In this document: one piece after another, positions 1-64,000 of the stretch
Numbering within the stretch: the first letter of the stretch is position 1
Layout of the letters: the number at the start of each line of letters is the position of its first letter
Sequence record: MZ475895.1
Strand: one strand, 5' to 3'
DNA: 64,000 bases
Notes under the pieces: model-generated
What the model was told of the DNA's origin: nothing
The model's database searches: none
What the model saw: only the letters and a program-made list of their open reading frames with translations
Made by a program: the position numbers and the translations under genes

Positions 1-573
1 CAGGCGTCCTGCGATAGTGATCGCCACACCGTTAAGCGTAGTATCAGCAGTATCAGGCGCAACGATGCGAAGCTGATCACCAGATACGAGAATGATTTCC
101 TGATCTTGGTAAGCAGCAAGCGGAGCAAATACGCCAGATTTTGAACCAGCACCGAATGAGACGGTACCAAGCTGGATAACAGCCGCAGTTGCAGAGTCAT
201 ACGCGCTGATCTTAAAAGCAGAAGCAGCGGTAGCAGCAACGTCGGCAGTAGCCAGAGAACCTGCAAAGTTTTTAGTGATAGCTGTTGTGCGCACAGAGAG
301 GAAACGAGAAATCTCCTGGCCACCAGCGTAACGCTTGAGCACGTTCATGCCCAAGTCGTATGGGTTGTATGATTGTAGTTGATTAACCCACTTTGCTCGC
401 ACTTGGCTATACACGTATAAGCCAGGCTGGTTAGCACCAGACACAGCAGTCAGGTTCCACACGCGGCCGTTAGTCGGGCTAGCAGGGAAAGTTGGGCCAG
501 AAGAATTGGGATCACCTGGGGCGCGAACAATCTGAGAGTTCACACCTGCAAGCTGTAGACCGTAAGATAACAT
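1..573 (-). CDS. Virion structural/fibre-associated protein, 3'-partial (runs off window)
   Basis: Manual translation MLSYGLQLAGVNSQIVRAPGDPNSSGPTFPASPTNGRVWNL... is open from the ATG at 573 to position 1. AAGGAG RBS upstream. 'FPASPTNG' is typical of phage fibre linkers. Absent from the ORF track because the stop lies outside the window. Confidence 0.75.
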   Translation of the reverse strand, partial: MLSYGLQLAGVNSQIVRAPGDPNSSGPTFPASPTNGRVWNLTAVSGANQPGLYVYSQVRAKWVNQLQSYNPYDLGMNVLKRYAGGQEISRFLSVRTTAITKNFAGSLATADVAATAASAFKISAYDSATAAVIQLGTVSFGAGSKSGVFAPLAAYQDQEIILVSGDQLRIVAPDTADTTLNGVAITIAGRL

Positions 574-584
574 CAGTATTCTCC

Positions 585-806
585 TTAGGCGATTCGCACT
601 TCACCAGTCACCGCGTACGGGAAGGTAATCTTAACAGTGTCCGAGTCAACGATGACTACATCCAGCGGCAGCACTTGATGTAGCTTACCATCAGGTTGCA
701 TAGTGCATGTAGTCACGGCGACAGGACGCCCGAAGTTGTGCAGAATCGTCCATTCAGAAGCAGGCGTGTCTTGCTTGAAGCTACGCCCCATCGAATAGTT
801 GAGCAT
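585..806 (-). CDS. Small structural protein, single W-x3-HN-x-G beta module
   Basis: 73 aa, GAGG RBS. WTILHNFGRPV...ITFP module is shared with neighbouring genes. Confidence 0.7.
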   Translation of the reverse strand: MLNYSMGRSFKQDTPASEWTILHNFGRPVAVTTCTMQPDGKLHQVLPLDVVIVDSDTVKITFPYAVTGEVRIA

Positions 807-827
807 AAGAGCCTCGCGATTGTGGCG

Positions 828-1424
828 TTAGTACAGGATTACAGTGCCAGACTCAGGATTGTCGAAGGTAATCGTCAACTGGCTGGTGCTGTCATGCACG
901 ATAGACTTAGGCTGCACTTCATTCGCACCTTGATAGATACGCACCGCAGGGTTATAACCGAGATTATGCACAACAACCCACGTAGCCAGATTCTCGTAAG
1001 ATGCAGTGAATGCAACGGTAGGAGTAGGCAGACCTGACTCAACGCCAGACAACAGTACCGCAGTACCGGCCACAGCAGAAGGGAAGAGGACAACGATGTT
1101 GTTAGCATCATCAGCGTGAATTGAAGATGGCTGCACCACGTCACCATTCTCATCGTAGCACTGTACGATAGGCGTAGCGGTATTCATCTTGTGGTTAATC
1201 TCCCAACGAGACGAGGCAGTAGGTTGCGAGTAGCGAACCATAGTCATCTGTTGAGTTAATGGAACCCAGACAGGAACATCTTCGATAGACACGCAGAACA
1301 TCAGACGCTTGTCCATGAAGATAGCCATACCAGGCTTAGGGTTAAGAGGCCAGTCAGTCGCTACGTCAAACGCGAAGTTAGCAAGTGAGCCAAACTCTAA
1401 ATCAAGAGTCCCTAGGACTTTCAT
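828..1424 (-). CDS. Structural protein with two W-x3-HN-x-G modules
   Basis: 198 aa. WEINHKMN...VLFP and WVVVHNLG...ITFD repeats. AGGAG RBS. Confidence 0.75.
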   Translation of the reverse strand: MKVLGTLDLEFGSLANFAFDVATDWPLNPKPGMAIFMDKRLMFCVSIEDVPVWVPLTQQMTMVRYSQPTASSRWEINHKMNTATPIVQCYDENGDVVQPSSIHADDANNIVVLFPSAVAGTAVLLSGVESGLPTPTVAFTASYENLATWVVVHNLGYNPAVRIYQGANEVQPKSIVHDSTSQLTITFDNPESGTVILY

Positions 1425-1444
1425 AAATCTTTCTCCTGAGAGGT

Positions 1445-1474
1445 AAAAGGGGCAGGCAGAAGCCCACCCCTTTT
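1445..1474 (-). terminator. Rho-independent terminator
   Basis: GGGGTGGGC-TTCT-GCCTGCCCC followed by TTTT on the minus strand, just after the stop of 1488..3107. Confidence 0.75.
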
Positions 1475-1487
1475 GTATGTGTCGTTA

Positions 1488-3107
1488 TTACTCAGCCGGA
1501 GTGTAAGCGTTCGCACCAGTAACGAATGCGATTGCAACTTTCTTCTCGGTGGTCAGTTCAACACGCAGCGTGTTAGCGTCAACAAACACGACCTCATCAG
1601 GGATGATCTGATAGCCGGTATCATCAACGACGGTAACGGTACCGTATTTGACGCCTGCATTGTGTGCGAAGGTGTGAGTAGTGTTAGCCACGTCACCGCT
1701 TGCAGTTTTGTCGTACTGGTACAGCTTAGCAGCAGAACCGCTTGAGCCAGCAGCAATCGCATCGTCAACATATTTCTTGCTGACAACAGACTCATCAACC
1801 AGCGCTTCGGTGCCGGTCAGAGTAAGGGCTTCGACAGCGCCGCCTTCACCAGCGATGAAACCAGCGCTTTTTAAGGCGTCTTGGTCCACGATGATTTTGC
1901 TGTTGGTAGTGTCCTGTTTCAGGCCAGTACCCAGAGCAGCGCCTGCAATCTGCGCATAACCAACGCCACCATCAGTGATTGCCAGACCATCAGCAGTACG
2001 TGACAGAGTAGCGCCGTCCAGTTTAACGCGAGTAGCACCAGCGTTATCTTCCAGGCCACCAGCAGCGTCCAGCTTAGCAGTAACAGCGTTGCTAGTGATT
2101 TCGATACCAGCGCCAGTAACCACGTTAACGACGTTCGAAACTTTCTCCAAACCATTGCCTGGGTTGAAGTCAGAAGCGCCGCCGAAGGTAGTCCACTGAG
2201 TAGCGTCGAAGCGACGGTATTCTTTGATGCTCTTAACCCACGTTACAGCGCCACCAGCTTCGCTATCAGCAGGGTTGAAGACAACAACGAACGCAGTGCC
2301 ATTGTAACGCACGATAGCGTTATCAACCAGGCCGCTGATAGTACCGAAGTTCGGGTTAACAGTGTCTGCATCGAGGATGATGTACTGCTTGCCGTTTTCC
2401 AGCACAGGGTCAAGGGTGCCGTCAGTCTGAATGTCATCAGAATCGTGCAGCCAATCGATACCAGCGATAGCGTTGTCAATGTCGATCTTACGAGCGGCAT
2501 CGTTCGCGTTTGCAGGCGCGGCCAGGTTGGTGATGGTGTTACCGTCAGCGTTCAGGTCACCAGTCAGAACACCAGCGCCTGCGTCCAGCTTACCTGCCAG
2601 AGCAGTTTCGTTGGCGTCAGATTTGTTCTTGACTGCGGTGATCTGAGTCTGGATAGAAGAGGTAGCACCCTTCAAATAACCCAGTTCAGTTGCAGTAACA
2701 TCGCTGGTTTCCAGAGTGCTGTCAGCGCCTGCAAACACAACGGCGTTTTCAGTCAGGCCAGACAGTTTATCCTGCTTGCCGCTGATAACTGTTTCAACGT
2801 GCTTCTTACTGACAGCAGCGTTATCTTCTGACGCGCTCTGGTCTGGACCAGACAGCAGCAGATCGGCAGTCATGGCTACGGTACCGTCAGCGAGGATAAC
2901 ACCCTCTACAGAACCACCGCCTTCACCCAGCTCTTTGATTGCCGTACCGTCGAAGTATTTATACTTCTTGTCTGTGGTGTTATACCACATGCGCCCTTCC
3001 TGTGCGGCAACCAAGTCACCTACAGCAGGGTCAGCGGCAAGTTGTTCCGGGCGGAAGTTCTTGAGCTGGGCACCTAACATCAGTTCAATATTACCAGTAC
3101 GCATCAT
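1488..3107 (-). CDS. Tail fibre-like structural protein
   Basis: 539 aa, Gly/Ala/Thr/Asp-rich, with fibre motifs (GRMWYNTTD, AVSKKHV/VVSKKYVD, DAARKIDID) and a C-terminal HN-x-G module. Confidence 0.7.
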   Translation of the reverse strand: MMRTGNIELMLGAQLKNFRPEQLAADPAVGDLVAAQEGRMWYNTTDKKYKYFDGTAIKELGEGGGSVEGVILADGTVAMTADLLLSGPDQSASEDNAAVSKKHVETVISGKQDKLSGLTENAVVFAGADSTLETSDVTATELGYLKGATSSIQTQITAVKNKSDANETALAGKLDAGAGVLTGDLNADGNTITNLAAPANANDAARKIDIDNAIAGIDWLHDSDDIQTDGTLDPVLENGKQYIILDADTVNPNFGTISGLVDNAIVRYNGTAFVVVFNPADSEAGGAVTWVKSIKEYRRFDATQWTTFGGASDFNPGNGLEKVSNVVNVVTGAGIEITSNAVTAKLDAAGGLEDNAGATRVKLDGATLSRTADGLAITDGGVGYAQIAGAALGTGLKQDTTNSKIIVDQDALKSAGFIAGEGGAVEALTLTGTEALVDESVVSKKYVDDAIAAGSSGSAAKLYQYDKTASGDVANTTHTFAHNAGVKYGTVTVVDDTGYQIIPDEVVFVDANTLRVELTTEKKVAIAFVTGANAYTPAE

Positions 3108-3128
3108 GTTCTCCTAGTGCGTGGGGGA

Positions 3129-3872
3129 TTAGAAAAACTGACCGTCACATTCACCAAGACTGCAACGCAGTTCCTGGTATGCAGCGATCCGTTGTTCAAT
3201 TACATTAATAAACTTGTCATCAATATCATACTTCACACGAAGCGGAGCATCATATCCTTCTAAGAGGCCGTGACGTCGATACGCATCTGCACGGAGCAGC
3301 GGTGCGCTAACGTGAGCACGTTCCATAATGCTTAAATCTATCTTATCGGCATAGATGAACGGCCGCTCTCGTTTACACAGAAGGTAATCGATCTCGTGTA
3401 AATTAAAGAGTGTGAAATTCATATAGCCAATAATGAACTCCGCAATCAAACGAAAACTATCTGCCATATCTGCACTCAGATTGTGAGCGAGTATGGGTTC
3501 TATGTGTGGTTGCAGTTCAGTACGCATGTCGTACCAAGCTTCACACAGAACAGCAGGGAAGTCTTCAGGGTGAGCGGCCATAAGACCCATCACCCCTTTC
3601 TCCATATCTGCGAATGAGCTTAAAAGATTAGCGGTATCTTCAGGTGTTTCAATACCGCGACCCGTTGAAATGAACTGGCATTCAATTTCTCTCAACCAAG
3701 ACTCGGACGCAGATAGGTATTGGAGAAGTGTCTCCCGCGCGCCAGCCGAAAACTCATGTCGGTCAGACTCAAGAGCCTGGTCCAACAAGAAGGCTTTAGC
3801 TTTGTAGAAGTCACTATAGCGTTCAGCGGTAAAGCGGCGGAACGCTATATTATTTCTCAAATAGCCTATCAT
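3129..3872 (-). CDS. Hypothetical alpha-helical protein
   Basis: 247 aa ORF with an ATGA overlap to the upstream gene. No family recognised. Confidence 0.7.
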   Translation of the reverse strand: MIGYLRNNIAFRRFTAERYSDFYKAKAFLLDQALESDRHEFSAGARETLLQYLSASESWLREIECQFISTGRGIETPEDTANLLSSFADMEKGVMGLMAAHPEDFPAVLCEAWYDMRTELQPHIEPILAHNLSADMADSFRLIAEFIIGYMNFTLFNLHEIDYLLCKRERPFIYADKIDLSIMERAHVSAPLLRADAYRRHGLLEGYDAPLRVKYDIDDKFINVIEQRIAAYQELRCSLGECDGQFF

Positions 3873-4372
3873 CGCAATTTCCTCAGATCATTCGACTCCG
3901 AAGCGCCTAAGCCGGGCGGAGCCGTATACAACGAACTGGAGAGGCTCTGCAATCTTAGCCCTAGCTTCTCTAGCTCATGTTGATTACCATCAAGACGGCC
4001 TAACACTTCACGCATTAGGTCAACTGACTCCTGATGGTCACGGGACTGCTGTGATATAATCCGCTCAAACCGCTGAACTGCTCGAAGAACTGAGTTCAAT
4101 CCCTCTTTAAGATCTATATTGTCGACCTGCGTGGTTTCCGAAAACTCATTAAGGGCTTTGAGGACCTGCGCTAGTTCTGCTTCTAGTGACTCACCATCGA
4201 GCACTACGGGATTTGCTTCTAACTCGGCTAACTTCTCTTTGACCCGTTCATAGTCCTGCATGTCGGGAATGACTTTCCACCAGTAAAAGCCAGCTCCTGC
4301 AATGAGAAGAACTACTGACAGGACAGTTGCGAAGTTGGACGCAAGCACTTGTCCTAGTATTTCAGCCCACAT
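3869..4372 (-). CDS. Membrane protein: N-terminal TM helix plus coiled coil (holin- or i-spanin-like topology)
   Basis: 167 aa. TM segment FATVLSVVLLIAGAGFYWW followed by a heptad-rich region. Function inferred from topology only. Confidence 0.55.
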   Translation of the reverse strand: MWAEILGQVLASNFATVLSVVLLIAGAGFYWWKVIPDMQDYERVKEKLAELEANPVVLDGESLEAELAQVLKALNEFSETTQVDNIDLKEGLNSVLRAVQRFERIISQQSRDHQESVDLMREVLGRLDGNQHELEKLGLRLQSLSSSLYTAPPGLGASESNDLRKLR

Positions 4373-4377
4373 TTCTT

Positions 4378-4662
4378 CTAACCCTTACAGGCTCGGTCAT
4401 TGAGTTCGATAATAACTCGCTGTGCGCCTGGTTCGTTTACATCAGTGGTTTTATACGTGTGCGCCATCTTTGGCTTGAACTCTAAGCAGCTCTGTCCATA
4501 TCGTCCGTCAACGACGCAGATAGCAGACAGGCAGCTCACATCTTCCTTGAGGATTCTCGATTCAGGATCTGGGTTGACACTTCTAACGGCCGTGACAATA
4601 AGCGACACAAAGGCCAAGGCAATGCCAACCAAAATCACAATCTTGATTTTCCCGGCGTTCAT
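4378..4662 (-). CDS. Small signal-anchored protein with 4 Cys
   Basis: 94 aa. KIKIVILVGIALAFVSLIVTAV anchor, then a Cys-containing soluble domain. Confidence 0.65.
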   Translation of the reverse strand: MNAGKIKIVILVGIALAFVSLIVTAVRSVNPDPESRILKEDVSCLSAICVVDGRYGQSCLEFKPKMAHTYKTTDVNEPGAQRVIIELNDRACKG

Positions 4663-4693
4663 TTCGCTCTATCCAGTTGAATTTTGATAGGAG

Positions 4694-4701
4694 AAATTAG
4701 C
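4694..4701 (-). promoter_or_regulatory. GCTAATTT candidate late-promoter motif
   Basis: Exact octamer in the intergenic gap, 32 nt upstream of the ATG at 4662. Confidence 0.55.
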
Positions 4702-4723
4702 GACCGCGCAGATCCTAAACGGG

Positions 4724-5761
4724 TTATTCATCCAATACTCCACTTATATCTTGGAACATGTTTTTATACACGAGGCTACCTCCAAGTTTGTCCAGTCGTT
4801 CAATCGAAACATACATGTGCGGTTCTGTATTCACCTGTGCCCACTTGTTGTCTGTACTCAGGTTTTCCAAAGAAGGAATAAGAACGATGCTCAAGTTATC
4901 AGAAGCCCTAACGAAAGCCACATCGATATGATTCTTATTGATTCGAATGATGTATCGGTTGATTGCGTCCAAACCAACCGTGCGATTGAACTCTACATCA
5001 CTGACTGTATTCACCAAACTAATAAGGAAGCCTTTCGAGCGACTGTTTATGTCGAACAGCGAACTCTTCAACTCAGAGAGGGTAGTAGCCGAGAAGTGTT
5101 GAACATCATGGCCCTTGCCTCTTAGACACTCACCCAAGATGCGACTCGATTCAATGTGCGCGGTGTTGTCATCACGCATGATATAAATCGGTGCACCTCT
5201 GTTGTATGTGCGCTCGGTAATCTGCTGTATCAGGTCGCATGTAGGCTCCGTAACAGTAGACAGGCCTTTATACGCAATAACAAACTTGTCCTTGTACAGG
5301 TCGTAAATCTCAGGCGGCATGTACTTCATGTAATCATCATCAAGGCTCAAAATCAATCGAGGCTTAACGAGAGGAATCACAAGCTGCACAGACCGCAGAG
5401 CGTCCTTGTACTCCGTGTCCGATAGCACACGGTTTATAGGTAGGTACTGCACAGTCACATACGGGTCAGAGCCTGTATCGACGATAGAGCGAACGGCTGT
5501 GCTGCCTACATTAGGACCTGCGGAGAACTGAGTGATAATCATCAAACTGTTTTGGCCTAAGCCACCGCCACCAGCAACTGTAGTAGCACTACCATCTGCA
5601 TTCTGGACTGTCTTAGAGCGCGTCAGCGTTGGCGCTACTCGGTCGTCTCGTCCGTTATCGGCATATACATTAACTGCGCAACACCAGAGACAGCTTCCAA
5701 GAACGTAAGCAGCAATACGTTGTCGGGATCTGCGTCTGCCGGGTTGACGGTGTCCGGCCAT
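4724..5761 (-). CDS. Secreted protein resembling an ABC-transporter substrate-binding (type I periplasmic binding) protein
   Basis: 345 aa. Basic n-region, IAAYVLGSCLWCCAV h-region and VYA cleavage site. 'KPRLILSLDDD' resembles the PDLIIAxDD motif of ABC_sub_bind-like proteins. AAGGAG RBS 7 nt before the ATG at 5761. Confidence 0.55.
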   Translation of the reverse strand: MAGHRQPGRRRSRQRIAAYVLGSCLWCCAVNVYADNGRDDRVAPTLTRSKTVQNADGSATTVAGGGGLGQNSLMIITQFSAGPNVGSTAVRSIVDTGSDPYVTVQYLPINRVLSDTEYKDALRSVQLVIPLVKPRLILSLDDDYMKYMPPEIYDLYKDKFVIAYKGLSTVTEPTCDLIQQITERTYNRGAPIYIMRDDNTAHIESSRILGECLRGKGHDVQHFSATTLSELKSSLFDINSRSKGFLISLVNTVSDVEFNRTVGLDAINRYIIRINKNHIDVAFVRASDNLSIVLIPSLENLSTDNKWAQVNTEPHMYVSIERLDKLGGSLVYKNMFQDISGVLDE

Positions 5762-6459
5762 AATACTTCTCCTTTCTCGTCAGTGACATAAGGAATACCG
5801 GCGCCTTTACCCAATCCATGACGTAAGGCCCATACGGTGTCGGCATTCTCTTGAACGAACACAAGACCATGCACCTGTGCTTTATCCCCTGTCTGCTCAA
5901 GCGCTGTCACACGACTATCGAGTAACTGCGTTTGCGATTGGAGAGCACGAATCGATGCAAGGTTGGAGTTAACACGCGTGTTCATATTGTTGAACATGGT
6001 GAAGAAGCTGTTGTTCATCGCAGTACGGACGCTGTCCGTGTACGACTTAGGAATCAGCTCATTGCTGTCAAACGTTGTTGCGCCCGGTCGAACGAATACC
6101 TTACCTTGAAGTGTACCGCCGCTCGCACTGATAATCTGAGGTGCAGGCAGATCAGCTGCATCCCAAGTCTGAACAGTGTTCATCACAGTAGCGTAGTCCG
6201 TTTCCTCCTGCCACGTATTCTTGTACGGGCTGGTGGCTGTTTTAGACTTGCGGCGTAACACTTTCTTGTAGCTGGCGTTGGCACCATCAGCAATGATCCA
6301 GAGACCGTTCAGAGGGAATGTATGCGTAACAGGTTCAGCAAACGCCAGTATGATAATGACGTCCGCTCCTACCTTATACACAATATCATTCGACGCCGAA
6401 AGTCCCTGCTGTTGCGCAAGGCTTACGAGCGTGTCCACATAGTTAGTCAACTGGCTCAT
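5635..6459 (-). CDS. Fibre-associated structural protein: coiled coil plus C-terminal H-x-LG beta module
   Basis: 274 aa. Coiled coil MNTRVNSNLASIRALQSQTQLLDSRVTALEQ, then WALRHGLG...LTFLEAVSG. Confidence 0.7.
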   Translation of the reverse strand: MSQLTNYVDTLVSLAQQQGLSASNDIVYKVGADVIIILAFAEPVTHTFPLNGLWIIADGANASYKKVLRRKSKTATSPYKNTWQEETDYATVMNTVQTWDAADLPAPQIISASGGTLQGKVFVRPGATTFDSNELIPKSYTDSVRTAMNNSFFTMFNNMNTRVNSNLASIRALQSQTQLLDSRVTALEQTGDKAQVHGLVFVQENADTVWALRHGLGKGAGIPYVTDEKGEVLWPDTVNPADADPDNVLLLTFLEAVSGVAQLMYMPITDETTE

Positions 6460-6919
6460 CCGAAACTCCTAAGGTTTTTAGAATTGAAGAACTTCTATCG
6501 GAGAAGGCTTTTGCAATTGACAGAGCAGCAGCCTTATCGATAACGATTGTGCTGATAACGCCTTTGGTGTTGCATACGATTGTTTGAGGAGCGTAGTCAA
6601 CACAAGCTAAGGCGAATAGCAGATGATTACCGAGTTCACCGCTGATACAAACGTCTACGTCGAGGTCAGGCACGTAAACGTTCTGGTTAATCTCAGAAAT
6701 AAACTGCGCCAGCGCAACGGGATCAAACTTAGGAGGCGCTGTATCGTATTCCGCAATCAAGTCAATCTGTTTGGTTGCGGGATCGTATTCAAATGCGTTA
6801 ATGTCCGAGATGATACGACCAAAGAGTTCGTTGCTTACTTCAATGCAATACTCATCAGACTTCTCACGGACGCGACCAACTACCTTGTTAGTCGCTGGGT
6901 TGATACGAATGATTGGCAT
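6443..6919 (-). CDS. Hypothetical protein (possible fibre assembly chaperone)
   Basis: 158 aa ORF in the fibre cluster, overlapping the downstream gene start. Confidence 0.6.
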   Translation of the reverse strand: MPIIRINPATNKVVGRVREKSDEYCIEVSNELFGRIISDINAFEYDPATKQIDLIAEYDTAPPKFDPVALAQFISEINQNVYVPDLDVDVCISGELGNHLLFALACVDYAPQTIVCNTKGVISTIVIDKAAALSIAKAFSDRSSSILKTLGVSDEPVD

Positions 6920-6921
6920 AA

Positions 6922-7743
6922 TTAGTCGCCCTCTGCACTATACCAGAAGTCCCAGCCGACAACGTTTGTGCCAGTAGACTTAATGGTGAAGCCACCCAAC
7001 AGGGCGTTCTCGTTCATCGCACTTGTACCATCCAGATTATATAGCTGGAAGGTCCGAGATTGATTGGTTGCAGTATTGACGAACGTGATTTGCACAGACA
7101 CACAGCGGTTGATGAACGGGCTGTTGAAGATAACGTTAATCGTATCAGTAGTGGATGTATTCACCACACGACCAAAGTTCTTCGTGTAACCAGTGTTCAG
7201 ATCGCGGTCGCTACCAATCCATGCGTTAGGAATAGGCTGACCTGTGATAGGGTCAAGCGCTTGTGCTACGAGATACTCATTGATAGCAGCATCACGTCCT
7301 GCATTACCAGTAGGACCAGTTGGGCCTGTAGGACCCACACCACCTGTGTTACCTGTAGCGCCGACAGGCCCTGTGTTACCAGTAGGACCTTGACGGCCAC
7401 GCTGACCACGAGGGCCAGGACAACCGTCTTCACCATCAGCACCATCACGACCATCAGCACCAGGCAGGCCACGTAGACCGTCTTTACCCTGCTTACCTTC
7501 CTTGCCTGACTTCAACTGGTCAGCAGTAGGCAGGCCAGGCACTGTGCTCTGACTACCGTCTGGCCATACAATAGTAAGCGTACCACTCACTGGGTCGAAC
7601 TGTACGCCTTGTGATCCCGGAATGTTAGCTGCCTCTGTCGGGTCAATAAACGCAACAGAGTTCAGCGTTTGTTTGCCGAGAACTTTACCGACAGGAAATG
7701 CACCGCCATCGATTAGTCCCGGACTTATTTTCTGCAAAGACAT
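6922..7743 (-). CDS. Collagen-like fibre protein with C-terminal lectin-like beta domain
   Basis: 273 aa. About 24 Gly-X-Y triplets. C-terminal 'INVIFNSPFINRCVSVQIT' is typical of phage fibre tip/H-type-lectin-like domains. Confidence 0.75.
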   Translation of the reverse strand: MSLQKISPGLIDGGAFPVGKVLGKQTLNSVAFIDPTEAANIPGSQGVQFDPVSGTLTIVWPDGSQSTVPGLPTADQLKSGKEGKQGKDGLRGLPGADGRDGADGEDGCPGPRGQRGRQGPTGNTGPVGATGNTGGVGPTGPTGPTGNAGRDAAINEYLVAQALDPITGQPIPNAWIGSDRDLNTGYTKNFGRVVNTSTTDTINVIFNSPFINRCVSVQITFVNTATNQSRTFQLYNLDGTSAMNENALLGGFTIKSTGTNVVGWDFWYSAEGD

Positions 7744-7753
7744 GGGCTAGCTC

Positions 7754-7957
7754 CTAACCAGTCAGTGTTGTCCAATCAGGTTGGCCTGATTGACCCGCTT
7801 CGGGATTCTTAACTTTCGTGTTGTTGATTGTCATACGAATCCAACGCACAGTACCGTCAGAATCCTGCCAGCGAATCTTCGTTCCACCGTATGCTAAATT
7901 AGCTACCCATCTGTCTCTGCTAGGGTCTTTGAAAGCAAGACGTGCATAAGCAGGCAT
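7754..7957 (-). CDS. Small structural protein
   Basis: 67 aa, AGGAG RBS. Resembles the N-terminal ~45 aa of 10884..12905. Confidence 0.65.
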   Translation of the reverse strand: MPAYARLAFKDPSRDRWVANLAYGGTKIRWQDSDGTVRWIRMTINNTKVKNPEAGQSGQPDWTTLTG

Positions 7958-7966
7958 AAGTTCTCC

Positions 7967-10840
7967 TTAGATTTCGTCAGGTTCCCAACACAGAATAGGA
8001 CGGCGATACACTTGGAATACGCCAGTAGGCGCGTAGCTTGAGCTAAGGTATTCTTTAGCGTTCGTACTGAGGCTACGTTCTGACGTAAGCAACTGTTGCC
8101 TGTTGTGCGTCCACTGACAACGACCACAAGACTCTGCTTCGATACCCGCATCTGAATCCCAACCAGGCACGTCGAATGTTTTGTTCCATCCGTTGAAGTG
8201 GTGAGTAGACACCGCTCCGTTGCCTGTTGCACACAGCACCATGTACTGGTAGTCAGACTCGAAGTAGATAGGTACGTTACGGCCTGTAGGGATAGAAGGA
8301 CCGTTAGCGTTATACGTCAACTGCCAACCAGTACGGTCTGCTGAGCCTGTAGACATGAACAACGGTCTACGGATAATCATCATGATACCGTTCTGCGTTC
8401 CGTTGTCGCTAGTCTTAGTGCAGTACGCATTACAGCGTAGCGCACGGTCAACAGTGAACAACGTACTGTTGGAGAAGTCAGCATTGTACAGGTTAGCAGC
8501 CCACTGAGGTAAGTTAGCAGCTTCTGGTACAATGAAGTGGCGCTCTGCCAGTTCCAGATCACCGTAGCGGTCATAAGCAAACACGATATACTCATAGCCT
8601 GCATCGATCTGAATGTTGTGACCTTGAGAACCCACACCAGTCCACTTCCAAACAATCTGCCAGTCGTTAGTATCACGTCCAGGCGTATCGTTTATCAGGC
8701 CGTACTTGCGTTCGTATATCTGCCATACTCGGGAGCCACCAGTTGCAGCAAAGTACAAGCTGCCTGGATTAGAGCGGTCACCACCACAACGAGTAAGATG
8801 GTCAGGGCCTGCTTCGTTGTAAGCACTGGCTCCGCCTACACCGTCAAACATTTCCCAGTTCATCATCAAGTGAGAGGTGCACAACTCATTTGGTCCGCTA
8901 TCATCCGTTGTCGTAACAAGATATTCGTACTGGTCAGCAAACGGATAGTAGACAGTCTCTGTTCCTGCCATAGCAACACGACGAACCCAATCGTGTGACT
9001 GCACTTTAGGTACAGGGAAGCAAGGGTTAGTCACAGACACGACGAAACTTTTAGTCTCGTACATCGGCAGCTTTTTGAAGCGGTTATCACGAATCGTCAC
9101 CGTGTGCTTCATGCCGTAAGTCTGTGCACCGTCCATACCGCCTAGCACTTTGTAGTAGCTGAGATGCGCACTCTTGGTGCTCTCATACAGACCAGTGATA
9201 CCTAAAGACATTGCGCTGTTGCGGTCAGTACCACAGCAATACTGATTGCCGTAGCTGTCATACGCGAAGCCCACAGAGAAGTAGCTATCAGGGTCAGACG
9301 ACTGAGGTCCGTAGTACATCTCAGTAGGCGCATTGCCCTCACCAACACCAGGCAGGCCAAAGCAGCAATAGCAACCGCGATACTGATACTGTCCGCCTTC
9401 GTACACGCGACGAGAAGCACCGATGCGATACATAGCACCAGCAAGCCCGCCTTGAGTACGGTTAACGTTCGCCGTGTCATAGGAAACGACATAGACAAAG
9501 TGGTCGGCGCCAATCGAGTTCAGGAACGCAGCCATATTAGCAGCATTCGTCGTGCCTGGCGCAGTACCTTCGGCAGAAACGTGAATGTCATACGCTCTGC
9601 GATCTACGAGCACTTGGTCGGACTTGCGAATCTTGTACACGTTGAAGCCGCGAGAATCTCGGTAGTACACGCCATTCACATACGTGTAACCAACATCGCC
9701 TGTGTCAAGCGTGCGCTGATAACCTACGATGTGGCTGAACACGCTACTACGCGCTTGCAGACTCGCACCGTTATCGTTCGACCAGTTGACAGATACATCA
9801 CCCGCAGCCATACGCGCAGCCCAATCATCAGGCTTGTATGGGTAAGTGGTCACGTCAAAGTTAACGCCATACGCACTGCCTATTTCTACGCAGCACGGGT
9901 CACGATAGATGATCTCTGGGTCAAGAATAACATCGTCAGGAATATCGACTTGACCACAGTACATCTGACGCCACACACCAGCTTGACCGCCGATAGAACC
10001 CGGGCCAGCAGCACCTGCTCCAGAGTTAAACTGGTAAGCAGCAGACGCACGATAGTTCTTTTGGTTGCTTAACTGTGGAACGTTCAGCCAGCCTACGTGG
10101 TCACCAAAAGCATTGATGGACTTAGAACGCGCAGCCTGAGTAGCTACAACGTTAGCAGCACCATTGCTTGTGATACCAAGCGGACTAAAGATAGCGTTGA
10201 AGTTAACGTTACCCTCGTACGGTCCTTTCTGGAGTACAATCAGGCTAACGCCGTTACGATGCGCTTCACGCAAGGCATTGAGCATTGCAGTAGGCATCGA
10301 CTGTCCGCTAGAAGATAGCAGCAGCATAACGCAGGACCATTGCTGGAAATACTTATAGGTTCCGTCGTAACCGTAAGCACCAGCATTGATTTCATCCCAC
10401 GTATGAGACAGCATGTCCAGAGGCATACGCTCAAGATAATGAACAAGCTGTCCCCATGACTCCATTGCAGACTCATCATCCACAGAAGCACCATCACTAA
10501 TGACCAGCATCGTCGAGCCAGCAGTGATGTTAGAGTTATAGGCACGCTCGGTCAGGAACTGGCGCAGCGCACCCATGTTGTTAATTGTGGTATTGCGATA
10601 GTTACCCATCCAGCCGTAGCCGTCAGTAACCATTGGACTATCACTGCGAATGAAGCTACCGTTCATATACACAGAACCGTAACCGCAAACATACGCGAGA
10701 GCATGACCATCAACAACAAAGGATGTGTAGCGATTGCTATCAACGCCCATCGCATCAACAGCAGCTACGGAGCCATCACCTACACCGCCAGTAAAGACAG
10801 GAGTAATGCCTCGTGCATACAAGCAACTTTGTTGCAGCAT
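7967..10840 (-). CDS. Large fibre/receptor-binding protein with ILEI (PANDER-like) domain and three C-terminal repeats
   Basis: 957 aa. RGFNVYKI...RRAYD...AAFLNSIG...VVSYD...AMYRIGAS...YRGCYCCFG matches the ILEI pattern. Three ~100-aa repeats end in YERKY/IRRP/YRRP. Confidence 0.65.
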   Translation of the reverse strand: MLQQSCLYARGITPVFTGGVGDGSVAAVDAMGVDSNRYTSFVVDGHALAYVCGYGSVYMNGSFIRSDSPMVTDGYGWMGNYRNTTINNMGALRQFLTERAYNSNITAGSTMLVISDGASVDDESAMESWGQLVHYLERMPLDMLSHTWDEINAGAYGYDGTYKYFQQWSCVMLLLSSSGQSMPTAMLNALREAHRNGVSLIVLQKGPYEGNVNFNAIFSPLGITSNGAANVVATQAARSKSINAFGDHVGWLNVPQLSNQKNYRASAAYQFNSGAGAAGPGSIGGQAGVWRQMYCGQVDIPDDVILDPEIIYRDPCCVEIGSAYGVNFDVTTYPYKPDDWAARMAAGDVSVNWSNDNGASLQARSSVFSHIVGYQRTLDTGDVGYTYVNGVYYRDSRGFNVYKIRKSDQVLVDRRAYDIHVSAEGTAPGTTNAANMAAFLNSIGADHFVYVVSYDTANVNRTQGGLAGAMYRIGASRRVYEGGQYQYRGCYCCFGLPGVGEGNAPTEMYYGPQSSDPDSYFSVGFAYDSYGNQYCCGTDRNSAMSLGITGLYESTKSAHLSYYKVLGGMDGAQTYGMKHTVTIRDNRFKKLPMYETKSFVVSVTNPCFPVPKVQSHDWVRRVAMAGTETVYYPFADQYEYLVTTTDDSGPNELCTSHLMMNWEMFDGVGGASAYNEAGPDHLTRCGGDRSNPGSLYFAATGGSRVWQIYERKYGLINDTPGRDTNDWQIVWKWTGVGSQGHNIQIDAGYEYIVFAYDRYGDLELAERHFIVPEAANLPQWAANLYNADFSNSTLFTVDRALRCNAYCTKTSDNGTQNGIMMIIRRPLFMSTGSADRTGWQLTYNANGPSIPTGRNVPIYFESDYQYMVLCATGNGAVSTHHFNGWNKTFDVPGWDSDAGIEAESCGRCQWTHNRQQLLTSERSLSTNAKEYLSSSYAPTGVFQVYRRPILCWEPDEI

Positions 10841-10862
10841 ATTATGTCCTTAGATCGGCAAG

Positions 10863-10878
10863 AGGGGCCGAAGCCCCT
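10863..10878 (-). other. Intergenic C(UUCG)G hairpin without U-tract (stability/processing element)
   Basis: AGGGGC-TTCG-GCCCCT on the minus strand, between 10884..12905 and 7967..10840. Confidence 0.55.
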
Positions 10879-10883
10879 TCCTG

Positions 10884-12905
10884 TTAGCCAAATACAATCT
10901 CAGTGATTGCAAGATACGTCACATCGTTTGAGTCACCACGGTCACCAGAACCGTAGGCCATCAACCAAATCTCTTCACCTGCAGGGATGTTAGTGTCGAA
11001 TGTGATACGTTGCAGAACGTTAGCGCTTGAGTAAACACGCTGCGCTGCACCAGCACCCGCATAACGTTCGTAGATGGACATGTCGTGCCAGCTACCGTTA
11101 TTGCCATCAAACACCCAATCAAATGTGATTCGCTTGATAGGTCGAGTGAAGAAGTTATTCCACTTGAACCAACCATTCGAGCCACCCCAGAAGTTCATAT
11201 AGCTGCCGTCCCAAACCTTCAGGTTCTCAATGCCGCCACTGACTGTACGACCGCCAGTCTGTGTGAATGCATAGCAGTACCATGGGAATGGATCTGAATC
11301 AGGTGGCTGTGAGTTACCACCAGCAACTGTGATGCAGCGATACGGAACTGTGAAGTCTCTGACGTTAATGTGCGGAGGCTGAATCGGACAGTACACATAG
11401 TAAGACCAGTCACACCCAATAGGGCCTGTAACGCGCACTGTGATTTCAGAACGCAGGACATGCTCAGGGTATTTCCAGAACTCAAGTGTACCGACAGCGC
11501 CTGCTACGACAATCGACGTATCAAGCAGATTCATATCACGGTCAAACACCTCGAACTTGGTATCGAATGAGTTAGCAACGCATACGACCAGCTCTGCTCG
11601 GATATCTGTCTGTGTGCCTAACGCAAAATTATCTTCTGTGGTTGGATGACCGGCAGAGTAAACGCTGTAGCTTTGGCACGGATGCATGAACTCACGCGCA
11701 CCACGCTCCGAAGGACAATAAAGGCTGTAGAAGAAGCTGTCGAGTGACTCAGCATTTCCAAAGTCTTTAGATACCACGCGCACCATAATGTCACACGCGA
11801 TGTTCTTAGGGTCAAAGTAGAAATACAGATAACCCTCAAGTGTCTTCGCATCAAGCGTTGTTGCAATACGTCTACCGTTTTGATACACCTCAATGAAGTC
11901 GAGCGTTTCCCAAGAGGTGTAATCAAGGTACATCCAGCCTGCTGTCCAGCCAACAAAGTGATAATACTCGAACGCGTTAGCATTCTGAATACGCTCTGCA
12001 ATAGGCCACACTGAGGCATGACACGGAGCTGGGAAGACTGGCGTGCCGATATAGTCAGGATTGATAACGTCAGGATAGTTGATAACGTCATACGCAGCTT
12101 GACTATCAAGCGCTAACCCACCACGGTCAGAAGGCGCAGAAAGCAGAGGAGGATAAACCATCATGCTCCAGCCGTAACCTTGAGTTGTGCGCACACGTAT
12201 CATGATACGCATATCGGCAGCGTCAGGGTCAAACTGGAACTTGATGCGAGAACGTCCTGTTACTTTGCCGCAAGATGAAGCTACGCGCACGCCCATGTGA
12301 TAGACGTCAATGCTCGCACCAGCTGGCGCATACGAAGCAAAGTTAACCTCGACGTAACCTTCAGTTGCAGGCAGCGCATAGATCGTTTCAGTGATAACAG
12401 CACCACGACCGTGAGTAGATGCGTAAGGCACGTTGGGGTTAGCATACGTGCCCAGACCTGCTCTCGATGCTACGCCGACAGGGTCATAAGACTCAAGCGT
12501 CTTGATGCCTGGGCGATTGATACTGCGACCAGTTGGAGGTGCTGACGAGTTGACGACACCGAAGCCTGTACGACCCGCATCAGGCAAGTCGAAGCCTATT
12601 GGATAGCCCCCAAGAATCGTGTAGCTCTCACGACCACCACTGCCTATACCGTTACCGGAGCCTTTGGTTGTTGACGTAGGGCCGCCGCCACATGCACCTG
12701 TTTCAAGATTCGAACAGGGATCATCATACGTAGGGTCAAACGTGTCATCGATTAAATGCCAGCGCTTGCCCCACTGATTACGCACGCTGAACTTCTCAGG
12801 TGTTAGAGGAGTCCAGTCACCTTCCTTGGTGCGAACGTACATGGGCGTATCGACACAATCAAGCCAACCGTTATTCGCAGCATTACGAACGCGAAAACGT
12901 GACAT
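10884..12905 (-). CDS. Structural protein with three tandem beta-sandwich repeats
   Basis: 673 aa. Three repeats of the form E..(Y/F)...G...I(D/E)V(Y/F)..G..(V/I)A....F.FDP....I.VRV...W...YCP. Confidence 0.7.
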   Translation of the reverse strand: MSRFRVRNAANNGWLDCVDTPMYVRTKEGDWTPLTPEKFSVRNQWGKRWHLIDDTFDPTYDDPCSNLETGACGGGPTSTTKGSGNGIGSGGRESYTILGGYPIGFDLPDAGRTGFGVVNSSAPPTGRSINRPGIKTLESYDPVGVASRAGLGTYANPNVPYASTHGRGAVITETIYALPATEGYVEVNFASYAPAGASIDVYHMGVRVASSCGKVTGRSRIKFQFDPDAADMRIMIRVRTTQGYGWSMMVYPPLLSAPSDRGGLALDSQAAYDVINYPDVINPDYIGTPVFPAPCHASVWPIAERIQNANAFEYYHFVGWTAGWMYLDYTSWETLDFIEVYQNGRRIATTLDAKTLEGYLYFYFDPKNIACDIMVRVVSKDFGNAESLDSFFYSLYCPSERGAREFMHPCQSYSVYSAGHPTTEDNFALGTQTDIRAELVVCVANSFDTKFEVFDRDMNLLDTSIVVAGAVGTLEFWKYPEHVLRSEITVRVTGPIGCDWSYYVYCPIQPPHINVRDFTVPYRCITVAGGNSQPPDSDPFPWYCYAFTQTGGRTVSGGIENLKVWDGSYMNFWGGSNGWFKWNNFFTRPIKRITFDWVFDGNNGSWHDMSIYERYAGAGAAQRVYSSANVLQRITFDTNIPAGEEIWLMAYGSGDRGDSNDVTYLAITEIVFG

Positions 12906-12916
12906 GTACTATCTCC

Positions 12917-13408
12917 TTACGGTCTGACCCAGATAGCGCCTGCTGGAACTTCTTGATCTTGAGCGGGGTCCGTATCTTGTACGAAGACAGCTACCACACC
13001 TGGGTTTCCAGGAGCACCAGTCGGGCCTGTAGCGCCAGTAGGACCTGCTGGACCACGAATACCCACATAGCCTTGCTTGCCTGGCAGACCATCGATACCA
13101 CGAGGACCAACACAGCCGTCAGTACCGCGTTTACCGTCAGAACCCATCAGGCCGTCGATACCATCACGACCAGAAGCACCAACGCCACCTTCAGGACCGT
13201 AGCCGATGCTGTAGATGGTAGGTAGGCCAGAGATAGCGAGCTTTCCGATACTCGGAATATTGATAGACAGCACACCTGTAAGTTGATCGAAGGCGCCTTG
13301 TAGCGTTGTTTCGTCTTCGGCAACATCAACAGACACACCGCCTTGAGTTGCTACTACCTTACCAGACGCATTCGTCTTGAGTAGCGATATATCAACCTTT
13401 TCTACCAC
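12917..13408 (-). CDS. Collagen-like fibre protein
   Basis: 163 aa. About 23 Gly-X-Y triplets and a C-terminal AGAIWVRP motif. Confidence 0.75.
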   Translation of the reverse strand: MVEKVDISLLKTNASGKVVATQGGVSVDVAEDETTLQGAFDQLTGVLSINIPSIGKLAISGLPTIYSIGYGPEGGVGASGRDGIDGLMGSDGKRGTDGCVGPRGIDGLPGKQGYVGIRGPAGPTGATGPTGAPGNPGVVAVFVQDTDPAQDQEVPAGAIWVRP

Positions 13409-13417
13409 GAGAACTCC

Positions 13418-14050
13418 TTATGGCCATGTGGTGCCTTGATCTTTAGTAGGGTCCACCCACAGCGTCCCGGCAGCTACTGCTCCAGGCTGAGTGGCGCTAA
13501 CGATAATTGCAAGACGACCGGAAGGACCTGCAGGACCAGTTGGGCCAGTAGGACCAGTACCACCAGTAGAGCCAGTAGGACCAGTACCACCGCGAGGACC
13601 AGTAGGTCCAGTCGGCCCCATAGGTCCTTCACGACCTTCTCTGCCCGTAGGGCCAACATTACCGTCACGGCCATCACGACCATCCGGGCCTGGTATGCCT
13701 TGCTCGCCATCTGGACCAACAGGGCCTGTACAGCCTGGACCGCCCGTTGCACCATCACGACCATCACGACCATCTTTTCCGTCTGCACCTGTTTCACCTT
13801 TCTGACCTGTACGACCCGCTGGAATATCAGACGCAGTTGGGAAACCTGAGACTTTGAGACTACTGCCGTTAGCAAAGCGCAGAGTTAACACGCCCGCAGT
13901 AGCGTCATACGAGGAATCTGACGTGACCTCTGATGGAGCTTCGGACTCAGCGCTGTTAACGACAAGTGTGCCGCCAGATGCTCGGACAGGTGTTGCAACA
14001 GAACTTATGCCCGCAGCGATTAAACTTGTTTTTACCTTTATCAAACTCAT
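13418..14050 (-). CDS. Collagen-like fibre protein
   Basis: 210 aa. 34 Gly-X-Y triplets and a C-terminal AGTLWVDP motif. Confidence 0.75.
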
Positions 14051-15486
14051 TACGTCTTCTCCGCCTGAGCAGTCATATCCGTGTTATGAGCCAGAACATC
14101 ACCAACGAAATAGCAGTCGAAAGGTTCAACGTCTATGTCTACGGTATTAACGAGTTGGTCTATACGACGACATTCGTATACAGACACAGGACCTTTACGT
14201 CCTCTGACTTGCATTCCTTGCTTAACTTCACGAGCAGGAACATAGCGCCATTGCTTATCATCGTAGATCAGCACAGGATGTTCGTGCGTAAACTTCTGTC
14301 CGTTAATGACGAAGTAGTGATCTTCCTGACCGTACTTGAGTGCTCGAACAGCAGCATAGACATTCTTACCTTTCAGGCTCGGCGAGGACCATTTACGGAA
14401 CTCTTTAGGCTGATTGGAGAACGCAGCAAGCATATCGCCTACAGACAAACGCTCAACAGGCACAGAGCCTGCGATTGTATGCACGGTAGAGCCGAACACG
14501 ATACAACCAGATGTTTTACTCACAGGGTTACGTGCAACTACAGTCAGAGCAGACTTCACAGTGACTGTAGGACGAGATGGTTGCCCCATGTCTGTTACTA
14601 AACAACTGATGGTGCCTTTGATTGTACGATCAGCACCGAGACCAAGACGCAGATAGAAGTTAACTATGCAAGTGTTAGTCTCTATGGCGTCAAGATTAAC
14701 GCCCTCAGTTGTTGTGATTGTCCACTTGTACTTGTATGGACCCACACCGCCACGCGCATTGACAGGCAGATAAGCAAGCGAGGTAAATACGTCAGACCCT
14801 TGTACTGTGCGCGTGCCTACCATGTACAGACTAGACACAGAAGCAACAAGTGGGCTGATAGTAGGAAGAGGAGGTGCTGGCGATACGTTAGCAGTCGGGT
14901 ACAGCCACACGAACACGTTAGATGCAGTGGGCTGCACATTAGATAGCACAGCAGTTTCGATAGGCGCAGGACCCGTAGGACCCGTTGCGCCCGCGATACA
15001 GCTTGGACCGTCATTACCTCGTGGGCCGAGTATGCCAGTAGGACCTGTTGGACCGATAGGACCTGTTGGACCGTCTTTGCCATCAGGACCCGTGTCACCA
15101 TCAGGGCCAGTAGCACCATCACGGCCAGGCTCACCCGCAGTACCGTTCAGACCTCTAGCACCCGGGAGACCACCACAACCGTCAGCGCCAGTAGAGCCAT
15201 CACGACCGTCACGGCCATCACGACCCGCAGCGCCTGGTGCACCTCTCTTACCTTGCTTACCTGAACCAAACATTGCACTCGTAGGCAGGCCGGGGATATT
15301 AACTAAATCCCCATTCTGTTTGATGAGTACGAGCACGCCGTTCTTACTGTCAAACTTTACGCTTGCGATCTGTGTCGTTGTCAACACATCGGAGGATTCG
15401 AATTGAATACCACCAGCAACAGCAACAACGGATTTACCTTCATCGTTGCCTGTTGTCTCGATTTGCGAAAGTTTTAAGTCTGTCAT
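14050..15486 (-). CDS. Collagen-like fibre protein with C-terminal Hint (intein-like) domain
   Basis: 478 aa. About 29+3 Gly-X-Y triplets, a beta domain, then G|CIVFGSTV...FTHEHPV...[20 protein letters not shown]|T. Confidence 0.75.
14083..14505 (-). other. Hint / mini-intein domain (141 aa) within fibre gene
   Basis: Cys1, block B T-x-x-H (THEH), block F D, terminal His-Asn and Thr+1. No endonuclease insert. Confidence 0.75.
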
Positions 15487-17822
15487 TTAGGCTCGACCTT
15501 AATGCACAAGTTACCAATCAGCTTCGAACCGTAGCTCGTGATCTGAGCGTTACTGATACGCACCTTAGCGACAATATCAATAAAGCCTTGAGGTTGGTTC
15601 TCGGCTAACACAACAAGCATCTGAGTGATACTGACATTCGAATACGCGATGATCTCGGTCAGGTTTTCTGTAGAATCAACAACGTTGAAACCACTGCTAC
15701 CCGTACCTTTTAGACCACGACCGTATTCAGCCTCAGCAAGGCCCGGCGTCTTGTACGATAGAACGTACTCGATATGCTCTTTGCCGCTGGTGGCTTTGAA
15801 GCCAGGACCCAATTGACACTGGAAGTCTGCAACACAGGTAAGCATGACACCTTTCTTGAACTCGATACGCTGCGTAATCGTCAGCTCCTCTGAGTCCTCA
15901 ACATCTTGGTGGATGTTGTACATGTTCTTAGGGTCAGCTTCTTCTGCGAGCGCTTGCGTGTTGCTGATGGTGATGTTCGGCCACTCACCACTGATCTTGA
16001 TGCCTTCACCCTGAATGATTTCAGGAACGAACATAGGCACATCAATAGGCGAGAGTCCCTGACGCTTGAACATAAAGCCTGTTGGCGTAGGGATAACATC
16101 GATGATAACGCCATCAACAGAACTGTCTTTCGAGCCTACAGCCATCACGTTTTCGAAGATGGTGATTTCCACCAGCGTGTCTGCTGGGATAGGCGATACA
16201 GTCTGCAACGAGTTACCAACAACGGTGAAGTCAGAAGGATGAATCGTCAGACCACCCATCGTTGCAACAACGTGCGCTTTGTTTAGTGGGCTAGTCGGAA
16301 GAATGTATGTATCAGCATCATAAGGAAGACGATACTGAGAAACACGCATACGAGTAGACCAGTTGGCGCGTTCTTCATAGCGGGCAACATAGAAAGAATA
16401 TTTCTGGCCAGAAGGAATTGCCTGCGTTAGCGTAATCTTATTGCCGTTGTTGATCTTGTAGACTGTGGAGGGCTGCCACGTTGAGCCTACAACACAGAAG
16501 ACCATATCGGCGCTTTCGATTACTTGGCTACCCAGAGAGAACTGAGTTGTCTGACCGTCACCTACACCTTCGTACAGCTCAAACAGAACGACATGGCCTT
16601 GAGATGGTTCGATACGGAACTGTCTCAGGTCAAGCAGCATCTGCTGTTCAGGGTAGGATGAAAGCAGCAACTGATCTTCCTGAACGGAGTATGCAGTACG
16701 CGGCTGGAGAACGCCTGACGTGCCTACAAACAAATCAGTAGAGCTATCAAGAATCTCAGTCAGTTGGTAACGCAGAGCATCAGGAGTAGCTGTGGTCACA
16801 ACAGAACTAAACAGCATCTTGCCTGGGGGTACAAACAGGCTTGCGGTCGTCTGACGTGAGCCACCAACAGGACCCCAATAAGGTTCGTTGTCTGCGCCAC
16901 GCATCAATCCCCAAGTGCTTGGCACATCGTTGTTAGCAGGCCACGGGATGCCAGCGCTCGGCGTAGTTGGGTTAGTGATTCGACGCCACACAGCGATAGA
17001 CGTTTGCGCAGACACGAATGGGATAGCGCTGTCCAAGTTGACAAGCTGCTGGTTGGTGTATTTGAAGTGACGACAAGCGCCTGCACCAGTACCTGCAATA
17101 GTCTGCACGAGGACGGTCTCACCTTCTTTGAGAGAAGTAAGACTTGGAATCTTAAACGTGTTAGCGTTAATGAAACCAGTAGAGGTAATCTGACCGCTGA
17201 ACACACGGTCGTGCTCGCTGAAAGCCCAATAGTAAGAGCCTGCACCGTAGCGCGAAGCCTGACCAGGAGACTTAGAGCCATCGCTGTTGATATGCATGTC
17301 CAGCACAGACACAACGTTGAACACGTTATCGTTCAGGCTAGGCAGATTCTCCAGAGTTGCTACACTCGGGATGGACGTATAATCTGCCATCTCAACAGCA
17401 AGAATCTTCTGGACGTCCTGCGTCAAATGGATGAGCAAGCTAACGCGAGACACAGAGTTTGGAACTGCAATGATAGGCTCTTGCAGAACAACGTGACCGA
17501 AAGGACGGTTGTCTTTGAGCATGATCATCAACTCACCCACACGCTTCAATTGCTCACCAGCAGCGTAGGTCAGTTTTATATCAAAGATAAAGCGTGCGCT
17601 ATTCTCAGAGAGAACCTGTACATAGGACAGAGCACCGGAAGCAAGCTCGTTGCCAAGTAACTGCTCTGGAACCTCAGATGGGTTAGAGCCGATATAGTCA
17701 CCTGCTTTGAACGAAACTGGCTGCACAGCAATGCCGCCTGCGTTAGCGTTCGCAACGGCCTGTTCTCCCTGAGGCGTTAAACGCAGAGCGTCAACGTAGA
17801 TAGATTCATCAGCGGCCATCAA
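15483..17822 (-). CDS. Proximal tail fibre / tail-collar fibre protein
   Basis: 779 aa. N-terminus ([16 protein letters not shown]...FKAGD) resembles tail-collar fibre (DUF3751-like) domains. [10 protein letters not shown] repeats. Directly follows the wedge genes. Confidence 0.65.
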
Positions 17823-17849
17823 AAGAACTCCTTGAATATTTACGTTCTT

Positions 17850-17857
17850 AAATTAGC
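17850..17857 (-). promoter_or_regulatory. GCTAATTT candidate late-promoter motif
   Basis: Exact octamer directly after a terminator, 28 nt upstream of the ATG at 17822. Confidence 0.6.
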
Positions 17858-17864
17858 AATAAAC

Positions 17865-17903
17865 AAAAAGGGAGCCAGGAACACGCAGCTCCAAGCTCCC
17901 TTT
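17865..17903 (-). terminator. Rho-independent terminator
   Basis: AAAGGGAGC...GCTCCCTTT stem followed by TTGTTT, after the stop at 17909. Confidence 0.7.
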
Positions 17904-17908
17904 ATTTT

Positions 17909-20900
17909 CTACTGGTATCTGACGGTTAGCACAGAACTGCCGAAAGCACGCGCATTGGTACGATAGATACAGACAATATCTGTCAGGTTATCGTAGACTC
18001 TGCGCCCAACAATCGGTCCTGTTTTACCATCTGATCCCGTTACTGGCCACTGAGCACCATCAAAGCCTAACCACGCACGATTCACGTTGCCTGTAGCATC
18101 AGCAGCAGCGCTGAACACAGGCGTACCGTAATCTTGACGCACAACAAAGTAACCATATTCCTCTGTCTTAGTTGACAGTACGAACTGACCACCAGTGTTA
18201 GAGCGCAAGCGCGTAGGCAATTGATCGAGTGCAATGCTTATCGTTGTCAAACCAAATGGCGCAACACCGAAACGAGGATAGGATGAATACGCTGTCATGA
18301 AGTGGGTCTGCGTCAAACGCTGTTGCCCTTCAATGTACAGTGCTTTCACACCAAACTTGGTATCGTTAAGCAACGTACCGATAACCAGCTTACCTGTCTG
18401 AGCGTTAATGCTGATACCTTGCACGTCTACAACGTCACCCTTCTCGTTTGTTATCTGCCACAAACATTTGGCGCTAACATCTTCCTTGTCAAACGTACCA
18501 GTACGGCCGAGCAATGCGCTGATCTGCATCGCGCTATCATCGCGCACGTTAGTGTAACCACCCACAGATAAATCTTGAGGGAAGCCAACGCCCGGACAAA
18601 CGATTGTCTGTGTCAGGCTTATCGTGGTGCGTTGTTCCGTAATGATACATTCCACTTGAACAGTCTGTGGGTCCTTCGAAGCAGCAAAACTAAACGTACC
18701 ATCTTGCGCTAAGGTGAATCCAGTAGACGACTTAACAACGTTCCATTGGAATGACACAGAGTTAGCATCAGGCAGAACAGACGAGCCTGTCGCACCAGAA
18801 CGGCGTTCATAGTATGCGATAAACTTGTAGTCTTTGTTCGGCTCAATGTTTGAAGCAGGGTTCTCGATGGCACCACTAAGGATAGTGTTCAACGTTTGCA
18901 GATTAACAGTACGACTGCTGGTAATCGTTTCATCCACCAGCGAATACGGGTTCTGCTTGGTGAACGTGGCGTTGATTGTAATCAGACCATCAGACAACTG
19001 AGACTGACCGATATACAGATGACCGTTAAGCTGATCAATCGATACGCCATCAACGTTGGTGCTTTCCCCAATAGACCACAGTGCGTCTGTTGTTGTCAGC
19101 TCATCATCAGGGTCGATAATGATACGCAGCGAGAACGGAACGAACCAGCGGCCATTCTCGTACCCAACATCAGGGTTACGATCAGACACATCCCACACAA
19201 TATCAGGACCAACGATACCCATCTGACGCAGGTACGTGTTAGCCTGTACGAGGAATACAGTCAGCGTCTTCTCAATCTGATATTGGTCACATGTATAACG
19301 CGCACGCAACGTCACAGCACCATTAACGTTCTGGTTAGGTGTGATGTTACCTTCATCGTCAATCACTGCGATTATATCGTCGGTCGGCACAAGCACTGTC
19401 GTATTATTCGGACCCGCCTGTGTGTAATACTGACCAATGATAGCCCACTCGGCATACTGCTCAAGTTCGAATGTGGTAGGCTTCTCTTCCAGATATGAAC
19501 CATCAATCGTCCGCGCTACGCCACCTGTTTGATACGTGAGTACAAGCGCATAAGACTCAGACAACACGCCAGCAGAAATCTGAGTAGCACCTTCAATGCG
19601 ACTGTTGATCACATTGTTGATACTCTCTTTAGGCTTAGGCGAAACGATCAAATCAATCTTGTTGCTCACACGGAAGAACGAGGCAATCACCTGAGTATAC
19701 GTCGGATAGAGGCACTTGCCCGCTTGCAGTATCGCACCATCGTAGAACGTATTCTCCAAATCAGTCAGACTCGCAATGGAGTTGAACATAGGCAGCTTGG
19801 AGACTTTCATCGCACGGAAGTCTTTGTACGATGCAGGCGTTGAGCCTTCTACGATTTCAACAACAGCCATACCACTATAACGACCAGGCGAGAACTGTAG
19901 GACCTTGTAATCGTCTGTGTCTTTATCAGGCCAGTTGCCAGACCACTGTGCGGCAGTAACGTATTCCTGAGTACCATCTGCATAGGTCGCAAGCAAACGC
20001 ACAAAGGTACGCGTGTTCGAATACAGGGTATCAGGACATTCGATAGTGATTGAATCCACCAGCGCACGTAACGGGATAAGCTGAATGTCTCGGTAGTTTA
20101 CCAGCTCAGTGCCTTCGTACTCATAGTGCATCGTAATGCGTGCAGCACCATGCAAGTCACCTTGGAAGTAAAGCGAGTATTCATCCGACTGACGTTCCAT
20201 AATCGGGTCATACACACTGTTGGACGAGGCAGATACGTTCAGCGTTACCCAGCGAGCATAATCAGGATTGTCGGGGTCATACTGCGTTGGGTCCTGACCT
20301 TGCTCGACAGCTTCCTGTTGCAGCTTGATGGTACGCTCACGCGCTTCTTCCTTGGCGCTCGCACTCGGCACGTACTCTACGCTAACTGATGCAGCCGCAG
20401 CATACACTTGGCCATCGTTCCACAAACAAACAGTCGGCAGCATCAACGTATTACCGTTACCGATAGACGATGAGCTACGCAGATCCACCTGCTTAGGAAT
20501 CATGATAGTATCATTGATCAAGAACAGGTTCTGGTATGTCTGTGTTGTGCCTTCTGTGTAAGCAAAGCACAGAGCATAGCGCACAGCATCACCATCAACC
20601 AGAGGCGCAGTGAACTCACCGCTCTTCGGGTCAACATACGTTAGGGCATGTGTATCGGTCGCTGTGTCTGCACGACTGAACCAGACGCCTTGAACCTCTG
20701 TGTAAGCTACCACGATCGAGGGGTCACGCGCAGCAATCTGCTCAGGCGTTGCAGCGGCAAGAACATACAGCGCCATGGCTTTAGGACGAATGATTGTGCG
20801 CTCGACGATGGTGTCAGGAATAACGAGGTCAACAGTCGCAAGCGCAATCTCAGGCGCCTTCATCTTGATCTGACGCACAGCCTGAATAGGAGTGACGTCA

Positions 20901-22435
20901 CCAAACTCGGCATACAGCGAGGTCATGTAATCCTGACGCATCACCTTAGACTTGAGTGTGGACTCTACAATGTCAGTCCATTCAGATGTAGAGCGGCACT
21001 GTGCAGAGGAGACCTTAGACGTACCATCGTTGTATGTAACGACATACTTGATAGCTTGGTCCTGCCCTTGAGCAATCTCGTCATCAACAAGAATCTCCAG
21101 ATTAACAGGCACAAGGTCCTTGACGCTGCGGTTGACAGCAAACTCTTTCGTCTGCGTCATATCAAACTGACCCTGGAAGTCTACCGTGATATCCAGAGTG
21201 GTGTCAGCATCAACACTAGGCAGCACCAACGTCGAACCGTTGAACGTACCCAGAGTAGAACTCAGTTTGACCATGCCGCTATCAGTCAGGTCTTTTGTCT
21301 GGCCAGTAGTTTTATACAGACCGTACACTTTGACCTTAGCACTTGAGTTACCATACAGGCTAGACGTTTCGATTGTCAGCTCATCAGGGTCAGGCTCAAC
21401 GCCGATAGGATAGATGCGACTCTCCAGCACTTGGCTGGTGGTGTTGTAGCGCAAAGTAAGGCTGATCGATGTGATAGCAAGAGGCTCATTGAAACGCACA
21501 GCATTACCATCACGCTCTGCAATCCATGAACTGTCTTCTACCCACACTTCGACTGTTTGTTCTGTGTTGTCGCTGTAACTGATAACAGCACCGAACGTCA
21601 TCCACTCACCGCCACGAATGAACTCAGGCTGAATGAATGAGATAGCAGACTGCAAAGGACTGCCTACAGTGAAGCGGCGAATAGGCTCTACCACTGTGTG
21701 CGCACCGATATAAATCTGCGCTGTCATGTTGATTGCAGCGTACACGCCTTCAAGAACTTCCTCGATAGGCGCCCACTGGTAGAATAGCTCGGAGATGCGA
21801 CGATAGAACATCGCACTACGCGCCGTGTACTGCTCAACATCGTTGTTCACAGGGTCAAAGCCAATGTGGTTGTTGAACCAGTCTTCGGCTTCTGTTTGCG
21901 TCAACCCTACTTGCTGTAGCGCATTCACAACATCGGTCTGCGCGTCTTTTGTGATCGTCAGGTCAAGTCCACCGTCAATCAGATGCGCATCGACTTCCAG
22001 ATTAACCTTGTTCGTCTTATACCACTGGCCACCATCTTGAATTAGAGCACCAAGAGGTGTAGGCAGGAATGTCTGATAGTCCGCAGTGTACAGACGGTTA
22101 GTATCAAACTGGCCACCCAGCAACAGACCAACAAACTTGTTCCACTGTGTTGTTCCACTGACTTGCTGCCAATCAGGCAAGCAATCGATAACACGCTTTA
22201 ACGTAGGCAGACGCGCGCTCATCAGGTCACGCGTCAAGTTGATGCCTAACTGGCGAATGGATGCAGCCGCCAGTTCATCGTTAGAGTCAGCATTGATGCG
22301 ACGAAGGTCTAACAGTTGTTGAATCGCTGTCAGGTTTTGTTCGTCGTTGTGATCATCAAAGATTTGGAACAACTCAGCCCATGCTTCATTCGACTCAACA
22401 AAGTCGATGTTAAAGGCTATTGAGTTAGTCTTCAC
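17909..22435 (-). CDS. Large baseplate wedge protein with Ig-like repeats
   Basis: 1508 aa. N-terminal wedge-like region (T4 gp7/P2 gpI-like position) followed by repeated Ig-like segments (A.YSDGT....V...W). Follows the gp6-like gene. Confidence 0.65.
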   Translation of the reverse strand: MKTNSIAFNIDFVESNEAWAELFQIFDDHNDEQNLTAIQQLLDLRRINADSNDELAAASIRQLGINLTRDLMSARLPTLKRVIDCLPDWQQVSGTTQWNKFVGLLLGGQFDTNRLYTADYQTFLPTPLGALIQDGGQWYKTNKVNLEVDAHLIDGGLDLTITKDAQTDVVNALQQVGLTQTEAEDWFNNHIGFDPVNNDVEQYTARSAMFYRRISELFYQWAPIEEVLEGVYAAINMTAQIYIGAHTVVEPIRRFTVGSPLQSAISFIQPEFIRGGEWMTFGAVISYSDNTEQTVEVWVEDSSWIAERDGNAVRFNEPLAITSISLTLRYNTTSQVLESRIYPIGVEPDPDELTIETSSLYGNSSAKVKVYGLYKTTGQTKDLTDSGMVKLSSTLGTFNGSTLVLPSVDADTTLDITVDFQGQFDMTQTKEFAVNRSVKDLVPVNLEILVDDEIAQGQDQAIKYVVTYNDGTSKVSSAQCRSTSEWTDIVESTLKSKVMRQDYMTSLYAEFGDVTPIQAVRQIKMKAPEIALATVDLVIPDTIVERTIIRPKAMALYVLAAATPEQIAARDPSIVVAYTEVQGVWFSRADTATDTHALTYVDPKSGEFTAPLVDGDAVRYALCFAYTEGTTQTYQNLFLINDTIMIPKQVDLRSSSSIGNGNTLMLPTVCLWNDGQVYAAAASVSVEYVPSASAKEEARERTIKLQQEAVEQGQDPTQYDPDNPDYARWVTLNVSASSNSVYDPIMERQSDEYSLYFQGDLHGAARITMHYEYEGTELVNYRDIQLIPLRALVDSITIECPDTLYSNTRTFVRLLATYADGTQEYVTAAQWSGNWPDKDTDDYKVLQFSPGRYSGMAVVEIVEGSTPASYKDFRAMKVSKLPMFNSIASLTDLENTFYDGAILQAGKCLYPTYTQVIASFFRVSNKIDLIVSPKPKESINNVINSRIEGATQISAGVLSESYALVLTYQTGGVARTIDGSYLEEKPTTFELEQYAEWAIIGQYYTQAGPNNTTVLVPTDDIIAVIDDEGNITPNQNVNGAVTLRARYTCDQYQIEKTLTVFLVQANTYLRQMGIVGPDIVWDVSDRNPDVGYENGRWFVPFSLRIIIDPDDELTTTDALWSIGESTNVDGVSIDQLNGHLYIGQSQLSDGLITINATFTKQNPYSLVDETITSSRTVNLQTLNTILSGAIENPASNIEPNKDYKFIAYYERRSGATGSSVLPDANSVSFQWNVVKSSTGFTLAQDGTFSFAASKDPQTVQVECIITEQRTTISLTQTIVCPGVGFPQDLSVGGYTNVRDDSAMQISALLGRTGTFDKEDVSAKCLWQITNEKGDVVDVQGISINAQTGKLVIGTLLNDTKFGVKALYIEGQQRLTQTHFMTAYSSYPRFGVAPFGLTTISIALDQLPTRLRSNTGGQFVLSTKTEEYGYFVVRQDYGTPVFSAAADATGNVNRAWLGFDGAQWPVTGSDGKTGPIVGRRVYDNLTDIVCIYRTNARAFGSSVLTVRYQ

Positions 22436-23895
22436 TGATTCATCTTCCTTTCGCTATAAAGGATATTGACTCGCAGGTTACGCAGCGCAACATACTCAAG
22501 CACAGTGTTAGGAATGATATCCTGAACAGGGCTTGGGATATTGCAGTAGTCCACTTCTGGGCGGCGCACTGGCTTGTCTGGGTCTGTCCAGTCGTACAGC
22601 ACACGGTCAGTAATGTCAGACAGCGCAAGACGTTTACCTAACATACCAGGGCGACGCTCAAACAACTTGAGGACAGACGCTTCCAGCACAGACTGATTCG
22701 ACTCACGCGTGCCTGGTGCATCAGCATAGAGCGACACGTCCAGCACACAGTCAATCTGCAACTTGTCAGGGTTCCATGATTGAATATCGAGTGGACTGCT
22801 GTACTGTGAAAGCCAGTTGAGGAACTTAGTCCACTGTGCAGATGAAGGGTTCGGGTTGATGCCACCCCACGAGCTGGTGTTACGGGGCAACACACAGATA
22901 CGCACAACGCCTTGCCACTCTTTGTCGTTAGGTGCTATCTCTGCTTGTCCCTGAACAACAACATCAGCAACGTCAGGATAGAGCGCACACGCTGCTTTCC
23001 ATTCATCACGACGAATCAGTTTCTTGCGGCTACGACCAACAATCGGGCTGTAGTTGCGATAATACTCAGGAGGAGTTTCATCAGAACCACCAAGCGCGGC
23101 AGTAGTAGTCTTGCCTTGAAGCTGAGGGTTATCTAAGCACTGCACTTTCAGGCCCATGCTGTCAGTATTACCAGCAGCGCCTACAGCCTTGATGCCCTGA
23201 ACTTTCATCGTATAGCCAGCGGGTGGTTTGATTCCCCACTGCTCGCCACCGAACTGAATCTCAACGTCACCGCTATCTGTAGTTACATCGAGGAAGATCT
23301 GTTGTCCAGCATACGCTTCAAACAAACACTTCTCATAGCGCTGATACTCAGTTTTGGTACCAGTAGGATGCTCGAACCAGACACGCAAGTCAGAGGTAAG
23401 CTCAAAGTTCTCGGTGCCTAAAGCAACAGTCATGTAATCATACGGGTTAGTGATCACTTGGCTGAACGTGAACATGCTACCGATAATCAAATCAACTGTC
23501 TTGACTTCGCCTGGCGCCCATTGAGTTACTTCGGACAGGAGAGCATTGCTATCACCTACAGTGAATGCCGTGTACTTGTCATAACTGACTTTCACAGCAC
23601 TCAGGTTAGCGATAGTGGCACTGACTGTAGATGTTGACTTGCGTCCAATATCCACACCCAGATAGCGGGCGTTAGCAAGTAGGCTTGTATTACGACGAGC
23701 AAGACGGCTGAACGCTTCACGCGCTGCAATCAGTGTAGCCCACGAGTTAGATACACCGATATCGCCAAGAGCATCAGCAAGGAGTGCAGTCAATGAACTG
23801 ACTTGACTATCAGTCCAGTAAGAAGATTCGTTGATACGCTTAAGGAAGTCTTGTGCAAACTCCTCGTGCGTAGTGTACGTGTTAAGCATGGACAT
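22432..23895 (-). CDS. Baseplate wedge subunit (T4 gp6 / baseplate J-like)
   Basis: 487 aa. AREAFSRLARRNTSLLANARYLG, GDVEIQFG, ALGGSDET, LIRRDEW motifs typical of gp6/J. Confidence 0.8.
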   Translation of the reverse strand: MSMLNTYTTHEEFAQDFLKRINESSYWTDSQVSSLTALLADALGDIGVSNSWATLIAAREAFSRLARRNTSLLANARYLGVDIGRKSTSTVSATIANLSAVKVSYDKYTAFTVGDSNALLSEVTQWAPGEVKTVDLIIGSMFTFSQVITNPYDYMTVALGTENFELTSDLRVWFEHPTGTKTEYQRYEKCLFEAYAGQQIFLDVTTDSGDVEIQFGGEQWGIKPPAGYTMKVQGIKAVGAAGNTDSMGLKVQCLDNPQLQGKTTTAALGGSDETPPEYYRNYSPIVGRSRKKLIRRDEWKAACALYPDVADVVVQGQAEIAPNDKEWQGVVRICVLPRNTSSWGGINPNPSSAQWTKFLNWLSQYSSPLDIQSWNPDKLQIDCVLDVSLYADAPGTRESNQSVLEASVLKLFERRPGMLGKRLALSDITDRVLYDWTDPDKPVRRPEVDYCNIPSPVQDIIPNTVLEYVALRNLRVNILYSERKMNQ

Positions 23896-24314
23896 TATTG
23901 GGCCCTCATGGCAAACGTAACTGACTGCGTGTTTTCCAGTTTAGGACAACGCCAGTTGATGGTACACACATAGGTCTGATCGTACTGAGCGCTCATACCA
24001 CACGTTGTCCGTACATCGGTAACGTCATCAGTCAACCCGTTCGCTGGGTCTTCTAGTGCGATACGCATGTAGGTTGCAATCCACTGCGCGGTCTTATCAT
24101 CAAACGGTTCGAACAGGTATTGATAGACGTCAGCACCAAACGCTTCACGCCATTTACGTGAACGCTTTCTCGTACCAACAACCATCAGAATCTTTTGGAC
24201 GATGCTATCCATGTTCTGGACGTTATCACGAGGCTCAAGATGAATCCATACGTTAACGTCACAGTAAACACGCTCGGAGACAGGCACGTCAATCAAACGA
24301 ATAGCGATAGCCAT
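23895..24314 (-). CDS. Baseplate wedge / sheath initiator (gp25-like)
   Basis: 139 aa. SIVQKILMVVGTRKRSRKWREAFGADVYQYLFEP matches the gp25/GPW pattern. Confidence 0.8.
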   Translation of the reverse strand: MAIAIRLIDVPVSERVYCDVNVWIHLEPRDNVQNMDSIVQKILMVVGTRKRSRKWREAFGADVYQYLFEPFDDKTAQWIATYMRIALEDPANGLTDDVTDVRTTCGMSAQYDQTYVCTINWRCPKLENTQSVTFAMRAQ

Positions 24315-24604
24315 TAGCCAAATCTCACGTTGTTGCTGCCATTGGATGCGGTGTCATTGCACGTATTAGGGTCACCATTGCGTTGAGCAGGCTTACCGTT
24401 AACACGCACAGTCGAACTGGAGATAGCGTAGCCCACATGTGGTGGTTTCTTAGGTGCTGAGTGGGGTTGATACGCATCACCCTGACGCACGCTTCCCTTA
24501 CCATTGATCATGACATTGGCTGAGGCTTGTACTGCGACAACAGGATAAAACCCATTGTGTCCTGTGGACAGGTCTGCGCCTAACCGAATTGCTTTCTGGC
24601 CCAT
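24314..24604 (-). CDS. PAAR-repeat spike tip protein
   Basis: 96 aa. AIRLGADLSTGH, VMINGKGSVRQGD, VRVNGKPAQRNGD, with His/Cys metal ligands. Confidence 0.9.
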   Translation of the reverse strand: MGQKAIRLGADLSTGHNGFYPVVAVQASANVMINGKGSVRQGDAYQPHSAPKKPPHVGYAISSSTVRVNGKPAQRNGDPNTCNDTASNGSNNVRFG

Positions 24605-24627
24605 TGTTATTCTCCTCTGTTAGGCAC

Positions 24628-24635
24628 AAATTAGC
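24628..24635 (-). promoter_or_regulatory. GCTAATTT candidate late-promoter motif
   Basis: Exact octamer after a terminator, 24 nt upstream of the PAAR ATG. Confidence 0.6.
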
Positions 24636-24653
24636 TTTATACGCGACAGAAAC

Positions 24654-24680
24654 AAAAACGGGCAGCCTAATGGCCACCCG
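24654..24680 (-). terminator. Rho-independent terminator
   Basis: CGGGTGGC-CATTAG-GCTGCCCG followed by TTTTT on the minus strand. Confidence 0.75.
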
Positions 24681-24703
24681 GTTCTTGCGCTTGGATTTTG
24701 TCG

Positions 24704-24865
24704 CTATTCCCACATCCCTCGAACGTGTGCCACTGTGCCCTCAAGCACGTAGCCGGAATGAATAGAGGAAGGATAGACTACCTGAGGTCCTTCCTGTAAC
24801 GATAACAACCGACCAAGCATTGCGATTGCTATCAGCGACAATATGAGCAGTACAATCGTCATCAT
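24704..24865 (-). CDS. 53-aa small membrane protein (not in ORF track)
   Basis: Manual translation MMTIVLLILSLIAIAMLGRLLSLQEGPQVVYPSSIHSGYVLEGTVAHVRGMWE*. One N-terminal TM helix. Followed by a terminator. Confidence 0.55.
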   Translation of the reverse strand: MMTIVLLILSLIAIAMLGRLLSLQEGPQVVYPSSIHSGYVLEGTVAHVRGMWE

Positions 24866-24869
24866 ATCG

Positions 24870-25875
24870 TCGTTACTCTTCTTTTGGCCGAACGGTACTG
24901 CATGGTTTGATCAGATTACTCCGCTGCCTATCGTCCACGATCACTTAGGTTTCAGTTTCTTCATCTCTTTACCGCCTGCGCTGCGGTCAAGCCGCACACC
25001 CTGCACACGGGTCTAACACAAAGGGGCGGAAGAACCTTTATGCTCGAAACATGCACATGGCGAAGGAGGCCACGCATCGGTGATCTGCTGGTGTTAACAC
25101 ACTTTTAAGGCCTTTCGTTTGTGCACCATTCAAGAGACAGGGCCACCAGCTAGTGATCTCTTTAAGGTATCGCACTGACTTGTGAACAAGTCACGGGTTG
25201 AAAACTATACACTTCCATATGCGCATCGGGAGAAACGCATAAGGCTGATGCACAGCTTTGACTAAGAAGGATTGCGCCCGTCGCCCGACTTCACTTGGGT
25301 ATCGACAATCGCTCTCTCTTACTCCCTTGAGTACAGCGCAAGGAACACTGAGTCAATGAGTAGTCTGCGGGTGTTTCTCACTAGAGGGTGAAAGCCTCTT
25401 AGATTCTTTATTCTGTACAGCACCTTAGTGGACTGAATCGCCCGCTGGAGCATCCAATAAGGCCCTCTCGGTTAGGCACCTTACTGTACAGAAAACCCGG
25501 GGAGTACGTTACCATATAAAACGACTCTCCCCAATGCATACCAGAGCGACTTGATATGCATCAGGCAGTGAACGTTTGCAGAAGTTCAACTGCTTTGCTT
25601 CCCGCTGAACTAGAGCCACACCGTTGAGTCTACGGTCCACAGTAGTTACATGCCTAGAGGATATTGCCTTGGAGTTTATGTCCTATGGAATAACCGGGCT
25701 CGTCGCGTCGGTGCCACAGCAATATTCTATCATGTGGTGCTGGGGTTGTTCCCCACATTATGCGATTGCTCGCAACCAGCTGGAGGTCTGCGTCCGATGA
25801 AAAGAATAACTAAGACGCAGATGAGCTTTTCAGAAAAAACGGCACACCAAGAAAATTGGCTAAACTTAGTGTGCG
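24870..25875. ncRNA. Candidate large structured non-coding RNA or leader (~1 kb), family unassigned
   Basis: No credible ORF of 60 aa or more in an otherwise densely coding window. More than 15 stem-loops read by eye, e.g. 25087-25150, 25176-25193, 25411-25493, 25499-25532, 25658-25729, 25788-25821. Orientation unresolved. Confidence 0.5.
25834..25875 (-). terminator. Probable terminator after 25922..27685
   Basis: GCACA...CCAA-TTTTC-TTGG-TGTGC stem followed by CG and TTTTTT on the minus strand. Confidence 0.55.
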
Positions 25876-25921
25876 TATAGATATTACTATCTACAATTTT
25901 TATTTACAGATTTTTCTGAGA

Positions 25922-27685
25922 TTAGAATGCCTTACGTTCAACATTCGAATAGTACGTTTCGTACGGCTCAGAATACAACTCAGGACCGCGCTGCGCACGC
26001 ACAGTAACATAGCCTGTATGGCGATTCACTGCGGTGATTTCGATAGTAGGCTGTTTAGGCTTAATCGTGCCGTAGATAGGCGCGTTCATCGTTGGTGGGT
26101 CTGTCTGAATCTTGTTTACAGATTGCAGTGCAGCACCAGACAGCGTAGGGAACTTAAAGCGCAATTCAGCACGCGTGCGGCCTGTAGCGATCTTGATGCT
26201 ACCAGCAGGCAGTTCAACGCCGCTTTGTTTCAGGTAAGCAGCGATGCGACGACCAATACCCGCTAATTGGTTCTTAGCGACAGGGTCCATCAGACCATCG
26301 AAGCTAATGGCTGATTGCGGTTGATTCACTGACAGATGCATACCCGTGTTGAAGTAGCCTTCTGCGAGAAAGCGATACAACTGACGAACAATCTCAGGAG
26401 TGTTCTGTGCAATCACAGGCGTCAACAACTCAGGTGGATTGGTCTTCATCGGGTCGCGGTATTCAACCTGACCTTGTGAGTAACCCATACTGATATGCTT
26501 AACACGAGGATAAGCAGACTGCAACGAACCAGTAGAGCGAATCAGGATAGAGCCAGACTTCGCTTGATCATACAGTTCATCGCTGGTGGTTGTTGAGAAC
26601 AGGAAGTAGTCGGTAGGCACAGCCATACGACCGATAGCTTCGATTGCTTTCGTCTGCACTTCTTTGATCGTCGAACCAAACACTACGCGGCTACGATTCG
26701 GCTGAGCAGTAGACACAGCGAAGAATGCGCCGTACACTACCTTCTGGTCTTTGACGATAGGCGAAGCAGACTTAACCTTTTGACCGCCTGGCAGTGGAGG
26801 TAGCTTAACGCCCACCAGCTTGCCTTTAGTGATTGCTTTGTTCGCAACAACAGGCTTCAAGGAGGACAGCAGCTTGTTCAACTCAGACCCGTCAAGAATC
26901 TTCTCCAGCGGAACAACGAGGTTCTGCGGCAGATAGTGTTTCTTGCGCAACGTATAGATAACGGTGTCTTTCTTGATCTGTAGAGGAGTAGCCATGTTAC
27001 GACCAGCTTGACCAACAGGCTGGAACGTATTCGCTTTGTCCTGACCAACAGAGCCGAACTCTTTGTCAAACACAGACTGACCGATGATGTTCGCTGCACG
27101 CAGATGGCCACGCACGTTGAACACAATCTTAGGTTCATCTTTCATGCGCAACTCATAGCGGTCACGCGTCAGATAGACCATGCTGAACTTGTCGCCTTTC
27201 TCCAGCTCAAGGTCATACTCATCGTTAGCGTCATCGATAACAACTTTCTTACCCTGATAGGTAGCGTACACGCGAGCGGCAGCAGACTCCGAAGCAATCT
27301 TCAACGCTACGCCACAGTTAGACAGCGCAGTAGCATAGTTGGTTGCGTGGAACAGCGCGTCGTTCGATTCCGTGATAGCGACTTCTTTACCGCGTACGCC
27401 CAGCGCAAGGTGGATAGCGCTAGAGCTGGACATGAACACAGTGTGACCTGTATCTTCATGCTTACCAGCAAAGGACATACCACTAACACGCGAAATAGAC
27501 AGCGCATTTAGGTGTGGAGTAGTGAACGTATCACCCGCAGCAAAGTCAAAGATTTCACCTTGACGCCACGCGTAACCGATGTTGTTTGAACTCAAGCCAA
27601 CAAACGCATCACCCACCTGTCGAATCGTAGTAGGGATAATGCTGAGATCGCGAACGATCTGATTTTGTTTCTGAATGATGGTCAT
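25922..27685 (-). CDS. Hypothetical (probable virion/head-internal) protein
   Basis: 587 aa. Contains the domain shared with 40379, 48981 and 56214 (YATYQG...KGDKFS...EPKIVF). Confidence 0.7.
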   Translation of the reverse strand: MTIIQKQNQIVRDLSIIPTTIRQVGDAFVGLSSNNIGYAWRQGEIFDFAAGDTFTTPHLNALSISRVSGMSFAGKHEDTGHTVFMSSSSAIHLALGVRGKEVAITESNDALFHATNYATALSNCGVALKIASESAAARVYATYQGKKVVIDDANDEYDLELEKGDKFSMVYLTRDRYELRMKDEPKIVFNVRGHLRAANIIGQSVFDKEFGSVGQDKANTFQPVGQAGRNMATPLQIKKDTVIYTLRKKHYLPQNLVVPLEKILDGSELNKLLSSLKPVVANKAITKGKLVGVKLPPLPGGQKVKSASPIVKDQKVVYGAFFAVSTAQPNRSRVVFGSTIKEVQTKAIEAIGRMAVPTDYFLFSTTTSDELYDQAKSGSILIRSTGSLQSAYPRVKHISMGYSQGQVEYRDPMKTNPPELLTPVIAQNTPEIVRQLYRFLAEGYFNTGMHLSVNQPQSAISFDGLMDPVAKNQLAGIGRRIAAYLKQSGVELPAGSIKIATGRTRAELRFKFPTLSGAALQSVNKIQTDPPTMNAPIYGTIKPKQPTIEITAVNRHTGYVTVRAQRGPELYSEPYETYYSNVERKAF

Positions 27686-27693
27686 ATTGATCC

Positions 27694-28128
27694 CTAATAC
27701 GAAACAAGGCGGAAGGCATTCTTCTTGAGAAGATTCAAATTGCCTAACATGAGACTGTAGGCCATTGTGCCGTGCTCTTTAATAAGCTCGTCAGGCACAA
27801 GTGAACCGAAATAAATTGAGCGGTCTGGACGTGAGTTAATCTCAACGCCACTGGACTTCATTGCATTCGGTACGATGAAGCACCAAGGCTCTGCAACGTA
27901 CTTACCTTTCACATACTGAACTCTATAGCCAACGGCAACGCGCTGGCCTTTCGGCGGGCTGTATGAAAAGACATCCGTCTGCAATTCGAGGGCTTTCGAC
28001 ACGGAGAAAAGCGCCATAGTCAGAAAGCGTTGCTCGAATTGTGGAATGAATGCGTTGTCTTCGCATATCTTTTTCAGTACAGCCTCTTGCCGTGCTCGTG
28101 GGAACGAAGCGAAGAGGCTCAGGTTCAT
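27694..28128 (-). CDS. Hypothetical protein
   Basis: 144 aa ORF with an ATGA overlap to tmk. Confidence 0.65.
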   Translation of the reverse strand: MNLSLFASFPRARQEAVLKKICEDNAFIPQFEQRFLTMALFSVSKALELQTDVFSYSPPKGQRVAVGYRVQYVKGKYVAEPWCFIVPNAMKSSGVEINSRPDRSIYFGSLVPDELIKEHGTMAYSLMLGNLNLLKKNAFRLVSY

Positions 28129-28739
28129 CCGAGACGCGCCAGAATCTGTCGAACCACCTCAGACACAGATGCCGTTTCAGTATCGATAACAAGATCGAAA
28201 CCACCTGGCACTTGCTTGTAGCGTTCGCTGTATTGCTCGAACACTTCTTTGGTCTGACGTTGTTCTATGCGGTCTTCACCACCAACGCGATGTTTACGGC
28301 GCTCTACCGAAGTCTCATAAGAAACATTCAGCAGCACAGTAAGGCGCTTCTCAGGTGCGAGCACTTCCCACGTATGACGATAGATGCGATCATTGATATC
28401 CGAATCACCCGCTTGATAAACGAAGGTGGACGGGTAACCACGGTCAGCAATAATCATCGTGTTAGGTTCGTTGGCGAGAATACGCTCGTAGGAATTCATG
28501 GTCGATGAACGCGCGGCCAAGAACAGTAGCATTTCGGTGCGACTGTCCATATCTGTTGCGAGGCCGCCTCTGTCGTTAAGCAGAATATCACGCAGATGTT
28601 CTGACAAAGGAGTACCACCAGGCTCGCGCAGTCTCAGGACCTGAGAACCACGTTGTTGCAAAATTTCGGAGATTGCTGTGCAAACGGTAGATTTGCCAGA
28701 ACCTTCGGGACCTTCTACTAAAAGATAAACAGAGTTCAT
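28125..28739 (-). CDS. tmk: Thymidylate (dTMP) kinase
   Basis: P-loop VEGPEGSGKST, LREPGGT, LLFLAAR, DRGYPSTFVYQ. Confidence 0.92.
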   Translation of the reverse strand: MNSVYLLVEGPEGSGKSTVCTAISEILQQRGSQVLRLREPGGTPLSEHLRDILLNDRGGLATDMDSRTEMLLFLAARSSTMNSYERILANEPNTMIIADRGYPSTFVYQAGDSDINDRIYRHTWEVLAPEKRLTVLLNVSYETSVERRKHRVGGEDRIEQRQTKEVFEQYSERYKQVPGGFDLVIDTETASVSEVVRQILARLG

Positions 28740-28748
28740 AGGGATTCC

Positions 28749-29240
28749 TTAGGCAAATCGCCCACCACGCCATGCGGCCTTGATGAGCAACTTAGCCACG
28801 ATTTCGTTCTTCATTGTCTTTCGCTTTGCATTGCTACGGACAAATGCAGAGCCGAACTTATTCACGACAATCAAACCAACACCGCTCACGCGTATGCGTT
28901 CAATTATTCTATCGCCGTGAGATTCAAACAGGGCTTCGTCTATGGCAAAGTACATACGCATACAAAACGGTAGATACTTGTGCCACTTCTTATCAGTATT
29001 GAAATCGGCCCAGCAACTCTTAACCTCAGTGATAATCATATCGCATTTGGTATTAAGGCAGAACACGTCTGCTCTTAGGTTGCCTTGCTTAATCAAACCC
29101 AGCTCAACATGACAGGAATAACGTTTGTCAATCCAATAACGCTGAGCTGCCTCAGTGATAAACATAGTCCTATCAGGACGACTCATTGAGGTAAAGACTG
29201 CCTGTGTTTGACGTTCAGCTTTGCGGCGCTTAAAGGCCAT
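28749..29240 (-). CDS. MmcB-like PD-(D/E)XK DNA repair nuclease
   Basis: RADVFCL...IITEVKSCWADFNTDKKWHKYLPFC..MYFA matches the MmcB family pattern. Confidence 0.8.
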   Translation of the reverse strand: MAFKRRKAERQTQAVFTSMSRPDRTMFITEAAQRYWIDKRYSCHVELGLIKQGNLRADVFCLNTKCDMIITEVKSCWADFNTDKKWHKYLPFCMRMYFAIDEALFESHGDRIIERIRVSGVGLIVVNKFGSAFVRSNAKRKTMKNEIVAKLLIKAAWRGGRFA

Positions 29241-29685
29241 ACGAGTCGATAATGTCCAGCGCCTGAGCTAAAATTGGGCGGAGTTTCTTGTCCACCTTCT
29301 TTAGAGCTTTATCAGCACTGAACCACTTACGCTCACGCATGCCTGCTTCATCGTATTCAGTCAGTTCCTGCTTGACCTTCATGATGAACCATTCAACGTT
29401 CTGGGCGCGGCCGGTCTTGCCTTTAACATACTTCATAATGTCGATGAAGTCTTTAGGCTTACCGAGAATGCCGCCTTCTTCCATGGCTTCTTTAAGCGCG
29501 GAATCCAGTGGCGTCATACCTTTCTCAACGCCACCTTTAGGGAATCCCCAATTGTTTCCGTGTGTGGTGCGAATCAACAAGATCTGCACTTCACCTTTTT
29601 TCTTTTTGTATGGGACAACGCCTGACTGCTTACGCGCTTTCTTTTCAGAAGGCAGCTTAGCAGAGAGTGACACATTCAGCATCAT
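29230..29685 (-). CDS. Nudix hydrolase (Ap4A/polyphosphate-hydrolase-like)
   Basis: WGFPKGGVEKGMTPLDSALKEAMEEGG Nudix box, with variant residues at the first E and at R. Confidence 0.85.
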   Translation of the reverse strand: MMLNVSLSAKLPSEKKARKQSGVVPYKKKKGEVQILLIRTTHGNNWGFPKGGVEKGMTPLDSALKEAMEEGGILGKPKDFIDIMKYVKGKTGRAQNVEWFIMKVKQELTEYDEAGMRERKWFSADKALKKVDKKLRPILAQALDIIDSYGL

Positions 29686-30182
29686 AGATAATCACTTCCA
29701 CGAGGCATGTTCACTTCCCAGCGTCCAGAGTTGTCTACCCACAGACCGTTATCCTGCAGGCGCTTGTACGCATCATACAGAGAGCATGAGGCGAGCACTT
29801 GCAGTTCGGTGCCGAAGTCCGACATTGAATAGCTATAGATAGATTCAGGCAAATATGACAGGCGTTGGCCTTCATAAGAGTCGTGAACAATACAACCATC
29901 AGCATCAGTTACAACGGCGTGAGATGCAACAATGGTAGGCCCCAGAACAACGATACGATAGTCTGGGTGCTTGTTGTAGTTGCGCTGAATGAACAACGCA
30001 GCTTCTGCAAACGGACGTGCGACTTGCGCAGCGCGTGTGCAGTTTTGTTCAAACGCAGATTCAGACAAAGAGCGTGCACCAGTCAGATTCATGGCCGATG
30101 CAAAAATCATTGTTGTCAGATCGTTTGGTGCGATAGCTGTGGGGAAGAACTTCGTGCCCCACGCTTGATCTAAAGAAAGCAT
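29682..30182 (-). CDS. Hypothetical protein
   Basis: 166 aa, AAGGAG RBS. Confidence 0.7.
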   Translation of the reverse strand: MLSLDQAWGTKFFPTAIAPNDLTTMIFASAMNLTGARSLSESAFEQNCTRAAQVARPFAEAALFIQRNYNKHPDYRIVVLGPTIVASHAVVTDADGCIVHDSYEGQRLSYLPESIYSYSMSDFGTELQVLASCSLYDAYKRLQDNGLWVDNSGRWEVNMPRGSDYL

Positions 30183-30212
30183 GGACCGTCTCCTTATTCG
30201 ATAGTCTAAACT

Positions 30213-30220
30213 AAATTAGC
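30213..30220 (-). promoter_or_regulatory. GCTAATTT candidate late-promoter motif
   Basis: Exact octamer in the intergenic gap, 31 nt upstream of the ATG at 30182. Confidence 0.6.
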
Positions 30221-30221
30221 G

Positions 30222-30512
30222 TTAATCAGCAGGACAGATAAGGACTTGTCTGCGATTCTGCATAAAAGACTTTGGAGCAGGGCCACCTATCACGATAGCG
30301 TATTTTAACAGGAAGCCAGGCTTCTTTGTCGCTACGTTACAGCCACCGTGTGAAAGAGCTGCCAGAGCTTGACTGCGAAAAGGACCGGTCAAGCACAGCG
30401 TATGAGCGAAGAAGGGTTTGCTCACCTTCTTCATTGTTCTGCTCATTAGAGCGCGGATAGCTTCGCATTGTTCCGCAGTAGGTTCAGCACCGCAATAAAC
30501 ATCGAAATGCAT
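30222..30512 (-). CDS. Hypothetical protein
   Basis: 96 aa, TAATG-coupled to the upstream gene. Confidence 0.6.
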   Translation of the reverse strand: MHFDVYCGAEPTAEQCEAIRALMSRTMKKVSKPFFAHTLCLTGPFRSQALAALSHGGCNVATKKPGFLLKYAIVIGGPAPKSFMQNRRQVLICPAD

Positions 30513-31213
30513 TATGCGCCCTTAATAGTCATCAGGCTCTTGTACAGGCCGAACTTCTTCGAGAAGTCAGCAAGCGCATAGCCAGCCATATCTGCGGAAT
30601 CAATCTGCTTAGTAATCAGCTTGCAGTTGGACGCGCTCAGGTTGTTTGCATTGTCTTCGTACAGGACAAGGGTATGACCATCATAGCGCTTATCGTCTGT
30701 GAAGAACACACCAAACTCTTTCCACGAGCGCGTGCCATACTCAAGGACAAACACCGACGTTTCATAGAAGCCTGTGCCCATCTCCTGACTGTTGTCATTG
30801 AGGAAGTGCTGGTCAACGTGGTCAGCAGCAACAACGTCAATCGTAATGAACTCACACACCTCAGGACAGTTGCGCAACCACGCACGCATACTGCGCTCAA
30901 AATACGCAGCCAGTGCGCAGCAGATGCAGCTACGATTGTTCGGGTCTTTATCGACACGCGGGATAGCTGTCAGCAGACGGTCCTGCACAGCCCACGAGAT
31001 GAAATCTGTGTCCAGACGTCCATCCGAGTACTCGTATTCTTCGTCGTTGATAACAAACAGATTGTGGCGCTGCATGTTGATGTTGCCTAACACATGCTTA
31101 ACGCGGTTCATCTGCCCGTAAGGGAATTGGAATAGAACCTCGGTATTGATAACACGAGGTACGCCATTTTCTAAGTAGGCAAACTCCATAGGGTGCCGTA
31201 ATACAGAACGCAT
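30512..31213 (-). CDS. Hypothetical protein
   Basis: 233 aa ORF with an RBS, co-oriented with its neighbours. Confidence 0.7.
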   Translation of the reverse strand: MRSVLRHPMEFAYLENGVPRVINTEVLFQFPYGQMNRVKHVLGNINMQRHNLFVINDEEYEYSDGRLDTDFISWAVQDRLLTAIPRVDKDPNNRSCICCALAAYFERSMRAWLRNCPEVCEFITIDVVAADHVDQHFLNDNSQEMGTGFYETSVFVLEYGTRSWKEFGVFFTDDKRYDGHTLVLYEDNANNLSASNCKLITKQIDSADMAGYALADFSKKFGLYKSLMTIKGA

Positions 31214-31223
31214 TGTCTTTCCT

Positions 31224-32012
31224 TTAGTTCAGGTGGATTATCTGGCCATTAGCTGTAATGTCTTGACCTGCTTCAATTCCGACGCGGCCTTTGACGTCCA
31301 GAGTATCATCGCCCTTTATTGTGGTCTTGCGATTACCTTCAATCACAACTGTCTGATTGCCTGTAATCTTCGTGTACTGATTACCGCCATCACCTTTCGC
31401 AACACCAGCAAACTTGATGCGCTTCTTAGGGTCAGGCTTGAGAGCTTTAGGCGTCATTGTCGGGTCATTCAAGATATAATCAGGAATGTCGTTCTTGCTG
31501 CCTGTGACGATAAGCTGTTGGTTGCCTACGATTGTCTGATTCACGTCACCCATGATCGTCATATTGAAATCACCAGACGTCACAAGGAAATGTTCGTTAG
31601 TCAGACGGTCAATAATCAACTGCGTGCCTGTAGACAGACGAACGCCCACGCGATGCGGATAGTTGATCAAGAACTCGGGCAGCTTATCGGCCTCTGTCAT
31701 GCGCACGTTGGTGCTGTATACACCTTCATGCAACTGACCAGTAGGGAATCTGACTGATACCTTAGCGCCCATCATAGGAACAAACTGTGCGCCGAACACA
31801 GTTCCAGTAGAGCCACCTTTGAGTCCTTCAAGATGACCGATGCCTGGACGAATCCACGGAATCATCTCATCAGGAATATCATCGGTAAGCCCCATGATGC
31901 GTGCGCGTATCATCTGAATCTTCTTGGGGTCTGAGCTATCAATAACAATAGCCTCGTACTCCATTTGCGGGTCAATCCCTTTCTTTGAGTTTACAGCATT
32001 TAGAGGAATCAT
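31224..32012 (-). CDS. Baseplate central spike (T4 gp5-like OB-fold plus beta-helix, no lysozyme)
   Basis: YEAIVIDSSDP..IQMIRARIMGL...IPWIRP OB-fold, and C-terminal GNQTVVIEGNRKTTIKGDDTLDVKG beta-helix repeats. Confidence 0.8.
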   Translation of the reverse strand: MIPLNAVNSKKGIDPQMEYEAIVIDSSDPKKIQMIRARIMGLTDDIPDEMIPWIRPGIGHLEGLKGGSTGTVFGAQFVPMMGAKVSVRFPTGQLHEGVYSTNVRMTEADKLPEFLINYPHRVGVRLSTGTQLIIDRLTNEHFLVTSGDFNMTIMGDVNQTIVGNQQLIVTGSKNDIPDYILNDPTMTPKALKPDPKKRIKFAGVAKGDGGNQYTKITGNQTVVIEGNRKTTIKGDDTLDVKGRVGIEAGQDITANGQIIHLN

Positions 32013-33907
32013 TGTTTTACTCGCGGTAGGTACATCTCAAGTTTCTCACCGTCTGGCGTGCCTGTTTTATTAGAGCCGTCAACAGTGCCGTCACCGAGAG
32101 AGCACAGGAAGTTACGCAGGTCTTCTTCTGCTTGTCTGATCAACTGGCTCAAGTTAGTGCTCGGACCCATCAGCTTACTAATAGAGGAAGCATCGAGACA
32201 CTTGTCAGGCAGAGAGTTGTCCAGCATCTTCTGCATATCATCAAGTTTGTTTGAGACGCAGCGCTGGTTGATCTGAGGACCATCAAGATACTCAGCAGGG
32301 ATATCACCGTTAGCGATAAGACCGTTAATGTCACCAGTCATGCCGCCGAGCATATTCTCCATGCTGTCTAAGCGACCTGCAAGTCCATCGAGTATGCCTG
32401 TCTTATAGTTGATGGACAGGTCAACGCTCATCTTCTGGAGTTTGTTGAGCGCAGCACACATACCCGTAAGCAGCTTGGCTAGGCTGAACTCCTGCATAAG
32501 ACTGTTCAGGTAGTCAGCGCCTTCGCCATACTTAGCGGCCAGCTCTGGGAACTTGAACGCTTCGCTGTCTACTTGGAACTGGTTGAGCATCACATCGAGT
32601 TTAAGGCTGTGTTGCTGTGCAATCCAATCGAGCGGGCTAGCACCATCAAGCGCCTGTTTGATGTTCGCGTTAATCTGCATAGGGCGCAGAATGTTAGCGA
32701 CTGTATCGAGTGGAGTAAGGATGATGTTCTTACCGCCACCGATATTCGACGTGCCTTCAACAGGAGTGAAGTTACGCGCCAGCAAAAATGCTTCACTGTA
32801 CATGTGACCAGAGTAAACGCGTGTGCGACCGATGATAATCCACTTGCCTGACAGCTTCTCATCGAGAATCAGTTCACGGTTAGAAGACACCATACCAGCT
32901 GTCACTTCGACAATATCAAACAGGTCAACCTCAGGACAGCCGCCCATGATTAGTGCGCGTGCAGTCTCGGTATACGTCATTGCCTGACGCTTGTTTGAAT
33001 AGAACGCCTGCATGTATTTATCGTGCAGGTTAATGTCATTCGAAGGTCTGGCGTAGGCTTTGCGTGCACCAACAATATCACCACGCGTATCACTGTTGAT
33101 ATTGAGAGGGTCACGGCCTTTAACAGTCACTGTGGACATTTCATTGACAGCGCCTTTGCTATCAGCCCACAGCAGCTTGTCACCATAGTTCGACATACCG
33201 TTGAAGATACCGCTAAGTGATTTCGGTCGGAACTCATGCACGTTATATTCAGGACTACGACCTGTTGGCGTGTGGTTGAACGTCCAGTAAGCTACAGGGT
33301 CTTTGTCGAACTGCGCATTGAGGTCACGCACTATCATGCGCTTGTCTGCGCTGATAATCATCTTAGGTGCAGCTTCTTCCGATATCCAGATGTGCTGCTC
33401 AATCTCCGACGCAAACTTCTTAGGCGAACACGCAGCAGACACCCAACTCATAATGTCTTTGGTCTGCATATCACCTGCATCAAGCGTAAGCCCACACGAC
33501 TGTGCGACTGTGCGTAGCGCTTCAAGGCTGGTGGATCGCATTGCATACGAGCGAGAGTCAAAGAGGAACTTGGGTGCATCGATAGCACACAGCACGTTCA
33601 TCATATGGAAGCCACCCTCGTCGTACTCACGCACGGCAAACACACTAAACGTCAGTGTCGTAGACCTGTCAACTGAGGGACCAGTGGTTATCGTGATCTT
33701 TGTACCATCAACGATAGCGTGGGAGCTACGCAGGATATTCGTGCGATCAGCTAATACGAGAAGACAGGCAGGAACAGCGAAGGTGTTTTCATACGTGTGA
33801 ACGTTGCGAACAAGATTCGGTGCATCCGGAGGAGCTTTACCGTCAAGCAACAGACCAAAGTAGCCCTGATTCTTGACGCCACCAGCGGAAGGATTTTCCA
33901 TCGCCAT
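32009..33907 (-). CDS. Baseplate hub protein (gp27/VgrG-N-like)
   Basis: 632 aa, immediately upstream of the spike. C-terminal part of the hub domain reads LSGKWIIIGRTRVY. Confidence 0.6.
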   Translation of the reverse strand: MAMENPSAGGVKNQGYFGLLLDGKAPPDAPNLVRNVHTYENTFAVPACLLVLADRTNILRSSHAIVDGTKITITTGPSVDRSTTLTFSVFAVREYDEGGFHMMNVLCAIDAPKFLFDSRSYAMRSTSLEALRTVAQSCGLTLDAGDMQTKDIMSWVSAACSPKKFASEIEQHIWISEEAAPKMIISADKRMIVRDLNAQFDKDPVAYWTFNHTPTGRSPEYNVHEFRPKSLSGIFNGMSNYGDKLLWADSKGAVNEMSTVTVKGRDPLNINSDTRGDIVGARKAYARPSNDINLHDKYMQAFYSNKRQAMTYTETARALIMGGCPEVDLFDIVEVTAGMVSSNRELILDEKLSGKWIIIGRTRVYSGHMYSEAFLLARNFTPVEGTSNIGGGKNIILTPLDTVANILRPMQINANIKQALDGASPLDWIAQQHSLKLDVMLNQFQVDSEAFKFPELAAKYGEGADYLNSLMQEFSLAKLLTGMCAALNKLQKMSVDLSINYKTGILDGLAGRLDSMENMLGGMTGDINGLIANGDIPAEYLDGPQINQRCVSNKLDDMQKMLDNSLPDKCLDASSISKLMGPSTNLSQLIRQAEEDLRNFLCSLGDGTVDGSNKTGTPDGEKLEMYLPRVKQ

Positions 33908-33910
33908 ATT

Positions 33911-34123
33911 TTACTCCAGAATGCGAAAAGGCCCGCTAACAAAGCGGATAGCTATGTTACTCAGGCCATGTTGTTTCAACAGTTTTGCACAGCAGTTGCA
34001 GCAAAGTCTTTTGTCAGTTGGATTGATTACGGACGAGGCGTATTCGCTTATCACGTAATTGTCGTACGGTTCATCGCAGAACTGACACAGCTCCTGCTTT
34101 TCGAGTGATACTCGGATGCGCAT
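33911..34123 (-). CDS. Small zinc-finger protein
   Basis: 70 aa with CQFC and CCNC motifs. Confidence 0.6.
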   Translation of the reverse strand: MRIRVSLEKQELCQFCDEPYDNYVISEYASSVINPTDKRLCCNCCAKLLKQHGLSNIAIRFVSGPFRILE

Positions 34124-34125
34124 GG

Positions 34126-34548
34126 TTAGCCCTCGGCGTCAAGCTCCAGCGCAATGGCTTTCAGTTTCGCAGCAAGCAACTTAATCTCAGAAGACTTGGC
34201 TTGCATGTTAAAGCCACCACGCCCTGGTTTTATTTCGGAGTCTTTCTTCGTGTTGTACCACTTGCGCACTTCTACGACACGGTTACCGGCATCATCGTTA
34301 GCGAGATCAACAGACAGGAAGGTGTTAGGGCCGATAGCGATGCGAAACAGCTCTGGCGCAGAAGTCTCTTTGCGAGTCTTCTTTGCTTTCTCTTTCACAG
34401 GCTCAGACTTTTTAGACTTCTTAGCAGGCTTCGCTAACTCTCCCTTAGCAGGCTTCTCTGCCTCACGTTCAACAGGCTTAACCTTGCTCAGGGTCTTCTT
34501 GATCTTCTTCGCTTTCGCGCCAACGATTTTGCCGTTAACCATTGCCAT
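34126..34548 (-). CDS. PC4/p15-like ssDNA-binding protein with Lys-rich N-terminus
   Basis: FLSVDLA...VVEVRKWY...IKPGRGGFNM matches the PC4 fold pattern (V.IR.WY...PGKKGI.L). Confidence 0.7.
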   Translation of the reverse strand: MAMVNGKIVGAKAKKIKKTLSKVKPVEREAEKPAKGELAKPAKKSKKSEPVKEKAKKTRKETSAPELFRIAIGPNTFLSVDLANDDAGNRVVEVRKWYNTKKDSEIKPGRGGFNMQAKSSEIKLLAAKLKAIALELDAEG

Positions 34549-34838
34549 TAGATTTGCGTCCTCTTAACTTGCTTTATTGCAGCACTAGGACGAGGCTGGG
34601 GAATAGCAACGAGTGCGCCTGCCAGCATCTCGGATGAGTGAACCCATCCGTTAGCTATCAGAATATTCCGCCAGTATGCGTTAGTGCTGAGTTCTTTGTA
34701 CGACAGCAACTGAGGATTTCCCTCCATAGATGCGTCGATACGTTTGGTCGTGAACAACGATCTGTCCACGTCATCGAATACAGAAACAGACAGCGGGTCA
34801 ATTCCCCACTTGTCTATGTTAGCGATAGTTTCAGCCAT
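34548..34838 (-). CDS. Baseplate wedge LysM-like protein (T4 gp53 / P2 gpX-like)
   Basis: GNPQLLSYKEL...YWRNILIANG...AGALVAIP. Confidence 0.7.
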   Translation of the reverse strand: MAETIANIDKWGIDPLSVSVFDDVDRSLFTTKRIDASMEGNPQLLSYKELSTNAYWRNILIANGWVHSSEMLAGALVAIPQPRPSAAIKQVKRTQI

Positions 34839-35557
34839 TTTTTCAGATCCTCACGAGTCACGGCAAAGTAACTGCTTACCTGCAGGACGAAGTCAACGGA
34901 GATTGGATTTCCTGTACCATCTTCCCACACGTTGTCGAAGTTAGCACTGACGCTATCAACAACGCAAGGTGTCATAGAGAAGAAATTACCAATATCAACT
35001 GAAAACGCCTCGTCATCAGAAAACTCTATGTTCTGTCCCGCTTGAGCAGCAGCCGCATTAGCGATTGCTTTAGCAGGGCTTGGGCCTGGCGCAACAAGTA
35101 TACCGCCTACCTCAGACGGAGCACACAGGCTCAACAGATTATAGGTTGTCTCGACGACTTCACTGCGCGTGTCATCGTAAGCATCAACGAAGATAGGGAG
35201 GTCAAGCGTAAAGTAACTTGGTCCTCCCCACATCTTGAAGCTGGCCAACTTGTGAATGGAGCTGGCACCACCGAGCTTTAACGCAGAGTCAGCAGTGCCT
35301 GCGAGTCTACCCAACATACCGCCAGACCTATCAGAGATCCCCTGACCGATTGAAGTGTCCCCGAAAGGAGCACTCCAACCGCTTGACAGAGAGAACGTAA
35401 AGTCGGGTGGCACGAATCCGGTAAACTTGATGGTACCGCTTTTGTTGTAGATCTGAACACGGTACATGTTATCGACGCTTATCACGTCACCACGTTGTCG
35501 TGCAGTACCCACAGCAGTGGCGGTATTACCATCAGCAGGAATCAGATAGTTAGCCAC
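34814..35557 (-). CDS. Tail tube initiator / baseplate-tube junction (gp48/gp54-like)
   Basis: 247 aa, between the tape measure and the LysM-like gene. FSMTPCVVDSVSANFD...PISVDFVLQV tube-fold motif. Confidence 0.6.
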   Translation of the reverse strand: MANYLIPADGNTATAVGTARQRGDVISVDNMYRVQIYNKSGTIKFTGFVPPDFTFSLSSGWSAPFGDTSIGQGISDRSGGMLGRLAGTADSALKLGGASSIHKLASFKMWGGPSYFTLDLPIFVDAYDDTRSEVVETTYNLLSLCAPSEVGGILVAPGPSPAKAIANAAAAQAGQNIEFSDDEAFSVDIGNFFSMTPCVVDSVSANFDNVWEDGTGNPISVDFVLQVSSYFAVTREDLKKWLKLSLT

Positions 35558-35568
35558 AGATAGTCCTC

Positions 35569-38334
35569 TTACATATAATCCATAGTAATCATGTTCGTCA
35601 TAGGGTCGTTCATGAATACTGGGATACCATCCAATGAATGTGCATTGCCTGGGCGACCTTGAGCAGGAACAGGACCTTGCTGAGGAGTAGCAGCACCTGT
35701 AACTTTAGCCGTATCTGTCGGAGCAGGAGGCGGCGCTACAGGCTCAGGTACTTCGGTACGAGCAACATCCCCTACAGACACTAGAGGCTGGTGATCGACT
35801 TCGGGCTGAGGTTGCTGTTTAGGCTCAATGCGTGATACTTGGTCCTGTACTTCTTTAGGCTGTAGTCCACCAGCTTGCTCATCGTTGACACGCTTACGCG
35901 CAGCAGGCAGCTCTTTGCCTTGACCAGAAGCAACGAGGTCTTGCATCTTACGGTCGTAGTCTGCTTGAGACTGCTTAGGCGTGACAGCACCTTTACCAGT
36001 CAAGTCTGGGACGTTTTTGTTTGCATCCACTTGCGTGTTCGCATAGTCCTCAGGCTTACCAGTGCCTTTCTTCAACTCAGGGAACTTCTCTGCAATGCGG
36101 CGATCTTCATCGGACATATCTGTCAGCTTAGGCATCTTTACAGACTTATTTAGGTCTGCCTCAGATACTTTGAGCAACACGTCCTTTTCGTTTTGAGCAC
36201 GGTTCGCTACTGATTGTTGCGTCTGTGCTGAACTTGATTTGAAGTAACGATCGGTTGTCGCGGCTTTGTAGTCCTGAATGGTCTTAATCATATCCGCATC
36301 GGACATGGAGTTAACGTCTTTGCCTTTGAGAGCATTGGCAATAACGCTAGTACCAGCACCATACTGAACTGCCGTACTGTACATTAGTTCCTTAACACCA
36401 GCACCACGCTTCGTCAAGTCCACACCAACATCGTTCTGCACTTTAGCAGCAAGCGGTGCGTAGTGAGTACGCGTAATGTAATCACCCTGTGCTTTATCGA
36501 ACTCTTCTCCTTGAGTGTTAGCAACGTCCTTGTACACAGAGTTGAACTGTGCTGTGCCTGGAGCAAGGCCACCGAAACGAGCGAGGAATGGTTTGCCTTC
36601 AGGACTGTTCAGGAAGTTAGTCATACTGCCTGTGTTGGTAGCAAGCTGGTGCTTACCGTAGCTTACACCACCAGCATCACCTGCGCCCGTAGACACAGTA
36701 CCAACACCACGACCGCCTGATTCGAATTGCTCTGACACTGAACCAAGACCGCCCTCAGCAATAGCCTTGTTAGCGATATCGGTTACTTGCTTGCTGTCCA
36801 TACGACGAGAAGGCTGTGCACGGAACGGGCCTTGATACTGACCAGCACCAGAGCCAGGCATACCACCAGCAAGAGCGCCTAAGTTAAACGGTACAACAAC
36901 AGGTGCAGGAGTCTTAGACTTGTCCAAGTTCTCAAGCGTTGTGTCGTTGTATTCATCCATCTTCTCTTGGCGATCTTTCTCACCATCAGCAATCATCTTG
37001 TCAGAGGTGTCGGTAATCTTGTCAGACACGTACTCACCAACAGAGCTACCGAAGTAGTCACCTAGGATGCCGCCAATAGTAGCACCAAGAGCAGCGCCAG
37101 CAGCAGTCCCCGCTACAGGTACGACAGACCCCAATATGCCACCAATCCAACCGCCAGCCACTGCGCCGATAGAGCCACCAGCAGTGCCACCAATGGCCGA
37201 GCCAGCAGCCTTCTTTTTAGCTCCAGCTTTCTCAGCATCTGTCATGTCCTGATCAGCATCGATGTGTTGAACATCGTTTGCGTATGAAAGGCCATTACCT
37301 AACGCTGGACCGATTACAGGGATGCGCTTAGAAGCACCCATAAGCAGTGCGCTGGTTCCCGCAACTGCAACGTCCTGAACAGCTGAAGGTGCAGTTGGTG
37401 TCTTAGCAGCGATAGTCTGTGCAGCACTATCGTCAGCTTGTGTTGTGTCTTGTTGTGCAACGGATGGATTAACCGCAGCAGGAACAATGTCAGGCTTACC
37501 TGCACCTTCGTTGCTTGCGTTGTCATCAACAGAATCCGTGTCAGTCTTATCCTTGAGCCAGTTACCTACACCCAGACCAGCAGCGGCAGTAAGAGCAACA
37601 GCAGCAAACGATCCCCACTTACCGAGCTTACCCAGACGAGGGAAGCGTTCACGTAGAGGTCTACGACGATTAGGCAAGTCACGACCTGGACCACGACGTT
37701 CACCACGATTGCGTCCATAGCGTCTACCACGTCTGCGACCTCTTCTGCGATCTGGCCCATCAAGGTCTATGCCTGGGCCGTCATCCGCTGGTGGTGGTCC
37801 ATCGTCATTAGCAGACTTACCGCCTTCACCATTCTGTTGACCATACGGGTCAGACTTGGCTTTGTTCTTAGCGCGGAATGCTTCTGACTTCTCCCACGCT
37901 AACCATTCTTCCAGTGCTTTCTGCGTCTTCTGATTGACCAACGTACCGTCACGAATAGCATCAACGATTTCATCACTGGAGCGCTCGCCTGAGATGAACA
38001 GGTCTTCAAGCGCAGACTCAACCTGTTTAGGATTCGGCACGGTAGCACGCGGCGATGGGTCCTGACTCAGGTTGATATTGATTGCACGTTCTTTCTCACG
38101 GGCAGCTTTACGCTCACGCACAGCACGGTTCTTAGCACGCGAACCTGGGCCAACATAATACTCGTCTTCATCATCCACGAGATCATCGTCGTGCATGTTA
38201 AACGAGAAGTCAGGACCTTTCTTTCGCGCTTTGCGTCCTTTAGGCATACCCGCTACAAAGGAGCCTAAGCCATCAGCGTGCTCGATCATTAGTTCGAGTG
38301 CAGATAGCTCTTTCTCTTGAGGCTTAGCCATCAT
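35569..38334 (-). CDS. Tape-measure-like protein with peptidoglycan hydrolase domain
   Basis: 921 aa. TM and glycine-zipper segments. LGSVSEQFESG...DAGGVSYGKHQL...FL...QGDYITRTHY resembles the VgrG3-like muramidase domain. Confidence 0.7.
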   Translation of the reverse strand: MMAKPQEKELSALELMIEHADGLGSFVAGMPKGRKARKKGPDFSFNMHDDDLVDDEDEYYVGPGSRAKNRAVRERKAAREKERAININLSQDPSPRATVPNPKQVESALEDLFISGERSSDEIVDAIRDGTLVNQKTQKALEEWLAWEKSEAFRAKNKAKSDPYGQQNGEGGKSANDDGPPPADDGPGIDLDGPDRRRGRRRGRRYGRNRGERRGPGRDLPNRRRPLRERFPRLGKLGKWGSFAAVALTAAAGLGVGNWLKDKTDTDSVDDNASNEGAGKPDIVPAAVNPSVAQQDTTQADDSAAQTIAAKTPTAPSAVQDVAVAGTSALLMGASKRIPVIGPALGNGLSYANDVQHIDADQDMTDAEKAGAKKKAAGSAIGGTAGGSIGAVAGGWIGGILGSVVPVAGTAAGAALGATIGGILGDYFGSSVGEYVSDKITDTSDKMIADGEKDRQEKMDEYNDTTLENLDKSKTPAPVVVPFNLGALAGGMPGSGAGQYQGPFRAQPSRRMDSKQVTDIANKAIAEGGLGSVSEQFESGGRGVGTVSTGAGDAGGVSYGKHQLATNTGSMTNFLNSPEGKPFLARFGGLAPGTAQFNSVYKDVANTQGEEFDKAQGDYITRTHYAPLAAKVQNDVGVDLTKRGAGVKELMYSTAVQYGAGTSVIANALKGKDVNSMSDADMIKTIQDYKAATTDRYFKSSSAQTQQSVANRAQNEKDVLLKVSEADLNKSVKMPKLTDMSDEDRRIAEKFPELKKGTGKPEDYANTQVDANKNVPDLTGKGAVTPKQSQADYDRKMQDLVASGQGKELPAARKRVNDEQAGGLQPKEVQDQVSRIEPKQQPQPEVDHQPLVSVGDVARTEVPEPVAPPPAPTDTAKVTGAATPQQGPVPAQGRPGNAHSLDGIPVFMNDPMTNMITMDYM

Positions 38335-39170
38335 TTACTCCTATTGCGCTTCGATTTCTCCAGCGCTCGGGCTTCTTCTGCTTTGTTCTTATCGTGAACG
38401 TAAGCACTATGCCAGTAGAGCAGTTTGTTTATATTGATGTTGTCTGGCACGTAAATGTTCTTGGCCGAGGCAAGGTCCAACGTCATGTTGTTCATTGACG
38501 TATCGGAGTACACACGCAAGTAACCCAAGATATTGATAGGGCTTTTGTGCTTGTACGTGCGGAAGCAGCGGTTACACTTGTGGGTTGTTTCCAACTCGCA
38601 GCTAATGTACTCGTAGCTTCCTGCATTAAGCAGCTCGGCAGGGTCCGTGTACAGGATGGTATCTTCCAGTGACAAGTCGCTGTCCACGTAAAGCGCATTC
38701 ATTACCTGTGTGCGTTCATACGTCTCTGCCAACAACTCGGCTTCAATCCAACGCTGCACTGTAGGGTGACGAACACCAGCAGGTACATCATACCACTTGT
38801 GCTCGATGATGCGTTGCTTACTCACTTCCTCTGTGTTAAGCATATCACAAGGCACTTCAACAAACTTGCGACCACGCGGTCTGTCGTAATGACGTTCACC
38901 ACGCATATCAACAAAGAACGACTGCACACAGCGCCACTCATACAGACGGTGAGACTGAGGCCAACTGTTTCTGTCGAACATCGCAAGCATATATCTAAAG
39001 TCTTCCAGATACATATCGCGGACACGCACGTTGGTAAAACGTTGCAGCGTATCAACAAAGAGGTCAGGCAGTTTATACTTCTGCGCGTTGTACAGGCTAG
39101 ACATAGCATCAGCCGTCACCTGTTGAATACGCACATCGGTCCTGCCTGAGGGCAGATATATCTCTAACAT
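38331..39170 (-). CDS. Baseplate hub assembly chaperone-like protein (gp26-like)
   Basis: Likely start at ATG 39170 (TAATG coupling), MLEIYLPSG..., with C-terminal CNRC. The ORF track extends the start to 39236. Confidence 0.55.
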   Translation of the reverse strand: MLEIYLPSGRTDVRIQQVTADAMSSLYNAQKYKLPDLFVDTLQRFTNVRVRDMYLEDFRYMLAMFDRNSWPQSHRLYEWRCVQSFFVDMRGERHYDRPRGRKFVEVPCDMLNTEEVSKQRIIEHKWYDVPAGVRHPTVQRWIEAELLAETYERTQVMNALYVDSDLSLEDTILYTDPAELLNAGSYEYISCELETTHKCNRCFRTYKHKSPINILGYLRVYSDTSMNNMTLDLASAKNIYVPDNININKLLYWHSAYVHDKNKAEEARALEKSKRNRSK

Positions 39171-39853
39171 TAGCTGATAAAGATCTGAGGTGTCATTTCC
39201 CAGCGACGAGTCGAGTGACGGCCGCAGGAAGGACACAGGAGTTCAATATCATTGAGCACACCATGACGAGAAGCAAGCACCCACTCGGATAATTCAGTCC
39301 ACAGCTTGAGGTCTTGCTGATCTTCTAAGCGTGCCATGTTGCGATCAAAGTTAGGACCAAGATGCGCTACGTGCCAGTTGAAAATATCTTCTGACGCACG
39401 TTCGTAATCACGCATACGAGGCAGGTCGAAATGTTCATGCTCAGCAGTTAGCACCGCGATTGTCATAGACGAATCATCGATGATACCAACGTTACGGCTG
39501 GCGCACGGGAAGGTGTTGATAACGCCTGCATCCGTACGTAATTCGTTGACGATACCATCAGAATATTCAAACAGAGGTTTCTTACACTGCCAGTATGTGC
39601 GCAGCGGCACAACAGGCGACATGAACATGCGTTGCTGGAATACAAGTGCGTGCGCATCAGGTATTGTCAGCTCATCCAGACTAACGTTCAGGCAAGGAGC
39701 CAGAGCATCAAGCAAGATGTAGCGCATATCTTTTGTTTCAACTGCTTTGGCGATAGCACGGTTCTGTCTGCCGCTAAAGTGTGTCATCTCAAACGACTCA
39801 GGCAGGTTAGCCTTGTAGCCGTGTGACGGTAAGCTCGCTGTTTGAATTTCCAT
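39170..39853 (-). CDS. Baseplate hub assembly chaperone-like protein (gp26-like)
   Basis: Likely start at ATG 39853, MEIQTASLPSHG..., with C-terminal CPSC. The ORF track start at 40018 overlaps the tube-like gene. Confidence 0.55.
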   Translation of the reverse strand: MEIQTASLPSHGYKANLPESFEMTHFSGRQNRAIAKAVETKDMRYILLDALAPCLNVSLDELTIPDAHALVFQQRMFMSPVVPLRTYWQCKKPLFEYSDGIVNELRTDAGVINTFPCASRNVGIIDDSSMTIAVLTAEHEHFDLPRMRDYERASEDIFNWHVAHLGPNFDRNMARLEDQQDLKLWTELSEWVLASRHGVLNDIELLCPSCGRHSTRRWEMTPQIFIS

Positions 39854-39860
39854 AATGATC

Positions 39861-40376
39861 TCAACTAAATTCAGGGATTTGGGCATCAAGTTGCATTTGC
39901 ACTGACCATACACCACGGCCGCCTGTGCCGTTAAGTTGTATGCCTTGCCCACCCACTGGCCAACAGTTACGAAGCTGCATAGCGGCAACCATTTTTCCTT
40001 GGTTGTCGTACAGTTCAATGAACATATTCTTTTTATAAGCTGACGGTAAACGCATACCGCCTGTGTACGGATTCTGAATCAGGTTCTGCCACGCTGTGAA
40101 ATATTTCATTACAGCAAGACGTTGGTCGACACCGAACATCAGATTGAATCCGTCAATGCTGGAACCATGTGGCCAGTTAATTGCTACAGAGGCCACTTCT
40201 TTTGATTTAGACTGAAAGACAGAGAACGGCAAATCGACTTCTTCACACGCAAAAGGACTGAGTGACACACCGCCCATTGTAGGAAACTCACGGATGCGCC
40301 ACTTGTCCAGCATGAAGGGATCGTCTAAGCCAGGTGCAGATGTGTCTTGCAGGTCAGCAAGCGTCGGCAGCGGCAT
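39861..40376 (-). CDS. Second tail tube-like protein (gp19 fold)
   Basis: 171 aa. VMKYFTAWQNLI...YKKNMFIELYDNQG...LRNCWP. Confidence 0.7.
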   Translation of the reverse strand: MPLPTLADLQDTSAPGLDDPFMLDKWRIREFPTMGGVSLSPFACEEVDLPFSVFQSKSKEVASVAINWPHGSSIDGFNLMFGVDQRLAVMKYFTAWQNLIQNPYTGGMRLPSAYKKNMFIELYDNQGKMVAAMQLRNCWPVGGQGIQLNGTGGRGVWSVQMQLDAQIPEFS

Positions 40377-40378
40377 GA

Positions 40379-41056
40379 TCAGTCCTCTACAATAATAAGC
40401 ACAGGTCTAACAGCATCATCGAACTTGATGAACGCAGCGCCAACAAGATAGCCACCCTTCTCTACTTGTTTCACGACAGCCTTTTCAAGATCTGTTTCCC
40501 ACTTATCGCGCTGTGCGGGTTTGTAAGAAGCAAACGTCTCAGAAGCATCGTAGTAGTTATAGGTACCACCAGTAGGCATTGGGATACGTGCAAGGAACTC
40601 TAAGCGACTACAGTTCTTGAACGGGGTCTTGCGTAGCTCTTGCGTCAGCTTGGTGTTCTCTGATTTAGAGCCAGGCACAGCGGTGAATACTTTCTTAGGC
40701 TGAGGCTCACGAGGAGCAGCAGGCATCTTCTCACGCGCTGGCGTATTCTTGTCGCTGGCTTTCTTAACACGAATACCAGAAACAGTCCCTGTGAATGGGC
40801 GACTGCGACCAAGCAACGAACGTGCGGCCGTAGCGTCAACAACAAACACAACAGACGGGTCATCACGGTGCAGCACATAGAACTTGTTACGTGCAGCGGC
40901 CTTGATACCGAATACGTCTTTGTCCTCAATATCCGCTTCGTGTTCTTTGTTCTCGATACTGACCTTGCGCTTACCTTCAAAGCGATACCAGTCGCAGTCA
41001 TTGATAGACACGATAGGTGTTTTGCGTGAAGCACTCTCGCTCAGAAAAATAAGCAT
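40379..41056 (-). CDS. Hypothetical (probable head-internal) protein
   Basis: 225 aa. N-terminal LSESA plus the shared W..F.G...D.FGI domain. Confidence 0.7.
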   Translation of the reverse strand: MLIFLSESASRKTPIVSINDCDWYRFEGKRKVSIENKEHEADIEDKDVFGIKAAARNKFYVLHRDDPSVVFVVDATAARSLLGRSRPFTGTVSGIRVKKASDKNTPAREKMPAAPREPQPKKVFTAVPGSKSENTKLTQELRKTPFKNCSRLEFLARIPMPTGGTYNYYDASETFASYKPAQRDKWETDLEKAVVKQVEKGGYLVGAAFIKFDDAVRPVLIIVED

Positions 41057-41076
41057 GGTATCTCCAGGAAACGAGA

Positions 41077-41099
41077 AAGGGCCAAAACATCTGGCCCTT
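41077..41099 (-). terminator. Probable terminator after tail tube gene
   Basis: AAGGGCCA-GATGTTT-TGGCCCTT followed by TCTCGTTT. Confidence 0.55.
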
Positions 41100-41104
41100 A
41101 GTTA

Positions 41105-41617
41105 TTACGATGCGAGTTCAACGTAGTCGAAGGACCATTCGATTGAGATCGGTACAGCCTGTGCAGCGCCAGAGAAGCTCAGGTCAGGAACCTGCTTCGG
41201 CCACACACCGAACACGTTGTATTCTGCAACCACAGAACCATCCATATCAAAGATACGGAAGATAGCTTTGGTTGAGTAGTCCGCTTTCTTCGCACCCAAC
41301 TGAGTCTGCGTAGCACGAACGAGTTCATGCCATGCTTCCAGTTGTTTGTACACAGCCATCTCTGAGTTCTCGTTATACTCAGTAGAGATTGTGTGCGAGA
41401 AGGTTTTACGACCCGCGTAGTTAAGCTGGTGGCCGAACGCTTCTTTCAATACTTCTTCCAGCGTTGAGCCAGGCTTAACGCCAGTCTTACAGAAGATACG
41501 CAGAGTACGCGCATAGTCTGTACCACCAACTGGCGGGTTCGGAATCAGGAACTCGAAGTTGTCATCGAGTAACGGATCGAGCGTAGACGAAAATTCGTCA
41601 AGAGTTACCTTTGGCAT
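41105..41617 (-). CDS. Tail tube protein (T4 gp19-like)
   Basis: 170 aa directly after the sheath. LNYAGRKTF...EAWHELV...FRIFDMDG...FGVWP. Confidence 0.85.
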   Translation of the reverse strand: MPKVTLDEFSSTLDPLLDDNFEFLIPNPPVGGTDYARTLRIFCKTGVKPGSTLEEVLKEAFGHQLNYAGRKTFSHTISTEYNENSEMAVYKQLEAWHELVRATQTQLGAKKADYSTKAIFRIFDMDGSVVAEYNVFGVWPKQVPDLSFSGAAQAVPISIEWSFDYVELAS

Positions 41618-41627
41618 CTAAAGCTCC

Positions 41628-43313
41628 TTAGATTGCGCCAGACTGGATGAGTTGCAGCGCGTACTGGATATCGCCAACAGGTGGCACGATAGCAGTTACG
41701 TGAATGCGTTTAGTGTAGCGAGTCGGGTCAAGGAAAATATCGATGATCAGATCGCCACGCGCTTCGTCTTCTGCGGTGTTGTTGGTATAGTCACAAGTAA
41801 CTGCATACCAACGCAGGCCACGACCGGTCTTAATCGGTTCGAGGATTGCTTCCATCGCAGACTTCTGACGCTGCTTCAGGATGTCATCGTTCGGCTCAAA
41901 CACGGCGCTAAGGTTGTTAGCACGCGCAGATGCATGAAGCATCGCAAGCAGACGACGTACACCGATATCCTGAAGAGGAGACTTCGTGGTGTAAGTGGTA
42001 TCAGCACCCCACATGAAGATGCCTTCACCTTCGAAGATAGCAATCGGGTTGATTTGGTTCTCAACCAGAATATCGCGATCACCGAGTTTGAAGCGATAGC
42101 GCACGTCAGTAGCGAAGTCCAGTTTACCACGTTGCAGACCGCCAGGAGCAAGCCATGAAGCAACTTGGTCAGCAGTCAACATGCAGTAAGCGGAACACAC
42201 AGACGCAGGCACATAGAAGTCGCGTGCGTTGTCGTTGTCGCGTGCTTTAACATCGGAGTTAGCCAGAGAAGACCAAGAACCCGTGATAGAGAACTCAGCG
42301 TTCTGGTACTCTTTGTTGCCACGACGATACGCAACAGCGTTGTCACGACCTTGCAGCAGCACAGGGATACCGTGCGTTGCAATACAGTCCATGCGAGACT
42401 CGGCCAGGGTGTCAATCTTGTTGGCAATCACTGGATGCTCAAGACCACCAGAGCACAGGATGCCAGCTTGAATGTCTTCCCAATCGCGGTAGTTATCCCA
42501 CGCACTGACAACAGCGCTCAGACTCTGGTTAGCTATAGTTGCATCGGAGTGATCGACGTCAATAACAGCACCATCAGAACCGCCAGTAAACTGACCGTTA
42601 ACTGCATCAGGGTCCGTAGGATCAGCTGGCCCACCACCGATAGCATTGATGACCACATAGTTTGGGTCCTCCAGCAATTTGTAGTGATCGGTATTCAGCT
42701 TGACACGGATATACTTGGACGCTGTGTTGATAACGTCTTCAATATAGAACTGATTGCCAGCTTCGTCTTTGTAGTAACGAGTAGTCACCACGTGGGTTTC
42801 GAGTGCTGTCAGGTAACCTGTCTGATACACTTTGATGATGGACTTAATGCCCAGTGCATCAGTCACGTCAGGCTCAAACGTGATGTACAGGTTGTTCGCC
42901 GCTGCATACTGAGACAAGGAATAAATCAGGCAAATGTCGCGGGTAGAGAAAGCGACTTGCTCTGGGTCATCTAATCCAGCATCACCCAGAGGGCGGCAGG
43001 TGGCGAAGTTGTTATAAGTTGTGAGGAACACACCTGCGTACTTGACAGAGAGAGCGACACGCGTAATGTTCAGCTTGGTCGCCTTCGTCATCAGAATCTT
43101 AGCGATCTGAACGTTGTTGGCATACTGACCGGTCGCTGGACCAAACAGGGCATCAATCTCGTCTTTGCTTGTCACAGTTGTGTTAACGCCAACAGGACCT
43201 CGTGGGAACGGCAGCACAAGAGTACACATGCCAAAAGTGACAAGTGACGCTTGGTTACTGCGGTCGTTCTCCATCGAGTAAACCCCAGGAGAGGGGTGAT
43301 TCGGAATTAACAT
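41628..43313 (-). CDS. Tail sheath protein
   Basis: 561 aa. HPSPGVYSMEND N-terminus, WLAPGGLQRG, NQINPI, WGADT, IGVRRLL, VFEPND. Confidence 0.92.
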   Translation of the reverse strand: MLIPNHPSPGVYSMENDRSNQASLVTFGMCTLVLPFPRGPVGVNTTVTSKDEIDALFGPATGQYANNVQIAKILMTKATKLNITRVALSVKYAGVFLTTYNNFATCRPLGDAGLDDPEQVAFSTRDICLIYSLSQYAAANNLYITFEPDVTDALGIKSIIKVYQTGYLTALETHVVTTRYYKDEAGNQFYIEDVINTASKYIRVKLNTDHYKLLEDPNYVVINAIGGGPADPTDPDAVNGQFTGGSDGAVIDVDHSDATIANQSLSAVVSAWDNYRDWEDIQAGILCSGGLEHPVIANKIDTLAESRMDCIATHGIPVLLQGRDNAVAYRRGNKEYQNAEFSITGSWSSLANSDVKARDNDNARDFYVPASVCSAYCMLTADQVASWLAPGGLQRGKLDFATDVRYRFKLGDRDILVENQINPIAIFEGEGIFMWGADTTYTTKSPLQDIGVRRLLAMLHASARANNLSAVFEPNDDILKQRQKSAMEAILEPIKTGRGLRWYAVTCDYTNNTAEDEARGDLIIDIFLDPTRYTKRIHVTAIVPPVGDIQYALQLIQSGAI

Positions 43314-43355
43314 CGTGAATCTCCATAAGAGAGGGTATCGTGCAACGACTGGTGT

Positions 43356-43363
43356 AAATTAGC
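43356..43363 (-). promoter_or_regulatory. GCTAATTT candidate late-promoter motif
   Basis: Exact octamer in the intergenic gap, 43 nt upstream of the sheath ATG. Confidence 0.6.
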
Positions 43364-43369
43364 GTGTTG

Positions 43370-43714
43370 TCAGTAGCAAATCACATTAACACGCTGATCA
43401 ACGTCACTTACCAGAACACTTTTATCCATAGAGCCAGTAAGAGTAAACTGACCTTCGATAATCATCTGGCCACCAGCGAATTGCAGAATAATAGGCTCGG
43501 CAGTATCGATATACAACAGGCCTACGATAGCAGGCAGTTGATAACCAGTAGGCCCTACGATAACAGACTGCATCTGATACAGGCCATCAAGAGGTAGGCC
43601 CACGGCATGAGACTGACGCTTGAGCACTTCGTTCTGATTAGAAGTAACTGAACGCACACGGCTGTCAACGACTAGCGTACGGTCGAGCTTACGATACTTT
43701 TGGCGCGTATACAT
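43370..43714 (-). CDS. Virion structural protein (neck/head-completion region)
   Basis: 114 aa, lying between the tail-completion-like gene and the sheath. Confidence 0.5.
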   Translation of the reverse strand: MYTRQKYRKLDRTLVVDSRVRSVTSNQNEVLKRQSHAVGLPLDGLYQMQSVIVGPTGYQLPAIVGLLYIDTAEPIILQFAGGQMIIEGQFTLTGSMDKSVLVSDVDQRVNVICY

Positions 43715-44385
43715 TACTCTTCCTCTTCGTCGTCAGGCAATCCCAAGTCCATATCGATCTCAACGTTCTCGGAGACTTCACCGTAGTTGTTGATTTTCGC
43801 TTGTTCGAGGTTAAAGCCAATCTTTGTTTTAATCGAGAACGGGATCTCAAGTTCAAAGCTGCCCGGCGTCGAGCCTTCATCGAGGTTATCGATGGTGGGC
43901 ATTGGGATGCTGTCACCGTCAAGCAACACACGCACAGTCCAAGTGGACGTAGGCATCTCAATCTTAAAGCTGAGCAGTTCGGTGATGTATGCGATCAACA
44001 GTTGCTGCGTGAACAACAGCGCTTGGTCGATATCCATGAACTTGACATAGAAGCTACCACTAAGAGTAACAGGGAAGTAGTAGTTAGTGACGACGATAGC
44101 ATTGGTATCGTCTTGACCCATTGCCCAGCCAGAACCAAAGCGAGCAACAGTCTTAGGGTTGGCCATCAGTTCACGGTCGAATGTGATGTTGGACAACTTG
44201 AACCAACCGTAAGGATATTCTGTGCTCTGATTGTTATTGGCACGAATACCTTGCTTAGGGTTGTTGTGTACAGACCACACAAAGCGCTTTAGACCAAAGC
44301 CTCGGCATAGTTGTCGTTGTACTCCGAAAATCGAGGTGCGCAATGAAGTAGAGTTCTTCATCAGACCTGTAATGTTTACCGTCAT
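43714..44385 (-). CDS. Tail completion / neck protein (gp15-like position)
   Basis: 223 aa, beta-rich, located between capsid and sheath genes. Assignment is from synteny. Confidence 0.5.
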   Translation of the reverse strand: MTVNITGLMKNSTSLRTSIFGVQRQLCRGFGLKRFVWSVHNNPKQGIRANNNQSTEYPYGWFKLSNITFDRELMANPKTVARFGSGWAMGQDDTNAIVVTNYYFPVTLSGSFYVKFMDIDQALLFTQQLLIAYITELLSFKIEMPTSTWTVRVLLDGDSIPMPTIDNLDEGSTPGSFELEIPFSIKTKIGFNLEQAKINNYGEVSENVEIDMDLGLPDDEEEE

Positions 44386-44404
44386 TTGTGGTACCCCAGA
44401 TACG

Positions 44405-44431
44405 AAAAAGGGCAGCCGAAGCCACCCTTTT
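44405..44431 (-). terminator. Rho-independent terminator
   Basis: AAAAGGGTGGC-TTCG-GCTGCCC followed by TTTTT, preceded by a second small hairpin ACCCG-ATTA-CGGGT (44436-44449). Confidence 0.85.
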
Positions 44432-44450
44432 GGTTACCCGTAATCGGGTG

Positions 44451-44855
44451 CTAGTCGAGACGCAAGCGAATCAGCGAGCTAGACTCAGAATCAACAACGG
44501 TAACGTCATCTTCATCGTCCAGGTCTTCTTCGTCTTCAACATCATCCGCAGAATCATCTTCGGAGGTATTGAGACTAACTACTTCATCGTCATACAACGA
44601 CTCGGCTCTTTCTTCCTCGGCAGTAAGCGCTAAGGCCGCAGACAGAGCAGTAACCGAATCAGCCATGCTTGATGCGCTACTCACGGAGTTAACGAGGCAA
44701 TTAGCTTCGAAGTTATCAGTGAGTTCGCATTCAAGGAACTGATCAGCATCTGGCGCAACAGCAGCTTGAGTTAACAAGCGAGCTACGTCCAACCACTGCC
44801 CGTCACGCGCGGCGACAATTGCCAGTGCAGCTAAGGAACCAGATAAGGTCTTCAT
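44451..44855 (-). CDS. Acidic hypothetical head-module protein
   Basis: 134 aa with a D/E-rich C-terminus, directly after the major capsid gene. Confidence 0.7.
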   Translation of the reverse strand: MKTLSGSLAALAIVAARDGQWLDVARLLTQAAVAPDADQFLECELTDNFEANCLVNSVSSASSMADSVTALSAALALTAEEERAESLYDDEVVSLNTSEDDSADDVEDEEDLDDEDDVTVVDSESSSLIRLRLD

Positions 44856-44872
44856 GTTTGGTCCTCAGTGAA

Positions 44873-44894
44873 GAGGGCAGCTTATGCCACCCTC
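44873..44894 (-). other. Intergenic hairpin after the major capsid gene (partial terminator or stabiliser)
   Basis: GAGGGTGGC-ATAA-GCTGCCCTC, with only TT after the stem. Confidence 0.6.
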
Positions 44895-44910
44895 AGATTG
44901 CACAACAATG

Positions 44911-46011
44911 TTAGCCGCGAACTGCTTTGGCAACGGAACGCACGTTCGCCAGAGTGAAGGAGAAGGTGCTTGACAGCAACCAGCCGCGGTCAGTGTTACC
45001 CTGGTTAGCACCAGAGGTAGGAGTAGACTGCGTACCGCCACGAGTGGTGTACACTGCATGGTAGTCCTGATCAGCCAGAACATACAGCTCGCCCTGTTTC
45101 AGAACGATGTGCTCTGGAGCACGCATACCATCGGTAACCAGCTCCATACCCAGCAGGGTACCCAGACGACCGGTGATCAGCAAATCATACTTAGACACTG
45201 GGTCCAGAGCAGAAGAGAACTGATCGTTACCGATAATGTCGTTCCAGTAGTCCCACGCCATCACGGCGGTAGAGGTCGGCAGCGGCCATGAAGCAACGCT
45301 GTTTTTCAGGGTAGACAGCAGACGCGGAGTCAGGTCACCGTGAACGTAGGTGATCGGGTTAGCGATACCAACAGCTTCGTCACACGCTTGTTTCCACAGA
45401 CGGTCTTCTGCAACCATGATAGAAGACAGGCCATCTTGCTGCGCACGGTCCAGCAGGTCGCCGTTGATCTGGTCCAGATCCATTTTGCTTACGCGGATGT
45501 TGGATTTCAGTTCAAACTCAGCCGGCTGGTAGGTACGGCCACGGAACTGGCGGTAACCGAAATCGGTAGGACCAGTTGCGATGATTGCTTCTGCCTGGTG
45601 AATTTTCAGTTCGATACGAGCAATGTCGCCCTGACGAACGGTAGCACCCTTACAGACTTTGCGCAGCAGACCAGCACGCTCAGCACGGTCTTCGATAGAT
45701 GCAACGATAGAAGCACCCAGCGAGTCCCACTTAGCGCCAGAGGTATCAGCAGCAGCTTCGGCGAACAGTTCAATCTTCTCAGCTTCTGACAGACCGTTAG
45801 AAGCGTTAGACTGTGAATGAACCAGCTCACCATTTTGGAACGCGTTAGCCAGACGGCTGATCTGAGAGATCAGGTCTTTCTGGCTTGATGCGTTAATCTC
45901 ACCAGTGCTTTGGCTCAGAGCTAATTCATTGCTCTTGCCGAAACGCAGGTCTTCAATCGGGGCGCCATTACGCAGAGTTACTTTCGCGCCGCGCATTAAG
46001 GAATTAGTCAT
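44911..46011 (-). CDS. Major capsid protein (HK97 fold)
   Basis: 366 aa in the head module. E-loop-like LLRKVCKGATVRQGDIARIE, AQQDGLSSIMVAEDRLW, GRLGTLLGMELVTD. Strong AGGAG RBS and highly biased codons. Confidence 0.8.
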   Translation of the reverse strand: MTNSLMRGAKVTLRNGAPIEDLRFGKSNELALSQSTGEINASSQKDLISQISRLANAFQNGELVHSQSNASNGLSEAEKIELFAEAAADTSGAKWDSLGASIVASIEDRAERAGLLRKVCKGATVRQGDIARIELKIHQAEAIIATGPTDFGYRQFRGRTYQPAEFELKSNIRVSKMDLDQINGDLLDRAQQDGLSSIMVAEDRLWKQACDEAVGIANPITYVHGDLTPRLLSTLKNSVASWPLPTSTAVMAWDYWNDIIGNDQFSSALDPVSKYDLLITGRLGTLLGMELVTDGMRAPEHIVLKQGELYVLADQDYHAVYTTRGGTQSTPTSGANQGNTDRGWLLSSTFSFTLANVRSVAKAVRG

Positions 46012-46074
46012 TGCTTTGCTCCTGAGATTTTAATCTCGTAGTTTCAGTTTCTAACAGTTACGGTGCGCGACGAA

Positions 46075-46797
46075 TTAGGCGCCGTAAGAGGAAGACATTT
46101 CGATGATCAGGTAACCTTTATCAGAGGTCGGCGAGTGCTTGATGATGCAGCCAGTCAGCTCAGTGCCGGTACCGCCGATAGTCAGCATACCGTTCGGGCC
46201 CAGGGTAGGATGCAGCACATTGTCAGCAGACCAGTCAACAGACGGGTCGAACATTGACGTTGCGATGTTACCCAGCTTGATGTAGCCGATACGGCCAACA
46301 ACGTTTGATGCCAGACCACCGATAGGAGCATCAGCAGTGTAAGAACGCGCTTCGGTAACGGTCAGCTCGTATGCGTACTGAACGTATACGGTTTTGCCAA
46401 CGTCATCAGCGTGGAAGTACAGGTCAGCGCCATCAACGCCAACGATACCTTTAGCAGACGCTTCGGTATCAGCTTCCTGGTCAGCTTTTTTGCCGTCGAT
46501 TTTAACGAACAGCTTACCAGCATCAGGTACGCGAGAAGCGGTGAACTTTTTGGTAGCGTCGATAGTGAAGGTTTCAACGCGGTTCATGTGCGCAGGCGGC
46601 ATGTTACGAGCCAGAGCGAAACCAGCGAACACTTCGTTAGCAGCACCAGTAGACAGACGCAGGAATGATTGACCGTTTTCACGGGCCCATACCAGCGCAA
46701 CGCCTTCTTCGTGGATTACTTCGCCCGGCAGCAGGTCAGCTTCCTGGGTCTGTACAATGTCAGTAGCATTCTGATACAACATAATTGGAATCTCCAA
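46075..46797 (-). CDS. Head structural/decoration protein
   Basis: 240 aa, immediately upstream of the capsid gene. LSTGAANEVFAGFA decoration-like beta fold. High-expression codon usage. Confidence 0.55.
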   Translation of the reverse strand: MEIPIMLYQNATDIVQTQEADLLPGEVIHEEGVALVWARENGQSFLRLSTGAANEVFAGFALARNMPPAHMNRVETFTIDATKKFTASRVPDAGKLFVKIDGKKADQEADTEASAKGIVGVDGADLYFHADDVGKTVYVQYAYELTVTEARSYTADAPIGGLASNVVGRIGYIKLGNIATSMFDPSVDWSADNVLHPTLGPNGMLTIGGTGTELTGCIIKHSPTSDKGYLIIEMSSSYGA

Positions 46798-46832
46798 TAA
46801 GAGAGTAAAGTTTAACTAGCGTAAGGCCGCTC

Positions 46833-48917
46833 TTATGAGCAGCGCAGACGGGCCAGTTTATCTTCGAACGAGTCAGTGGAAGCTGAACTCTGTGATTGAA
46901 TAGGTGCACTATCTTCGTCACCCAGAAGCTGCGCTGCAACGCTTGGTTGCTGCGGCTTAACAGGTGCGGTGACCTGCTGTTGAACTACAGGCTGAGCCTG
47001 CTGCACGGTACCGGCTGCGGCTTCGATTGACTGTGCAACTTCGTTCTGTGCAGTTTCAGACATAGACATAAGAGCCTGTGCTTTTGCCAGAGAAGTTGTC
47101 AGGAAATCTTTACCATGCGCGATAAACGCGTTTTGAATCAGCGCGTTCGGGTCTTTGATGCCTGCGGCAGACAGAGAGCGAACGAGAGAATCAACGATCG
47201 GGTTACGCACTTCACCCCAGTAGTTTTTGGTGATACCCAGCTGAGCAGAAGACAGGGCAGCAATCAAACGTTCCTGATGGGAAGCAACAGTGTCGTTGAT
47301 AGTAGACGATACGCTGGTGGTAGCTTCGTTGATGCGAGCATCAGATTCAGCAACCAGCAATTTGTCTACAGGCATTTCGATTTGATACGGCATAAAGCCA
47401 TACGCTTCGACTGTACCTACAACACCGCTTTGAACCAGGCTGTGTGAAACGGCACGGATGAAATTATCAGTTGCGAAAGATTTACGCGCAACTTCTTCAC
47501 CAACAACGTTAGACACAGAGTTGAACGTGGCGCGAGCAACTGGCTGGCCGTCGTAGTACATGTGTACCGATTCGACTTTACCGCCGTTAGAGCGGCTGAG
47601 GCTTACCAGGGTCGGGTCCAGTTCGCCGTACTGAGCTTGTACGGTAGACAGGCTGTCGAAGGTGCGATTAACGACTTTAGATTCGGAATCGAAGTCTTCG
47701 TCGTCGAGGTCGAGATCATCTTCTTCCAGATCTTCGTCGTCGTCGAGGTCTTCGTCTTCATCATCAGCGCCAGACTCAGAATCGAAATCTTCGTCTTCGT
47801 CGTCTTCGCCATCCAGATCGTCTTCATCCAGATCTTCGTCTTCGTCGCCTGCACCAGATTCGGAGTCGAAATCTTCGTCTTCCAAATCTTCGTCATCTTC
47901 GAGGTCTTCCTCGTCTTCGTCGTCCAGATCATCTTCATCCAGATCTTCGTCGTCGAGGTCATCCTCTTCGTCTTCGTCGAAGTCATCTTCATCGAAGTCG
48001 TCTTCATCTTCATCACCATCAGATGATTCAGAATCAAAGTCGTCGTCAGAATCTTCGTCTTCGTCGTCGAGGTCCAGATCGTCTTCGTCCAGGATATCAA
48101 TGTCGCTGTCGCTATCATCGTCACCGGAGTTAGATTCAATCGGCTCGTCGACCAGTGCCGCAGAGCAATGCGCACAGAAGACAGGCTCTTCATCGGAGCT
48201 TACAGTAAACGGCTGTTCGCATTTAGCGGAGCAGCTATAGATGTGAGCTTCGACGGTACCGTCAGCGGCAGCAGAAGACAGAGCAGTAACAGCTTCAGGA
48301 GCGTCCTGAGCATCACAGCTATCAACAGCCTGGCCGGTGTACGGGTCGAATTTGGCAACAGTAGCAGCGTTGAAGCTACCAGTGTTGGACAGCGCTGTGA
48401 ACGTTTGAGCACCAGACAGGGCCTGCGCGAAGTTGCGTTGAGCTTCTTCGGCAGTCTCGCCAGTAGCGATCAGGCTCGCGTGTTCAATCTGTTCATCAGC
48501 GTTTGCGCTCTCAGCAAGGAACTGTGATACGCGTTCATCAGTGATTTCTGACAGGTCAGCAGAGCACGACGGGCAGCAGCCCTGAACGAGCGAAGCACTG
48601 TCGCTGATAACGTGGCTACCACAACCATCCAGACAGATAGTGTAATGCGCCTTCACGTCACCAGCAGAAGACTGAGACTGAACTTCGGCTTTCTCAACCA
48701 AATCAGGATGCTCATCCAGCAGTTCGTTACCGCCGGTTGGGTTGTAGAGGTCAGCGCCACTTTGCGAAGCAAAGCCCACACCGTCAGAAGAACCATAAAT
48801 CATTAAGTTCTGGCCTAACGCAGTGCGACGAAAGTTCTCTACTGCCTGATTATGGTTTTTACCGACACACAGGATACCCGCGAGTTGGGTAATCTTTGGC
48901 ATGGTTAAAACCCTCAT
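46833..48917 (-). CDS. Putative prohead scaffold with Cys clusters and long acidic tract
   Basis: 694 aa, or start at ATG 48902 with a GAGG RBS. CxxxC/CxxC clusters and an ~150-aa D/E tract. Lies between protease and capsid genes. Confidence 0.55.
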   Translation of the reverse strand: MRVLTMPKITQLAGILCVGKNHNQAVENFRRTALGQNLMIYGSSDGVGFASQSGADLYNPTGGNELLDEHPDLVEKAEVQSQSSAGDVKAHYTICLDGCGSHVISDSASLVQGCCPSCSADLSEITDERVSQFLAESANADEQIEHASLIATGETAEEAQRNFAQALSGAQTFTALSNTGSFNAATVAKFDPYTGQAVDSCDAQDAPEAVTALSSAAADGTVEAHIYSCSAKCEQPFTVSSDEEPVFCAHCSAALVDEPIESNSGDDDSDSDIDILDEDDLDLDDEDEDSDDDFDSESSDGDEDEDDFDEDDFDEDEEDDLDDEDLDEDDLDDEDEEDLEDDEDLEDEDFDSESGAGDEDEDLDEDDLDGEDDEDEDFDSESGADDEDEDLDDDEDLEEDDLDLDDEDFDSESKVVNRTFDSLSTVQAQYGELDPTLVSLSRSNGGKVESVHMYYDGQPVARATFNSVSNVVGEEVARKSFATDNFIRAVSHSLVQSGVVGTVEAYGFMPYQIEMPVDKLLVAESDARINEATTSVSSTINDTVASHQERLIAALSSAQLGITKNYWGEVRNPIVDSLVRSLSAAGIKDPNALIQNAFIAHGKDFLTTSLAKAQALMSMSETAQNEVAQSIEAAAGTVQQAQPVVQQQVTAPVKPQQPSVAAQLLGDEDSAPIQSQSSASTDSFEDKLARLRCS
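47690..48130 (-). repeat. Low-complexity Asp/Glu codon tract (GAC/GAA/GAT) with repeated DEDFDSES
   Basis: Imperfect tandem repeats of tcgtc/ttcatc on the + strand. Confidence 0.8.
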
Positions 48918-48947
48918 AAGGAATGAAGTCGTTGAATCGACAGGTTG

Positions 48948-48955
48948 AAATTAAC
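48948..48955 (-). promoter_or_regulatory. GTTAATTT, one-mismatch variant of the late-promoter motif
   Basis: Intergenic, 31 nt upstream of 48917. Confidence 0.45.
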
Positions 48956-48980
48956 GAAAGCAGAAAAATTTAAGGTATTT

Positions 48981-50111
48981 TTAGACTTTTCTGCTATCAA
49001 TATCTGACTGAGGAATATAGCGATTTTCGAAGTATTTATTCACTACTTCGACACCGTTTAGCGTATAAACGTTACGCAAACTATCTCCCCATACCATTAG
49101 TTCTGCCAGCGTTGCAAAGTGCTCCGTAGGCACGGATTTAATGGTCAGTGCATTGTTCGAATCAGGATGGATTCGCTTACCACGAATGGCCTGATCAAAC
49201 TTCATACGGTCTACGTTACGCAGCATAGTATGGTCCACAAAGTGAGCCAATTCATGCGTCATAACGTGGGCCATACTTTTGCTGTTATATCCACCCAGCA
49301 AACGAACAAGCTGTTGTGGACTAATAGCGATAACGCCGTACATAAAGCCACGAATCATGTACGTGCTAATGTGAGAACCGCCTACATCGTTACCTTCCTG
49401 CCCACCCAGAATAGAAACGTACAGACGCTTAAACGGCAGATTAACGTTCAGCCCTACAGCAGGCATTACGTTGTCCTGGATATCCTTTAGCACGAATGCT
49501 GGTGGGCTAACACCGTTGACTGAGATGTTTAGGCCAGGGATATTCAGTTCATCTGCACCACGCACTTCGAGATGTACCGTACCACATTTAGGCAGTGGTT
49601 GAATTGCGTAGTTGTTTGGCGTACCACCAGCATAAGCAATATCAGAGTATTGCAGAGGCGTGAATTTACCGAACTGAGGCCTGTCAAGTTCTCGACGTTG
49701 ACGCGCTTCTTTGGACGCACGATCATCATCGATAGGAGTATCAACAGGAGGTTTTGGTTCAGGTTCAGGCGGTGGGATTGGCACTTCGGCAGCGGCAGGT
49801 TTTGGAACTTTCGCAGGCTTAGGCACTTTGACAGGCTTAGGCTTAGCAGACTTCTCCTCGTACGGAGTAAAGTCAAAGCTATCAAACAACGCATCAGGCT
49901 GAGCAGCAAAAGGTCTGCTATTAGCCAGTATCATTCCAGCGCTCTCCCCGCTGATTGCAACAGCTTGAGGGTACTTAGGGTGAGCGATGTAATAGAGGTC
50001 ATCGTTAACTTGGTGGAGACCTACGACCTCGCGTGGCTGCATACGCACACCATTTGAAATCATAGTATCTCCACCTAAGTAACGGACGAATTTGTAGTCC
50101 GTTATATCCAT
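48981..50111 (-). CDS. Zincin-like metallopeptidase domain protein
   Basis: 376 aa. HVMTHELAHFVDH (HExxH) followed by EHFATLAE. N-terminal shared domain plus a Pro/Lys linker. Confidence 0.65.
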   Translation of the reverse strand: MDITDYKFVRYLGGDTMISNGVRMQPREVVGLHQVNDDLYYIAHPKYPQAVAISGESAGMILANSRPFAAQPDALFDSFDFTPYEEKSAKPKPVKVPKPAKVPKPAAAEVPIPPPEPEPKPPVDTPIDDDRASKEARQRRELDRPQFGKFTPLQYSDIAYAGGTPNNYAIQPLPKCGTVHLEVRGADELNIPGLNISVNGVSPPAFVLKDIQDNVMPAVGLNVNLPFKRLYVSILGGQEGNDVGGSHISTYMIRGFMYGVIAISPQQLVRLLGGYNSKSMAHVMTHELAHFVDHTMLRNVDRMKFDQAIRGKRIHPDSNNALTIKSVPTEHFATLAELMVWGDSLRNVYTLNGVEVVNKYFENRYIPQSDIDSRKV

Positions 50112-50890
50112 TAACGCATCCGCAGCAGGTGTTCTTTGTACGTTGCAGCACAGGCAAACGCTGGGTCATCCACAGAGCTACACTCGAAACCAGTGAGGCT
50201 CTTACAGTCACGATAAACCAGGCGACCTGTACGCGCATCCAAATACGTAGGCTTGTTGAACGCTGTGTGCGAACAGAAGTTACGATTCTTCGGCGTTACC
50301 ATCTGACCACAGATACTGCATTTATAAGCACGGTAGGTTGTGCCCTTGCTGTACGTGTTCAGTTCACCGCTGAGAATACGGTCACAACGTTCCTTACAGC
50401 GCGTGCGGTCAAACGCCAGCAACAGAGTCAGACGCGCATGATTGCCACGGAAGTTTTTCAGCTTAGACAGGTTTGAGTCAAAGATCATGCCCATTGCTTG
50501 GCGATAGTCTTTGTTGTTGTGCTCGATAAACGTCGGCTTACCAATGAACGTCTGATATGCAAGGCGTCCTTGATCAGGGTTAAACGTCAACCATTCCTGT
50601 AAGCTGAATGCATCTCCGTTAGTGTTCGGCAACTCCGTGATGTTTACTACAACAGGCGCAATGATATAGTCACGGATATCACGCGAGGTGTTGTACATCT
50701 CAGCAGCTTTAGGCAGCCACACGTTAACGTCGAGGTTAAAAGATCCCGTCTCAATACCGAAACGCGAAGCATCAACACGAATAGACTTAGCGTTTCGGCT
50801 AACATCTTCTTTGTGCATATCAATCGCGTTCAGTCCGACGAGGCCCATGTCTGAGGTATCAAACGACTCAGACTTGATGAGCTGGGTCAT
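50111..50890 (-). CDS. Putative prohead (head maturation) protease
   Basis: 259 aa. PNTNGDAFS...TFIGKPTFIEHN...GMIFDS...SKG...CSICG pattern of phage head proteases, upstream of scaffold and capsid. Confidence 0.6.
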   Translation of the reverse strand: MTQLIKSESFDTSDMGLVGLNAIDMHKEDVSRNAKSIRVDASRFGIETGSFNLDVNVWLPKAAEMYNTSRDIRDYIIAPVVVNITELPNTNGDAFSLQEWLTFNPDQGRLAYQTFIGKPTFIEHNNKDYRQAMGMIFDSNLSKLKNFRGNHARLTLLLAFDRTRCKERCDRILSGELNTYSKGTTYRAYKCSICGQMVTPKNRNFCSHTAFNKPTYLDARTGRLVYRDCKSLTGFECSSVDDPAFACAATYKEHLLRMR

Positions 50891-50900
50891 CGTGTTCTCC

Positions 50901-51317
50901 CTATTGGAAATTGTTTATGTTATCAAGGCCGCAATTGGCTAGACGCACATGCGACTCAGGCACCTCGAAGATTTGAGAGCAACCCAAGTCGGTCAGTTGA
51001 TATATCAATCGTCCATTAGAAATTATTGCGTTTTCAACATAGGCAGCAACTTCTGTACCATCTTCTTGCTTGACCATAACTTCAACGCCAGGATAGAATA
51101 CGTCGAAACTCTTGGAGCTAAAGATAGGTCGAACAATGTCGGTCTCTGCAACAGGATGCTGGGCATAGCGCGTTTGAATCATATACAACGCACAGTCACC
51201 GCTGATCAGGATAGTATTGATTGTGCCACGCAGATTGTACGGAGCACCCTGAGCAGTAGTGCCAGCAACGAACGTGACAATATCACCGATGTTATACGCA
51301 AACGAGAACTGAGCCAT
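50901..51317 (-). CDS. Hypothetical protein with two SH3/KOW-like repeats
   Basis: Likely start at ATG 51317 (GAGG RBS). YNIGDIVTF / FYPGVEVMV repeats. Confidence 0.6.
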   Translation of the reverse strand: MAQFSFAYNIGDIVTFVAGTTAQGAPYNLRGTINTILISGDCALYMIQTRYAQHPVAETDIVRPIFSSKSFDVFYPGVEVMVKQEDGTEVAAYVENAIISNGRLIYQLTDLGCSQIFEVPESHVRLANCGLDNINNFQ

Positions 51318-51318
51318 G

Positions 51319-52173
51319 TTAACCTCGAAGTGCACCACGCGCCCAAGACTTAGCGAGAGCCAGAGTCATACGGCTAGGGTTCTGGAGTTTGACTTCACCC
51401 CGATGAACAGCAGTGAACGGTTCATTAGGGTTCTCGCTGCGTCCAGAACGATACGCAGATTCATTGAAGCCATCAAACAAAGTAACCAGCCAGCCAGTTG
51501 ACTTATCAGAGCATTCGCCGCACTTGTTGTCCCAGCTAATCTTACCGCATGTACGGCCACCGGCATTGATAGCGTATGACACACGGTCTTTGTCAGAGTA
51601 AACGTCCTTAGCACGAATGGTTTTGAACGTCACACGAGACGAGGACTCAGAGCGCGGCATCATGCGTGCTTTAATCGCTTCTGTATCAATCGAGGACCAG
51701 AATGATTCAAACAGCATACCCAGCTTCTGATCAATAGGCAGCTTGAGTCCATTGATTTGCGCAATGGTACTGGAGCTATCATTGATAACGCGATTCAGGA
51801 AGTAGCCGCCAATGATTATCGGCAGCTGTGTTCCCTGTGAGCCTACAGTGATACCAGATTGCTTGCAGTAGATCTCAGACAGACCGATAGCGAGACGCGC
51901 AAGAACCTTGAACGTCTCTTTCTCTGTCGTGTTTGCGATTTCAGTGTACAGACGCGCTGCAATGTTCGGCACGACTGTACGCTTGGCAACGCTGGCAATA
52001 TCTTCGGCTGTGATAGTCTGACCAAGTTTCTTCTTGGCCGCTAACGCAAAGGCGTTATACAGACTGGCTTTGTTCTCCGACGTCAGGGCCTCGTTCAGCT
52101 TGCTGATCGTCGTCTCCGCGCTGCTTTTCAGACTCGGAGTTTGAACTGTTTTGAGTCTCGCAACTTTCGGCAT
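51319..52173 (-). CDS. Hypothetical protein
   Basis: 284 aa with AGGAG RBS, overlapping the end of the glycosyltransferase gene. Confidence 0.7.
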   Translation of the reverse strand: MPKVARLKTVQTPSLKSSAETTISKLNEALTSENKASLYNAFALAAKKKLGQTITAEDIASVAKRTVVPNIAARLYTEIANTTEKETFKVLARLAIGLSEIYCKQSGITVGSQGTQLPIIIGGYFLNRVINDSSSTIAQINGLKLPIDQKLGMLFESFWSSIDTEAIKARMMPRSESSSRVTFKTIRAKDVYSDKDRVSYAINAGGRTCGKISWDNKCGECSDKSTGWLVTLFDGFNESAYRSGRSENPNEPFTAVHRGEVKLQNPSRMTLALAKSWARGALRG

Positions 52174-53287
52174 TGGAGTTTTTCTCCTGGTTGAGGGCTT
52201 GCTTCGCTAAAATCCCAAGCAGGCCAGAGGCTTTGATTTCTGTCTCAACGTCAAGCCCACGATGCAGACTGAGTTGAGCTAAATAGTTCAATGCAGGTTC
52301 GACCATATTAAGATTACGACAACCCCAATAGGCGCATTCGTAACATAAGTCTAAATTAACAGAGGTCTGGTCAAACAAGAAACTTTTTGGATTCTGTTGC
52401 GCAACAGACAGTCCCTGGATAGCCATACCCACAGAGTTGATCATATCATCACGGCGATAGAAAATATCGGACAGCATCGCGTAGCATTCAATACGATCAG
52501 AGCGGGCAGCAATAGCACGGTAGCAGCAGTTAACGGCTTCCTGAATAAAGCCCTGCTTGAACGTTGCTTTTGACAGTTCCAGATTCGCCACAGCAACATA
52601 GTCAGACCACGTTGCTAGTTTGGTAAGACGTGCTACTTCGGCGCGTGCATCATCAAGCAGGTCAGCACGGTCATAGTAAGCAACCGAGTAGCACAGCTCA
52701 CGCGCATAATAGAAAGAGCAGCGCTGGTCACGAGGCCAATCGCCCGCATCACGCGCCAGCTCCATGAGATAACCACGAGGCTTAGTGTGATCTGGGAAAT
52801 GGTCAGTAGCGAACTCAGCACGCACAGTATGCGGTGGGTTACCTTCACGAATACGCATCAATACTTCATGCGCACGGTAGCGCCACGTATACGCTCGGCT
52901 CTTGTATGCTTTCATCTGGTCATACTGGCTATCGCCGTTACGCATCAGAATCCAAACACCATCAGCCTGTTCAATGTCAGGCATCTGACGTAACTTCTCA
53001 ACCCAATCTGGATCGTCGAAGCGTTCATCAATGTCCAGCCAAACGATTAAATCATCTTCATGGAATGGCGCAGCGGCCAGGTCGCGACTAGCACCCAGAT
53101 TGCGTTCTTCGGAGATGTCCGTAGAGTGATACAGCGCTGGGTGCGCGAACTCGGAAACAATCTGAGTCGTTGCATCAATGCTGCCTGTGTCCACGATACT
53201 GATAGCATCAGCAGCAGACACATGCTTCAACCACTCGGCCATATTCTTTTCTTCATCACGGCAAATAGCCGCTACGCAAATTCTCAT
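52055..53287 (-). CDS. Glycosyltransferase family 2 with TPR repeats
   Basis: ICVAAICRDEEKN, IVDTGSID, WLDIDERF (DxD), YRAHE, FYYAREL, followed by TPR-like helices. Confidence 0.85.
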   Translation of the reverse strand: MRICVAAICRDEEKNMAEWLKHVSAADAISIVDTGSIDATTQIVSEFAHPALYHSTDISEERNLGASRDLAAAPFHEDDLIVWLDIDERFDDPDWVEKLRQMPDIEQADGVWILMRNGDSQYDQMKAYKSRAYTWRYRAHEVLMRIREGNPPHTVRAEFATDHFPDHTKPRGYLMELARDAGDWPRDQRCSFYYARELCYSVAYYDRADLLDDARAEVARLTKLATWSDYVAVANLELSKATFKQGFIQEAVNCCYRAIAARSDRIECYAMLSDIFYRRDDMINSVGMAIQGLSVAQQNPKSFLFDQTSVNLDLCYECAYWGCRNLNMVEPALNYLAQLSLHRGLDVETEIKASGLLGILAKQALNQEKNSNAESCETQNSSNSESEKQRGDDDQQAERGPDVGEQSQSV

Positions 53288-53298
53288 GAGTGCCTCTT

Positions 53299-54207
53299 TT
53301 ATACAAGAACGTTACCGCTATCCCACCACTTCTTGCCATAGATTTCAGACAGGCGGTAGTCAAGCACGATTGGTTGGTCAAGATCGACCTGAAGGATATC
53401 GCGACCTAGTGCAGCGCTATAAACTGTTTTCTCCTCAGTGTATACGCGTATCTCTAGTTCCATGTCGCCTTGCGAATACTTGGGAACGAACGGCACATTC
53501 AGATCGCCATTGAACCCCTGACCGAGCGTATCGTCAAAGTAAGTAGACATACGAATCTCGGTACCCTGATTGATAATGGTGGGTGCATACACCATGCGAT
53601 TATTATACGCCGTGTAGTCAGCTACCGTGGACTGTTGAAGCAGGCGGCGCTTATAGATGCGCGTTACGCCTTTGTCATCCACTACCGTACGATACTGATT
53701 GTAGAACCAGTTGATCTCATAGAACTTAACTGGCTTGAGGCCAGCAGATGAAACCAATGAGGCAGTCATACGGTGATAGGTCTTCTCCGTATTCAGACGA
53801 TAGAGCAGAATCTTAAACGCGTACCATTGGTAAACGTCTAACGTGATTGAGCCTGCATCTGATTGCTGAGTACCGTTAGTGAGGATATACGAGAAGCAAT
53901 CGCCACCAACGTAACCGCTACGGGGATCGTAAATGAACGCATCACTAAAGCTATTCAGTTCGACAGTACCCAACAGTGGGTCGCTCACTTTGATTGCAGC
54001 AAGGCGCCAACCACGCTGGGCTGGAACCTTGTCGAGAACGCCTTCTGTGGGACTGTGACCTGTTAGCTCGTCGCGTGCGCCTTGCAGAATCTGATCGATA
54101 GTGATTTCAGTTTTACCTGAGTTCTTCACACGTATCGTTCTGTTTGGTGCTATTGGCTTATAGTTGCGCCAGTAGTCAAACGTACAAGGCAAAGAGAGCA
54201 TAGTCAC
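53299..54207 (-). CDS. Structural protein with cadherin/Ig-like (Big_9-like) motif
   Basis: 302 aa. AFIYDPRSGYVGGDCFSYILTNG. Confidence 0.6.
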   Translation of the reverse strand: MTMLSLPCTFDYWRNYKPIAPNRTIRVKNSGKTEITIDQILQGARDELTGHSPTEGVLDKVPAQRGWRLAAIKVSDPLLGTVELNSFSDAFIYDPRSGYVGGDCFSYILTNGTQQSDAGSITLDVYQWYAFKILLYRLNTEKTYHRMTASLVSSAGLKPVKFYEINWFYNQYRTVVDDKGVTRIYKRRLLQQSTVADYTAYNNRMVYAPTIINQGTEIRMSTYFDDTLGQGFNGDLNVPFVPKYSQGDMELEIRVYTEEKTVYSAALGRDILQVDLDQPIVLDYRLSEIYGKKWWDSGNVLV

Positions 54208-56174
54208 TCCAACTTATATTTACGTCGGAACTCTGCTAGACCCATGACAGGAATGCCTTTGTCCATGGCCTTCTGGAGTTTCGCAGAACCCGAGCCTGGG
54301 TCTTTGGCGATAAGAATGGTTGTATCTGCTTTCATGCTATCTGAGGCAGTACCACCAAGCTCAACGATACGCTGCATCAGTTCACGATCACGAATGCCTG
54401 TGAATGCAACGTTAACGCCTTTCAGCTTAGAACTCTTCACCTGAACACGTTTCGGTGCAACCAGCTTAACACCGATTTCATTTGCAAGCTGATACGCAGA
54501 GACACACGCAAGAGCAATATCAGGCGATTTTGTTTTGATGCCGTGAATATCCGAGATAGCTTTAGCGAGCGCCAGAGGATTCTGTTTGCGCACTAGCTTG
54601 TCAAGGTCAGGCACGCTATCGACCACTTTATCAAACGTAGTGTTAGCGCCACGCATGAAGTAAGGCGAGCACGCTTTGAGCCACGTATTGACAGCAACGC
54701 CTGAGCGTAATGCTTTGAGGTCTTTCGCAAGCTGAGCGCCACGCGAGTCACCAACCACTTCACGCAGCACACCGATAGTTGCAGCGAACAAACGGGCAGG
54801 TGTATCAATGCCAGACTCTACGAGCAGCTTCGACGTACTCGGTCCTGTGTTAGCGACATCCAATCCTTTGAGGAATGAACTGAGCAGTCGAGTAGTGCCT
54901 ACCTCAGTCTTGGTATTGATAACGAACTCAACGCCATTGACTTTGTAAGGCACATCAGGCAGCTTTGGCTTCTTCGCAGGCTTGAGAATCTCCATAATGT
55001 ATGGGATTACCTTACCGCTACGAATCAGCTTAACGGTAGCACCCGGGCCAAGAGGTTTCTTAGCATGAGGTGCAGTCGCTTTGCCTTTAGGCTTGAGGTA
55101 GCCGTGCTCAACATAGAATCCATTGTGACCATTAGCACGCTGCACAGTGACGCCACCAGTCATCAACGTTGGTGGGAAGATAACAACAGGCTGCAAGATA
55201 CCGTACTTGGTTTCTTGATAGATAACATCCTCTACCTTAACGATCACTGTGTCAGCTTCTGCATTCATCTTAAACTTGAATGCGTGCTTTGGATTGGATG
55301 CAGTCGCTTTAGGGCTGGGTACATCTTCCGTGAGTACAACACCATCCAGCTCGTAGATAGCTTTAGACAGACGGCGCTCCAAGAACGCGATCAACTCATC
55401 TTCTGAATTGAAGCGCTTTGGTGGCGTATGCCTAACGACTTCGAATCCCCAGCGCTCTAGCAGGGCGAACTGCTTAGACTGTTTGAGCGTAGCACCGTCA
55501 CCGCCGATGATAGAGAAGCACACCATGCGGACGTACTTGAACTCGGACGCTGTTTCAAAGTTACGCACAAGTCCAGACGCAGCGTTACGCGCAGCCTTGA
55601 AGCGACCACCAGCAGACTCATGCATCTTAGCCATGAATGTCTTTTGAGGAATGAGTGCCTCGAAGCGCAACACCGTCTGACCTCTGACTGGAATCTTTTT
55701 AGGGATTTTCATCGCAGGGATATGATGAGACACGTCTTTGCCGTGAGTAGCATCACCACGAGTGTACGCCTTTACGGGCACACCGTCTTGATACACGATC
55801 TCAAGGCTCAAGCCATCGAGCTTGTCCGTTGCAACGTAGTCCACATCTTTCGACAGTGCTTTGGCAATCTGCTTCGAGCCAGCCTGAAACTGATTGAGAC
55901 TTGCCATAGGTACAGGCAGCTTAACATCTGCATCATCACGCTGACCAATCTTACGAGCCAGCTTCGACTTAGGCCATTTAGCGTCGATGTAGTTACGGAT
56001 TGAATCGTACACTGCATCGCTCACTAGACCTTCATCATCCGTATGATATGCGTTGTCCAGAGCGGTTATTAAGTTACGCACTTGCGTCTGGTTCAAGGTG
56101 TCCAAGACCTTTTGAGGGTTCTTGGACAGTTGCTTGAGACTAACAGAGGCAGAAATAGAAAGCCTTACTTTCAT
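54204..56174 (-). CDS. ligA: NAD-dependent DNA ligase
   Basis: Domain Ia AYH...VSDAVYD, KLDG motif, ELDGVV, AFKFK, OB domain RSGKVIPYI, C-terminal BRCT (VAFTG...LGG...KLQKAMDKGIPV). Confidence 0.93.
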   Translation of the reverse strand: MKVRLSISASVSLKQLSKNPQKVLDTLNQTQVRNLITALDNAYHTDDEGLVSDAVYDSIRNYIDAKWPKSKLARKIGQRDDADVKLPVPMASLNQFQAGSKQIAKALSKDVDYVATDKLDGLSLEIVYQDGVPVKAYTRGDATHGKDVSHHIPAMKIPKKIPVRGQTVLRFEALIPQKTFMAKMHESAGGRFKAARNAASGLVRNFETASEFKYVRMVCFSIIGGDGATLKQSKQFALLERWGFEVVRHTPPKRFNSEDELIAFLERRLSKAIYELDGVVLTEDVPSPKATASNPKHAFKFKMNAEADTVIVKVEDVIYQETKYGILQPVVIFPPTLMTGGVTVQRANGHNGFYVEHGYLKPKGKATAPHAKKPLGPGATVKLIRSGKVIPYIMEILKPAKKPKLPDVPYKVNGVEFVINTKTEVGTTRLLSSFLKGLDVANTGPSTSKLLVESGIDTPARLFAATIGVLREVVGDSRGAQLAKDLKALRSGVAVNTWLKACSPYFMRGANTTFDKVVDSVPDLDKLVRKQNPLALAKAISDIHGIKTKSPDIALACVSAYQLANEIGVKLVAPKRVQVKSSKLKGVNVAFTGIRDRELMQRIVELGGTASDSMKADTTILIAKDPGSGSAKLQKAMDKGIPVMGLAEFRRKYKLE

Positions 56175-56213
56175 GCTTTTCTCCGATCGACATTAACACT
56201 CTTGTTTACAGTG

Positions 56214-58160
56214 TTATGATGCGATAGGGTCCTTGTTGACCTCGTAATCTTCCGCCATGTCGTACACGCGATTGAACAGCTTAGGCGCCATATCTTTCAC
56301 ATGCTCGGCATAGTCAAACAGGTTCTGCTTACGCGCACGATTGACACGCACCTGACGTACTTCGTCTGGGCTATTCGTAATGTCGTACAGCGTATACACA
56401 ACGATGTTATCGGAGGAGTTATGAGTGCTTACCTTGAGGACTACCCAATCGCGTTGCAGTTTAGCATCAGCCTTGAAGCGGAGGACGTCGCCCTCTTCGG
56501 CCTCATCTGCACGCGCATCAGGAGTAGACTTGTTAGTTGCGGCAATCTTCTTCGCAGTCTCGGCAGCTTCTTTCTCTGCCTCAGCCACATCAGAATCTTG
56601 GTCTTCATCCGCTTCTGTTTCGTCTACGGCGTCAGAGGTATCGTCATCGGAGTCGTCGGCTTCTTCGTCGTCATCTCCAGACGTATCTTCCTCGTCATCT
56701 CCTCCGTCGTCGGCATCATCAGATTCCACATCGGAGTCGTCATCTGAATCGTCGGAGCTATCATCCCCATCCTCATCATCAGACTCTGAATCGCTATCGT
56801 CAGCATCTTCTTCTGCATCTGGATCGTCCTCTTCCGTTTCGTCGTCTGGGTCAACGTCACCGCCTTCAGGGTCATCCTCTTCCAGCTCGGAGTCGTCGTC
56901 GAGGTTATCCTCTTCTGAGTCGTCTGGCTCATCATCCTTGGTTGAGTTCTTAGCAGAGCCGCCTTTCTTGCGTACCTTAGACTTAGGAGCAACTTCCTCT
57001 TCGTCATCATCTGGTTCATCAATGTCAGACAGGTCAAGCTCGGAATCGACTTCGTTGTCTGCGCTATCATCACCGCCGAACATAGAGCTAACGGTATCCT
57101 CCAGACTGAACACATCACCTGCAAACGGGCTGCGTTGAAGAATGTCTTCAAGGCGCTGCTCATCTAGGTCCTGCTCAAGGTCCAGATGTTCTTCGATAGC
57201 ATCATCGAGGTTTTCATGCTCAATGACTTTAGGCAGACGACGACGATCATTCAGGCCAGGGTCATCAGAGTAGATGGTACGCTGTGGTCCTGTAGGCGCT
57301 TCAATCTCACCGTCACGCACTTTGCGTCTGAGGTCACGCATCTCTGCGCTACGCTCACGCGCTTTCTTACGTGCTTCCTGTGCGAGTTCCTTGCGCTGTT
57401 GTTTACGCTCAAGGGAAGATGCCTCACGACCTAAACGTTCAGCTTCCTCAAGTTCACGGCCTTCGCGATGGCGAGCGCGACGAACCATACGACGATACTG
57501 TTTGATAGTATCAACATCAACACTACCAACAGGCCAGTCATTAAGAGGCAGAATGTTTGTGTCATGCACAATCAGATCGTACTGAGCATCATCAACCTTC
57601 AGGAACAGGCCTTCTGTGTTGATAACGATACCGCCTTTGCCTTGACGCAAGAAACGCACGCCAATCATATCGTTGCGGTACATCTTATAAATACCCTTGG
57701 TAGTCTTCACAGGATATTCATTGCCTGGCACCATGCGCCATTGATAGTTGGCAAAGTCAACGCCGTACACAGCTTCTGACTTAACCGATTTCGGCATAAA
57801 GCGAGGAGCATCAAACAGGGTGCGATTGATCTTACGCTCAAGGCTCTTAGCGCCAGCAACGCGTGCAGTAGTACCAGCCTCACGTTTAACCACAGCTGGT
57901 GGCTTACGCAACTTAGAGCTACGTTCAATGAGGAACAGACCTGTCGTTTTGTCGAGAGGGAAATCGACGTGCGGCATGTCTGGGAAAATCAGTGTATAAC
58001 GACCACCATTCCTGAGTGGCAGAATACCAAAAGTGTCGCCATTACGAATCATACGTTTGTGTGATCGCTGCGTCACCTCTCGTCCACGTGAACCAGTAAA
58101 CTGCATCCACGCGTACTTCGATACGGCATCTTCATATGATGCGGATTCGGAGAGTACCAT
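56214..58160 (-). CDS. Hypothetical protein with basic coiled coil and long acidic tract
   Basis: 648 aa. N-terminal LSESA, two copies of the shared domain, an Arg-rich helix and an ~160-aa D/E tract. Confidence 0.75.
   Translation of the reverse strand: MVLSESASYEDAVSKYAWMQFTGSRGREVTQRSHKRMIRNGDTFGILPLRNGGRYTLIFPDMPHVDFPLDKTTGLFLIERSSKLRKPPAVVKREAGTTARVAGAKSLERKINRTLFDAPRFMPKSVKSEAVYGVDFANYQWRMVPGNEYPVKTTKGIYKMYRNDMIGVRFLRQGKGGIVINTEGLFLKVDDAQYDLIVHDTNILPLNDWPVGSVDVDTIKQYRRMVRRARHREGRELEEAERLGREASSLERKQQRKELAQEARKKARERSAEMRDLRRKVRDGEIEAPTGPQRTIYSDDPGLNDRRRLPKVIEHENLDDAIEEHLDLEQDLDEQRLEDILQRSPFAGDVFSLEDTVSSMFGGDDSADNEVDSELDLSDIDEPDDDEEEVAPKSKVRKKGGSAKNSTKDDEPDDSEEDNLDDDSELEEDDPEGGDVDPDDETEEDDPDAEEDADDSDSESDDEDGDDSSDDSDDDSDVESDDADDGGDDEEDTSGDDDEEADDSDDDTSDAVDETEADEDQDSDVAEAEKEAAETAKKIAATNKSTPDARADEAEEGDVLRFKADAKLQRDWVVLKVSTHNSSDNIVVYTLYDITNSPDEVRQVRVNRARKQNLFDYAEHVKDMAPKLFNRVYDMAEDYEVNKDPIAS
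56590..57080 (-). repeat. Low-complexity Asp/Glu/Ser codon tract
   Basis: Imperfect GAC/GAT/GAA repeats within 56214..58160. Confidence 0.75.
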
Positions 58161-58193
58161 GTTATTGTCTCTTTGTTATACGAACGCTCATTG

Positions 58194-58201
58194 AAATTAG
58201 C
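58194..58201 (-). promoter_or_regulatory. GCTAATTT candidate late-promoter motif
   Basis: Exact octamer after a hairpin, 34 nt upstream of the ATG at 58160. Confidence 0.6.
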
Positions 58202-58213
58202 TTTTTGAGGGAA

Positions 58214-58233
58214 AGCGGGGATTATCCCCCGCT
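58214..58233 (-). terminator. Hairpin overlapping the stop of 58222..62415 (weak terminator)
   Basis: AGCGGGG-GATAAT-CCCCGCT followed by TTCCC. Confidence 0.45.
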
Positions 58234-61200
58234 CATATAACCTCGTGCGGAACAAGACATGGAACCACATGCAGAATCACACACGGTTACCTGTGCCCAC
58301 GTCCATGCACCATTAGGCTGCTCGATAGCGTATACAGCAGACGCATCGAATCCCCAAACCTGAGTAGCATTTTGCAGCGCCTCCAGCTCAGTAGCGAAGT
58401 AACCCTCTTTGAGCGGTTCATCTCGCGTGCCGTGATTAGGAGTTGCAGTCCACGTTTCAAACACAGGACCTTTGACACGCACAGCACTGTTGGACGTAGC
58501 TTTACGCGCAGTAGGCACTTTAGCACGAACAACAGGACGAGCGGTAGTCTTAGGCGCACTTACCTTAGCACGAACAGCATTAGCACTCACGACCTTGATA
58601 GGTGGTGCTGCTTCTGGATGTCCGATAGCCGCAGTAGGAACGTGTTTGATTCCCTCGTTTGAAGCCAGATACGCAGGCGCGGTAGCTTTGAACGCAATGC
58701 TATGCGGAACTACTGAATCAGCCACCAGCTTCAATTGATAGAACTGAGGACGTGATGGGTCAATCAGATATTTCTGCGGAGCTTTCTGCCAATCAGACGC
58801 AGCAGGACCTACGTGGTAGTATACAGGGTTCGTGTGGAAACGAACGAACGGTATCTCAGGCATAAAGATTACTGCCGGATGATATACCGGGTCCACATAC
58901 TTACCGACGACAGCCTTGACCTGATACGTCACTACCGAAGGCATCCACTGAGGACGTGCTGGGTCGATGTGATACGTTGTCGATGTAGACACATACACAG
59001 GCAATGCAGTATCAGCAGCATACAGTCCAGGCTGTTTGACATACTGAGGTCGTGCACCTTCAACGACGACATAAGAGTGATCGACTTTGCGCCCAGGCGC
59101 AGCAGGAACATGATGCAGGCCAGGCTCAGGACGATACTTACCTTCTGTCTTAGGTGCTACAGCCAGAGTCTGCTTAACGTAACGCGGAGCAGCAATCTCG
59201 AATGAATCCCATGCAGCTTCCAAACTAAAGTGCGCATCGAACTCAGGAACAAACGCATCAGCTACTGCCTTACTGCCTTGCGTCATCTCAAACAGCGGGA
59301 ACTCTGCAACAGAGTCCTTTTGTCCGAGTGTTGCTTCGAACAGGGGCATGTCCGTGACTGTGTGTTCTGTGCCTTGCGTCAGTTCGAATAGCGGCATGTC
59401 CGTTACTGCGTGCTCGGTGCCCTGAGTCATTTCAAACAGATCGAACTCAGTTACACCATTAGAGCCTACAACTGCTTCAGGTTTCATCAAAGGAGTTGTT
59501 TCGACAACATCCTTCTTACCTTCCACCAGCTCAAACAGAGGCATGTCCGTTACTGTTTTCTCTGTGCCTTCCATAAGTTCGAACAGGTCGAAATCAGTAA
59601 CAACAATATCCGAACGAGCAATAAGATCTGCCATGCGGAAGTTATCAACGAAGTCTTTCTGACCTGTATCAAACGCAGGACCTGCAACAGTTTCCGCATC
59701 GAACGCAGGCGCTACGAAGTTGCGAACAAGAGGCTCTGCGAGAGTAACAGATGCATCCTCAAACTCAAACAGGTCAATGTAGTTAGCACTGTCTGTCTTA
59801 GTCGCGTACTCAACCTCGATCGAGGTAACGTTCTCCGTGTGTGCTGCAATGTAGTGCTGGTCAACGAACTGCGCTGTCTGCTCTCCCCACTCGTAGGTAG
59901 GGTCAACCGTCATATCATATAACCAAGGCAGTGGTGCATTGCCAAGCATCAGCGTATGTGGTTGATCGTGCGACGGCAGGCCGTAGATTTTCAGCATCGT
60001 GTCTGCGCATTCGAATGGACCTACAACGAGTCCTTGATTCTTATACACACCACGTACGTCCAGCTCTTGGACAACACGATTGCCGTCAACATCAAGCAGC
60101 AAACCTGCAGGCACTGTGATATACGTCCAGAAGTTATCTGGGATGTTATCAAAGAAAATGTCACCGCTATCTGCCATGACGTAACGTTCGGCACGTTTTG
60201 TCTGAGGCACATCACCAAGCCATACCTTGTCAGCCCACACGTACCATTCGTAGTCGTGCTGCTCCGTGCTGAACTTGACAGTGTATTGAATATTCTCTGT
60301 AGGCGTGAACTCAATCTGAGCCGTACCATTAGCAGGAACAGTTACTGTCTTGCCTCCTGACACAAACTTAGCATCGGTGTCAGTGATTGTCAGAACAAGA
60401 GCACTGGTGCCTGTGTTGCGAATAACATCAGAACGTACAGGCTTACCAATAGGTGCGTATGACCAGTGACGTCCTACATTCAGCACAGGTTCGACGATGG
60501 TATACACACCAAACGCGGAGCTTGTCTTGCCTACTTCAACGCTGATCTTTGTCGTGTTGTTTTGTTGCAGCACTTCGAAACCAAGCGTCTGTCCGTTACG
60601 AATAACAGCAGGCTGGGCAGTCTCTACACCATCAACAAAGATCTTAACACGTTCATCAGTTGCTTCTTCACCATCCACCAACACTGTGATAGGAACGGTA
60701 ACGTTGATGCCGCTGATTGTCACATCTTCGGTACGTGTCCACGTATCGTTCTCAACACCAACAATGTTCTCCCACTTGAAAGCGTTAGGAGTATCATCGA
60801 TCTTGGTTTCGAACTGATATACGGTACGACCAATCGCTACAGGGAATGACGTACCTGTAATGTACGCATGAGACAGCGTGACAGTAACTTCATCACCGTT
60901 AAACACACGCGTTACAGGCTTACCACCAACAGTTGCTGATACAGACACACCTGCAGGCGCTGAGATAGCGAGAGGTAAGTCTGGGTCTTCTGCCTGAACT
61001 GTCAACGTGAAACTAACAGTCGGACCAAGCTCAACATCAGCCAGATTAGGCCAGACAGTGTTGTAGTTGCGATAGTCAATGTGCTTCAGGTTGTTTGTAG
61101 GACGCGCTGCGTAATAGAACAGACGGTCATACTGGTCTGCATCTGTATACGGAGCATTGAACAAAGACAGCACAGGCCAGCCGTTACGCGTAGGCGTAGC

Positions 61201-62415
61201 AACATCAGAGCCACGAAGCGAACTGACAAGAGCATCCGTACCATCAGTACACATACCCTTAGACATATAACCAGCATCAGTCCAAGCACCGTCAGACCAG
61301 TAGAACAGTCTGTCACCATTATTGCTGTTACGGCTGCCGGTACCCGCAAACGACCAACGTATCTCTAATGCACGGGCACTGTCAGGAAATGACTCCGAGC
61401 GTGCAACATCATAACCAAGAACAGCAGTTGAACCAGTAGGGAACTGGAACCACAATACATTAGATGGCGGGACATAGCTACCGTTATCTGATACGAACCC
61501 GATAAGCTCACCAGAAGCAGTGGCGAGCATGTCTGTACCATCAGAGGCGTTGACGTAGAACTTGTCCGTCAGTACCTTAGTCTGGTTGAAAGACGCATCG
61601 AGGTAATGGGCAGCACCATCACGGTCAAACACCACATAGCTATCAGCAGTACCATTAAGCGCGAAGTTAGCGCGACGATACACAACACGGTTGACCTTAT
61701 ACCCTAGTTGTATAGGGTCTGCCGTAGACGTCAGGGCTTCATCGAGAATATCGATATGACCATCACGATGAATCAGCACCAGACCTGTGCGCTTACCAGT
61801 AGAGTCAAAAGTCACATGGTAGTGTGCAAGGTCAACGTCAGTCAGTGCGCTGAAGATCTTCGTGTTAGCCACAGCACCGTTAGTGTATAAACAGTACAGG
61901 GTTTTAGCTTGGCGATCATATACGAACGACACACGCTTGGTAAGGTCAAACGGTGCGTATGCGAGATCACTGATTTTAACTACAGGCGATTGCTGCAATT
62001 CAGCCTGAGTAGGATTGCGTACACCACCACCAATAACAAGACCGTTGTACGTCGGGTTTAGGGACGCACCAAGCGGCATTGCATCAACGCCTTGCGTGAA
62101 GAAGCGATAGTCCAGCGTCTTCTTGCGAGGTACGGTGAAGATACGAGAAGCTGAATGAACCAGCATCCAGTTGTCACCGTCTTTGTAATAGACGACTACA
62201 GGCTGGGTTGTTGTCTCATCAACAGTGATAGTTGCCTTGAGGGATAGTGCATACACAGAACCCGTTGGCGTAATGTCCATCTGAGATGTGTTGTTGCTAA
62301 ACGTACCACCAGCAACACGAAACGTCAGGACGTCGGTATGACCAGAAATCGTTACGCTATCTGACCACGTAACTGGACCGCTGGCCTGCTCGACTACAGG
62401 AATCAATTCAGCCAT
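58222..62415 (-). CDS. Large fibre-like structural protein with Ig-like domains and internal peptide repeats
   Basis: 1397 aa. DDTPNAFKWENIVGVE...SEDVTISGINV-type Ig-like domain, beta-propeller-like N-terminal part, and 15-aa repeats. Confidence 0.7.
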   Translation of the reverse strand: MAELIPVVEQASGPVTWSDSVTISGHTDVLTFRVAGGTFSNNTSQMDITPTGSVYALSLKATITVDETTTQPVVVYYKDGDNWMLVHSASRIFTVPRKKTLDYRFFTQGVDAMPLGASLNPTYNGLVIGGGVRNPTQAELQQSPVVKISDLAYAPFDLTKRVSFVYDRQAKTLYCLYTNGAVANTKIFSALTDVDLAHYHVTFDSTGKRTGLVLIHRDGHIDILDEALTSTADPIQLGYKVNRVVYRRANFALNGTADSYVVFDRDGAAHYLDASFNQTKVLTDKFYVNASDGTDMLATASGELIGFVSDNGSYVPPSNVLWFQFPTGSTAVLGYDVARSESFPDSARALEIRWSFAGTGSRNSNNGDRLFYWSDGAWTDAGYMSKGMCTDGTDALVSSLRGSDVATPTRNGWPVLSLFNAPYTDADQYDRLFYYAARPTNNLKHIDYRNYNTVWPNLADVELGPTVSFTLTVQAEDPDLPLAISAPAGVSVSATVGGKPVTRVFNGDEVTVTLSHAYITGTSFPVAIGRTVYQFETKIDDTPNAFKWENIVGVENDTWTRTEDVTISGINVTVPITVLVDGEEATDERVKIFVDGVETAQPAVIRNGQTLGFEVLQQNNTTKISVEVGKTSSAFGVYTIVEPVLNVGRHWSYAPIGKPVRSDVIRNTGTSALVLTITDTDAKFVSGGKTVTVPANGTAQIEFTPTENIQYTVKFSTEQHDYEWYVWADKVWLGDVPQTKRAERYVMADSGDIFFDNIPDNFWTYITVPAGLLLDVDGNRVVQELDVRGVYKNQGLVVGPFECADTMLKIYGLPSHDQPHTLMLGNAPLPWLYDMTVDPTYEWGEQTAQFVDQHYIAAHTENVTSIEVEYATKTDSANYIDLFEFEDASVTLAEPLVRNFVAPAFDAETVAGPAFDTGQKDFVDNFRMADLIARSDIVVTDFDLFELMEGTEKTVTDMPLFELVEGKKDVVETTPLMKPEAVVGSNGVTEFDLFEMTQGTEHAVTDMPLFELTQGTEHTVTDMPLFEATLGQKDSVAEFPLFEMTQGSKAVADAFVPEFDAHFSLEAAWDSFEIAAPRYVKQTLAVAPKTEGKYRPEPGLHHVPAAPGRKVDHSYVVVEGARPQYVKQPGLYAADTALPVYVSTSTTYHIDPARPQWMPSVVTYQVKAVVGKYVDPVYHPAVIFMPEIPFVRFHTNPVYYHVGPAASDWQKAPQKYLIDPSRPQFYQLKLVADSVVPHSIAFKATAPAYLASNEGIKHVPTAAIGHPEAAPPIKVVSANAVRAKVSAPKTTARPVVRAKVPTARKATSNSAVRVKGPVFETWTATPNHGTRDEPLKEGYFATELEALQNATQVWGFDASAVYAIEQPNGAWTWAQVTVCDSACGSMSCSARGYMSGG
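59265..59600 (-). repeat. Imperfect 45-bp / 15-aa tandem repeat (LFE.T.G....VTDMP)
   Basis: About six copies in two blocks: FDLFELMEG, MPLFELVEG, FDLFEMTQG, MPLFELTQG, MPLFEATLG, FPLFEMTQG. Confidence 0.8.
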
Positions 62416-62441
62416 TGCTTTTCCTCACGATGTAGAAACTA

Positions 62442-62464
62442 AAAAGGGCGGCCGAAGCCACCCT
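62442..62464 (-). terminator. Rho-independent terminator
   Basis: GGGTGGC-TTCG-GCCGCCC followed by TTTTT. Confidence 0.85.
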
Positions 62465-62477
62465 GTGAGGAATAGGC

Positions 62478-63650
62478 TTAGGCGCCTGAAGTTGGAGCTG
62501 GGTCTGCCGCTTTGTAGCCACGCAGGAAGAAGACACGCATACCGGTGTTGTTCGGACTGTTAGCAGTCAGAGCTTTATAGGTACGCTTCTTCGGCGTAGT
62601 GCCATCGCTTTCCATCTCGTTGTACACCTGCACGTCGAGGTCGGTACCGTTCGATACAACGTCAGCAGACGCGTAACCAACAATATCCATCTCGTACGGG
62701 TAGCTGTAGCGCTGCGTGTTGAAGCCAGCAGGCAGACGGAAGTCGAAGTGGTTATCCTCAGAGAATGGAACCATCTGATATGGGTTGATAACCGCTGAGC
62801 AGTCAGCACTGTGCAGATGCGCAGGAGCTGGAGCAGTCGGCGCATTCACATCAGATTCACGCACGGTAAAGCGCATGAGCTGGTACGAACCTGGGCTGTA
62901 CGTGATAGGACGCACTTCGGTGTTGTTATCCGCAGCGCCGCCACCGTTAACGGTGAACATACAGAACAGAGGAGCTTTACCATCGACAACCACAGTACCA
63001 TCGCTGTTGATAGCACGCTGAACAACGAACCACGCAGCACGGCAGCCATCAGAGTCATGGCCTTCTGCCTGAATGTGAACAGCGAAGCCGTGCTCAGTCA
63101 GAGAGATGTGGTAAGTGAACGGCGTAGCTTCTGGGTCAGCGAAGATCAGACTGTCTGGGTTAGTCTGAGTTGGCGTGGTAACGTTCTGTGGGAACGCCAT
63201 AGTGCCGCTGTAGTACACGCTGTTTTGGTTAGCACCAGCAATACCACGATGCCAGAAGCATACTTCGGTATCACCAGTTGCACCCTGAGTACCAGTGAAG
63301 CGAGCACCAATCTGACCTGAATACTCAGGCATAGAGTTGGAGGTGGTACCAGTAGTGCCTGTCTTAGACACAGTGCCCGTGTCAGAGATCTGCGTAGGCG
63401 AAGCAACATAAAGCTGCGTGCGCTTATCAGTTCCCTTCATGGCCACACGCCATTTCTGCGTAGCAGCCAGCGGATCAATGGTATCAGTCGCTTCGATTAC
63501 GAAGGACGACAGGTCGGTAGAAGGCACAGTGGTTGCTGCCGTACCGTTGAAGCTGATCAGCTTAAAGCCATTAGCCAACAAATCATTCAGAATGTCTTTC
63601 CACATCTTCAGGTTGTTGGTGTAGCCTGATTTAACAATCAGTTTGTTCAT
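62478..63650 (-). CDS. Virion structural protein (abundant fibre/'hair' subunit candidate)
   Basis: 390 aa with strong codon bias. C-terminus INP.QMV...NTQRY.Y...D..GY.SADV...Y.AL.AN...N.GMR is shared with the upstream paralog. Confidence 0.7.
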   Translation of the reverse strand: MNKLIVKSGYTNNLKMWKDILNDLLANGFKLISFNGTAATTVPSTDLSSFVIEATDTIDPLAATQKWRVAMKGTDKRTQLYVASPTQISDTGTVSKTGTTGTTSNSMPEYSGQIGARFTGTQGATGDTEVCFWHRGIAGANQNSVYYSGTMAFPQNVTTPTQTNPDSLIFADPEATPFTYHISLTEHGFAVHIQAEGHDSDGCRAAWFVVQRAINSDGTVVVDGKAPLFCMFTVNGGGAADNNTEVRPITYSPGSYQLMRFTVRESDVNAPTAPAPAHLHSADCSAVINPYQMVPFSEDNHFDFRLPAGFNTQRYSYPYEMDIVGYASADVVSNGTDLDVQVYNEMESDGTTPKKRTYKALTANSPNNTGMRVFFLRGYKAADPAPTSGA

Positions 63651-63668
63651 GTTTCAAATCCCCTAAGA

Positions 63669-64000
63669 TTAAGCTGAATCGCCGGCAGCAACAGGAAGCA
63701 TCAGACGCATACCACGGTTGTCTTTACCGTTAGCGTTCATACCCTGATACACGGTCTTATCAGCAGCTTTCAGCGGGTTCAGTTGCACCTGAGAGCCAGA
63801 AGACAGCACGTCGGCAGAGGTGTAGCCCAGCATGTCCAGTGTAGCGAAGTACACGTAACGCTGAGTGTTAATCATCTGCGGGAACAGCACGATAGCGCGG
63901 TTACCTTCGGCAATCATAACCTGTTGCATTGGGTTGATGATTGGGCCGCAGTCAGCGCTTGCCTGTACAGCAGACACAGGAACGGTAGCAGCATAGATGC
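63669..64000 (-). CDS. Paralog of 62478..63650, 5'-partial
   Basis: Frame is open to the window edge (...IYAATVPVSAVQASADCGPIINPMQQV...NTQRYVYFATLDMLGYTSADV...NRGMRL). Confidence 0.75.
   Translation of the reverse strand, partial: IYAATVPVSAVQASADCGPIINPMQQVMIAEGNRAIVLFPQMINTQRYVYFATLDMLGYTSADVLSSGSQVQLNPLKAADKTVYQGMNANGKDNRGMRLMLPVAAGDSA

Follow-up and report, generated by a model that had tools for sequence, protein, structure and literature searches.

A phage-specific candidate late promoter centred on TAATTT in Erwinia phage pEa_SNUABM_14

The window, meaning the whole 64,000-nucleotide stretch of sequence record MZ475895.1 that was analysed, comes from the 264-kb genome of Erwinia phage pEa_SNUABM_14, an Alexandravirus. 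It holds seven exact copies of the octamer GCTAATTT (positions 4694, 7896, 17850, 24628, 30213, 43356, and 58194), all of them on the minus (coding) strand. These copies, a variant form, and the features around them are as follows.

4694..4701 (-): GCTAATTT, promoter-like site 31 nt before a 94-aa gene (4378-4662) heading an operon that continues into a virion structural protein gene; motif kept in phage pEa_SNUABM_32 although the flanks are mostly replaced
7896..7903 (-): exact GCTAATTT inside a 67-aa ORF (7754-7957), 152 nt before the next gene
17850..17857 (-): GCTAATTT right after a strong terminator, upstream of a 779-aa gene (15483-17822) with a weak match to tail-collar fibre N-terminal; ortholog in pEa_SNUABM_32 retains TAATTT, with GC changed to CG
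17862..17903 (-), approximate coordinates: intrinsic terminator (GC stem and U run; -26.1 kcal/mol, z -5.8) just upstream of the 17850 site
24628..24635 (-): GCTAATTT, 23 nt before the PAAR spike gene (24314-24604; phrog_281 PAAR match) and a baseplate/tail operon; TAATTT retained in pEa_SNUABM_32, Y3, and JA29
24654..24680 (-), approximate coordinates: terminator hairpin (z -3.6) just ahead of the 24628 site, where it ends a 1.3-kb stretch without genes
25903..25909 (-): CTGTAAA, pointing into the gene-free stretch (24605-25921)
30213..30220 (-): GCTAATTT, 30 nt before a 166-aa gene (29682-30182) at the head of a nudix/MmcB-like/dTMP-kinase operon; kept in pEa_SNUABM_32, Y3, and JA29
43356..43363 (-): GCTAATTT, 42 nt before the tail sheath gene (41628-43313; phrog_23 tail sheath); kept before the sheath genes of pEa_SNUABM_32, Y3, JA29, PaBG, and Lu11
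48948..48955 (-): variant GTTAATTT, 30 nt before a 694-aa ATPase-like gene (46833-48917), behind which lie genes for a virion structural protein and the major head protein; the equivalent position reads ATTAATTT in Y3 and JA29 and GTAATTT in Lu11
56205..56211 (-): CTGTAAA, 30 nt before the NAD-dependent DNA ligase gene (54204-56174)
58194..58201 (-): GCTAATTT after a GC hairpin, 33 nt before a 648-aa gene (56214-58160); TAATTT retained in pEa_SNUABM_32, Y3, and JA29
58213..58234 (-), approximate coordinates: GC-rich hairpin (z -2.9) upstream of the 58194 site

Shuffled versions of the window contained 1.52 copies of GCTAATTT on average and 5 at most, and 7 was reached in 0 of 100 shuffles. The first-pass annotation had placed six intergenic copies 24-43 nt before start codons on the coding strand, with a one-mismatch copy at 48948 ahead of the capsid block, a terminator or hairpin directly upstream in three cases, and one further exact copy inside a gene; each of these observations held up on recounting. 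The gaps of the six intergenic copies are 31, 27-30, 23, 30, 42, and 33 nt, and together with the GTTAATTT variant the sites lie 23-42 nt upstream of start codons (inclusive counting gives 24-43). The three upstream structures are those at 17850, 24628, and 58194, and weaker hairpins were also found upstream of the 48948 and 43356 sites. The intragenic copy at 7896 is probably not a promoter, since it lacks the downstream extension described below (C at -3, purine at +1) and its conservation is indistinguishable from that of coding sequence. No tRNA or Rfam family was found in the gene-free stretch, and the Rfam and tRNA scans of the whole window were empty.

Enrichment upstream of late genes across the genome had been set as a test of the motif, and the octamer and its TAATTT core proved to be concentrated in gene-oriented spacers, including those of virion operons. 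Genome-wide, 10 of 13 exact GCTAATTT copies are intergenic and oriented toward a gene (binomial P about 7e-13), as are 25-26 of the 50 copies of TAATTT (P 7e-25); the baseline for both values is that gene-oriented intergenic DNA makes up about 3.5% of strand-specific positions. Intergenic calls were taken from a codon-usage dynamic-programming gene caller, which returned 333 genes versus 343 annotated, with a few sites reassigned by eye. Within spacers TAATTT runs with the gene rather than against it at a ratio of 25:3, mostly 22-45 nt from the start codon at a variable distance, and several sites come straight after terminators. Inside genes the hexamer is depleted: 14 sense copies were seen versus 29 ± 5.6 by codon shuffling (expected range, 17-29), and 5 antisense copies versus 57 ± 7.4 by codon shuffling or 26 under an order-2 Markov model, the lowest antisense count among all A2T4 hexamers. 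Canonical sigma70 promoters are nearly absent from the genome; only two good ones were found, at record positions 259748 and 259916.

Alignment of 27 gene-oriented sites shows TAATTT to be invariant (27/27), with GCTAATTT as its commonest form. We took the hexamer as positions -12 to -7, which would put the start site at +1. Upstream of it, W is found at -16 (27/27), R at -14 (24/27; G in 14 and A in 10), and C at -13 (15/27); downstream, the preferences are for C at -3 (14/27) and a purine at +1 (23/27). None of these flank preferences is present in 15 intragenic TAATTT controls; the base 7 nt past the hexamer is a purine in 9/15 of them, versus 23/27 sites, and is kept in 15/16 orthologs. 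A downstream ATTCAA-like box noticed by eye was not upheld; C at -3 and the purine at +1 alone survive. The sigma70 -35 box had been reported missing, and indeed no column between -35 and -17 is informative (at most about 0.2-0.5 bit each). We also considered the host extended -10 element (TGnTATAAT) and rejected it, as the TG at -15/-14 is not found, -15 being mostly C (14/27). Judged by sequence, the predicted recognition core is the hexamer TAATTT, and the GC of the octamer is merely preferred at -14/-13.

At orthologous sites in pEa_SNUABM_32 the core is unchanged in 16/16 cases, against a flank identity of 75% that falls to about 50% right beside it. TAATTT also precedes the same operons in Y3, Dickeya phage JA29, and Pseudomonas phages PaBG and Lu11 while the flanks drift; its invariance at orthologous sites spans five or more genera. 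The sense/antisense bias is the same in relatives (6/0 in PaBG and 5/1 in Lu11), and in Motura, a phage further removed, only a single gene was seen to have TAATTT in front of it.

The operons behind TAATTT are those for PAAR/baseplate, tail sheath, the capsid block, portal, tail-fibre-like, and head-tail connector proteins; the exceptions are a few sites ahead of non-structural genes, among them a methyltransferase-like gene and the nudix/dTMP-kinase operon. The replication genes of the phage include T4-like ones for a UvsX-like recombinase, a clamp loader, and topoisomerase II. In front of replication genes it is CTGTAAA, not TAATTT, that is found. CTGTAAA is kept upstream of the ligase genes in Y3 and JA29, and it also precedes the phage sigma-factor gene in pEa_SNUABM_14 and pEa_SNUABM_32, an arrangement that suggests a cascade. 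This second promoter-like motif, in full CTGTAAA(T/C)A, does not fit the TAnnnT pattern of sigma70-family -10 elements; TAATTT does, having T-12, A-11, and T-7.

A phage-encoded sigma factor or RNA polymerase was to be sought elsewhere in the genome; a gene annotated as a sigma factor was found, and no polymerase.

Record 198177-199214, outside the window: candidate phage sigma-factor gene, 345 aa

This gene matches phrog_17569, "RNA polymerase sigma factor" (E 3e-156), and carries the same annotation in RefSeq. A six-frame search of the genome with Sigma70_r2 gave one match, inside this gene and below the cut-off (E 0.004), and no region 3 or 4 match was found, which fits a promoter without a -35 element. 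By sequence the protein has no Pfam or NCBIfam match and no meaningful PDB match, and no second sigma-like gene was matched in the genome at E ≤ 1. Its homolog in PaBG matches sigma70 in HHpred at 99.92%, and a second, weak sigma-like gene was noted in that phage (PMC7412058). The assignment as a sigma factor draws on the PHROG name, the sub-threshold Pfam match, and the paper on the homolog. The split beta/beta-prime RNA polymerase subunits of phiKZ-like phages gave no Rpb2_6 or Rpb1_2 match at E ≤ 1, a Pfam search that very divergent polymerases can escape; a weak search for a T7-type polymerase, whose control matched nowhere, likewise gave no match in the genome. A phiKZ-like phage with its own polymerases was considered first and rejected, given the genus Alexandravirus, the 366-aa HK97-type head protein, and the lack of polymerase matches.

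What the sequences show is where the motif lies, how it is oriented, where it is avoided, how well it is conserved, and which genes it precedes; promoter function, the start position, expression late in infection, and the factor that reads the motif are inferred. TAATTT, most often as GCTAATTT, is probably a phage-specific late promoter read by host core polymerase carrying a phage sigma70-family factor; this reading is supported by the placement, the avoidance, the cross-genus invariance, the virion genes served, the missing -35, the sigma gene, and the lack of a detectable polymerase. The original proposal of an isolated -10-like element that a phage sigma reads at late genes finds support; it is refined in that the invariant element is the hexamer and not the octamer, and in that the hexamer follows the sigma70-family TAnnnT pattern rather than the T4 box. 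The divergent phage sigma70-family factor would redirect host core polymerase, presumed to be used because no polymerase genes are detectable in the phage, to about 27 TAATTT sites, which lack a -35 element and whose flanks favour W, R, and C at -16, -14, and -13 and, downstream, C at -3 and a purine at the putative +1. Expression would then run from the CTGTAAA class, which would also serve replication genes, to the sigma factor and on to the TAATTT class driving virion genes.

With two motif classes and one confident sigma, the phage sigma may instead read CTGTAAA. TAATTT would in that case be a real late promoter read by another phage factor, for instance a small gp55-like protein, an arrangement we regard as rather unlikely. 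The mismatch between two motif classes and one detectable sigma speaks for it, the T4-like replication genes make T4-like late machinery conceivable, and a second, weak sigma-like gene is reported in PaBG (PMC7412058); however, no such second match appears here at E ≤ 1, it is TAATTT that fits TAnnnT while CTGTAAA(T/C)A fails, and the position of the sigma gene behind CTGTAAA is more natural if a different factor reads CTGTAAA.

The promoter could also be real but have the host holoenzyme (sigma70 or sigmaS) as its reader, perhaps aided by a non-DNA-binding phage co-factor, with the phage sigma serving CTGTAAA or something else; we think this improbable. T-12, A-11, and T-7, all present in TAATTT, weigh most for region 2 of the sigma70 family. 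G or A at -14 with C at -13 resembles extended -10 and sigmaS promoters, sigmaS favouring C at -13, and every known host of the group is a gamma-proteobacterium, the sigma70 of these hosts being nearly identical. But A-10, T-9, and T-8 are invariant at all 27 sites and across genera, unlike in host TATAAT; host sigma70 should bind poorly to sites with neither TG at -15/-14 nor a -35; and the strong avoidance of the bare hexamer in genes implies that, in the infected cell, it is potent by itself.

Much further down the scale, and in our view quite implausible, is a signal at the RNA level, either an RNase E-type processing site or a leader element affecting translation. The sites are strand-specific and lie in 5' leaders, AAUUU fits the RN|WUU rule, and the AU-rich core resembles the known preference of RNase E. 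Avoidance is nevertheless stronger antisense (5 versus 26-57) than sense (14 versus 17-29), whereas an RNA signal would predict the reverse; in addition, several sites come directly after strong terminators, the distance to the ribosome-binding site varies, and a degenerate nuclease preference would not keep the same six bases fixed from genus to genus. The idea that an AT-rich word has merely accumulated by chance in spacers that are themselves AT-rich, for which one could cite the octamer total of 13 against a uniform expectation of about 8, is refuted by the placement (P about 1e-12 to 1e-24), the 25:3 orientation in spacers, and the cross-genus invariance of the core.

If the favoured reading, a phage sigma on host core polymerase, is extended to the whole PaBG/Lu11/Alexandra/Y3/JA ("Lupandier") clade, its members might share a two-tier promoter code without -35 elements, used by host core polymerase and kept from Erwinia to Pseudomonas, in which a divergent sigma without recognisable region 4 reads the TAATTT-centred signal from -16 to +1 and a new kind of factor reads CTGTAAA(T/C)A. 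We offer this broader picture tentatively, as possible though doubtful. In the papers searched, neither motif is described for this phage group. [quoted passage not shown] If the reading is true, the six-base signal, apparently strong enough by itself to have been cleared from coding DNA, and its matching sigma would form a compact orthogonal expression switch, and the pair would be useful for comparing how sigma region 2 specificity evolves.

Control of this kind is familiar; the concept repeats T4 logic and will not surprise a specialist. T4 late promoters are likewise a lone -10-region element without a -35 in front of virion genes, read by a phage sigma on host core as we propose here. Their consensus, TATAAATA at -13 to -6, is used by gp55 with gp33 and the gp45 clamp; the hexamer here is TAATTT, TATAAATA is unmatched, and GCTAATTT shares only part of the T4 box, to which TGTAAATA, from the replication-gene class, is nearer than TAATTT. 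The readers also differ, gp55 having 185 aa and the candidate here being a 345-aa sigma70-family protein. With sigma70-family -10 elements the motif shares TAnnnT, and a putative discriminator of six bases followed by a purine where +1 would fall is compatible with their geometry; the purine at -14 and the C at -13 recall extended -10 and sigmaS promoters. It departs from sigma70-family -10 elements in its invariant non-consensus A-10, T-9, and T-8, its additional strict A/T at -16, and its lack of T-15/G-14 and of a -35. Other jumbo phages have short -10-centred motifs that differ by temporal class, as here, but read by phage multisubunit polymerases. In phiEco32, the phage sigma gp36 reportedly directs host core to middle and late promoters with one -10-like element of about 9 bp; that system belongs to an unrelated phage group and has another consensus, and its single-element promoters are of the sort proposed here.

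Analysis of the window, which corresponds to positions 62001-126000 of the circular 264,285-bp record of Erwinia phage pEa_SNUABM_14 (MZ475895.1), revealed exactly seven copies of GCTAATTT, the octamer proposed by the first-pass annotation as a late-promoter element (4694, 7896, 17850, 24628, 30213, 43356, and 58194); they all occupy the minus strand, which also carries all genes of the window. In dinucleotide-preserving shuffles the expectation was 1.5 copies, and 0 of 100 shuffles reached seven. Six copies are intergenic and lie 23 to 42 nt before a start codon (24-43 when counted inclusively, as was first reported), and the only other, at 7896, sits within a small ORF. The near-copy GTTAATTT at 48948 is 30 nt upstream of the first gene of the capsid block. 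When the 55 nt upstream of the sites were folded, 17850 and 24628 showed strong terminator hairpins and 58194 showed a GC hairpin, the three cases claimed, and hairpins at 48948 and 43356 were weaker; the initial observation is confirmed in all details. Another exact copy lies inside a gene at record position 126847, 847 nt past the window end and 191 nt upstream of a tail-sheath-like gene (125669-126655); it is kept in the relative pEa_SNUABM_32 and may act as an internal promoter or have arisen by chance.

Genome-wide analysis was performed on the whole of MZ475895.1 and on the RefSeq-annotated pEa_SNUABM_32 (~80% identical), with intergenic classes taken from our own gene caller, which made 333 calls where 343 genes are annotated; visual inspection corrected a few of the sites. 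The expected enrichment upstream of genes was found: 10 of 13 exact octamers are intergenic and directed at the next gene (binomial P = 7e-13, with gene-oriented intergenic DNA making up about 3.5% of strand-specific positions), the others being two intragenic sense copies and one intragenic antisense copy. Judging from the one-mismatch octamers in spacers (ACTAATTT, GATAATTT, and GTTAATTT), only the last six bases, TAATTT, are fixed. Counting both strands, the genome has only 50 copies of this hexamer; in spacers, 25-26 copies are gene-oriented versus 3 in the opposite orientation (P = 7e-25), and some 27 sites precede a start codon by 22-78 nt (in most cases 22-45 nt). In an unbiased k-mer enrichment of spacers, the motif was among the top words, the rest being terminator words and TCTGTAAA. 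Within genes, 14 sense copies were seen versus 29 ± 5.6 expected from codon shuffling, and 5 antisense copies versus 57 ± 7.4 (26 under an order-2 Markov model), the lowest antisense count of all hexamers of the same composition. TAATTT is therefore purged from both strands, antisense most, as selection against spurious promoters predicts.

Two further features of the spacers were observed. At record 177290-177760, outside the window, a ACTAATTT site, conserved in pEa_SNUABM_32 as TCTAATTT, is directed into roughly 460 nt in which no gene was called, where it may serve a small RNA or a small gene that the annotation lacks. A family of terminators whose stems are nearly identical (GGGTGGCTTCGGCTGCCC, with a T run) recurs in spacers across the genome (e.g., record 19050-19090, 35860-35900, and 146590-146620), often directly 5' of a TAATTT site or of a site of a second motif, CTGTAAA.

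To describe the extended element, 27 sites were aligned with TAATTT set as -12 to -7, and 15 intragenic TAATTT served as controls. Position -16 is A or T in all 27 sites, C is preferred at -15 (14/27), -13 (15/27), and -3 (14/27), -14 is a purine in 24, and the presumed +1 is a purine in 23 (G in 16); these flank preferences are absent from the controls. Columns -35 to -17 are uninformative; a -35 box is thus absent, as the first-pass annotation had stated. T-12, A-11, and T-7, the positions read by sigma70-family region 2, are kept, and a six-base discriminator with a purine start would fit canonical geometry.

The element is also conserved in related phages, where the first-pass annotation had suggested looking for it. 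pEa_SNUABM_32 has an identical six-base core at 16 of 16 orthologous spacers, while flank identity averages 75% and the bases adjoining the core are about 50% identical; the putative +1 base is unchanged at 15 of the 16. The two bases 5' of the core vary (GC to GA, CG, AG, or TC), and the sole antisense intragenic octamer is not conserved. Close relatives of pEa_SNUABM_14 are placed in the genus Alexandravirus; beyond pEa_SNUABM_32, each relative was compared over 31-48 kb. In otherwise diverged spacers, TAATTT precedes the same five operons (PAAR/baseplate, nudix, tail sheath, ATPase-capsid, and a 648-aa gene) in Y3 (Sasquatchvirus) and Dickeya phage JA29 (Salmondvirus). Two Pseudomonas phages, PaBG (56% GC, with a head protein 45% identical) and Lu11, likewise have it upstream of the sheath gene and of further virion genes; Lu11 also has it before the ATPase-like gene. 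Sense/antisense counts are 6/0 in PaBG and 5/1 in Lu11. The more distant Motura has only one TAATTT site before a gene in the region compared.

As proposed for a late element, TAATTT precedes operons of virion genes, with exceptions such as the nudix/dTMP-kinase operon. Genes preceded by TAATTT:
PAAR spike and baseplate genes
Tail sheath gene
ATPase, virion protein, and major head block
Portal gene
Tail-fibre-like gene
Head-tail connector operon

The second motif, aaTCTGTAAA(t/c)A, is strand-specific and promoter-like (54 sense versus 3 antisense across MZ475895.1) and is conserved in Y3, JA29, PaBG, Lu11, and Motura. Genes behind it encode DNA ligase, DNA polymerase, the clamp loader, SSB, and a phage sigma factor, the site of the last being kept in pEa_SNUABM_32. 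CTGTAAA sites in the window:
56205-56211, minus strand, before DNA ligase, conserved in Y3 and JA29
25903-25909, minus strand
31990-31996, minus strand

In the 1.3-kb region 24605-25921 there is no gene and no match to a tRNA or Rfam family, and Y3 and JA29 have similar gaps at the same place; since a CTGTAAA site marks its upstream limit and a terminator its downstream limit, the region has the look of a transcription unit of its own, for a non-coding RNA. A KMPT-N domain (PF20294) is common to two large uncharacterised minus-strand proteins (56214-58160, E = 3e-17; 25922-27685, E = 8e-20). A 921-aa protein (35569-38334, minus) carries a C-terminal T6SS VgrG3-like domain (PF21277, E = 3e-64) and is presumably a tail spike with a lytic domain.

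A phage-encoded sigma or RNA polymerase had been suggested as something to look for. The annotation lists replication genes of T4-like type and a single RNA polymerase sigma factor (record 198177-199214); RNAP beta, beta-prime, or a T7-type polymerase was not detectable in a six-frame search of the genome. A phiKZ-like identity was rejected, the head protein being HK97-type (366 aa) and the RNAP search negative. The sigma annotation is supported by a match to phrog_17569 (E = 3e-156), by the single Sigma70_r2 match of the whole-genome six-frame search, which falls within this gene (E = 0.004, below cut-off), and by the PaBG homolog, matched to sigma70 factors with an HHpred probability of 99.92% in a study that groups the Erwinia and Dickeya phages with PaBG in one clade (PMC7412058). 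Pfam, NCBIfam, and PDB sequence searches with the protein were blank, and profile searches found no match to region 3 or 4, which fits a promoter without a -35 box but may be mere divergence.

Because TAATTT fits TAnnnT and the sigma gene itself lies behind a CTGTAAA site, we infer that this factor reads TAATTT and not CTGTAAA. An unrecognised gp55-like factor could instead read TAATTT, with the annotated sigma serving CTGTAAA. Host sigma70 or sigmaS could also be the reader, but A-10, T-9, and T-8 are invariant yet non-consensus, the site has neither TG nor -35, and the bare hexamer is purged from genes, all of which argue for a dedicated reader. A role at the RNA level is unlikely; AAUUU matches the RNase E preference, but antisense-heavy avoidance is the opposite of what an RNA signal predicts, sites directly follow terminators, and the distance to the ribosome-binding site varies. 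Chance is excluded.

Near-consensus host promoters are almost absent from the genome; the only two, TTGACC-17-TATAAT and a weaker one, share a 355-nt spacer outside the window near record 259.8 kb (259696-260050), where early transcription may start. The simplest reading of these sequences is a three-tier cascade, in which a few host-type promoters would be active first, the CTGTAAA class would then drive the sigma gene along with the replication genes, and the TAATTT class would finally drive the virion genes.

We found no description of either motif for this phage clade in the searchable literature; the TAATTT finding is genuine and of use, though it comes as no surprise. By analogy, the system would follow the logic of T4 late promoters and of other promoters that phage sigma factors read through a single -10-like element. 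TAATTT does not belong to the T4 box family, as the consensus differs, whereas the second motif of this phage, TGTAAATA, differs from the T4 late box by one mismatch.

Follow-up and report, generated by a model that had tools for sequence, protein, structure and literature searches.

A Hint domain, probably autoprocessing, at the C-terminus of a collagen-like phage fibre protein

Introduction

Phage fibres are known to mature with the help of Peptidase_S74 chaperones or of separate chaperone proteins. A-type BIL domains, on which Amitai et al. in 2003 and Dassa et al. in 2004 are said to have reported, combine a HINT fold with Cys1, a TxxH motif in block B and a C-terminal His-Asn pair; they have no conserved nucleophile at +1 and are found in variable surface-type proteins instead of the conserved motifs of enzymes. 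The +1 nucleophile is missing from BIL domains, which mainly cleave (PMC7664689; PMC7765530). BIL2, from the Tetrahymena thermophila BUBL1 polyubiquitin-like locus (PDB 6Y75, 6TMM), has ubiquitin-like flanks, which it conjugates to targets. It splices through a lysine nucleophile in its C-terminal flank, giving an isopeptide bond (PMC8616854). The pretoxin HINT domains of polymorphic toxins (PT-HINT, PF07591) are C-terminal releasing modules on long surface proteins and are followed by a toxin domain. Class-1 mini-inteins (Mtu RecA, gp41-1, Npu DnaB) sit in conserved sites of their host proteins, and Hedgehog-type Hint domains lack the terminal Asn and have a sterol-recognition region downstream. 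Peptidase_S74 works with a Ser-Lys dyad and forms trimers itself; it is located at the C-terminal end of trimeric fibres, some of them collagen-like, and is presumed to remove itself after assembly (PMC12220804).

Here, we analyse a gene in a window of 64,000 nucleotides from sequence record MZ475895.1 whose product is a candidate tail fibre or 'hair' protein, collagen-like, of a 'hairy' Erwinia jumbo myophage. We put a probability of roughly 70% on the reading that its last 151 residues are a permanently fused, A-type BIL-like autoprocessing Hint domain with a 10-residue mini C-extein. Our literature search did not return any publication that deals with Hint or BIL domains of phage fibres. 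GenBank notes already carry the phrase "contains intein domain", and the same search found no functional study and no virion proteomics or cleavage assay for the 478-aa protein or its orthologues.

Results

The 478-aa product is 100% identical to the 'virion structural protein' of Erwinia phage pEa_SNUABM_7/14 and matches phrog_38766 (E 1e-250). The features of the gene and its surroundings are collected in Table 1. Two cysteines in the collagen region, Cys104 and Cys163, are invariant in the orthologue alignment. The Ig-like domain gave VIA Z scores of 9.4-9.7 over residues 210-321 and contains a weak SprB-repeat motif (Pfam SprB, E 0.1). The Hint domain opens with Cys328 (codon 14503..14505), preceded by Gly327 as the -1 residue, and closes with H467-N468, which end at 14083; the stop codon of the gene occupies 14050..14052. 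An earlier note, made from the sequence alone, had put a Hint domain right at the C-terminal end of a collagen fibre with a 10-aa tail behind it, and the ORF coordinates and residues agree. It had also described a domain of 141 aa with no homing endonuclease, for which there is indeed no room between C328 and N468.

Table 1. Features of the Hint-bearing fibre gene and the genes downstream of it; positions are those of the window.
Feature	Position	Strand	Evidence or remark
Whole gene, collagen-like fibre protein with C-terminal Hint, 478 aa	14050..15486	-	ORF
N-terminal domain, aa 1-75	15262..15486	-	Common to three paralogous collagen-like fibre proteins; phrog_8745 tail fibre match
Collagen Gly-X-Y region, aa 76-175	14962..15261	-	Pfam PF01391, E 1e-13
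Ig-like beta-sandwich, PapD/Caf1M-like, aa about 205-322	14521..14874	-	AlphaFold2 pLDDT 80-90
Hint (BIL-like) domain, C328 to N468, 141 aa	14083..14505	-	Profile, Pfam, AlphaFold2, Foldseek, VIA-align
Block B, T400-H-E-H403	14278..14289	-	Invariant in 20 orthologues
10-aa tail (mini C-extein), T469 to T478	14053..14082	-	Disordered in model, pLDDT 33
Lys477, tail lysine	14056..14058	-	Near-universal tail lysine across Hint family
GGAG Shine-Dalgarno of next gene, inside codons A475-E476	14059..14062	-	8-nt spacer to ATG at 14050
210-aa collagen-like fibre paralogue, no Hint	13418..14050	-	TAATG overlap with Hint gene
163-aa collagen-like fibre paralogue, no Hint	12917..13408	-	ORF, Pfam

Sequence and structure comparisons confirm that the fibre's C-terminal domain is a genuine Hint domain without an endonuclease. 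The Hint HMM matches anticipated in the earlier note were found among the orthologues, 17 out of 20 of which match Pfam Hint_2 (best E 1.9e-5) and 11 out of 20 PT-HINT at E ≤ 0.01 (best 2.4e-6), whereas the window's own copy matched Hint_2 at E 0.003, under the gathering score. PT-HINT gave no match to this copy at E ≤ 1, and an NCBIfam search of the Hint region gave none. When the PDB was searched with a profile of the orthologues, the match covered the full length of 2LWY (E 2.6e-7), the structure of a BIL domain from Clostridium thermocellum. This was the only Hint-type PDB match below E 1e-3; the next, the Pho RadA intein, had an E-value of 0.03. The AlphaFold2 model has a pLDDT of 85-92 over residues 328-468, and Foldseek placed 2LWY first for it (E 4.4e-7, TM 0.80, probability 1.00) and BIL2 second. 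VIA-align superposed 123-133 residues on the Hedgehog Hint (1AT0), the RecA mini-intein (3IFJ), BIL2 (6Y75) and 2LWY with an rmsd of 1.4-1.9 Å and Z scores of 16.8-17.8, which are tied, so that structure alone cannot tell a BIL domain from a mini-intein or a Hedgehog Hint.

The catalytic residues are conserved throughout. C328, T400, H403, H467 and N468 are invariant in the alignment of 20 orthologues. In inteins, the Thr/His pair of block B activates the N-terminal scissile bond; across 91 distant relatives the block B T and H are both >90% conserved, and the HN pair is invariant in all 91 of those aligned. We also looked for other Hint domains in the record nearest to the window's genome. 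The orthologue-alignment profile retrieved a single Hint domain there, together with three collagen paralogues. A search of the same record with the PT-HINT family found nothing; it also missed the known domain and is therefore insensitive here.

Compared with the systems described above, the phage domain is closest by sequence profile and by Foldseek to the A-type BIL structure 2LWY. It has the same fold, Cys1, block B TxxH and terminal His-Asn, lacks a conserved +1 nucleophile family-wide and likewise sits in variable surface-type proteins. It departs from A-type BIL domains in its position, right at the C-terminal end of virion proteins of phages and before only a tail of 1-20 aa that almost always contains a lysine, and in having, in the window's copy, Thr at +1. 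BIL2, the second-best structural match, shares only about 17% sequence identity with it, and its ubiquitin-like flanks contrast with the fibre and the 10-aa peptide that flank the phage domain. By analogy, the conserved phage tail lysine would allow BIL2-type chemistry. The likeness to PT-HINT lies in the position as a C-terminal releasing module on a long surface protein and in the matches of the Pfam model to orthologues and to many members of the family; here, however, 10 residues follow N468 in place of a toxin domain. Class-1 mini-inteins are similar in fold (Z 16-17.7), in their block A, B and G residues and, for this copy, in Thr+1, but the phage domain is not in a conserved site of its host protein, does not conserve +1 and is inherited vertically. 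Unlike the Hedgehog-type Hint, it has the HN pair and only the 10-aa tail downstream. Peptidase_S74 occupies the same place on collagen-like fibres but is unrelated in fold and chemistry, and the 478-aa protein has no Pfam or structural match to it.

We assessed whether the domain behaves as a mobile element or as a fixed part of the gene. Pairwise identities of the Hint and of the fibre body are strongly correlated (Mantel r 0.90; none of 2000 permutations reached this r), and dN/dS is 0.06-0.19, with dS saturated, indicating purifying selection. The Hint is slightly better conserved than the fibre body (67% vs 64%). The Hint fibre gene and the genes for the 210-aa and 163-aa collagen proteins follow each other in the same order in phages of Yersinia and Alcaligenes, in NCTB and in metagenomic phages. 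These observations support a fixed gene part rather than a mobile intein, and they uphold the description of the Hint as 'domesticated' in the earlier note: it diverges together with the fibre, is under purifying selection and is found from Erwinia phages out to NCTB. The 'complete splicing signature' claimed there fared less evenly. Cys1, THEH, HN and Thr+1 are all present here, but Thr+1 is restricted to the Erwinia/Dickeya clade. At +1, the window's copy and the 20 orthologues closest to it have T or S, whereas Yersinia phages have V or A, Alcaligenes phage Afa-NA1 has M and NCTB has A; the orthologues without a +1 nucleophile still keep C1, TxxH and HN. Since the +1 nucleophile is not conserved, the conserved activity would be of the BIL type (cleavage or non-canonical ligation) and not class-1 splicing.

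Although the Hint is kept in homologous fibres out to NCTB, it is absent from Dickeya phage JA11. The orthologue of that phage, JA11_096, is 325 aa long. Its last residues are ...ARNPK; it stops 5 aa short of the position that corresponds to Cys1 and has neither a Hint nor a counterpart of the tail. Hint-less fibres were found in JA-type phages only, in 6 out of 60 phage records. A word-based search with the Ig region for further Hint-less orthologues gave only the same Hint-bearing proteins, and a search for related loci with the Ig region alone retrieved close Hint-bearing relatives and no Hint-less orthologue. No intein-less allele with contiguous exteins was found, as the sole Hint-less type of orthologue stops before the junction. 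Because JA11 builds a homologous fibre without the Hint, a folding role of the domain is not obligatory. Because that fibre has no tail, a tag is not required for fibre function, and simple hydrolysis would therefore yield an equivalent product.

The Hint belongs to a wide family. We retained the best 150 relatives from the family search and used the 107 with a Hint ≤20 aa from the C-terminus for tail counts. The carriers of C-terminal Hints are fibre and tail proteins, whose other domains are of the collagen, Ig, PKD, Calx-beta, BACON and tail-collar types. They are spread over >100 diverged protein clusters, including those of jumbo phages, of a megaphage of 484 kb and of tail proteins that resemble lambda J. 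PT-HINT matches strongly in 50 of the 91 distant relatives (best E 1.1e-39). A match in a Ruminococcus phage, outside the window, shows the true PT-HINT plus toxin arrangement. A nucleophilic +1 residue (C, S or T) is present in 12% of the 107 C-terminal relatives. None of these 107 proteins ends exactly at HN; the tails are 1-20 aa long, and six consist of a single Lys. The residue at -1 is invariably Gly in the orthologue alignment, and Gly is also the commonest -1 residue of the family (38 out of 75 scored).

Lysine is present in 104 of the 107 tails (97%), against 27.7 expected from composition. We considered whether this reflects a general bias of C-termini and ruled it out, as the C-termini of control phage ORFs, scaled to 107, include 30.8 +/- 4.6 (maximum 47) with Lys. 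The lysine ranges in position from +1 to +15, which is a wide spread for a nucleophile in catalysis. The tails show a depletion of Arg and Gly; ribosome-binding sites thus do not account for the tail lysine across the family. The pattern of the tails points to tail-assisted chemistry, possibly to lysine isopeptide splicing as in Tetrahymena BIL2.

In the window's copy, the codons of the tail contain the Shine-Dalgarno of the next gene. That gene, encoding the 210-aa paralogue, is translationally coupled to the Hint gene through the TAATG overlap. Tail residues D470, E476 and K477 are invariant in the orthologue alignment, and GCG GAG AAR is invariant in 9 phages, silent third base included. 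Part of the conservation of the tail in this clade, that of A-E-K, stems from the overlapping Shine-Dalgarno, and the conservation of K477 is confounded there, as this residue falls within the next gene's ribosome-binding site. We rejected the possibility that the whole tail is conserved only as a ribosome-binding site, as its T-D-I-V-A part varies synonymously. Nor does such a site account for the lysine of the wider family, as at 4 out of 6 further loci that we inspected the lysine codon is not part of the ribosome-binding site.

Discussion

The fold, the catalytic residues, the pattern of conservation and the Hint-less orthologue are observed here; the cleavage and the resolution of the thioester are predicted. 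The Hint most likely cleaves itself off after translation. Cys328 would attack the carbonyl of Gly327, and an N-S acyl shift aided by T400 and H403 would produce a thioester. Asn468, aided by H467, would cyclise and cut the bond to the tail. Once the thioester was resolved the Hint would depart, and the mature fibre would end at Gly327, nearly matching the end of the JA11 orthologue. We think that the acyl group would most likely be handed to the tail itself, which is probably no bystander. In the window's clade the transfer could use Thr469, in a class-1-like manner, to give a peptide bond; family-wide it could use the tail lysine, K477 here, and the product would be an isopeptide bond like that made by Tetrahymena BIL2. 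In that event a small tag, and not a free carboxylate, would be covalently bound at the tip of the fibre. The tail is disordered in the model, which gives no structural placement of K477 or T469 at the thioester. Extended to the family, the tentative proposal is that 'lysine-tail splicing' is how a large and so far undescribed class of tail and fibre proteins of phages matures; the tail Lys would attack the Gly thioester and Asn cyclisation would free the Hint, leaving a branched isopeptide cap. In a bolder version, some precursor may be retained on the virion and its thioester spent on a nucleophile of the host surface or the virion. The interpretation in the earlier note is partly supported overall; among its options, splicing a short tag onto the fibre and ligating the fibre to a nucleophile are favoured by the near-universal tail lysine of the wider family, and the chaperone for folding or trimerisation lacks support, as Dickeya JA11 makes the same fibre with no Hint.

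It is also possible, if somewhat doubtful, that the domain only cleaves, as a disposable C-terminal pro-domain that aids folding, registration or the timing of assembly, with the thioester hydrolysed and the tail lost. Such a pro-domain can be likened to the intramolecular chaperone Peptidase_S74 or to a collagen C-propeptide. To our knowledge, BIL and Hint domains do not trimerise, which speaks against this role, as does the homologous fibre that JA11 makes without a Hint; the same JA11 protein nevertheless ends near the junction without a tail, as a hydrolysed product would, and the tail is disordered in the model. BIL domains yield mainly N- and C-cleaved products (PMC7664689), and in collagen-like viral fibres this C-terminal place is often taken by an S74 chaperone that cleaves itself (PMC12220804). 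Hydrolysis alone nevertheless leaves unexplained why HN is invariant, why Asn must always be followed by one residue or more and why nearly every tail has a Lys. That lysine also bears on an intermolecular ligation, which we consider unlikely, in which the Gly327 thioester is attacked by a nucleophile of another molecule, such as a lysine of another virion protein or of a neighbouring chain, or an amine or hydroxyl of the host surface. Tetrahymena BIL2, the second-best structural match, joins its N-extein to the lysines of other proteins without ATP (PMC8616854), and the Gly at -1, invariant here and commonest in the family, would fit. A conserved lysine in the protein's own tail, however, favours an intramolecular reaction, and JA11 lacks the domain altogether. 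An intermolecular product would fix the fibre tip covalently, in a Hedgehog- or BUBL-like way.

The remaining explanations deny the domain either a benefit or an activity. We regard as very unlikely a selfish relic, a class-1 mini-intein that lost its endonuclease, lies near the 3' end of the gene by chance and splices, without benefit, just so as not to harm its host protein. All class-1 residues, Thr+1 included, are present in the window's phage, and terminase inteins occur in related phages according to the PaBG paper. Against such a relic, however, no empty-site allele with joined exteins is seen, the +1 nucleophile is gone in orthologues that keep C1, TxxH and HN, and inheritance is strictly vertical. 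A single stop codon could remove a C-terminal relic, yet the domain is kept from Erwinia phages to NCTB, and many unrelated tail and adhesin-like proteins have this architecture at their C-terminus too. Alternatively, the Hint fold could remain part of the mature fibre, without self-processing, as a head with a structural or receptor-binding role. In favour, it is the globular domain farthest out on the fibre, the usual location of receptor-binding domains; but its catalytic residues are all invariant even between deeply diverged sequences, and the surface variation typical of a receptor-binding tip is not seen in a domain slightly better conserved than the fibre body. We consider a retained head of this kind highly improbable. 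An autoprocessing, BIL-like Hint with a mini C-extein is the reading that we prefer.

Hint-based maturation of fibres would, if the predicted processing occurs, be a widespread route that is undescribed in the searchable papers. The 'hairs' of hairy myoviruses are unexplained (PMC6143709), and Hint-bearing fibre proteins are candidates for them. The rule that HN is invariant, that no tail has zero length and that Lys occurs in 97% of tails makes a cheaply testable hypothesis, namely that the lysine is the splice nucleophile. Lysine-tail splicing, if true, would parallel in viruses the BUBL/BIL2 reaction of Tetrahymena and add a mechanistic class to protein splicing, and the domain would be a natural and compact module with which to tag or ligate proteins at their C-terminus. 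Even if the Hint only cleaves, a known domain would have been put to a new use, and its plain 'intein' label should be dropped from annotation pipelines.

Fibre module and gene layout

The fibre carrying the Hint domain is 100% identical to its counterparts in pEa_SNUABM_7 and pEa_SNUABM_14, Erwinia amylovora jumbo phages of the "hairy Myoviridae", a group that also includes Y3, AD1, Alexandra, Yoloswag, the Dickeya JA phages, NCTB, Lu11 and PaBG (PMC6143709, PMC7412058). All coordinates and residues given for this gene in the earlier note were correct (see the table).

Features of the Hint fibre and the surrounding fibre module
Feature	Position	Strand	Length	Remarks
Collagen-like fibre protein	6922..7743	-		
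Cysteine-rich protein	7967..10840	-	957 aa	ILEI (interleukin-like EMT inducer) domain match, E 4e-7
Protein with orthologues labelled "large intein domain protein"	10884..12905	-	673 aa	
Collagen-like fibre protein	12917..13408	-		
Collagen-like fibre protein	13418..14050	-		
Hint fibre ORF	14050..15486	-	478 aa	Collagen-like
N-terminal domain	residues 1-75			
Gly-X-Y collagen triplets	residues 76-175			Pfam Collagen, E 1e-13
Ig-like sandwich	residues about 205-322			AF2 pLDDT 80-90; PapD/Caf1M-like, Z about 9.5
Short linker	ends at G327			
Hint domain	residues 328-468		141 aa	
THEH motif of the Hint domain	14278..14289			
Thr+1 codon	14080..14082	-		ACG
Tail after Hint	residues 469-478		10 aa	Disordered in the AlphaFold2 model

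The four collagen-like paralogues have in common an N-terminal domain, a collagen run in which a "DGC" cysteine is invariant and keeps its register, and a W-x-x-P motif after the collagen. They differ only at their C-terminal ends: two have nothing further, one carries Ig and Hint domains and one a 110-aa globular head. Because three of the genes are adjacent and tightly packed, the first pair overlapping as TAATG, heterotrimeric or disulfide-knotted fibres are conceivable. The cysteine-rich protein inside the module is kept in JA11 and carries the annotation of an ILEI domain protein there. In NCTB, Yoloswag and Afa-NA1 the 673-aa protein has orthologues labelled as large intein domain proteins; a Pfam search of the 673-aa protein itself gave no match to a Hint or intein domain, and the label therefore looks like a misannotation passed from record to record.

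The fibre ends in a fixed Hint domain

The fibre's C-terminal domain is a real Hint domain, as the earlier note had proposed. With the single sequence, the Pfam Hint_2 match was sub-threshold (E 0.003) and the full-length PDB match to the BIL domain 2LWY was weak (E 0.009), but 17 of 20 orthologues matched Hint_2, 11 of the 20 matched PT-HINT, and a profile of all 20 matched 2LWY over residues 329-467 (E 2.6e-7). C328, T400, H403, H467 and N468 are invariant in these orthologues. The AlphaFold2 model is confident across the domain, and the best Foldseek match was 2LWY, with the Tetrahymena BIL2 domain next. VIA-align Z scores of the model against the Hedgehog Hint, the RecA mini-intein, BIL2 and 2LWY were tied (16.8-17.8), and the structure therefore proves the fold, not the subtype.

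This is a fixed domain and not a mobile intein, which bears out the suggestion that it was domesticated. Its 141 residues contain no endonuclease. Across the 20 orthologues, pairwise identity in the Hint domain closely follows that in the non-collagen fibre body (Mantel r 0.90, reached in 0 of 2000 permutations), and the domain is slightly more conserved than the body (67% versus 64%). Against eight relatives dN/dS was 0.06-0.19, with synonymous sites saturated. The order of the Hint fibre gene and the genes for 210-aa and 163-aa collagen proteins recurs in Yersinia phage fHe-Yen9-02, Alcaligenes phage Afa-NA1, phage NCTB and metagenomic contigs. A search of the nearest complete genome with the profile of the orthologues returned the fibre copy as the only Hint.

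We compared homologous fibres for presence of the domain. It occurs in the NCTB orthologue and is absent from the Dickeya JA phages, whose fibre is 49% identical over residues 4-321. In phage JA11 this protein (JA11_096, 325 aa) ends in ...ARNPK, five residues short of the Cys1 equivalent, and is followed directly by a ribosome-binding site and the start of the next gene. The mature end predicted after N-terminal cleavage thus matches a natural protein end. JA11_096 simply ends before the junction, and we found no "empty site" allele joining the tail to the fibre body; classical intein insertion predicts such an allele, so this counts against it. The JA phages also make the fibre without Hint, which argues against the proposed folding chaperone as an obligatory role. 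NCTB, which carries the Hint, falls outside the Erwinia and Dickeya phages in whole-genome trees (PMC7412058), so loss of the domain in the JA lineage is the more parsimonious history.

The +1 residue and the tail

The earlier note described a complete splicing signature. C1, TxxH and HN are kept throughout and +1 is Thr or Ser in the 20 closest orthologues, but the +1 nucleophile is gone elsewhere, replaced by Val or Ala (Yersinia phages), Met (Afa-NA1) or Ala (NCTB). A-type BILs keep His-Asn, lack a +1 nucleophile, yield mostly cleavage products and are located in variable surface proteins (PMC7664689, PMC7765530). Judged by these residues, the fibre family fits the A-type BIL definition. 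All 8 Erwinia/Dickeya phages compared use ACG for Thr+1, even though the rest of the domain is saturated at synonymous sites.

Part of the tail conservation is due to a ribosome-binding site. The codons GCG GAG AAR (A-E-K) do not vary among nine phages, even at the silent third position of Ala, and hold a GGAG with an 8-nt spacer to the next gene's overlapping start (TAATG); the tail lysine of this Erwinia phage overlaps that site. The T-D-I-V-A-K stretch shows synonymous variation and is therefore constrained at the protein level.

A wider family of terminal Hints with lysine tails

A full HMMER scan with the 152-aa Hint and tail retrieved 224 cluster representatives at E ≤ 1e-3. HN is invariant in 91 of 91 aligned members. 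Among the best 150 of the 224 relatives, the last HN lies ≤20 residues from the protein end in 107 (within 5 residues in 36 and at 6-10 in 50), about 16 have long collagen runs, and 30 match the HN end motif at least twice, which points to tandem Hints. The domains ahead of the Hint include Ig, PKD, Calx-beta, BACON and phage tail-collar, and many of these proteins are matched strongly by the PT-HINT and Intein_splicing models. Their genes lie in phage tail modules. A 1192-aa member comes after an NlpC/P60 protein and a very large 1763-aa protein, probably the tape-measure protein, which is where a lambda-J-like tail protein would be placed. Other members are a Shewanella "phage tail protein" and an ORF ending HN-KH in a 484-kb uncultured phage.

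Stand-alone Hints, with few residues ahead of Cys1 and a short Lys tail past HN, were also seen: one in NCTB (L002:5483-5944) directly follows the Hint-bearing fibre gene, and many scan matches of 140-190 aa are of this kind (e.g., P0037, P0050, P0064). Tandem arrays occur in P0030, P0041, P0071, P0093, P0106, P0112, P0140 and P0155, with linkers such as HN-K-G-C and HN-K-G-G-G-G-C and Lys at +1 of every unit. In Ruminococcus phage NatCom_3870 (L056:1736-3289) the Hint is followed by about 126 aa with a W-H-H motif that look like a WHH-type nuclease toxin domain; if so, this would be a polymorphic-toxin-style PT-HINT arrangement in a phage genome.

Only 12% of the 107 terminal-Hint proteins have C, S or T at +1. 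None has a zero-length tail, and six have a single-Lys tail. At least one Lys is present in 104 of the 107 short tails, compared with 27.7 expected from the proteins' own composition and 30.8 ± 4.6 (maximum 47) when C-termini were drawn 2000 times from 94 control ORFs of related phage loci, although the representatives are still mutually related and the HN end was located with a simple motif. The last Lys is final or penultimate in 62 of these 104 tails. Arg and Gly are depleted. Where more than 20 residues follow HN (internal or tandem Hints), +1 is Lys in 45 of 85 motifs. The Lys codon lies outside the ribosome-binding site at 4 of 6 other loci inspected.

Proposed processing and its alternatives

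The fibre, whose Hint-less orthologue stops at the junction, ends in a HINT fold that is under selection and has every catalytic residue of both the N- and the C-junction. From these residues, an N-S acyl shift at Gly327-Cys328 would give a thioester, cyclisation of Asn468 would cut off the tail, and the Hint domain would then depart. We favour resolution of the thioester by acyl transfer to the tail, because HN is always kept, at least one residue follows Asn and Lys is nearly always present. The fibre's C-terminal acyl group could be passed to Thr469 in the clade of this phage, or more generally to a tail lysine. There is direct precedent for the lysine route in Tetrahymena BIL2, the second-best structural match, in which a lysine of the C-terminal flank serves as the splicing nucleophile and an isopeptide bond is formed (PMC8616854, section 2.4).

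The main rival is plain hydrolysis of the thioester; an invariant HN and constraints on the tail would not be expected if the tail were irrelevant. We consider it less likely that the fibre is ligated covalently to another protein or the host surface, that the domain is a selfish relic, or that it is a non-catalytic tip domain.

That the domain is there was already on record: GenBank notes on Y3_110 and the NCTB orthologue read "contains intein domain". We found no paper on the Hint of these fibres, on its processing, or on phage-fibre Hint domains generally. What appears to be new is the reading of the domain as a putative BIL-type terminal autoprocessing module, the breadth of the family, and the lysine-tail rule.

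Follow-up and report, generated by a model that had tools for sequence, protein, structure and literature searches.

A conserved kilobase-sized structured RNA with a duplicated domain in jumbo phages of Enterobacterales

Background

To our knowledge, very few large, intricately folded RNAs of bacteria and phages have been described beyond ribosomal RNA, RNase P and introns. OLE, GOLLD, ROOL and raiA each opened a new line of RNA biology, the latest being that of RNA-only nanocages. In phage and prophage genomes GOLLD is often found next to tRNA genes or islands of them, ROOL is about 580 nt long, and OLE, which measures about 600 nt and has the dedicated partners OapA-C, is encoded on the chromosomes of Bacillota extremophiles. 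Structured RNA also precedes a small hydrophobic peptide ORF in type I toxin-antitoxin mRNAs (e.g., hok), where it can sequester the ribosome-binding site (RBS); such toxin leaders measure hundreds of nucleotides and are accompanied by an antisense RNA.

The phage-encoded GOLLD exceeds 800 nt and is composed of several domains, supported by covariation, with many conserved unpaired nucleotides; it has no known function and no obligatory protein partner (PMC12286853). ROOL, which is among the large ornate RNAs of phage and prophage genomes and has no known function, assembles into an octameric cage made of RNA only (PMC12286853). OLE has been described as a ribonucleoprotein scaffold linked to membrane proteins (PMC12054373). 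In addition, 10,006 candidate viral structured RNAs have been catalogued from IMG/VR (PMC10690425).

The present study concerns a stretch of 64,000 nucleotides of sequence record MZ475895.1 (the window), which derives from the Erwinia jumbo phage pEa_SNUABM_14/7 (Snuvirus). An earlier note, made from the sequence alone, had singled out a stem-rich gap next to the PAAR gene and read it as a large phage non-coding RNA in the size class of GOLLD and ROOL or, alternatively, as a giant regulatory leader. Comparison among relatives supports the view of a large RNA with a conserved structure: the gap encodes a structured non-coding RNA of ~1.0 kb on the minus strand, running roughly from 25875 to 24866.

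Results

Genomic setting of the RNA

The gap (24605-25921) is devoid of annotated CDS in the identical RefSeq genome. It was previously described as the only large ORF-free gap of the window, and it is indeed the largest ORF-poor stretch, all other intergenic gaps being 244 nt or shorter. The PAAR (tail-spike) gene adjoins it on one side and a gene for a 587-aa protein on the other. The gap lies where a nucleotide-metabolism operon meets the late baseplate operon; the RNA is oriented like the neighbouring genes (minus strand). A profile search of PDB sequences with the 587-aa protein gave no match, and its AlphaFold2 model is poor (mean pLDDT 50.7). The features of the locus are collected in Table 1.

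Table 1. Features of the RNA locus and its surroundings, in the order of minus-strand transcription
Feature	Position in window	Strand	Characteristics
587-aa protein gene, KMPT-N domain, upstream neighbour	25922..27685	-	Pfam PF20294, E 8e-20
32-nt motif ATCTGTAAATAAAAATTGYAGATAGTAATATC, candidate promoter	25880..25911	-	starts 10 nt past the stop of the 587-aa gene
5' stem-loop P1	25834..25875	-	10-13 bp hairpin in each lineage, with wholly different stem sequence
5' stem-loop P2 (UCUGCGUC / GACGCAGA)	25779..25822	-	position kept with covarying sequence in all lineages
Domain 1, ~305 nt	25513..25817	-	9 helices, 71 modelled pairs; covariance model R1, 193 bits, E 1e-58
Domain 2, ~288 nt	25183..25470	-	10 helices, 64 modelled pairs; covariance model R2, 171 bits
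Domain 3, 264 nt	24919..25182	-	11 helices, 70 modelled pairs; covariance model R3, 200 bits
Putative RNA 3' tail and small-ORF 5' UTR	24866..24918	-	from alignment and sequence
Small ORF, 53 aa	24704..24865	-	N-terminal transmembrane helix, C-terminal AHVRGMWE; conserved in relatives
Predicted Rho-independent terminator of the RNA and small-ORF unit	24650..24685	-	stem of 9 bp, 7 of them G-C, then a T-run
Late-promoter-like motif AAGCTAATTT for the PAAR/baseplate operon, outside the RNA	24628..24637	-	invariant in relatives

The locus is non-coding yet constrained. Among 15 relatives, a codon-periodicity score based on column entropy reaches 19-38 in the flanking genes and 0.1-2.7 in the gap, whose column entropy of 0.45-0.72 is well below the ~1.0 of third codon positions; overall, the gap is about as well conserved as the flanking genes.

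Architecture, strand and covariation

The RNA opens with two 5' hairpins, after which come three multi-helix domains (about 270-315 nt each) that fold independently. From hairpin P1 to the start of the small ORF it measures ~1010 nt and is non-coding, above the 500-nt limit that is used for ornate RNAs. Like these, it combines many helices with conserved unpaired nucleotides, and long invariant single-stranded blocks are present in the alignment. The two 5' hairpins keep their shape, with sequences that are wholly different between lineages. The Snuvirus genomes are 98.5-99% identical and hold too few substitutions to be informative, the consensus structure also being too poorly registered in the variable parts; the exception is an A>G change at 25867 in SNUABM_13/34/45, which turns an A-U pair of P1 into G-U.

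The strand, which had been left open, is the minus strand. For 15 genomes, RNAalifold yields -293 kcal/mol with 317 pairs, 139 of them compensatory, on the sense strand, versus -167 kcal/mol with 231 pairs (85 compensatory) on the antisense strand, and the sense consensus structure contains 682 G-U cells versus 48 A-C cells. The covariance term amounts to 25.7 for the sense strand of the gap (111 double-change pairs), compared to 5.6 for the adjacent coding gene of the same genomes (19 such pairs) and ~1 for column shuffles (12-21 pairs). The compensatory changes among relatives are thus well above both the coding and the shuffle controls.

Folding energies of the single sequence were compared with shuffles on both strands: the 996-nt minus strand gives a modest z of -2.2 (none of 20 shuffles is as stable) and the plus strand shows little excess stability (z -0.6), with a coding control at +0.2. 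A scan in sliding windows of 200 nt picks out only 25400-25599 and those windows that contain a terminator. Since this single-sequence signal is modest, the evidence beyond chance rests on the comparison of genomes.

Together, the three domain models comprise 205 pairs in 30 helices, 126 of which show compensatory double changes, with 94-96% canonical cells; slid controls are only 31-46% paired, and none of 500 shuffles reached the observed pairing values, a control that overstates significance because the alignments hold only 15-20 related sequences. Canonical cells and double-change pairs number 96.5% and 45 in domain 1 (20 sequences; slid controls 33-41%), 93.8% and 38 in domain 2, and 95.4% and 43 in domain 3, with no match among 500 shuffles in each case. 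Alternative pairings are present in domain 3, and several helix details are uncertain. Domain 3 also carries the invariant blocks GCAGAUCACCGAUG and CCUCCUUCGC and an invariant, anti-Shine-Dalgarno-like CCUCCUU, while a UCUGUAA motif appears at the 5' end of the RNA and again inside domain 1.

Domains 2 and 3 are paralogues that arose by tandem duplication. The R3 model of domain 3 also matches the window at 25271-25472 (E 5e-9), i.e., in domain 2, and does so in every genome, with E-values of ~1e-4 to 1e-14. The duplication is visible only by covariance model and not by DNA repeat search, which detected only short, chance-like internal repeats in the gap.

Nearly all of the stems listed in the earlier note are present, and most are helices conserved by covariation in relatives. 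Thus, TCTGCGTC/GACGCAGA forms the 5' hairpin P2; TGCGA-TTGC-TCGCA, AGGATATTGC/GCAATATTCT and ATGCATA/TATGCAT are helices of domain 1; TATGCG/CGCATA and GATTG/CAATC with CCCGA/TTGGG belong to domain 2; and GCTGGTG/CACCAGC belongs to domain 3. AGAGG..CCTCT is an inserted hairpin specific to the clade of the window, TTCTGTACAG/CTGTACAGAA is a window-clade extension of a conserved helix, and GGAACAC/GTGTTTC is without counterpart in the relatives.

Distribution among phages

The RNA is present in Snuvirus, Alexandravirus, Sasquatchvirus and three divergent metagenomic lineages, and phages of the Salmondvirus type possess a shorter homologue (E 3e-9 and 7e-8 with R1, 2e-7 and 2e-6 with R3). Its fold is kept across several phage genera by compensating pair changes. 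The known hosts of the RNA are jumbo myophages of Enterobacterales, where it occupies a fixed site between the KMPT-N and PAAR genes, and the 587-aa KMPT-N gene lies directly upstream in each lineage examined. A two-block pattern scan of IMG/VR returned 21 contigs, which were rejected as unrelated chance matches, since nhmmer shows no further similarity.

Transcription unit

The 32-nt motif that follows the 587-aa gene is unique, in its full length, within the window, and is identical in 14 of 15 aligned relatives; Y3 differs by one substitution (position 13). At its Y position the window has T, not C. A sigma-70 promoter scan of the region yielded no sites, and by eye the motif is a weak sigma-70 match at best. 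In phages of the Yoloswag and SNUABM_5 types it comes after an intrinsic terminator and recurs directly upstream of the RBS of the small ORF. We regard it as a candidate promoter or, alternatively, as an RNA hairpin or processing site.

The unit had been described as insulated by two minus-strand terminators. The downstream one, placed near 24654-24680, is confirmed at 24659-24680 and kept in all relatives, with G-C to G-U variation. It is followed, as had been noted, by a late-promoter motif, AAGCTAATTT at 24628-24637, which follows terminators elsewhere in the window as well (e.g., at 58194-58203). The upstream one (25834-25875) does exhibit a hairpin and a U-run in the window, but other relatives keep the hairpin without the U-run, which is found only in the clade of the window and in L069: it is the RNA's own covarying 5' stem-loop, P1. 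Because P1 belongs to the RNA and lies downstream of the promoter-like motif, the unit is not enclosed between two terminators. As for the U-run in the clade of the window, efficient termination there would conflict with the 32-nt motif as promoter of the RNA.

No terminator-like site was detected between the RNA and the small ORF (24866..24918). Transcription of the RNA would begin at the 32-nt motif, or else enter from the 587-aa gene by read-through, and would continue through the 53-aa membrane-peptide ORF to the terminator at 24659-24680, after which the PAAR/baseplate operon would start from its own late promoter. The transcript thus very probably runs on into the 53-aa ORF, which lies just outside the 24870-25875 interval of the earlier note. 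The promoter of the RNA, its two ends and possible processing steps are deduced from the sequence.

The small membrane-peptide ORF

RefSeq gives no annotation for the 53-aa ORF in the identical genome. Of the 20 aligned family sequences, 17 contain an ORF of 47-63 aa whose transmembrane segment is conserved; AD1, Y3 and mg3825 were missed by the anchor search. The records of Yoloswag, SNUABM_5, SNUABM_17 and SNUABM_35 include annotated homologues. In most relatives the RBS is AGGAG. The RNA lies directly upstream of this ORF only in the Snuvirus, Alexandravirus and Sasquatchvirus branch and not, as would be characteristic of a leader or riboswitch, upstream of the same gene in all members. In JA11 and JA29, a 103-aa ORF comes next after the RNA region, and in Yoloswag and SNUABM_5 at least three ORFs and a second copy of the motif are located between the RNA region and the small ORF. 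In phages of the Yoloswag, SNUABM_5 and JA types both units carry their own copy of ATCTGTAAA, the first copy following an intrinsic terminator.

Comparison with known RNA families

A cmscan of the whole window with Rfam 15 gave no matches at the gathering threshold, and in the gap, at E-values up to 10, only two chance matches (L31 leader and sR17) appeared. ARAGORN detected neither tRNAs nor a tmRNA in the 64 kb of the window. These results agree with the earlier failure to recognize landmarks of introns, RNase P, tmRNA or tRNA and, in the absence of an Rfam match, the RNA is neither GOLLD nor ROOL, nor is it an intron, RNase P, tmRNA, 6S or another housekeeping RNA. The comparison with GOLLD and ROOL holds for the size class of large RNAs and not for homology. 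No description of the RNA was found in the literature searched; the IMG/VR catalogue could contain fragments of it (PMC10690425).

Like GOLLD, the new RNA is phage-encoded, very large and multi-domain, is supported by covariation, contains conserved unpaired nucleotides, and has no known function or obligatory protein partner. Unlike GOLLD, it does not match the GOLLD covariance model (conserved 3' domain), it is not located near tRNA genes (none in the 64-kb window) but between the KMPT-N gene and PAAR, and it possesses a tandemly duplicated domain followed by a small ORF. With ROOL it shares the character of a large ornate phage RNA, for which the ROOL cage serves as a working model; it is roughly twice as long, fails to match the ROOL model and differs in genomic context and host range. 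Like OLE, it is a long, highly conserved structured non-coding RNA, here with a small membrane peptide encoded directly downstream, although it lacks a match to the OLE model and its neighbours are unrelated. In hok-type mRNAs, too, extensive RNA structure precedes an ORF for a small hydrophobic peptide; the present RNA, however, is of kilobase size, no antisense promoter or antitoxin RNA was seen, and the ORF is uncoupled from it in sister lineages.

In GOLLD and OLE, intermolecular contacts were betrayed by covarying palindromic loops. A search of the four alignments of the new RNA for palindromes of 4 or 6 nt that differ from sequence to sequence gave none, and no intermolecular kissing loops were evident; invariant palindromes such as GAUC and AGCU cannot be judged in this manner.

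Discussion

Taken as a whole, the observations are probably best explained by a ~1.0-kb minus-strand non-coding RNA with duplicated domains, which is transcribed into the 53-aa ORF and acts in trans. In its folded form, the RNA would be active during early-to-middle infection and, much like GOLLD and ROOL, would scaffold either a ribonucleoprotein or a higher-order RNA assembly. We infer this mode of action and the ends of the transcript; the fold, strand, domains, duplication and conservation across genera are direct results of the comparison.

The giant-leader alternative of the earlier note would have the RNA act in cis on the translation or stability of the 53-aa ORF, where CCUCCUU may occlude the RBS as in type I toxins. 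Consistent with such a role, the small ORF encodes a conserved hydrophobic peptide of 47-63 aa, no terminator separates it from the RNA in the Snuvirus, Alexandravirus and Sasquatchvirus lineages, and the invariant CCUCCUUCGC of domain 3 coexists with the AGGAG RBS in most relatives. We nevertheless consider a leader rather unlikely, because in related lineages (Yoloswag, SNUABM_5, JA-type) one to several other ORFs intervene between the region past the 587-aa gene and the small ORF, each of the two separated units having its own motif, in the case of the small ORF directly upstream. Moreover, some 200 covarying pairs in three domains with many invariant unpaired blocks go far beyond known leaders, and PAAR is set apart by a strong terminator and a promoter of its own. 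A trans-acting scaffold or assembly RNA therefore appears most likely when set against control of the downstream ORF. The size, domain organisation and many invariant unpaired nucleotides would be typical of a large catalytic RNA, i.e., a new self-cleaving or self-splicing element or the RNA component of an enzyme, and the UCUGUAA motif is repeated at the 5' end and in domain 1. Such a ribozyme seems quite improbable, however: none of the Rfam families for ribozymes, group I/II introns or RNase P is matched, the site does not vary among the relatives as that of a mobile intron would, and there are no exons to join, since the flanks are complete, separate genes (the 587-aa gene with its stop, the small ORF and PAAR).

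Two further readings dispense with a functional RNA. The inverted repeats might act as DNA, in a replication origin or a packaging or recombination site, as could be suggested by the largest intergenic region of the window lying at an operon boundary. This is very unlikely in view of the strand-asymmetric pairing (G-U 682 vs A-C 48) and the far better folding of the sense strand; G+C equals the genome average, and no AT-rich stretch, iterons or clear skew switch is evident. The reading as a replication origin was rejected on these grounds (asymmetric pairing, average G+C and lack of iterons). Finally, several minus-strand ORFs of 34-45 aa tile the gap in the window, and annotators of some relatives have called scattered small ORFs in it, as might be the case for a decayed or missed coding sequence (a pseudogene or small-ORF array). 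This is the least credible of the readings, inasmuch as codon periodicity is absent throughout the gap in 15 genomes and strong in both flanking genes, the called ORFs vary in position and strand among relatives, and the gap is kept through compensatory pair changes; a pseudogene was rejected for the same reasons.

Conclusions

The RNA described here is longer than OLE, GOLLD, ROOL or raiA, shows strong covariation and a clear domain duplication, and is among the largest structured phage RNAs without known function. Its recognition puts right the annotation of some 50 jumbo-phage genomes in the databases, in which the region is empty or filled with spurious small ORFs; many of these records also lack the conserved 53-aa membrane peptide beside the RNA. 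Because the RNA occupies a fixed site in cultivable, sequenced Erwinia and Dickeya phages, its transcript, structure and knockout phenotype are directly testable. More tentatively, it may represent a new class of RNA of more than 1 kb in this lineage of Enterobacterales jumbo phages, with a duplicated core and an RNA-based function of its own, be it a self-assembling architecture, a new ribozyme or a scaffold for a protein complex of phage or host. If so, it would be the largest such phage RNA, introns apart.

Genomic location and conservation

The 24600-25950 segment of the window is 100% identical to the Erwinia phages pEa_SNUABM_14 and pEa_SNUABM_7, jumbo myophages (~265 kb) of the genus Snuvirus. 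The earlier note had singled out the only large ORF-free gap of the window, and the interval between the PAAR gene and the 587-aa hypothetical gene (24605-25921; hereafter, the gap) is indeed its largest ORF-poor stretch, in which the RefSeq record carries no annotation. All neighbours of the gap are encoded on the minus strand: upstream, the 587-aa protein and another of 144 aa, then thymidylate kinase and an MmcB-like nuclease; downstream, PAAR and a gp25-like protein, then a 487-aa product (baseplate wedge in the annotations of related phages) and a tail protein. The gap is therefore located at the junction between a nucleotide-metabolism operon and a late baseplate operon. A search of the PDB found no relative of the 587-aa protein with a solved structure, and its AlphaFold2 model is unreliable (pLDDT 51); this constant upstream gene thus provides no functional clue.

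A gap of 1.27-1.46 kb occurs at the same site in every Alexandravirus and Sasquatchvirus relative examined, including vB_EamM_Alexandra, Dickeya phage AD1, vB_EamM_Y3 and many SNUABM isolates; in some of their annotations, small ORFs are scattered through it on either strand. The sequences of 15 distinct genomes were aligned from the 3' end of the 587-aa gene through the gap and PAAR. Column entropy has a three-base periodicity score of 19-38 in both genes versus 0.1-2.7 all through the gap, which argues against hidden ORFs, and hence against a tiling of the region by small ORFs, as considered in the earlier note. The mean entropy of the gap (0.45-0.72) is close to that of the genes on average and much lower than the ~1.0 seen at third codon positions. 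Given its low entropy and lack of codon periodicity, the gap is subject to purifying selection, though not as a protein.

Minus-strand structured RNA

The minus strand of the gap encodes a structured RNA. The alignment consists of invariant blocks with hairpins between them, the stem sequences of which vary by lineage without loss of pairing; loops of UUCG and GNRA type appear on the gene-sense strand. For 15 sequences, RNAalifold yields -293 kcal/mol and 317 pairs (139 with compensatory double changes) in the sense orientation, versus -167 kcal/mol and 231 pairs (85 with such changes) in antisense, and the sense structure includes 682 G-U versus 48 A-C cells. The orientation, previously left open, is thereby settled as minus. 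For comparison with controls, the flanking 32-nt motif and small ORF (see table) were trimmed off before the sense strand was scored. The trimmed gap exhibits a covariance term of 25.7 and 111 double-change pairs, compared to 5.6 and 19 for an equally long part of the adjacent gene in these genomes, and ~1 and 12-21 for column-shuffled alignments. When the window sequence alone was folded against shuffles, as the earlier note had proposed for both strands, only a modest signal was obtained for the minus strand (z -2.2; plus strand, z -0.6; coding control, z +0.2). In sliding windows, folding stands out only at 25400-25599 and the terminators.

Coordinates and characteristics of the features in and around the gap
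Feature	Position	Strand	Characteristics
587-aa hypothetical gene	25922-27685	minus	RefSeq annotation; sole Pfam match, KMPT-N domain
32-nt motif ATCTGTAAATAAAAATTGYAGATAGTAATATC	25880-25911	minus	10 nt past the stop of the 587-aa gene
Hairpin P1	25834-25875	minus	
Hairpin P2	25779-25822	minus	
Domain 1	25513-25817	minus	71 pairs, 96.5% canonical, 45 changed on both sides
Domain 2	25183-25470	minus	64 pairs, 93.8% canonical, 38 changed on both sides
Domain 3	24919-25182	minus	70 pairs, 95.4% canonical, 43 changed on both sides
Small ORF, 53 aa	24704-24865	minus	N-terminal transmembrane helix; C-terminal AHVRGMWE
Rho-independent terminator	24659-24680	minus	strong, conserved; 3' of the small ORF
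Motif AAGCTAATTT	24628-24637	minus	next after the terminator
PAAR gene	24314-24604	minus	RefSeq annotation

Covariance models (R1, R2 and R3) were built for the three domains, and all members were realigned to each. In each domain, the observed pairing values were reached by none of 500 shuffles, counts which are not probabilities because the sequences are related and their alignments are fits to the models. When the 3' partners are slid by 1-3 columns, pairing falls to 31-46%, and these slid controls, together with the coding control, argue that the covariation signal is real. The large structured non-coding RNA initially proposed from the sequence alone is thus upheld by comparative evidence.

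Domain 1 is preceded in every lineage by P1 and P2, which are constant in shape and unrelated in sequence. P1 had been read as an upstream terminator; it is instead the RNA's own hairpin, with a 3' U-run only in the clade of the window and one metagenomic relative. R3 also detects the domain 2 region in every genome (E 5e-9 for the window, 1e-14 for L069, a related sequence). Domains 2 and 3 have in common a 5' helix closed by a loop with AGCGG, the CCGCAGA block and AGG-GUAA-GAGAGA stretch, and a 3' hairpin whose loop is of the GUGAUG type. By this likeness, the two domains are tandem paralogues. Some helix details are uncertain; for instance, the domain 3 helix GCGGU/ACCGC (GCTGGTG/CACCAGC in the earlier note) competes with the pairing adopted in R3.

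The hairpin AGAGG-GUGAAAG-CCUCU (25383-25399, plus coordinates) is an insertion confined to the Snuvirus clade; a terminator scan flagged it on the plus strand, yet it represents an extra minus-strand stem-loop between conserved blocks. In domain 3 (~25050-25085, minus), the invariant GCAGAUCACCGAUG and CCUCCUUCGC resemble GAUCACCUCCUUA of the 16S rRNA 3' end (anti-Shine-Dalgarno region), and this block is complementary to a weak Rfam 'L31 leader' match on the plus strand.

Ends of the unit

The 32-nt motif is essentially invariant across three genera (one substitution in Y3), occurs in full once in the window and can be folded into an 8-bp RNA hairpin with G-U pairs. Its core appears similar to TATAAATA, the late promoter of T4. 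In Yoloswag, SNUABM_5 and a related metagenomic contig, the motif comes after an intrinsic terminator and a second copy lies ~20-75 nt upstream of the small-ORF start; this placement in more distant relatives suggests a candidate promoter. A second ATCTGTAAA copy (AATCTGTAAATAAGATTCAGACAGAC in Alexandraviruses) is located ~200 nt upstream of the invariant motif, at 26115-26123 (minus) in the 587-aa gene, within the codons of the conserved peptide SVNKIQTD, and may be a coding coincidence or an internal signal.

On its 3' side, the RNA runs into the small ORF without an intervening terminator. This ORF (47-63 aa) was recovered in 17 of 20 family sequences, and its C-terminal AHVRGMWE extends to Yoloswag and SNUABM_5; the RefSeq entry for the identical genome leaves it unannotated, and its homologues are annotated only sporadically. 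The terminator recognized earlier near 24654-24680 proved genuine, and the late-promoter motif said to follow it is presumably AAGCTAATTT. With no terminator before the small ORF and one after it, we infer a transcript of ~1.25 kb, composed of ~1.0 kb of structured RNA and then the small ORF. Copies of AAGCTAATTT (or TTGCTAATTT) also occur at 58194-58203 and near 17840 (minus), a few nt past intrinsic terminators and 25-50 nt before structural-gene start codons; this is likely a late-promoter element of the phage group. SNUABM_3, AD1 and SNUABM_33 contain an extra ~40-aa ORF (125 nt) between the late-promoter region and PAAR, absent in the window.

Distribution among phages

Conservation across related phages was confirmed by BLASTN, which detects the gap in 46 phage records (44 Erwinia and 2 Dickeya); homologues of the 587-aa protein occur in 57. 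Searches of IMG/VR and metagenomes with patterns and protein anchors revealed three further divergent lineages with the full RNA, and no copy outside this phage group. Two contigs from one sample, L037 (IMGVR_UViG_3300013825_000009) and L032 (..._000007), share an exact 105-nt overlap inside the RNA and jointly provide a complete copy; judging from this overlap, they are neighbouring parts of one divergent jumbo-phage genome, the 587-aa homologue of which is 63% identical. The single match in a bacterial genome collection is a full domain 3 (255 bits; 7310-7592) in a 34.7-kb contig (JAVWLC010000001.1) of an actinobacterial MAG, 'Raoultibacter sp.', probably a misbinned Alexandravirus-like phage contig.

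In the Salmondvirus-type lineage (587-aa homologue 42% identical), R1 matches two metagenomic contigs at full length (E 3e-9 and 7e-8), R3 matches JA11 and JA29 (E 2e-7 and 2e-6), and one domain 2 hairpin matches all four sequences (E ~4e-6). This lineage therefore has a shorter homologue of ~0.7 kb, in which the 2/3 type is represented by a single domain; here too, the four-sequence alignment folds better in sense than in antisense. Yoloswag- and SNUABM_5-type phages carry 620-710 unannotated nt at the same site, and homology there is unproven, because only one hairpin and short blocks are recognizable.

Relation to known RNAs and mode of action

No Rfam family matches the window at the gathering threshold, the gap yields only two chance matches at E up to 10, and the window contains no tRNA or tmRNA. 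An intron is ruled out, since the flanking genes are complete. The earlier note, too, had matched no intron, RNase P, tmRNA or tRNA landmarks. A DNA-level element is argued against by the strand asymmetry, average G+C content and absence of iterons. The literature searched contained no description of this RNA, pieces of which may be included in a large IMG/VR-derived catalogue of candidate viral structured RNAs. As a kind, the large ornate phage non-coding RNA has precedents; as a family, the present one is unrelated to them and longer, and differs in host range, genomic context and architecture.

In the branch of the window, the RNA physically makes up the 5' portion of the small-ORF mRNA and its invariant CCUCCUU block could pair with an AGGAG ribosome-binding site, as expected of a leader acting in cis on the small ORF. 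In sister branches, however, the RNA region and the small ORF form separate units, each with its own motif copy and with other ORFs between them, and a leader therefore seems rather unlikely. Such separation fits an independent RNA gene, and on this basis we lean moderately towards an RNA that acts in trans, either as a scaffold for a ribonucleoprotein or as an RNA assembly of the ROOL and GOLLD kind (PMC12286853). Covarying palindromic loops, a sign of homo-oligomer contacts, were not found. A catalytic RNA appears more doubtful still than a leader. The dense covarying helices, long invariant unpaired blocks, duplicated domain and conservation across genera whose neighbours are 42-100% identical suggest an RNA of which the folded shape would itself be the product.
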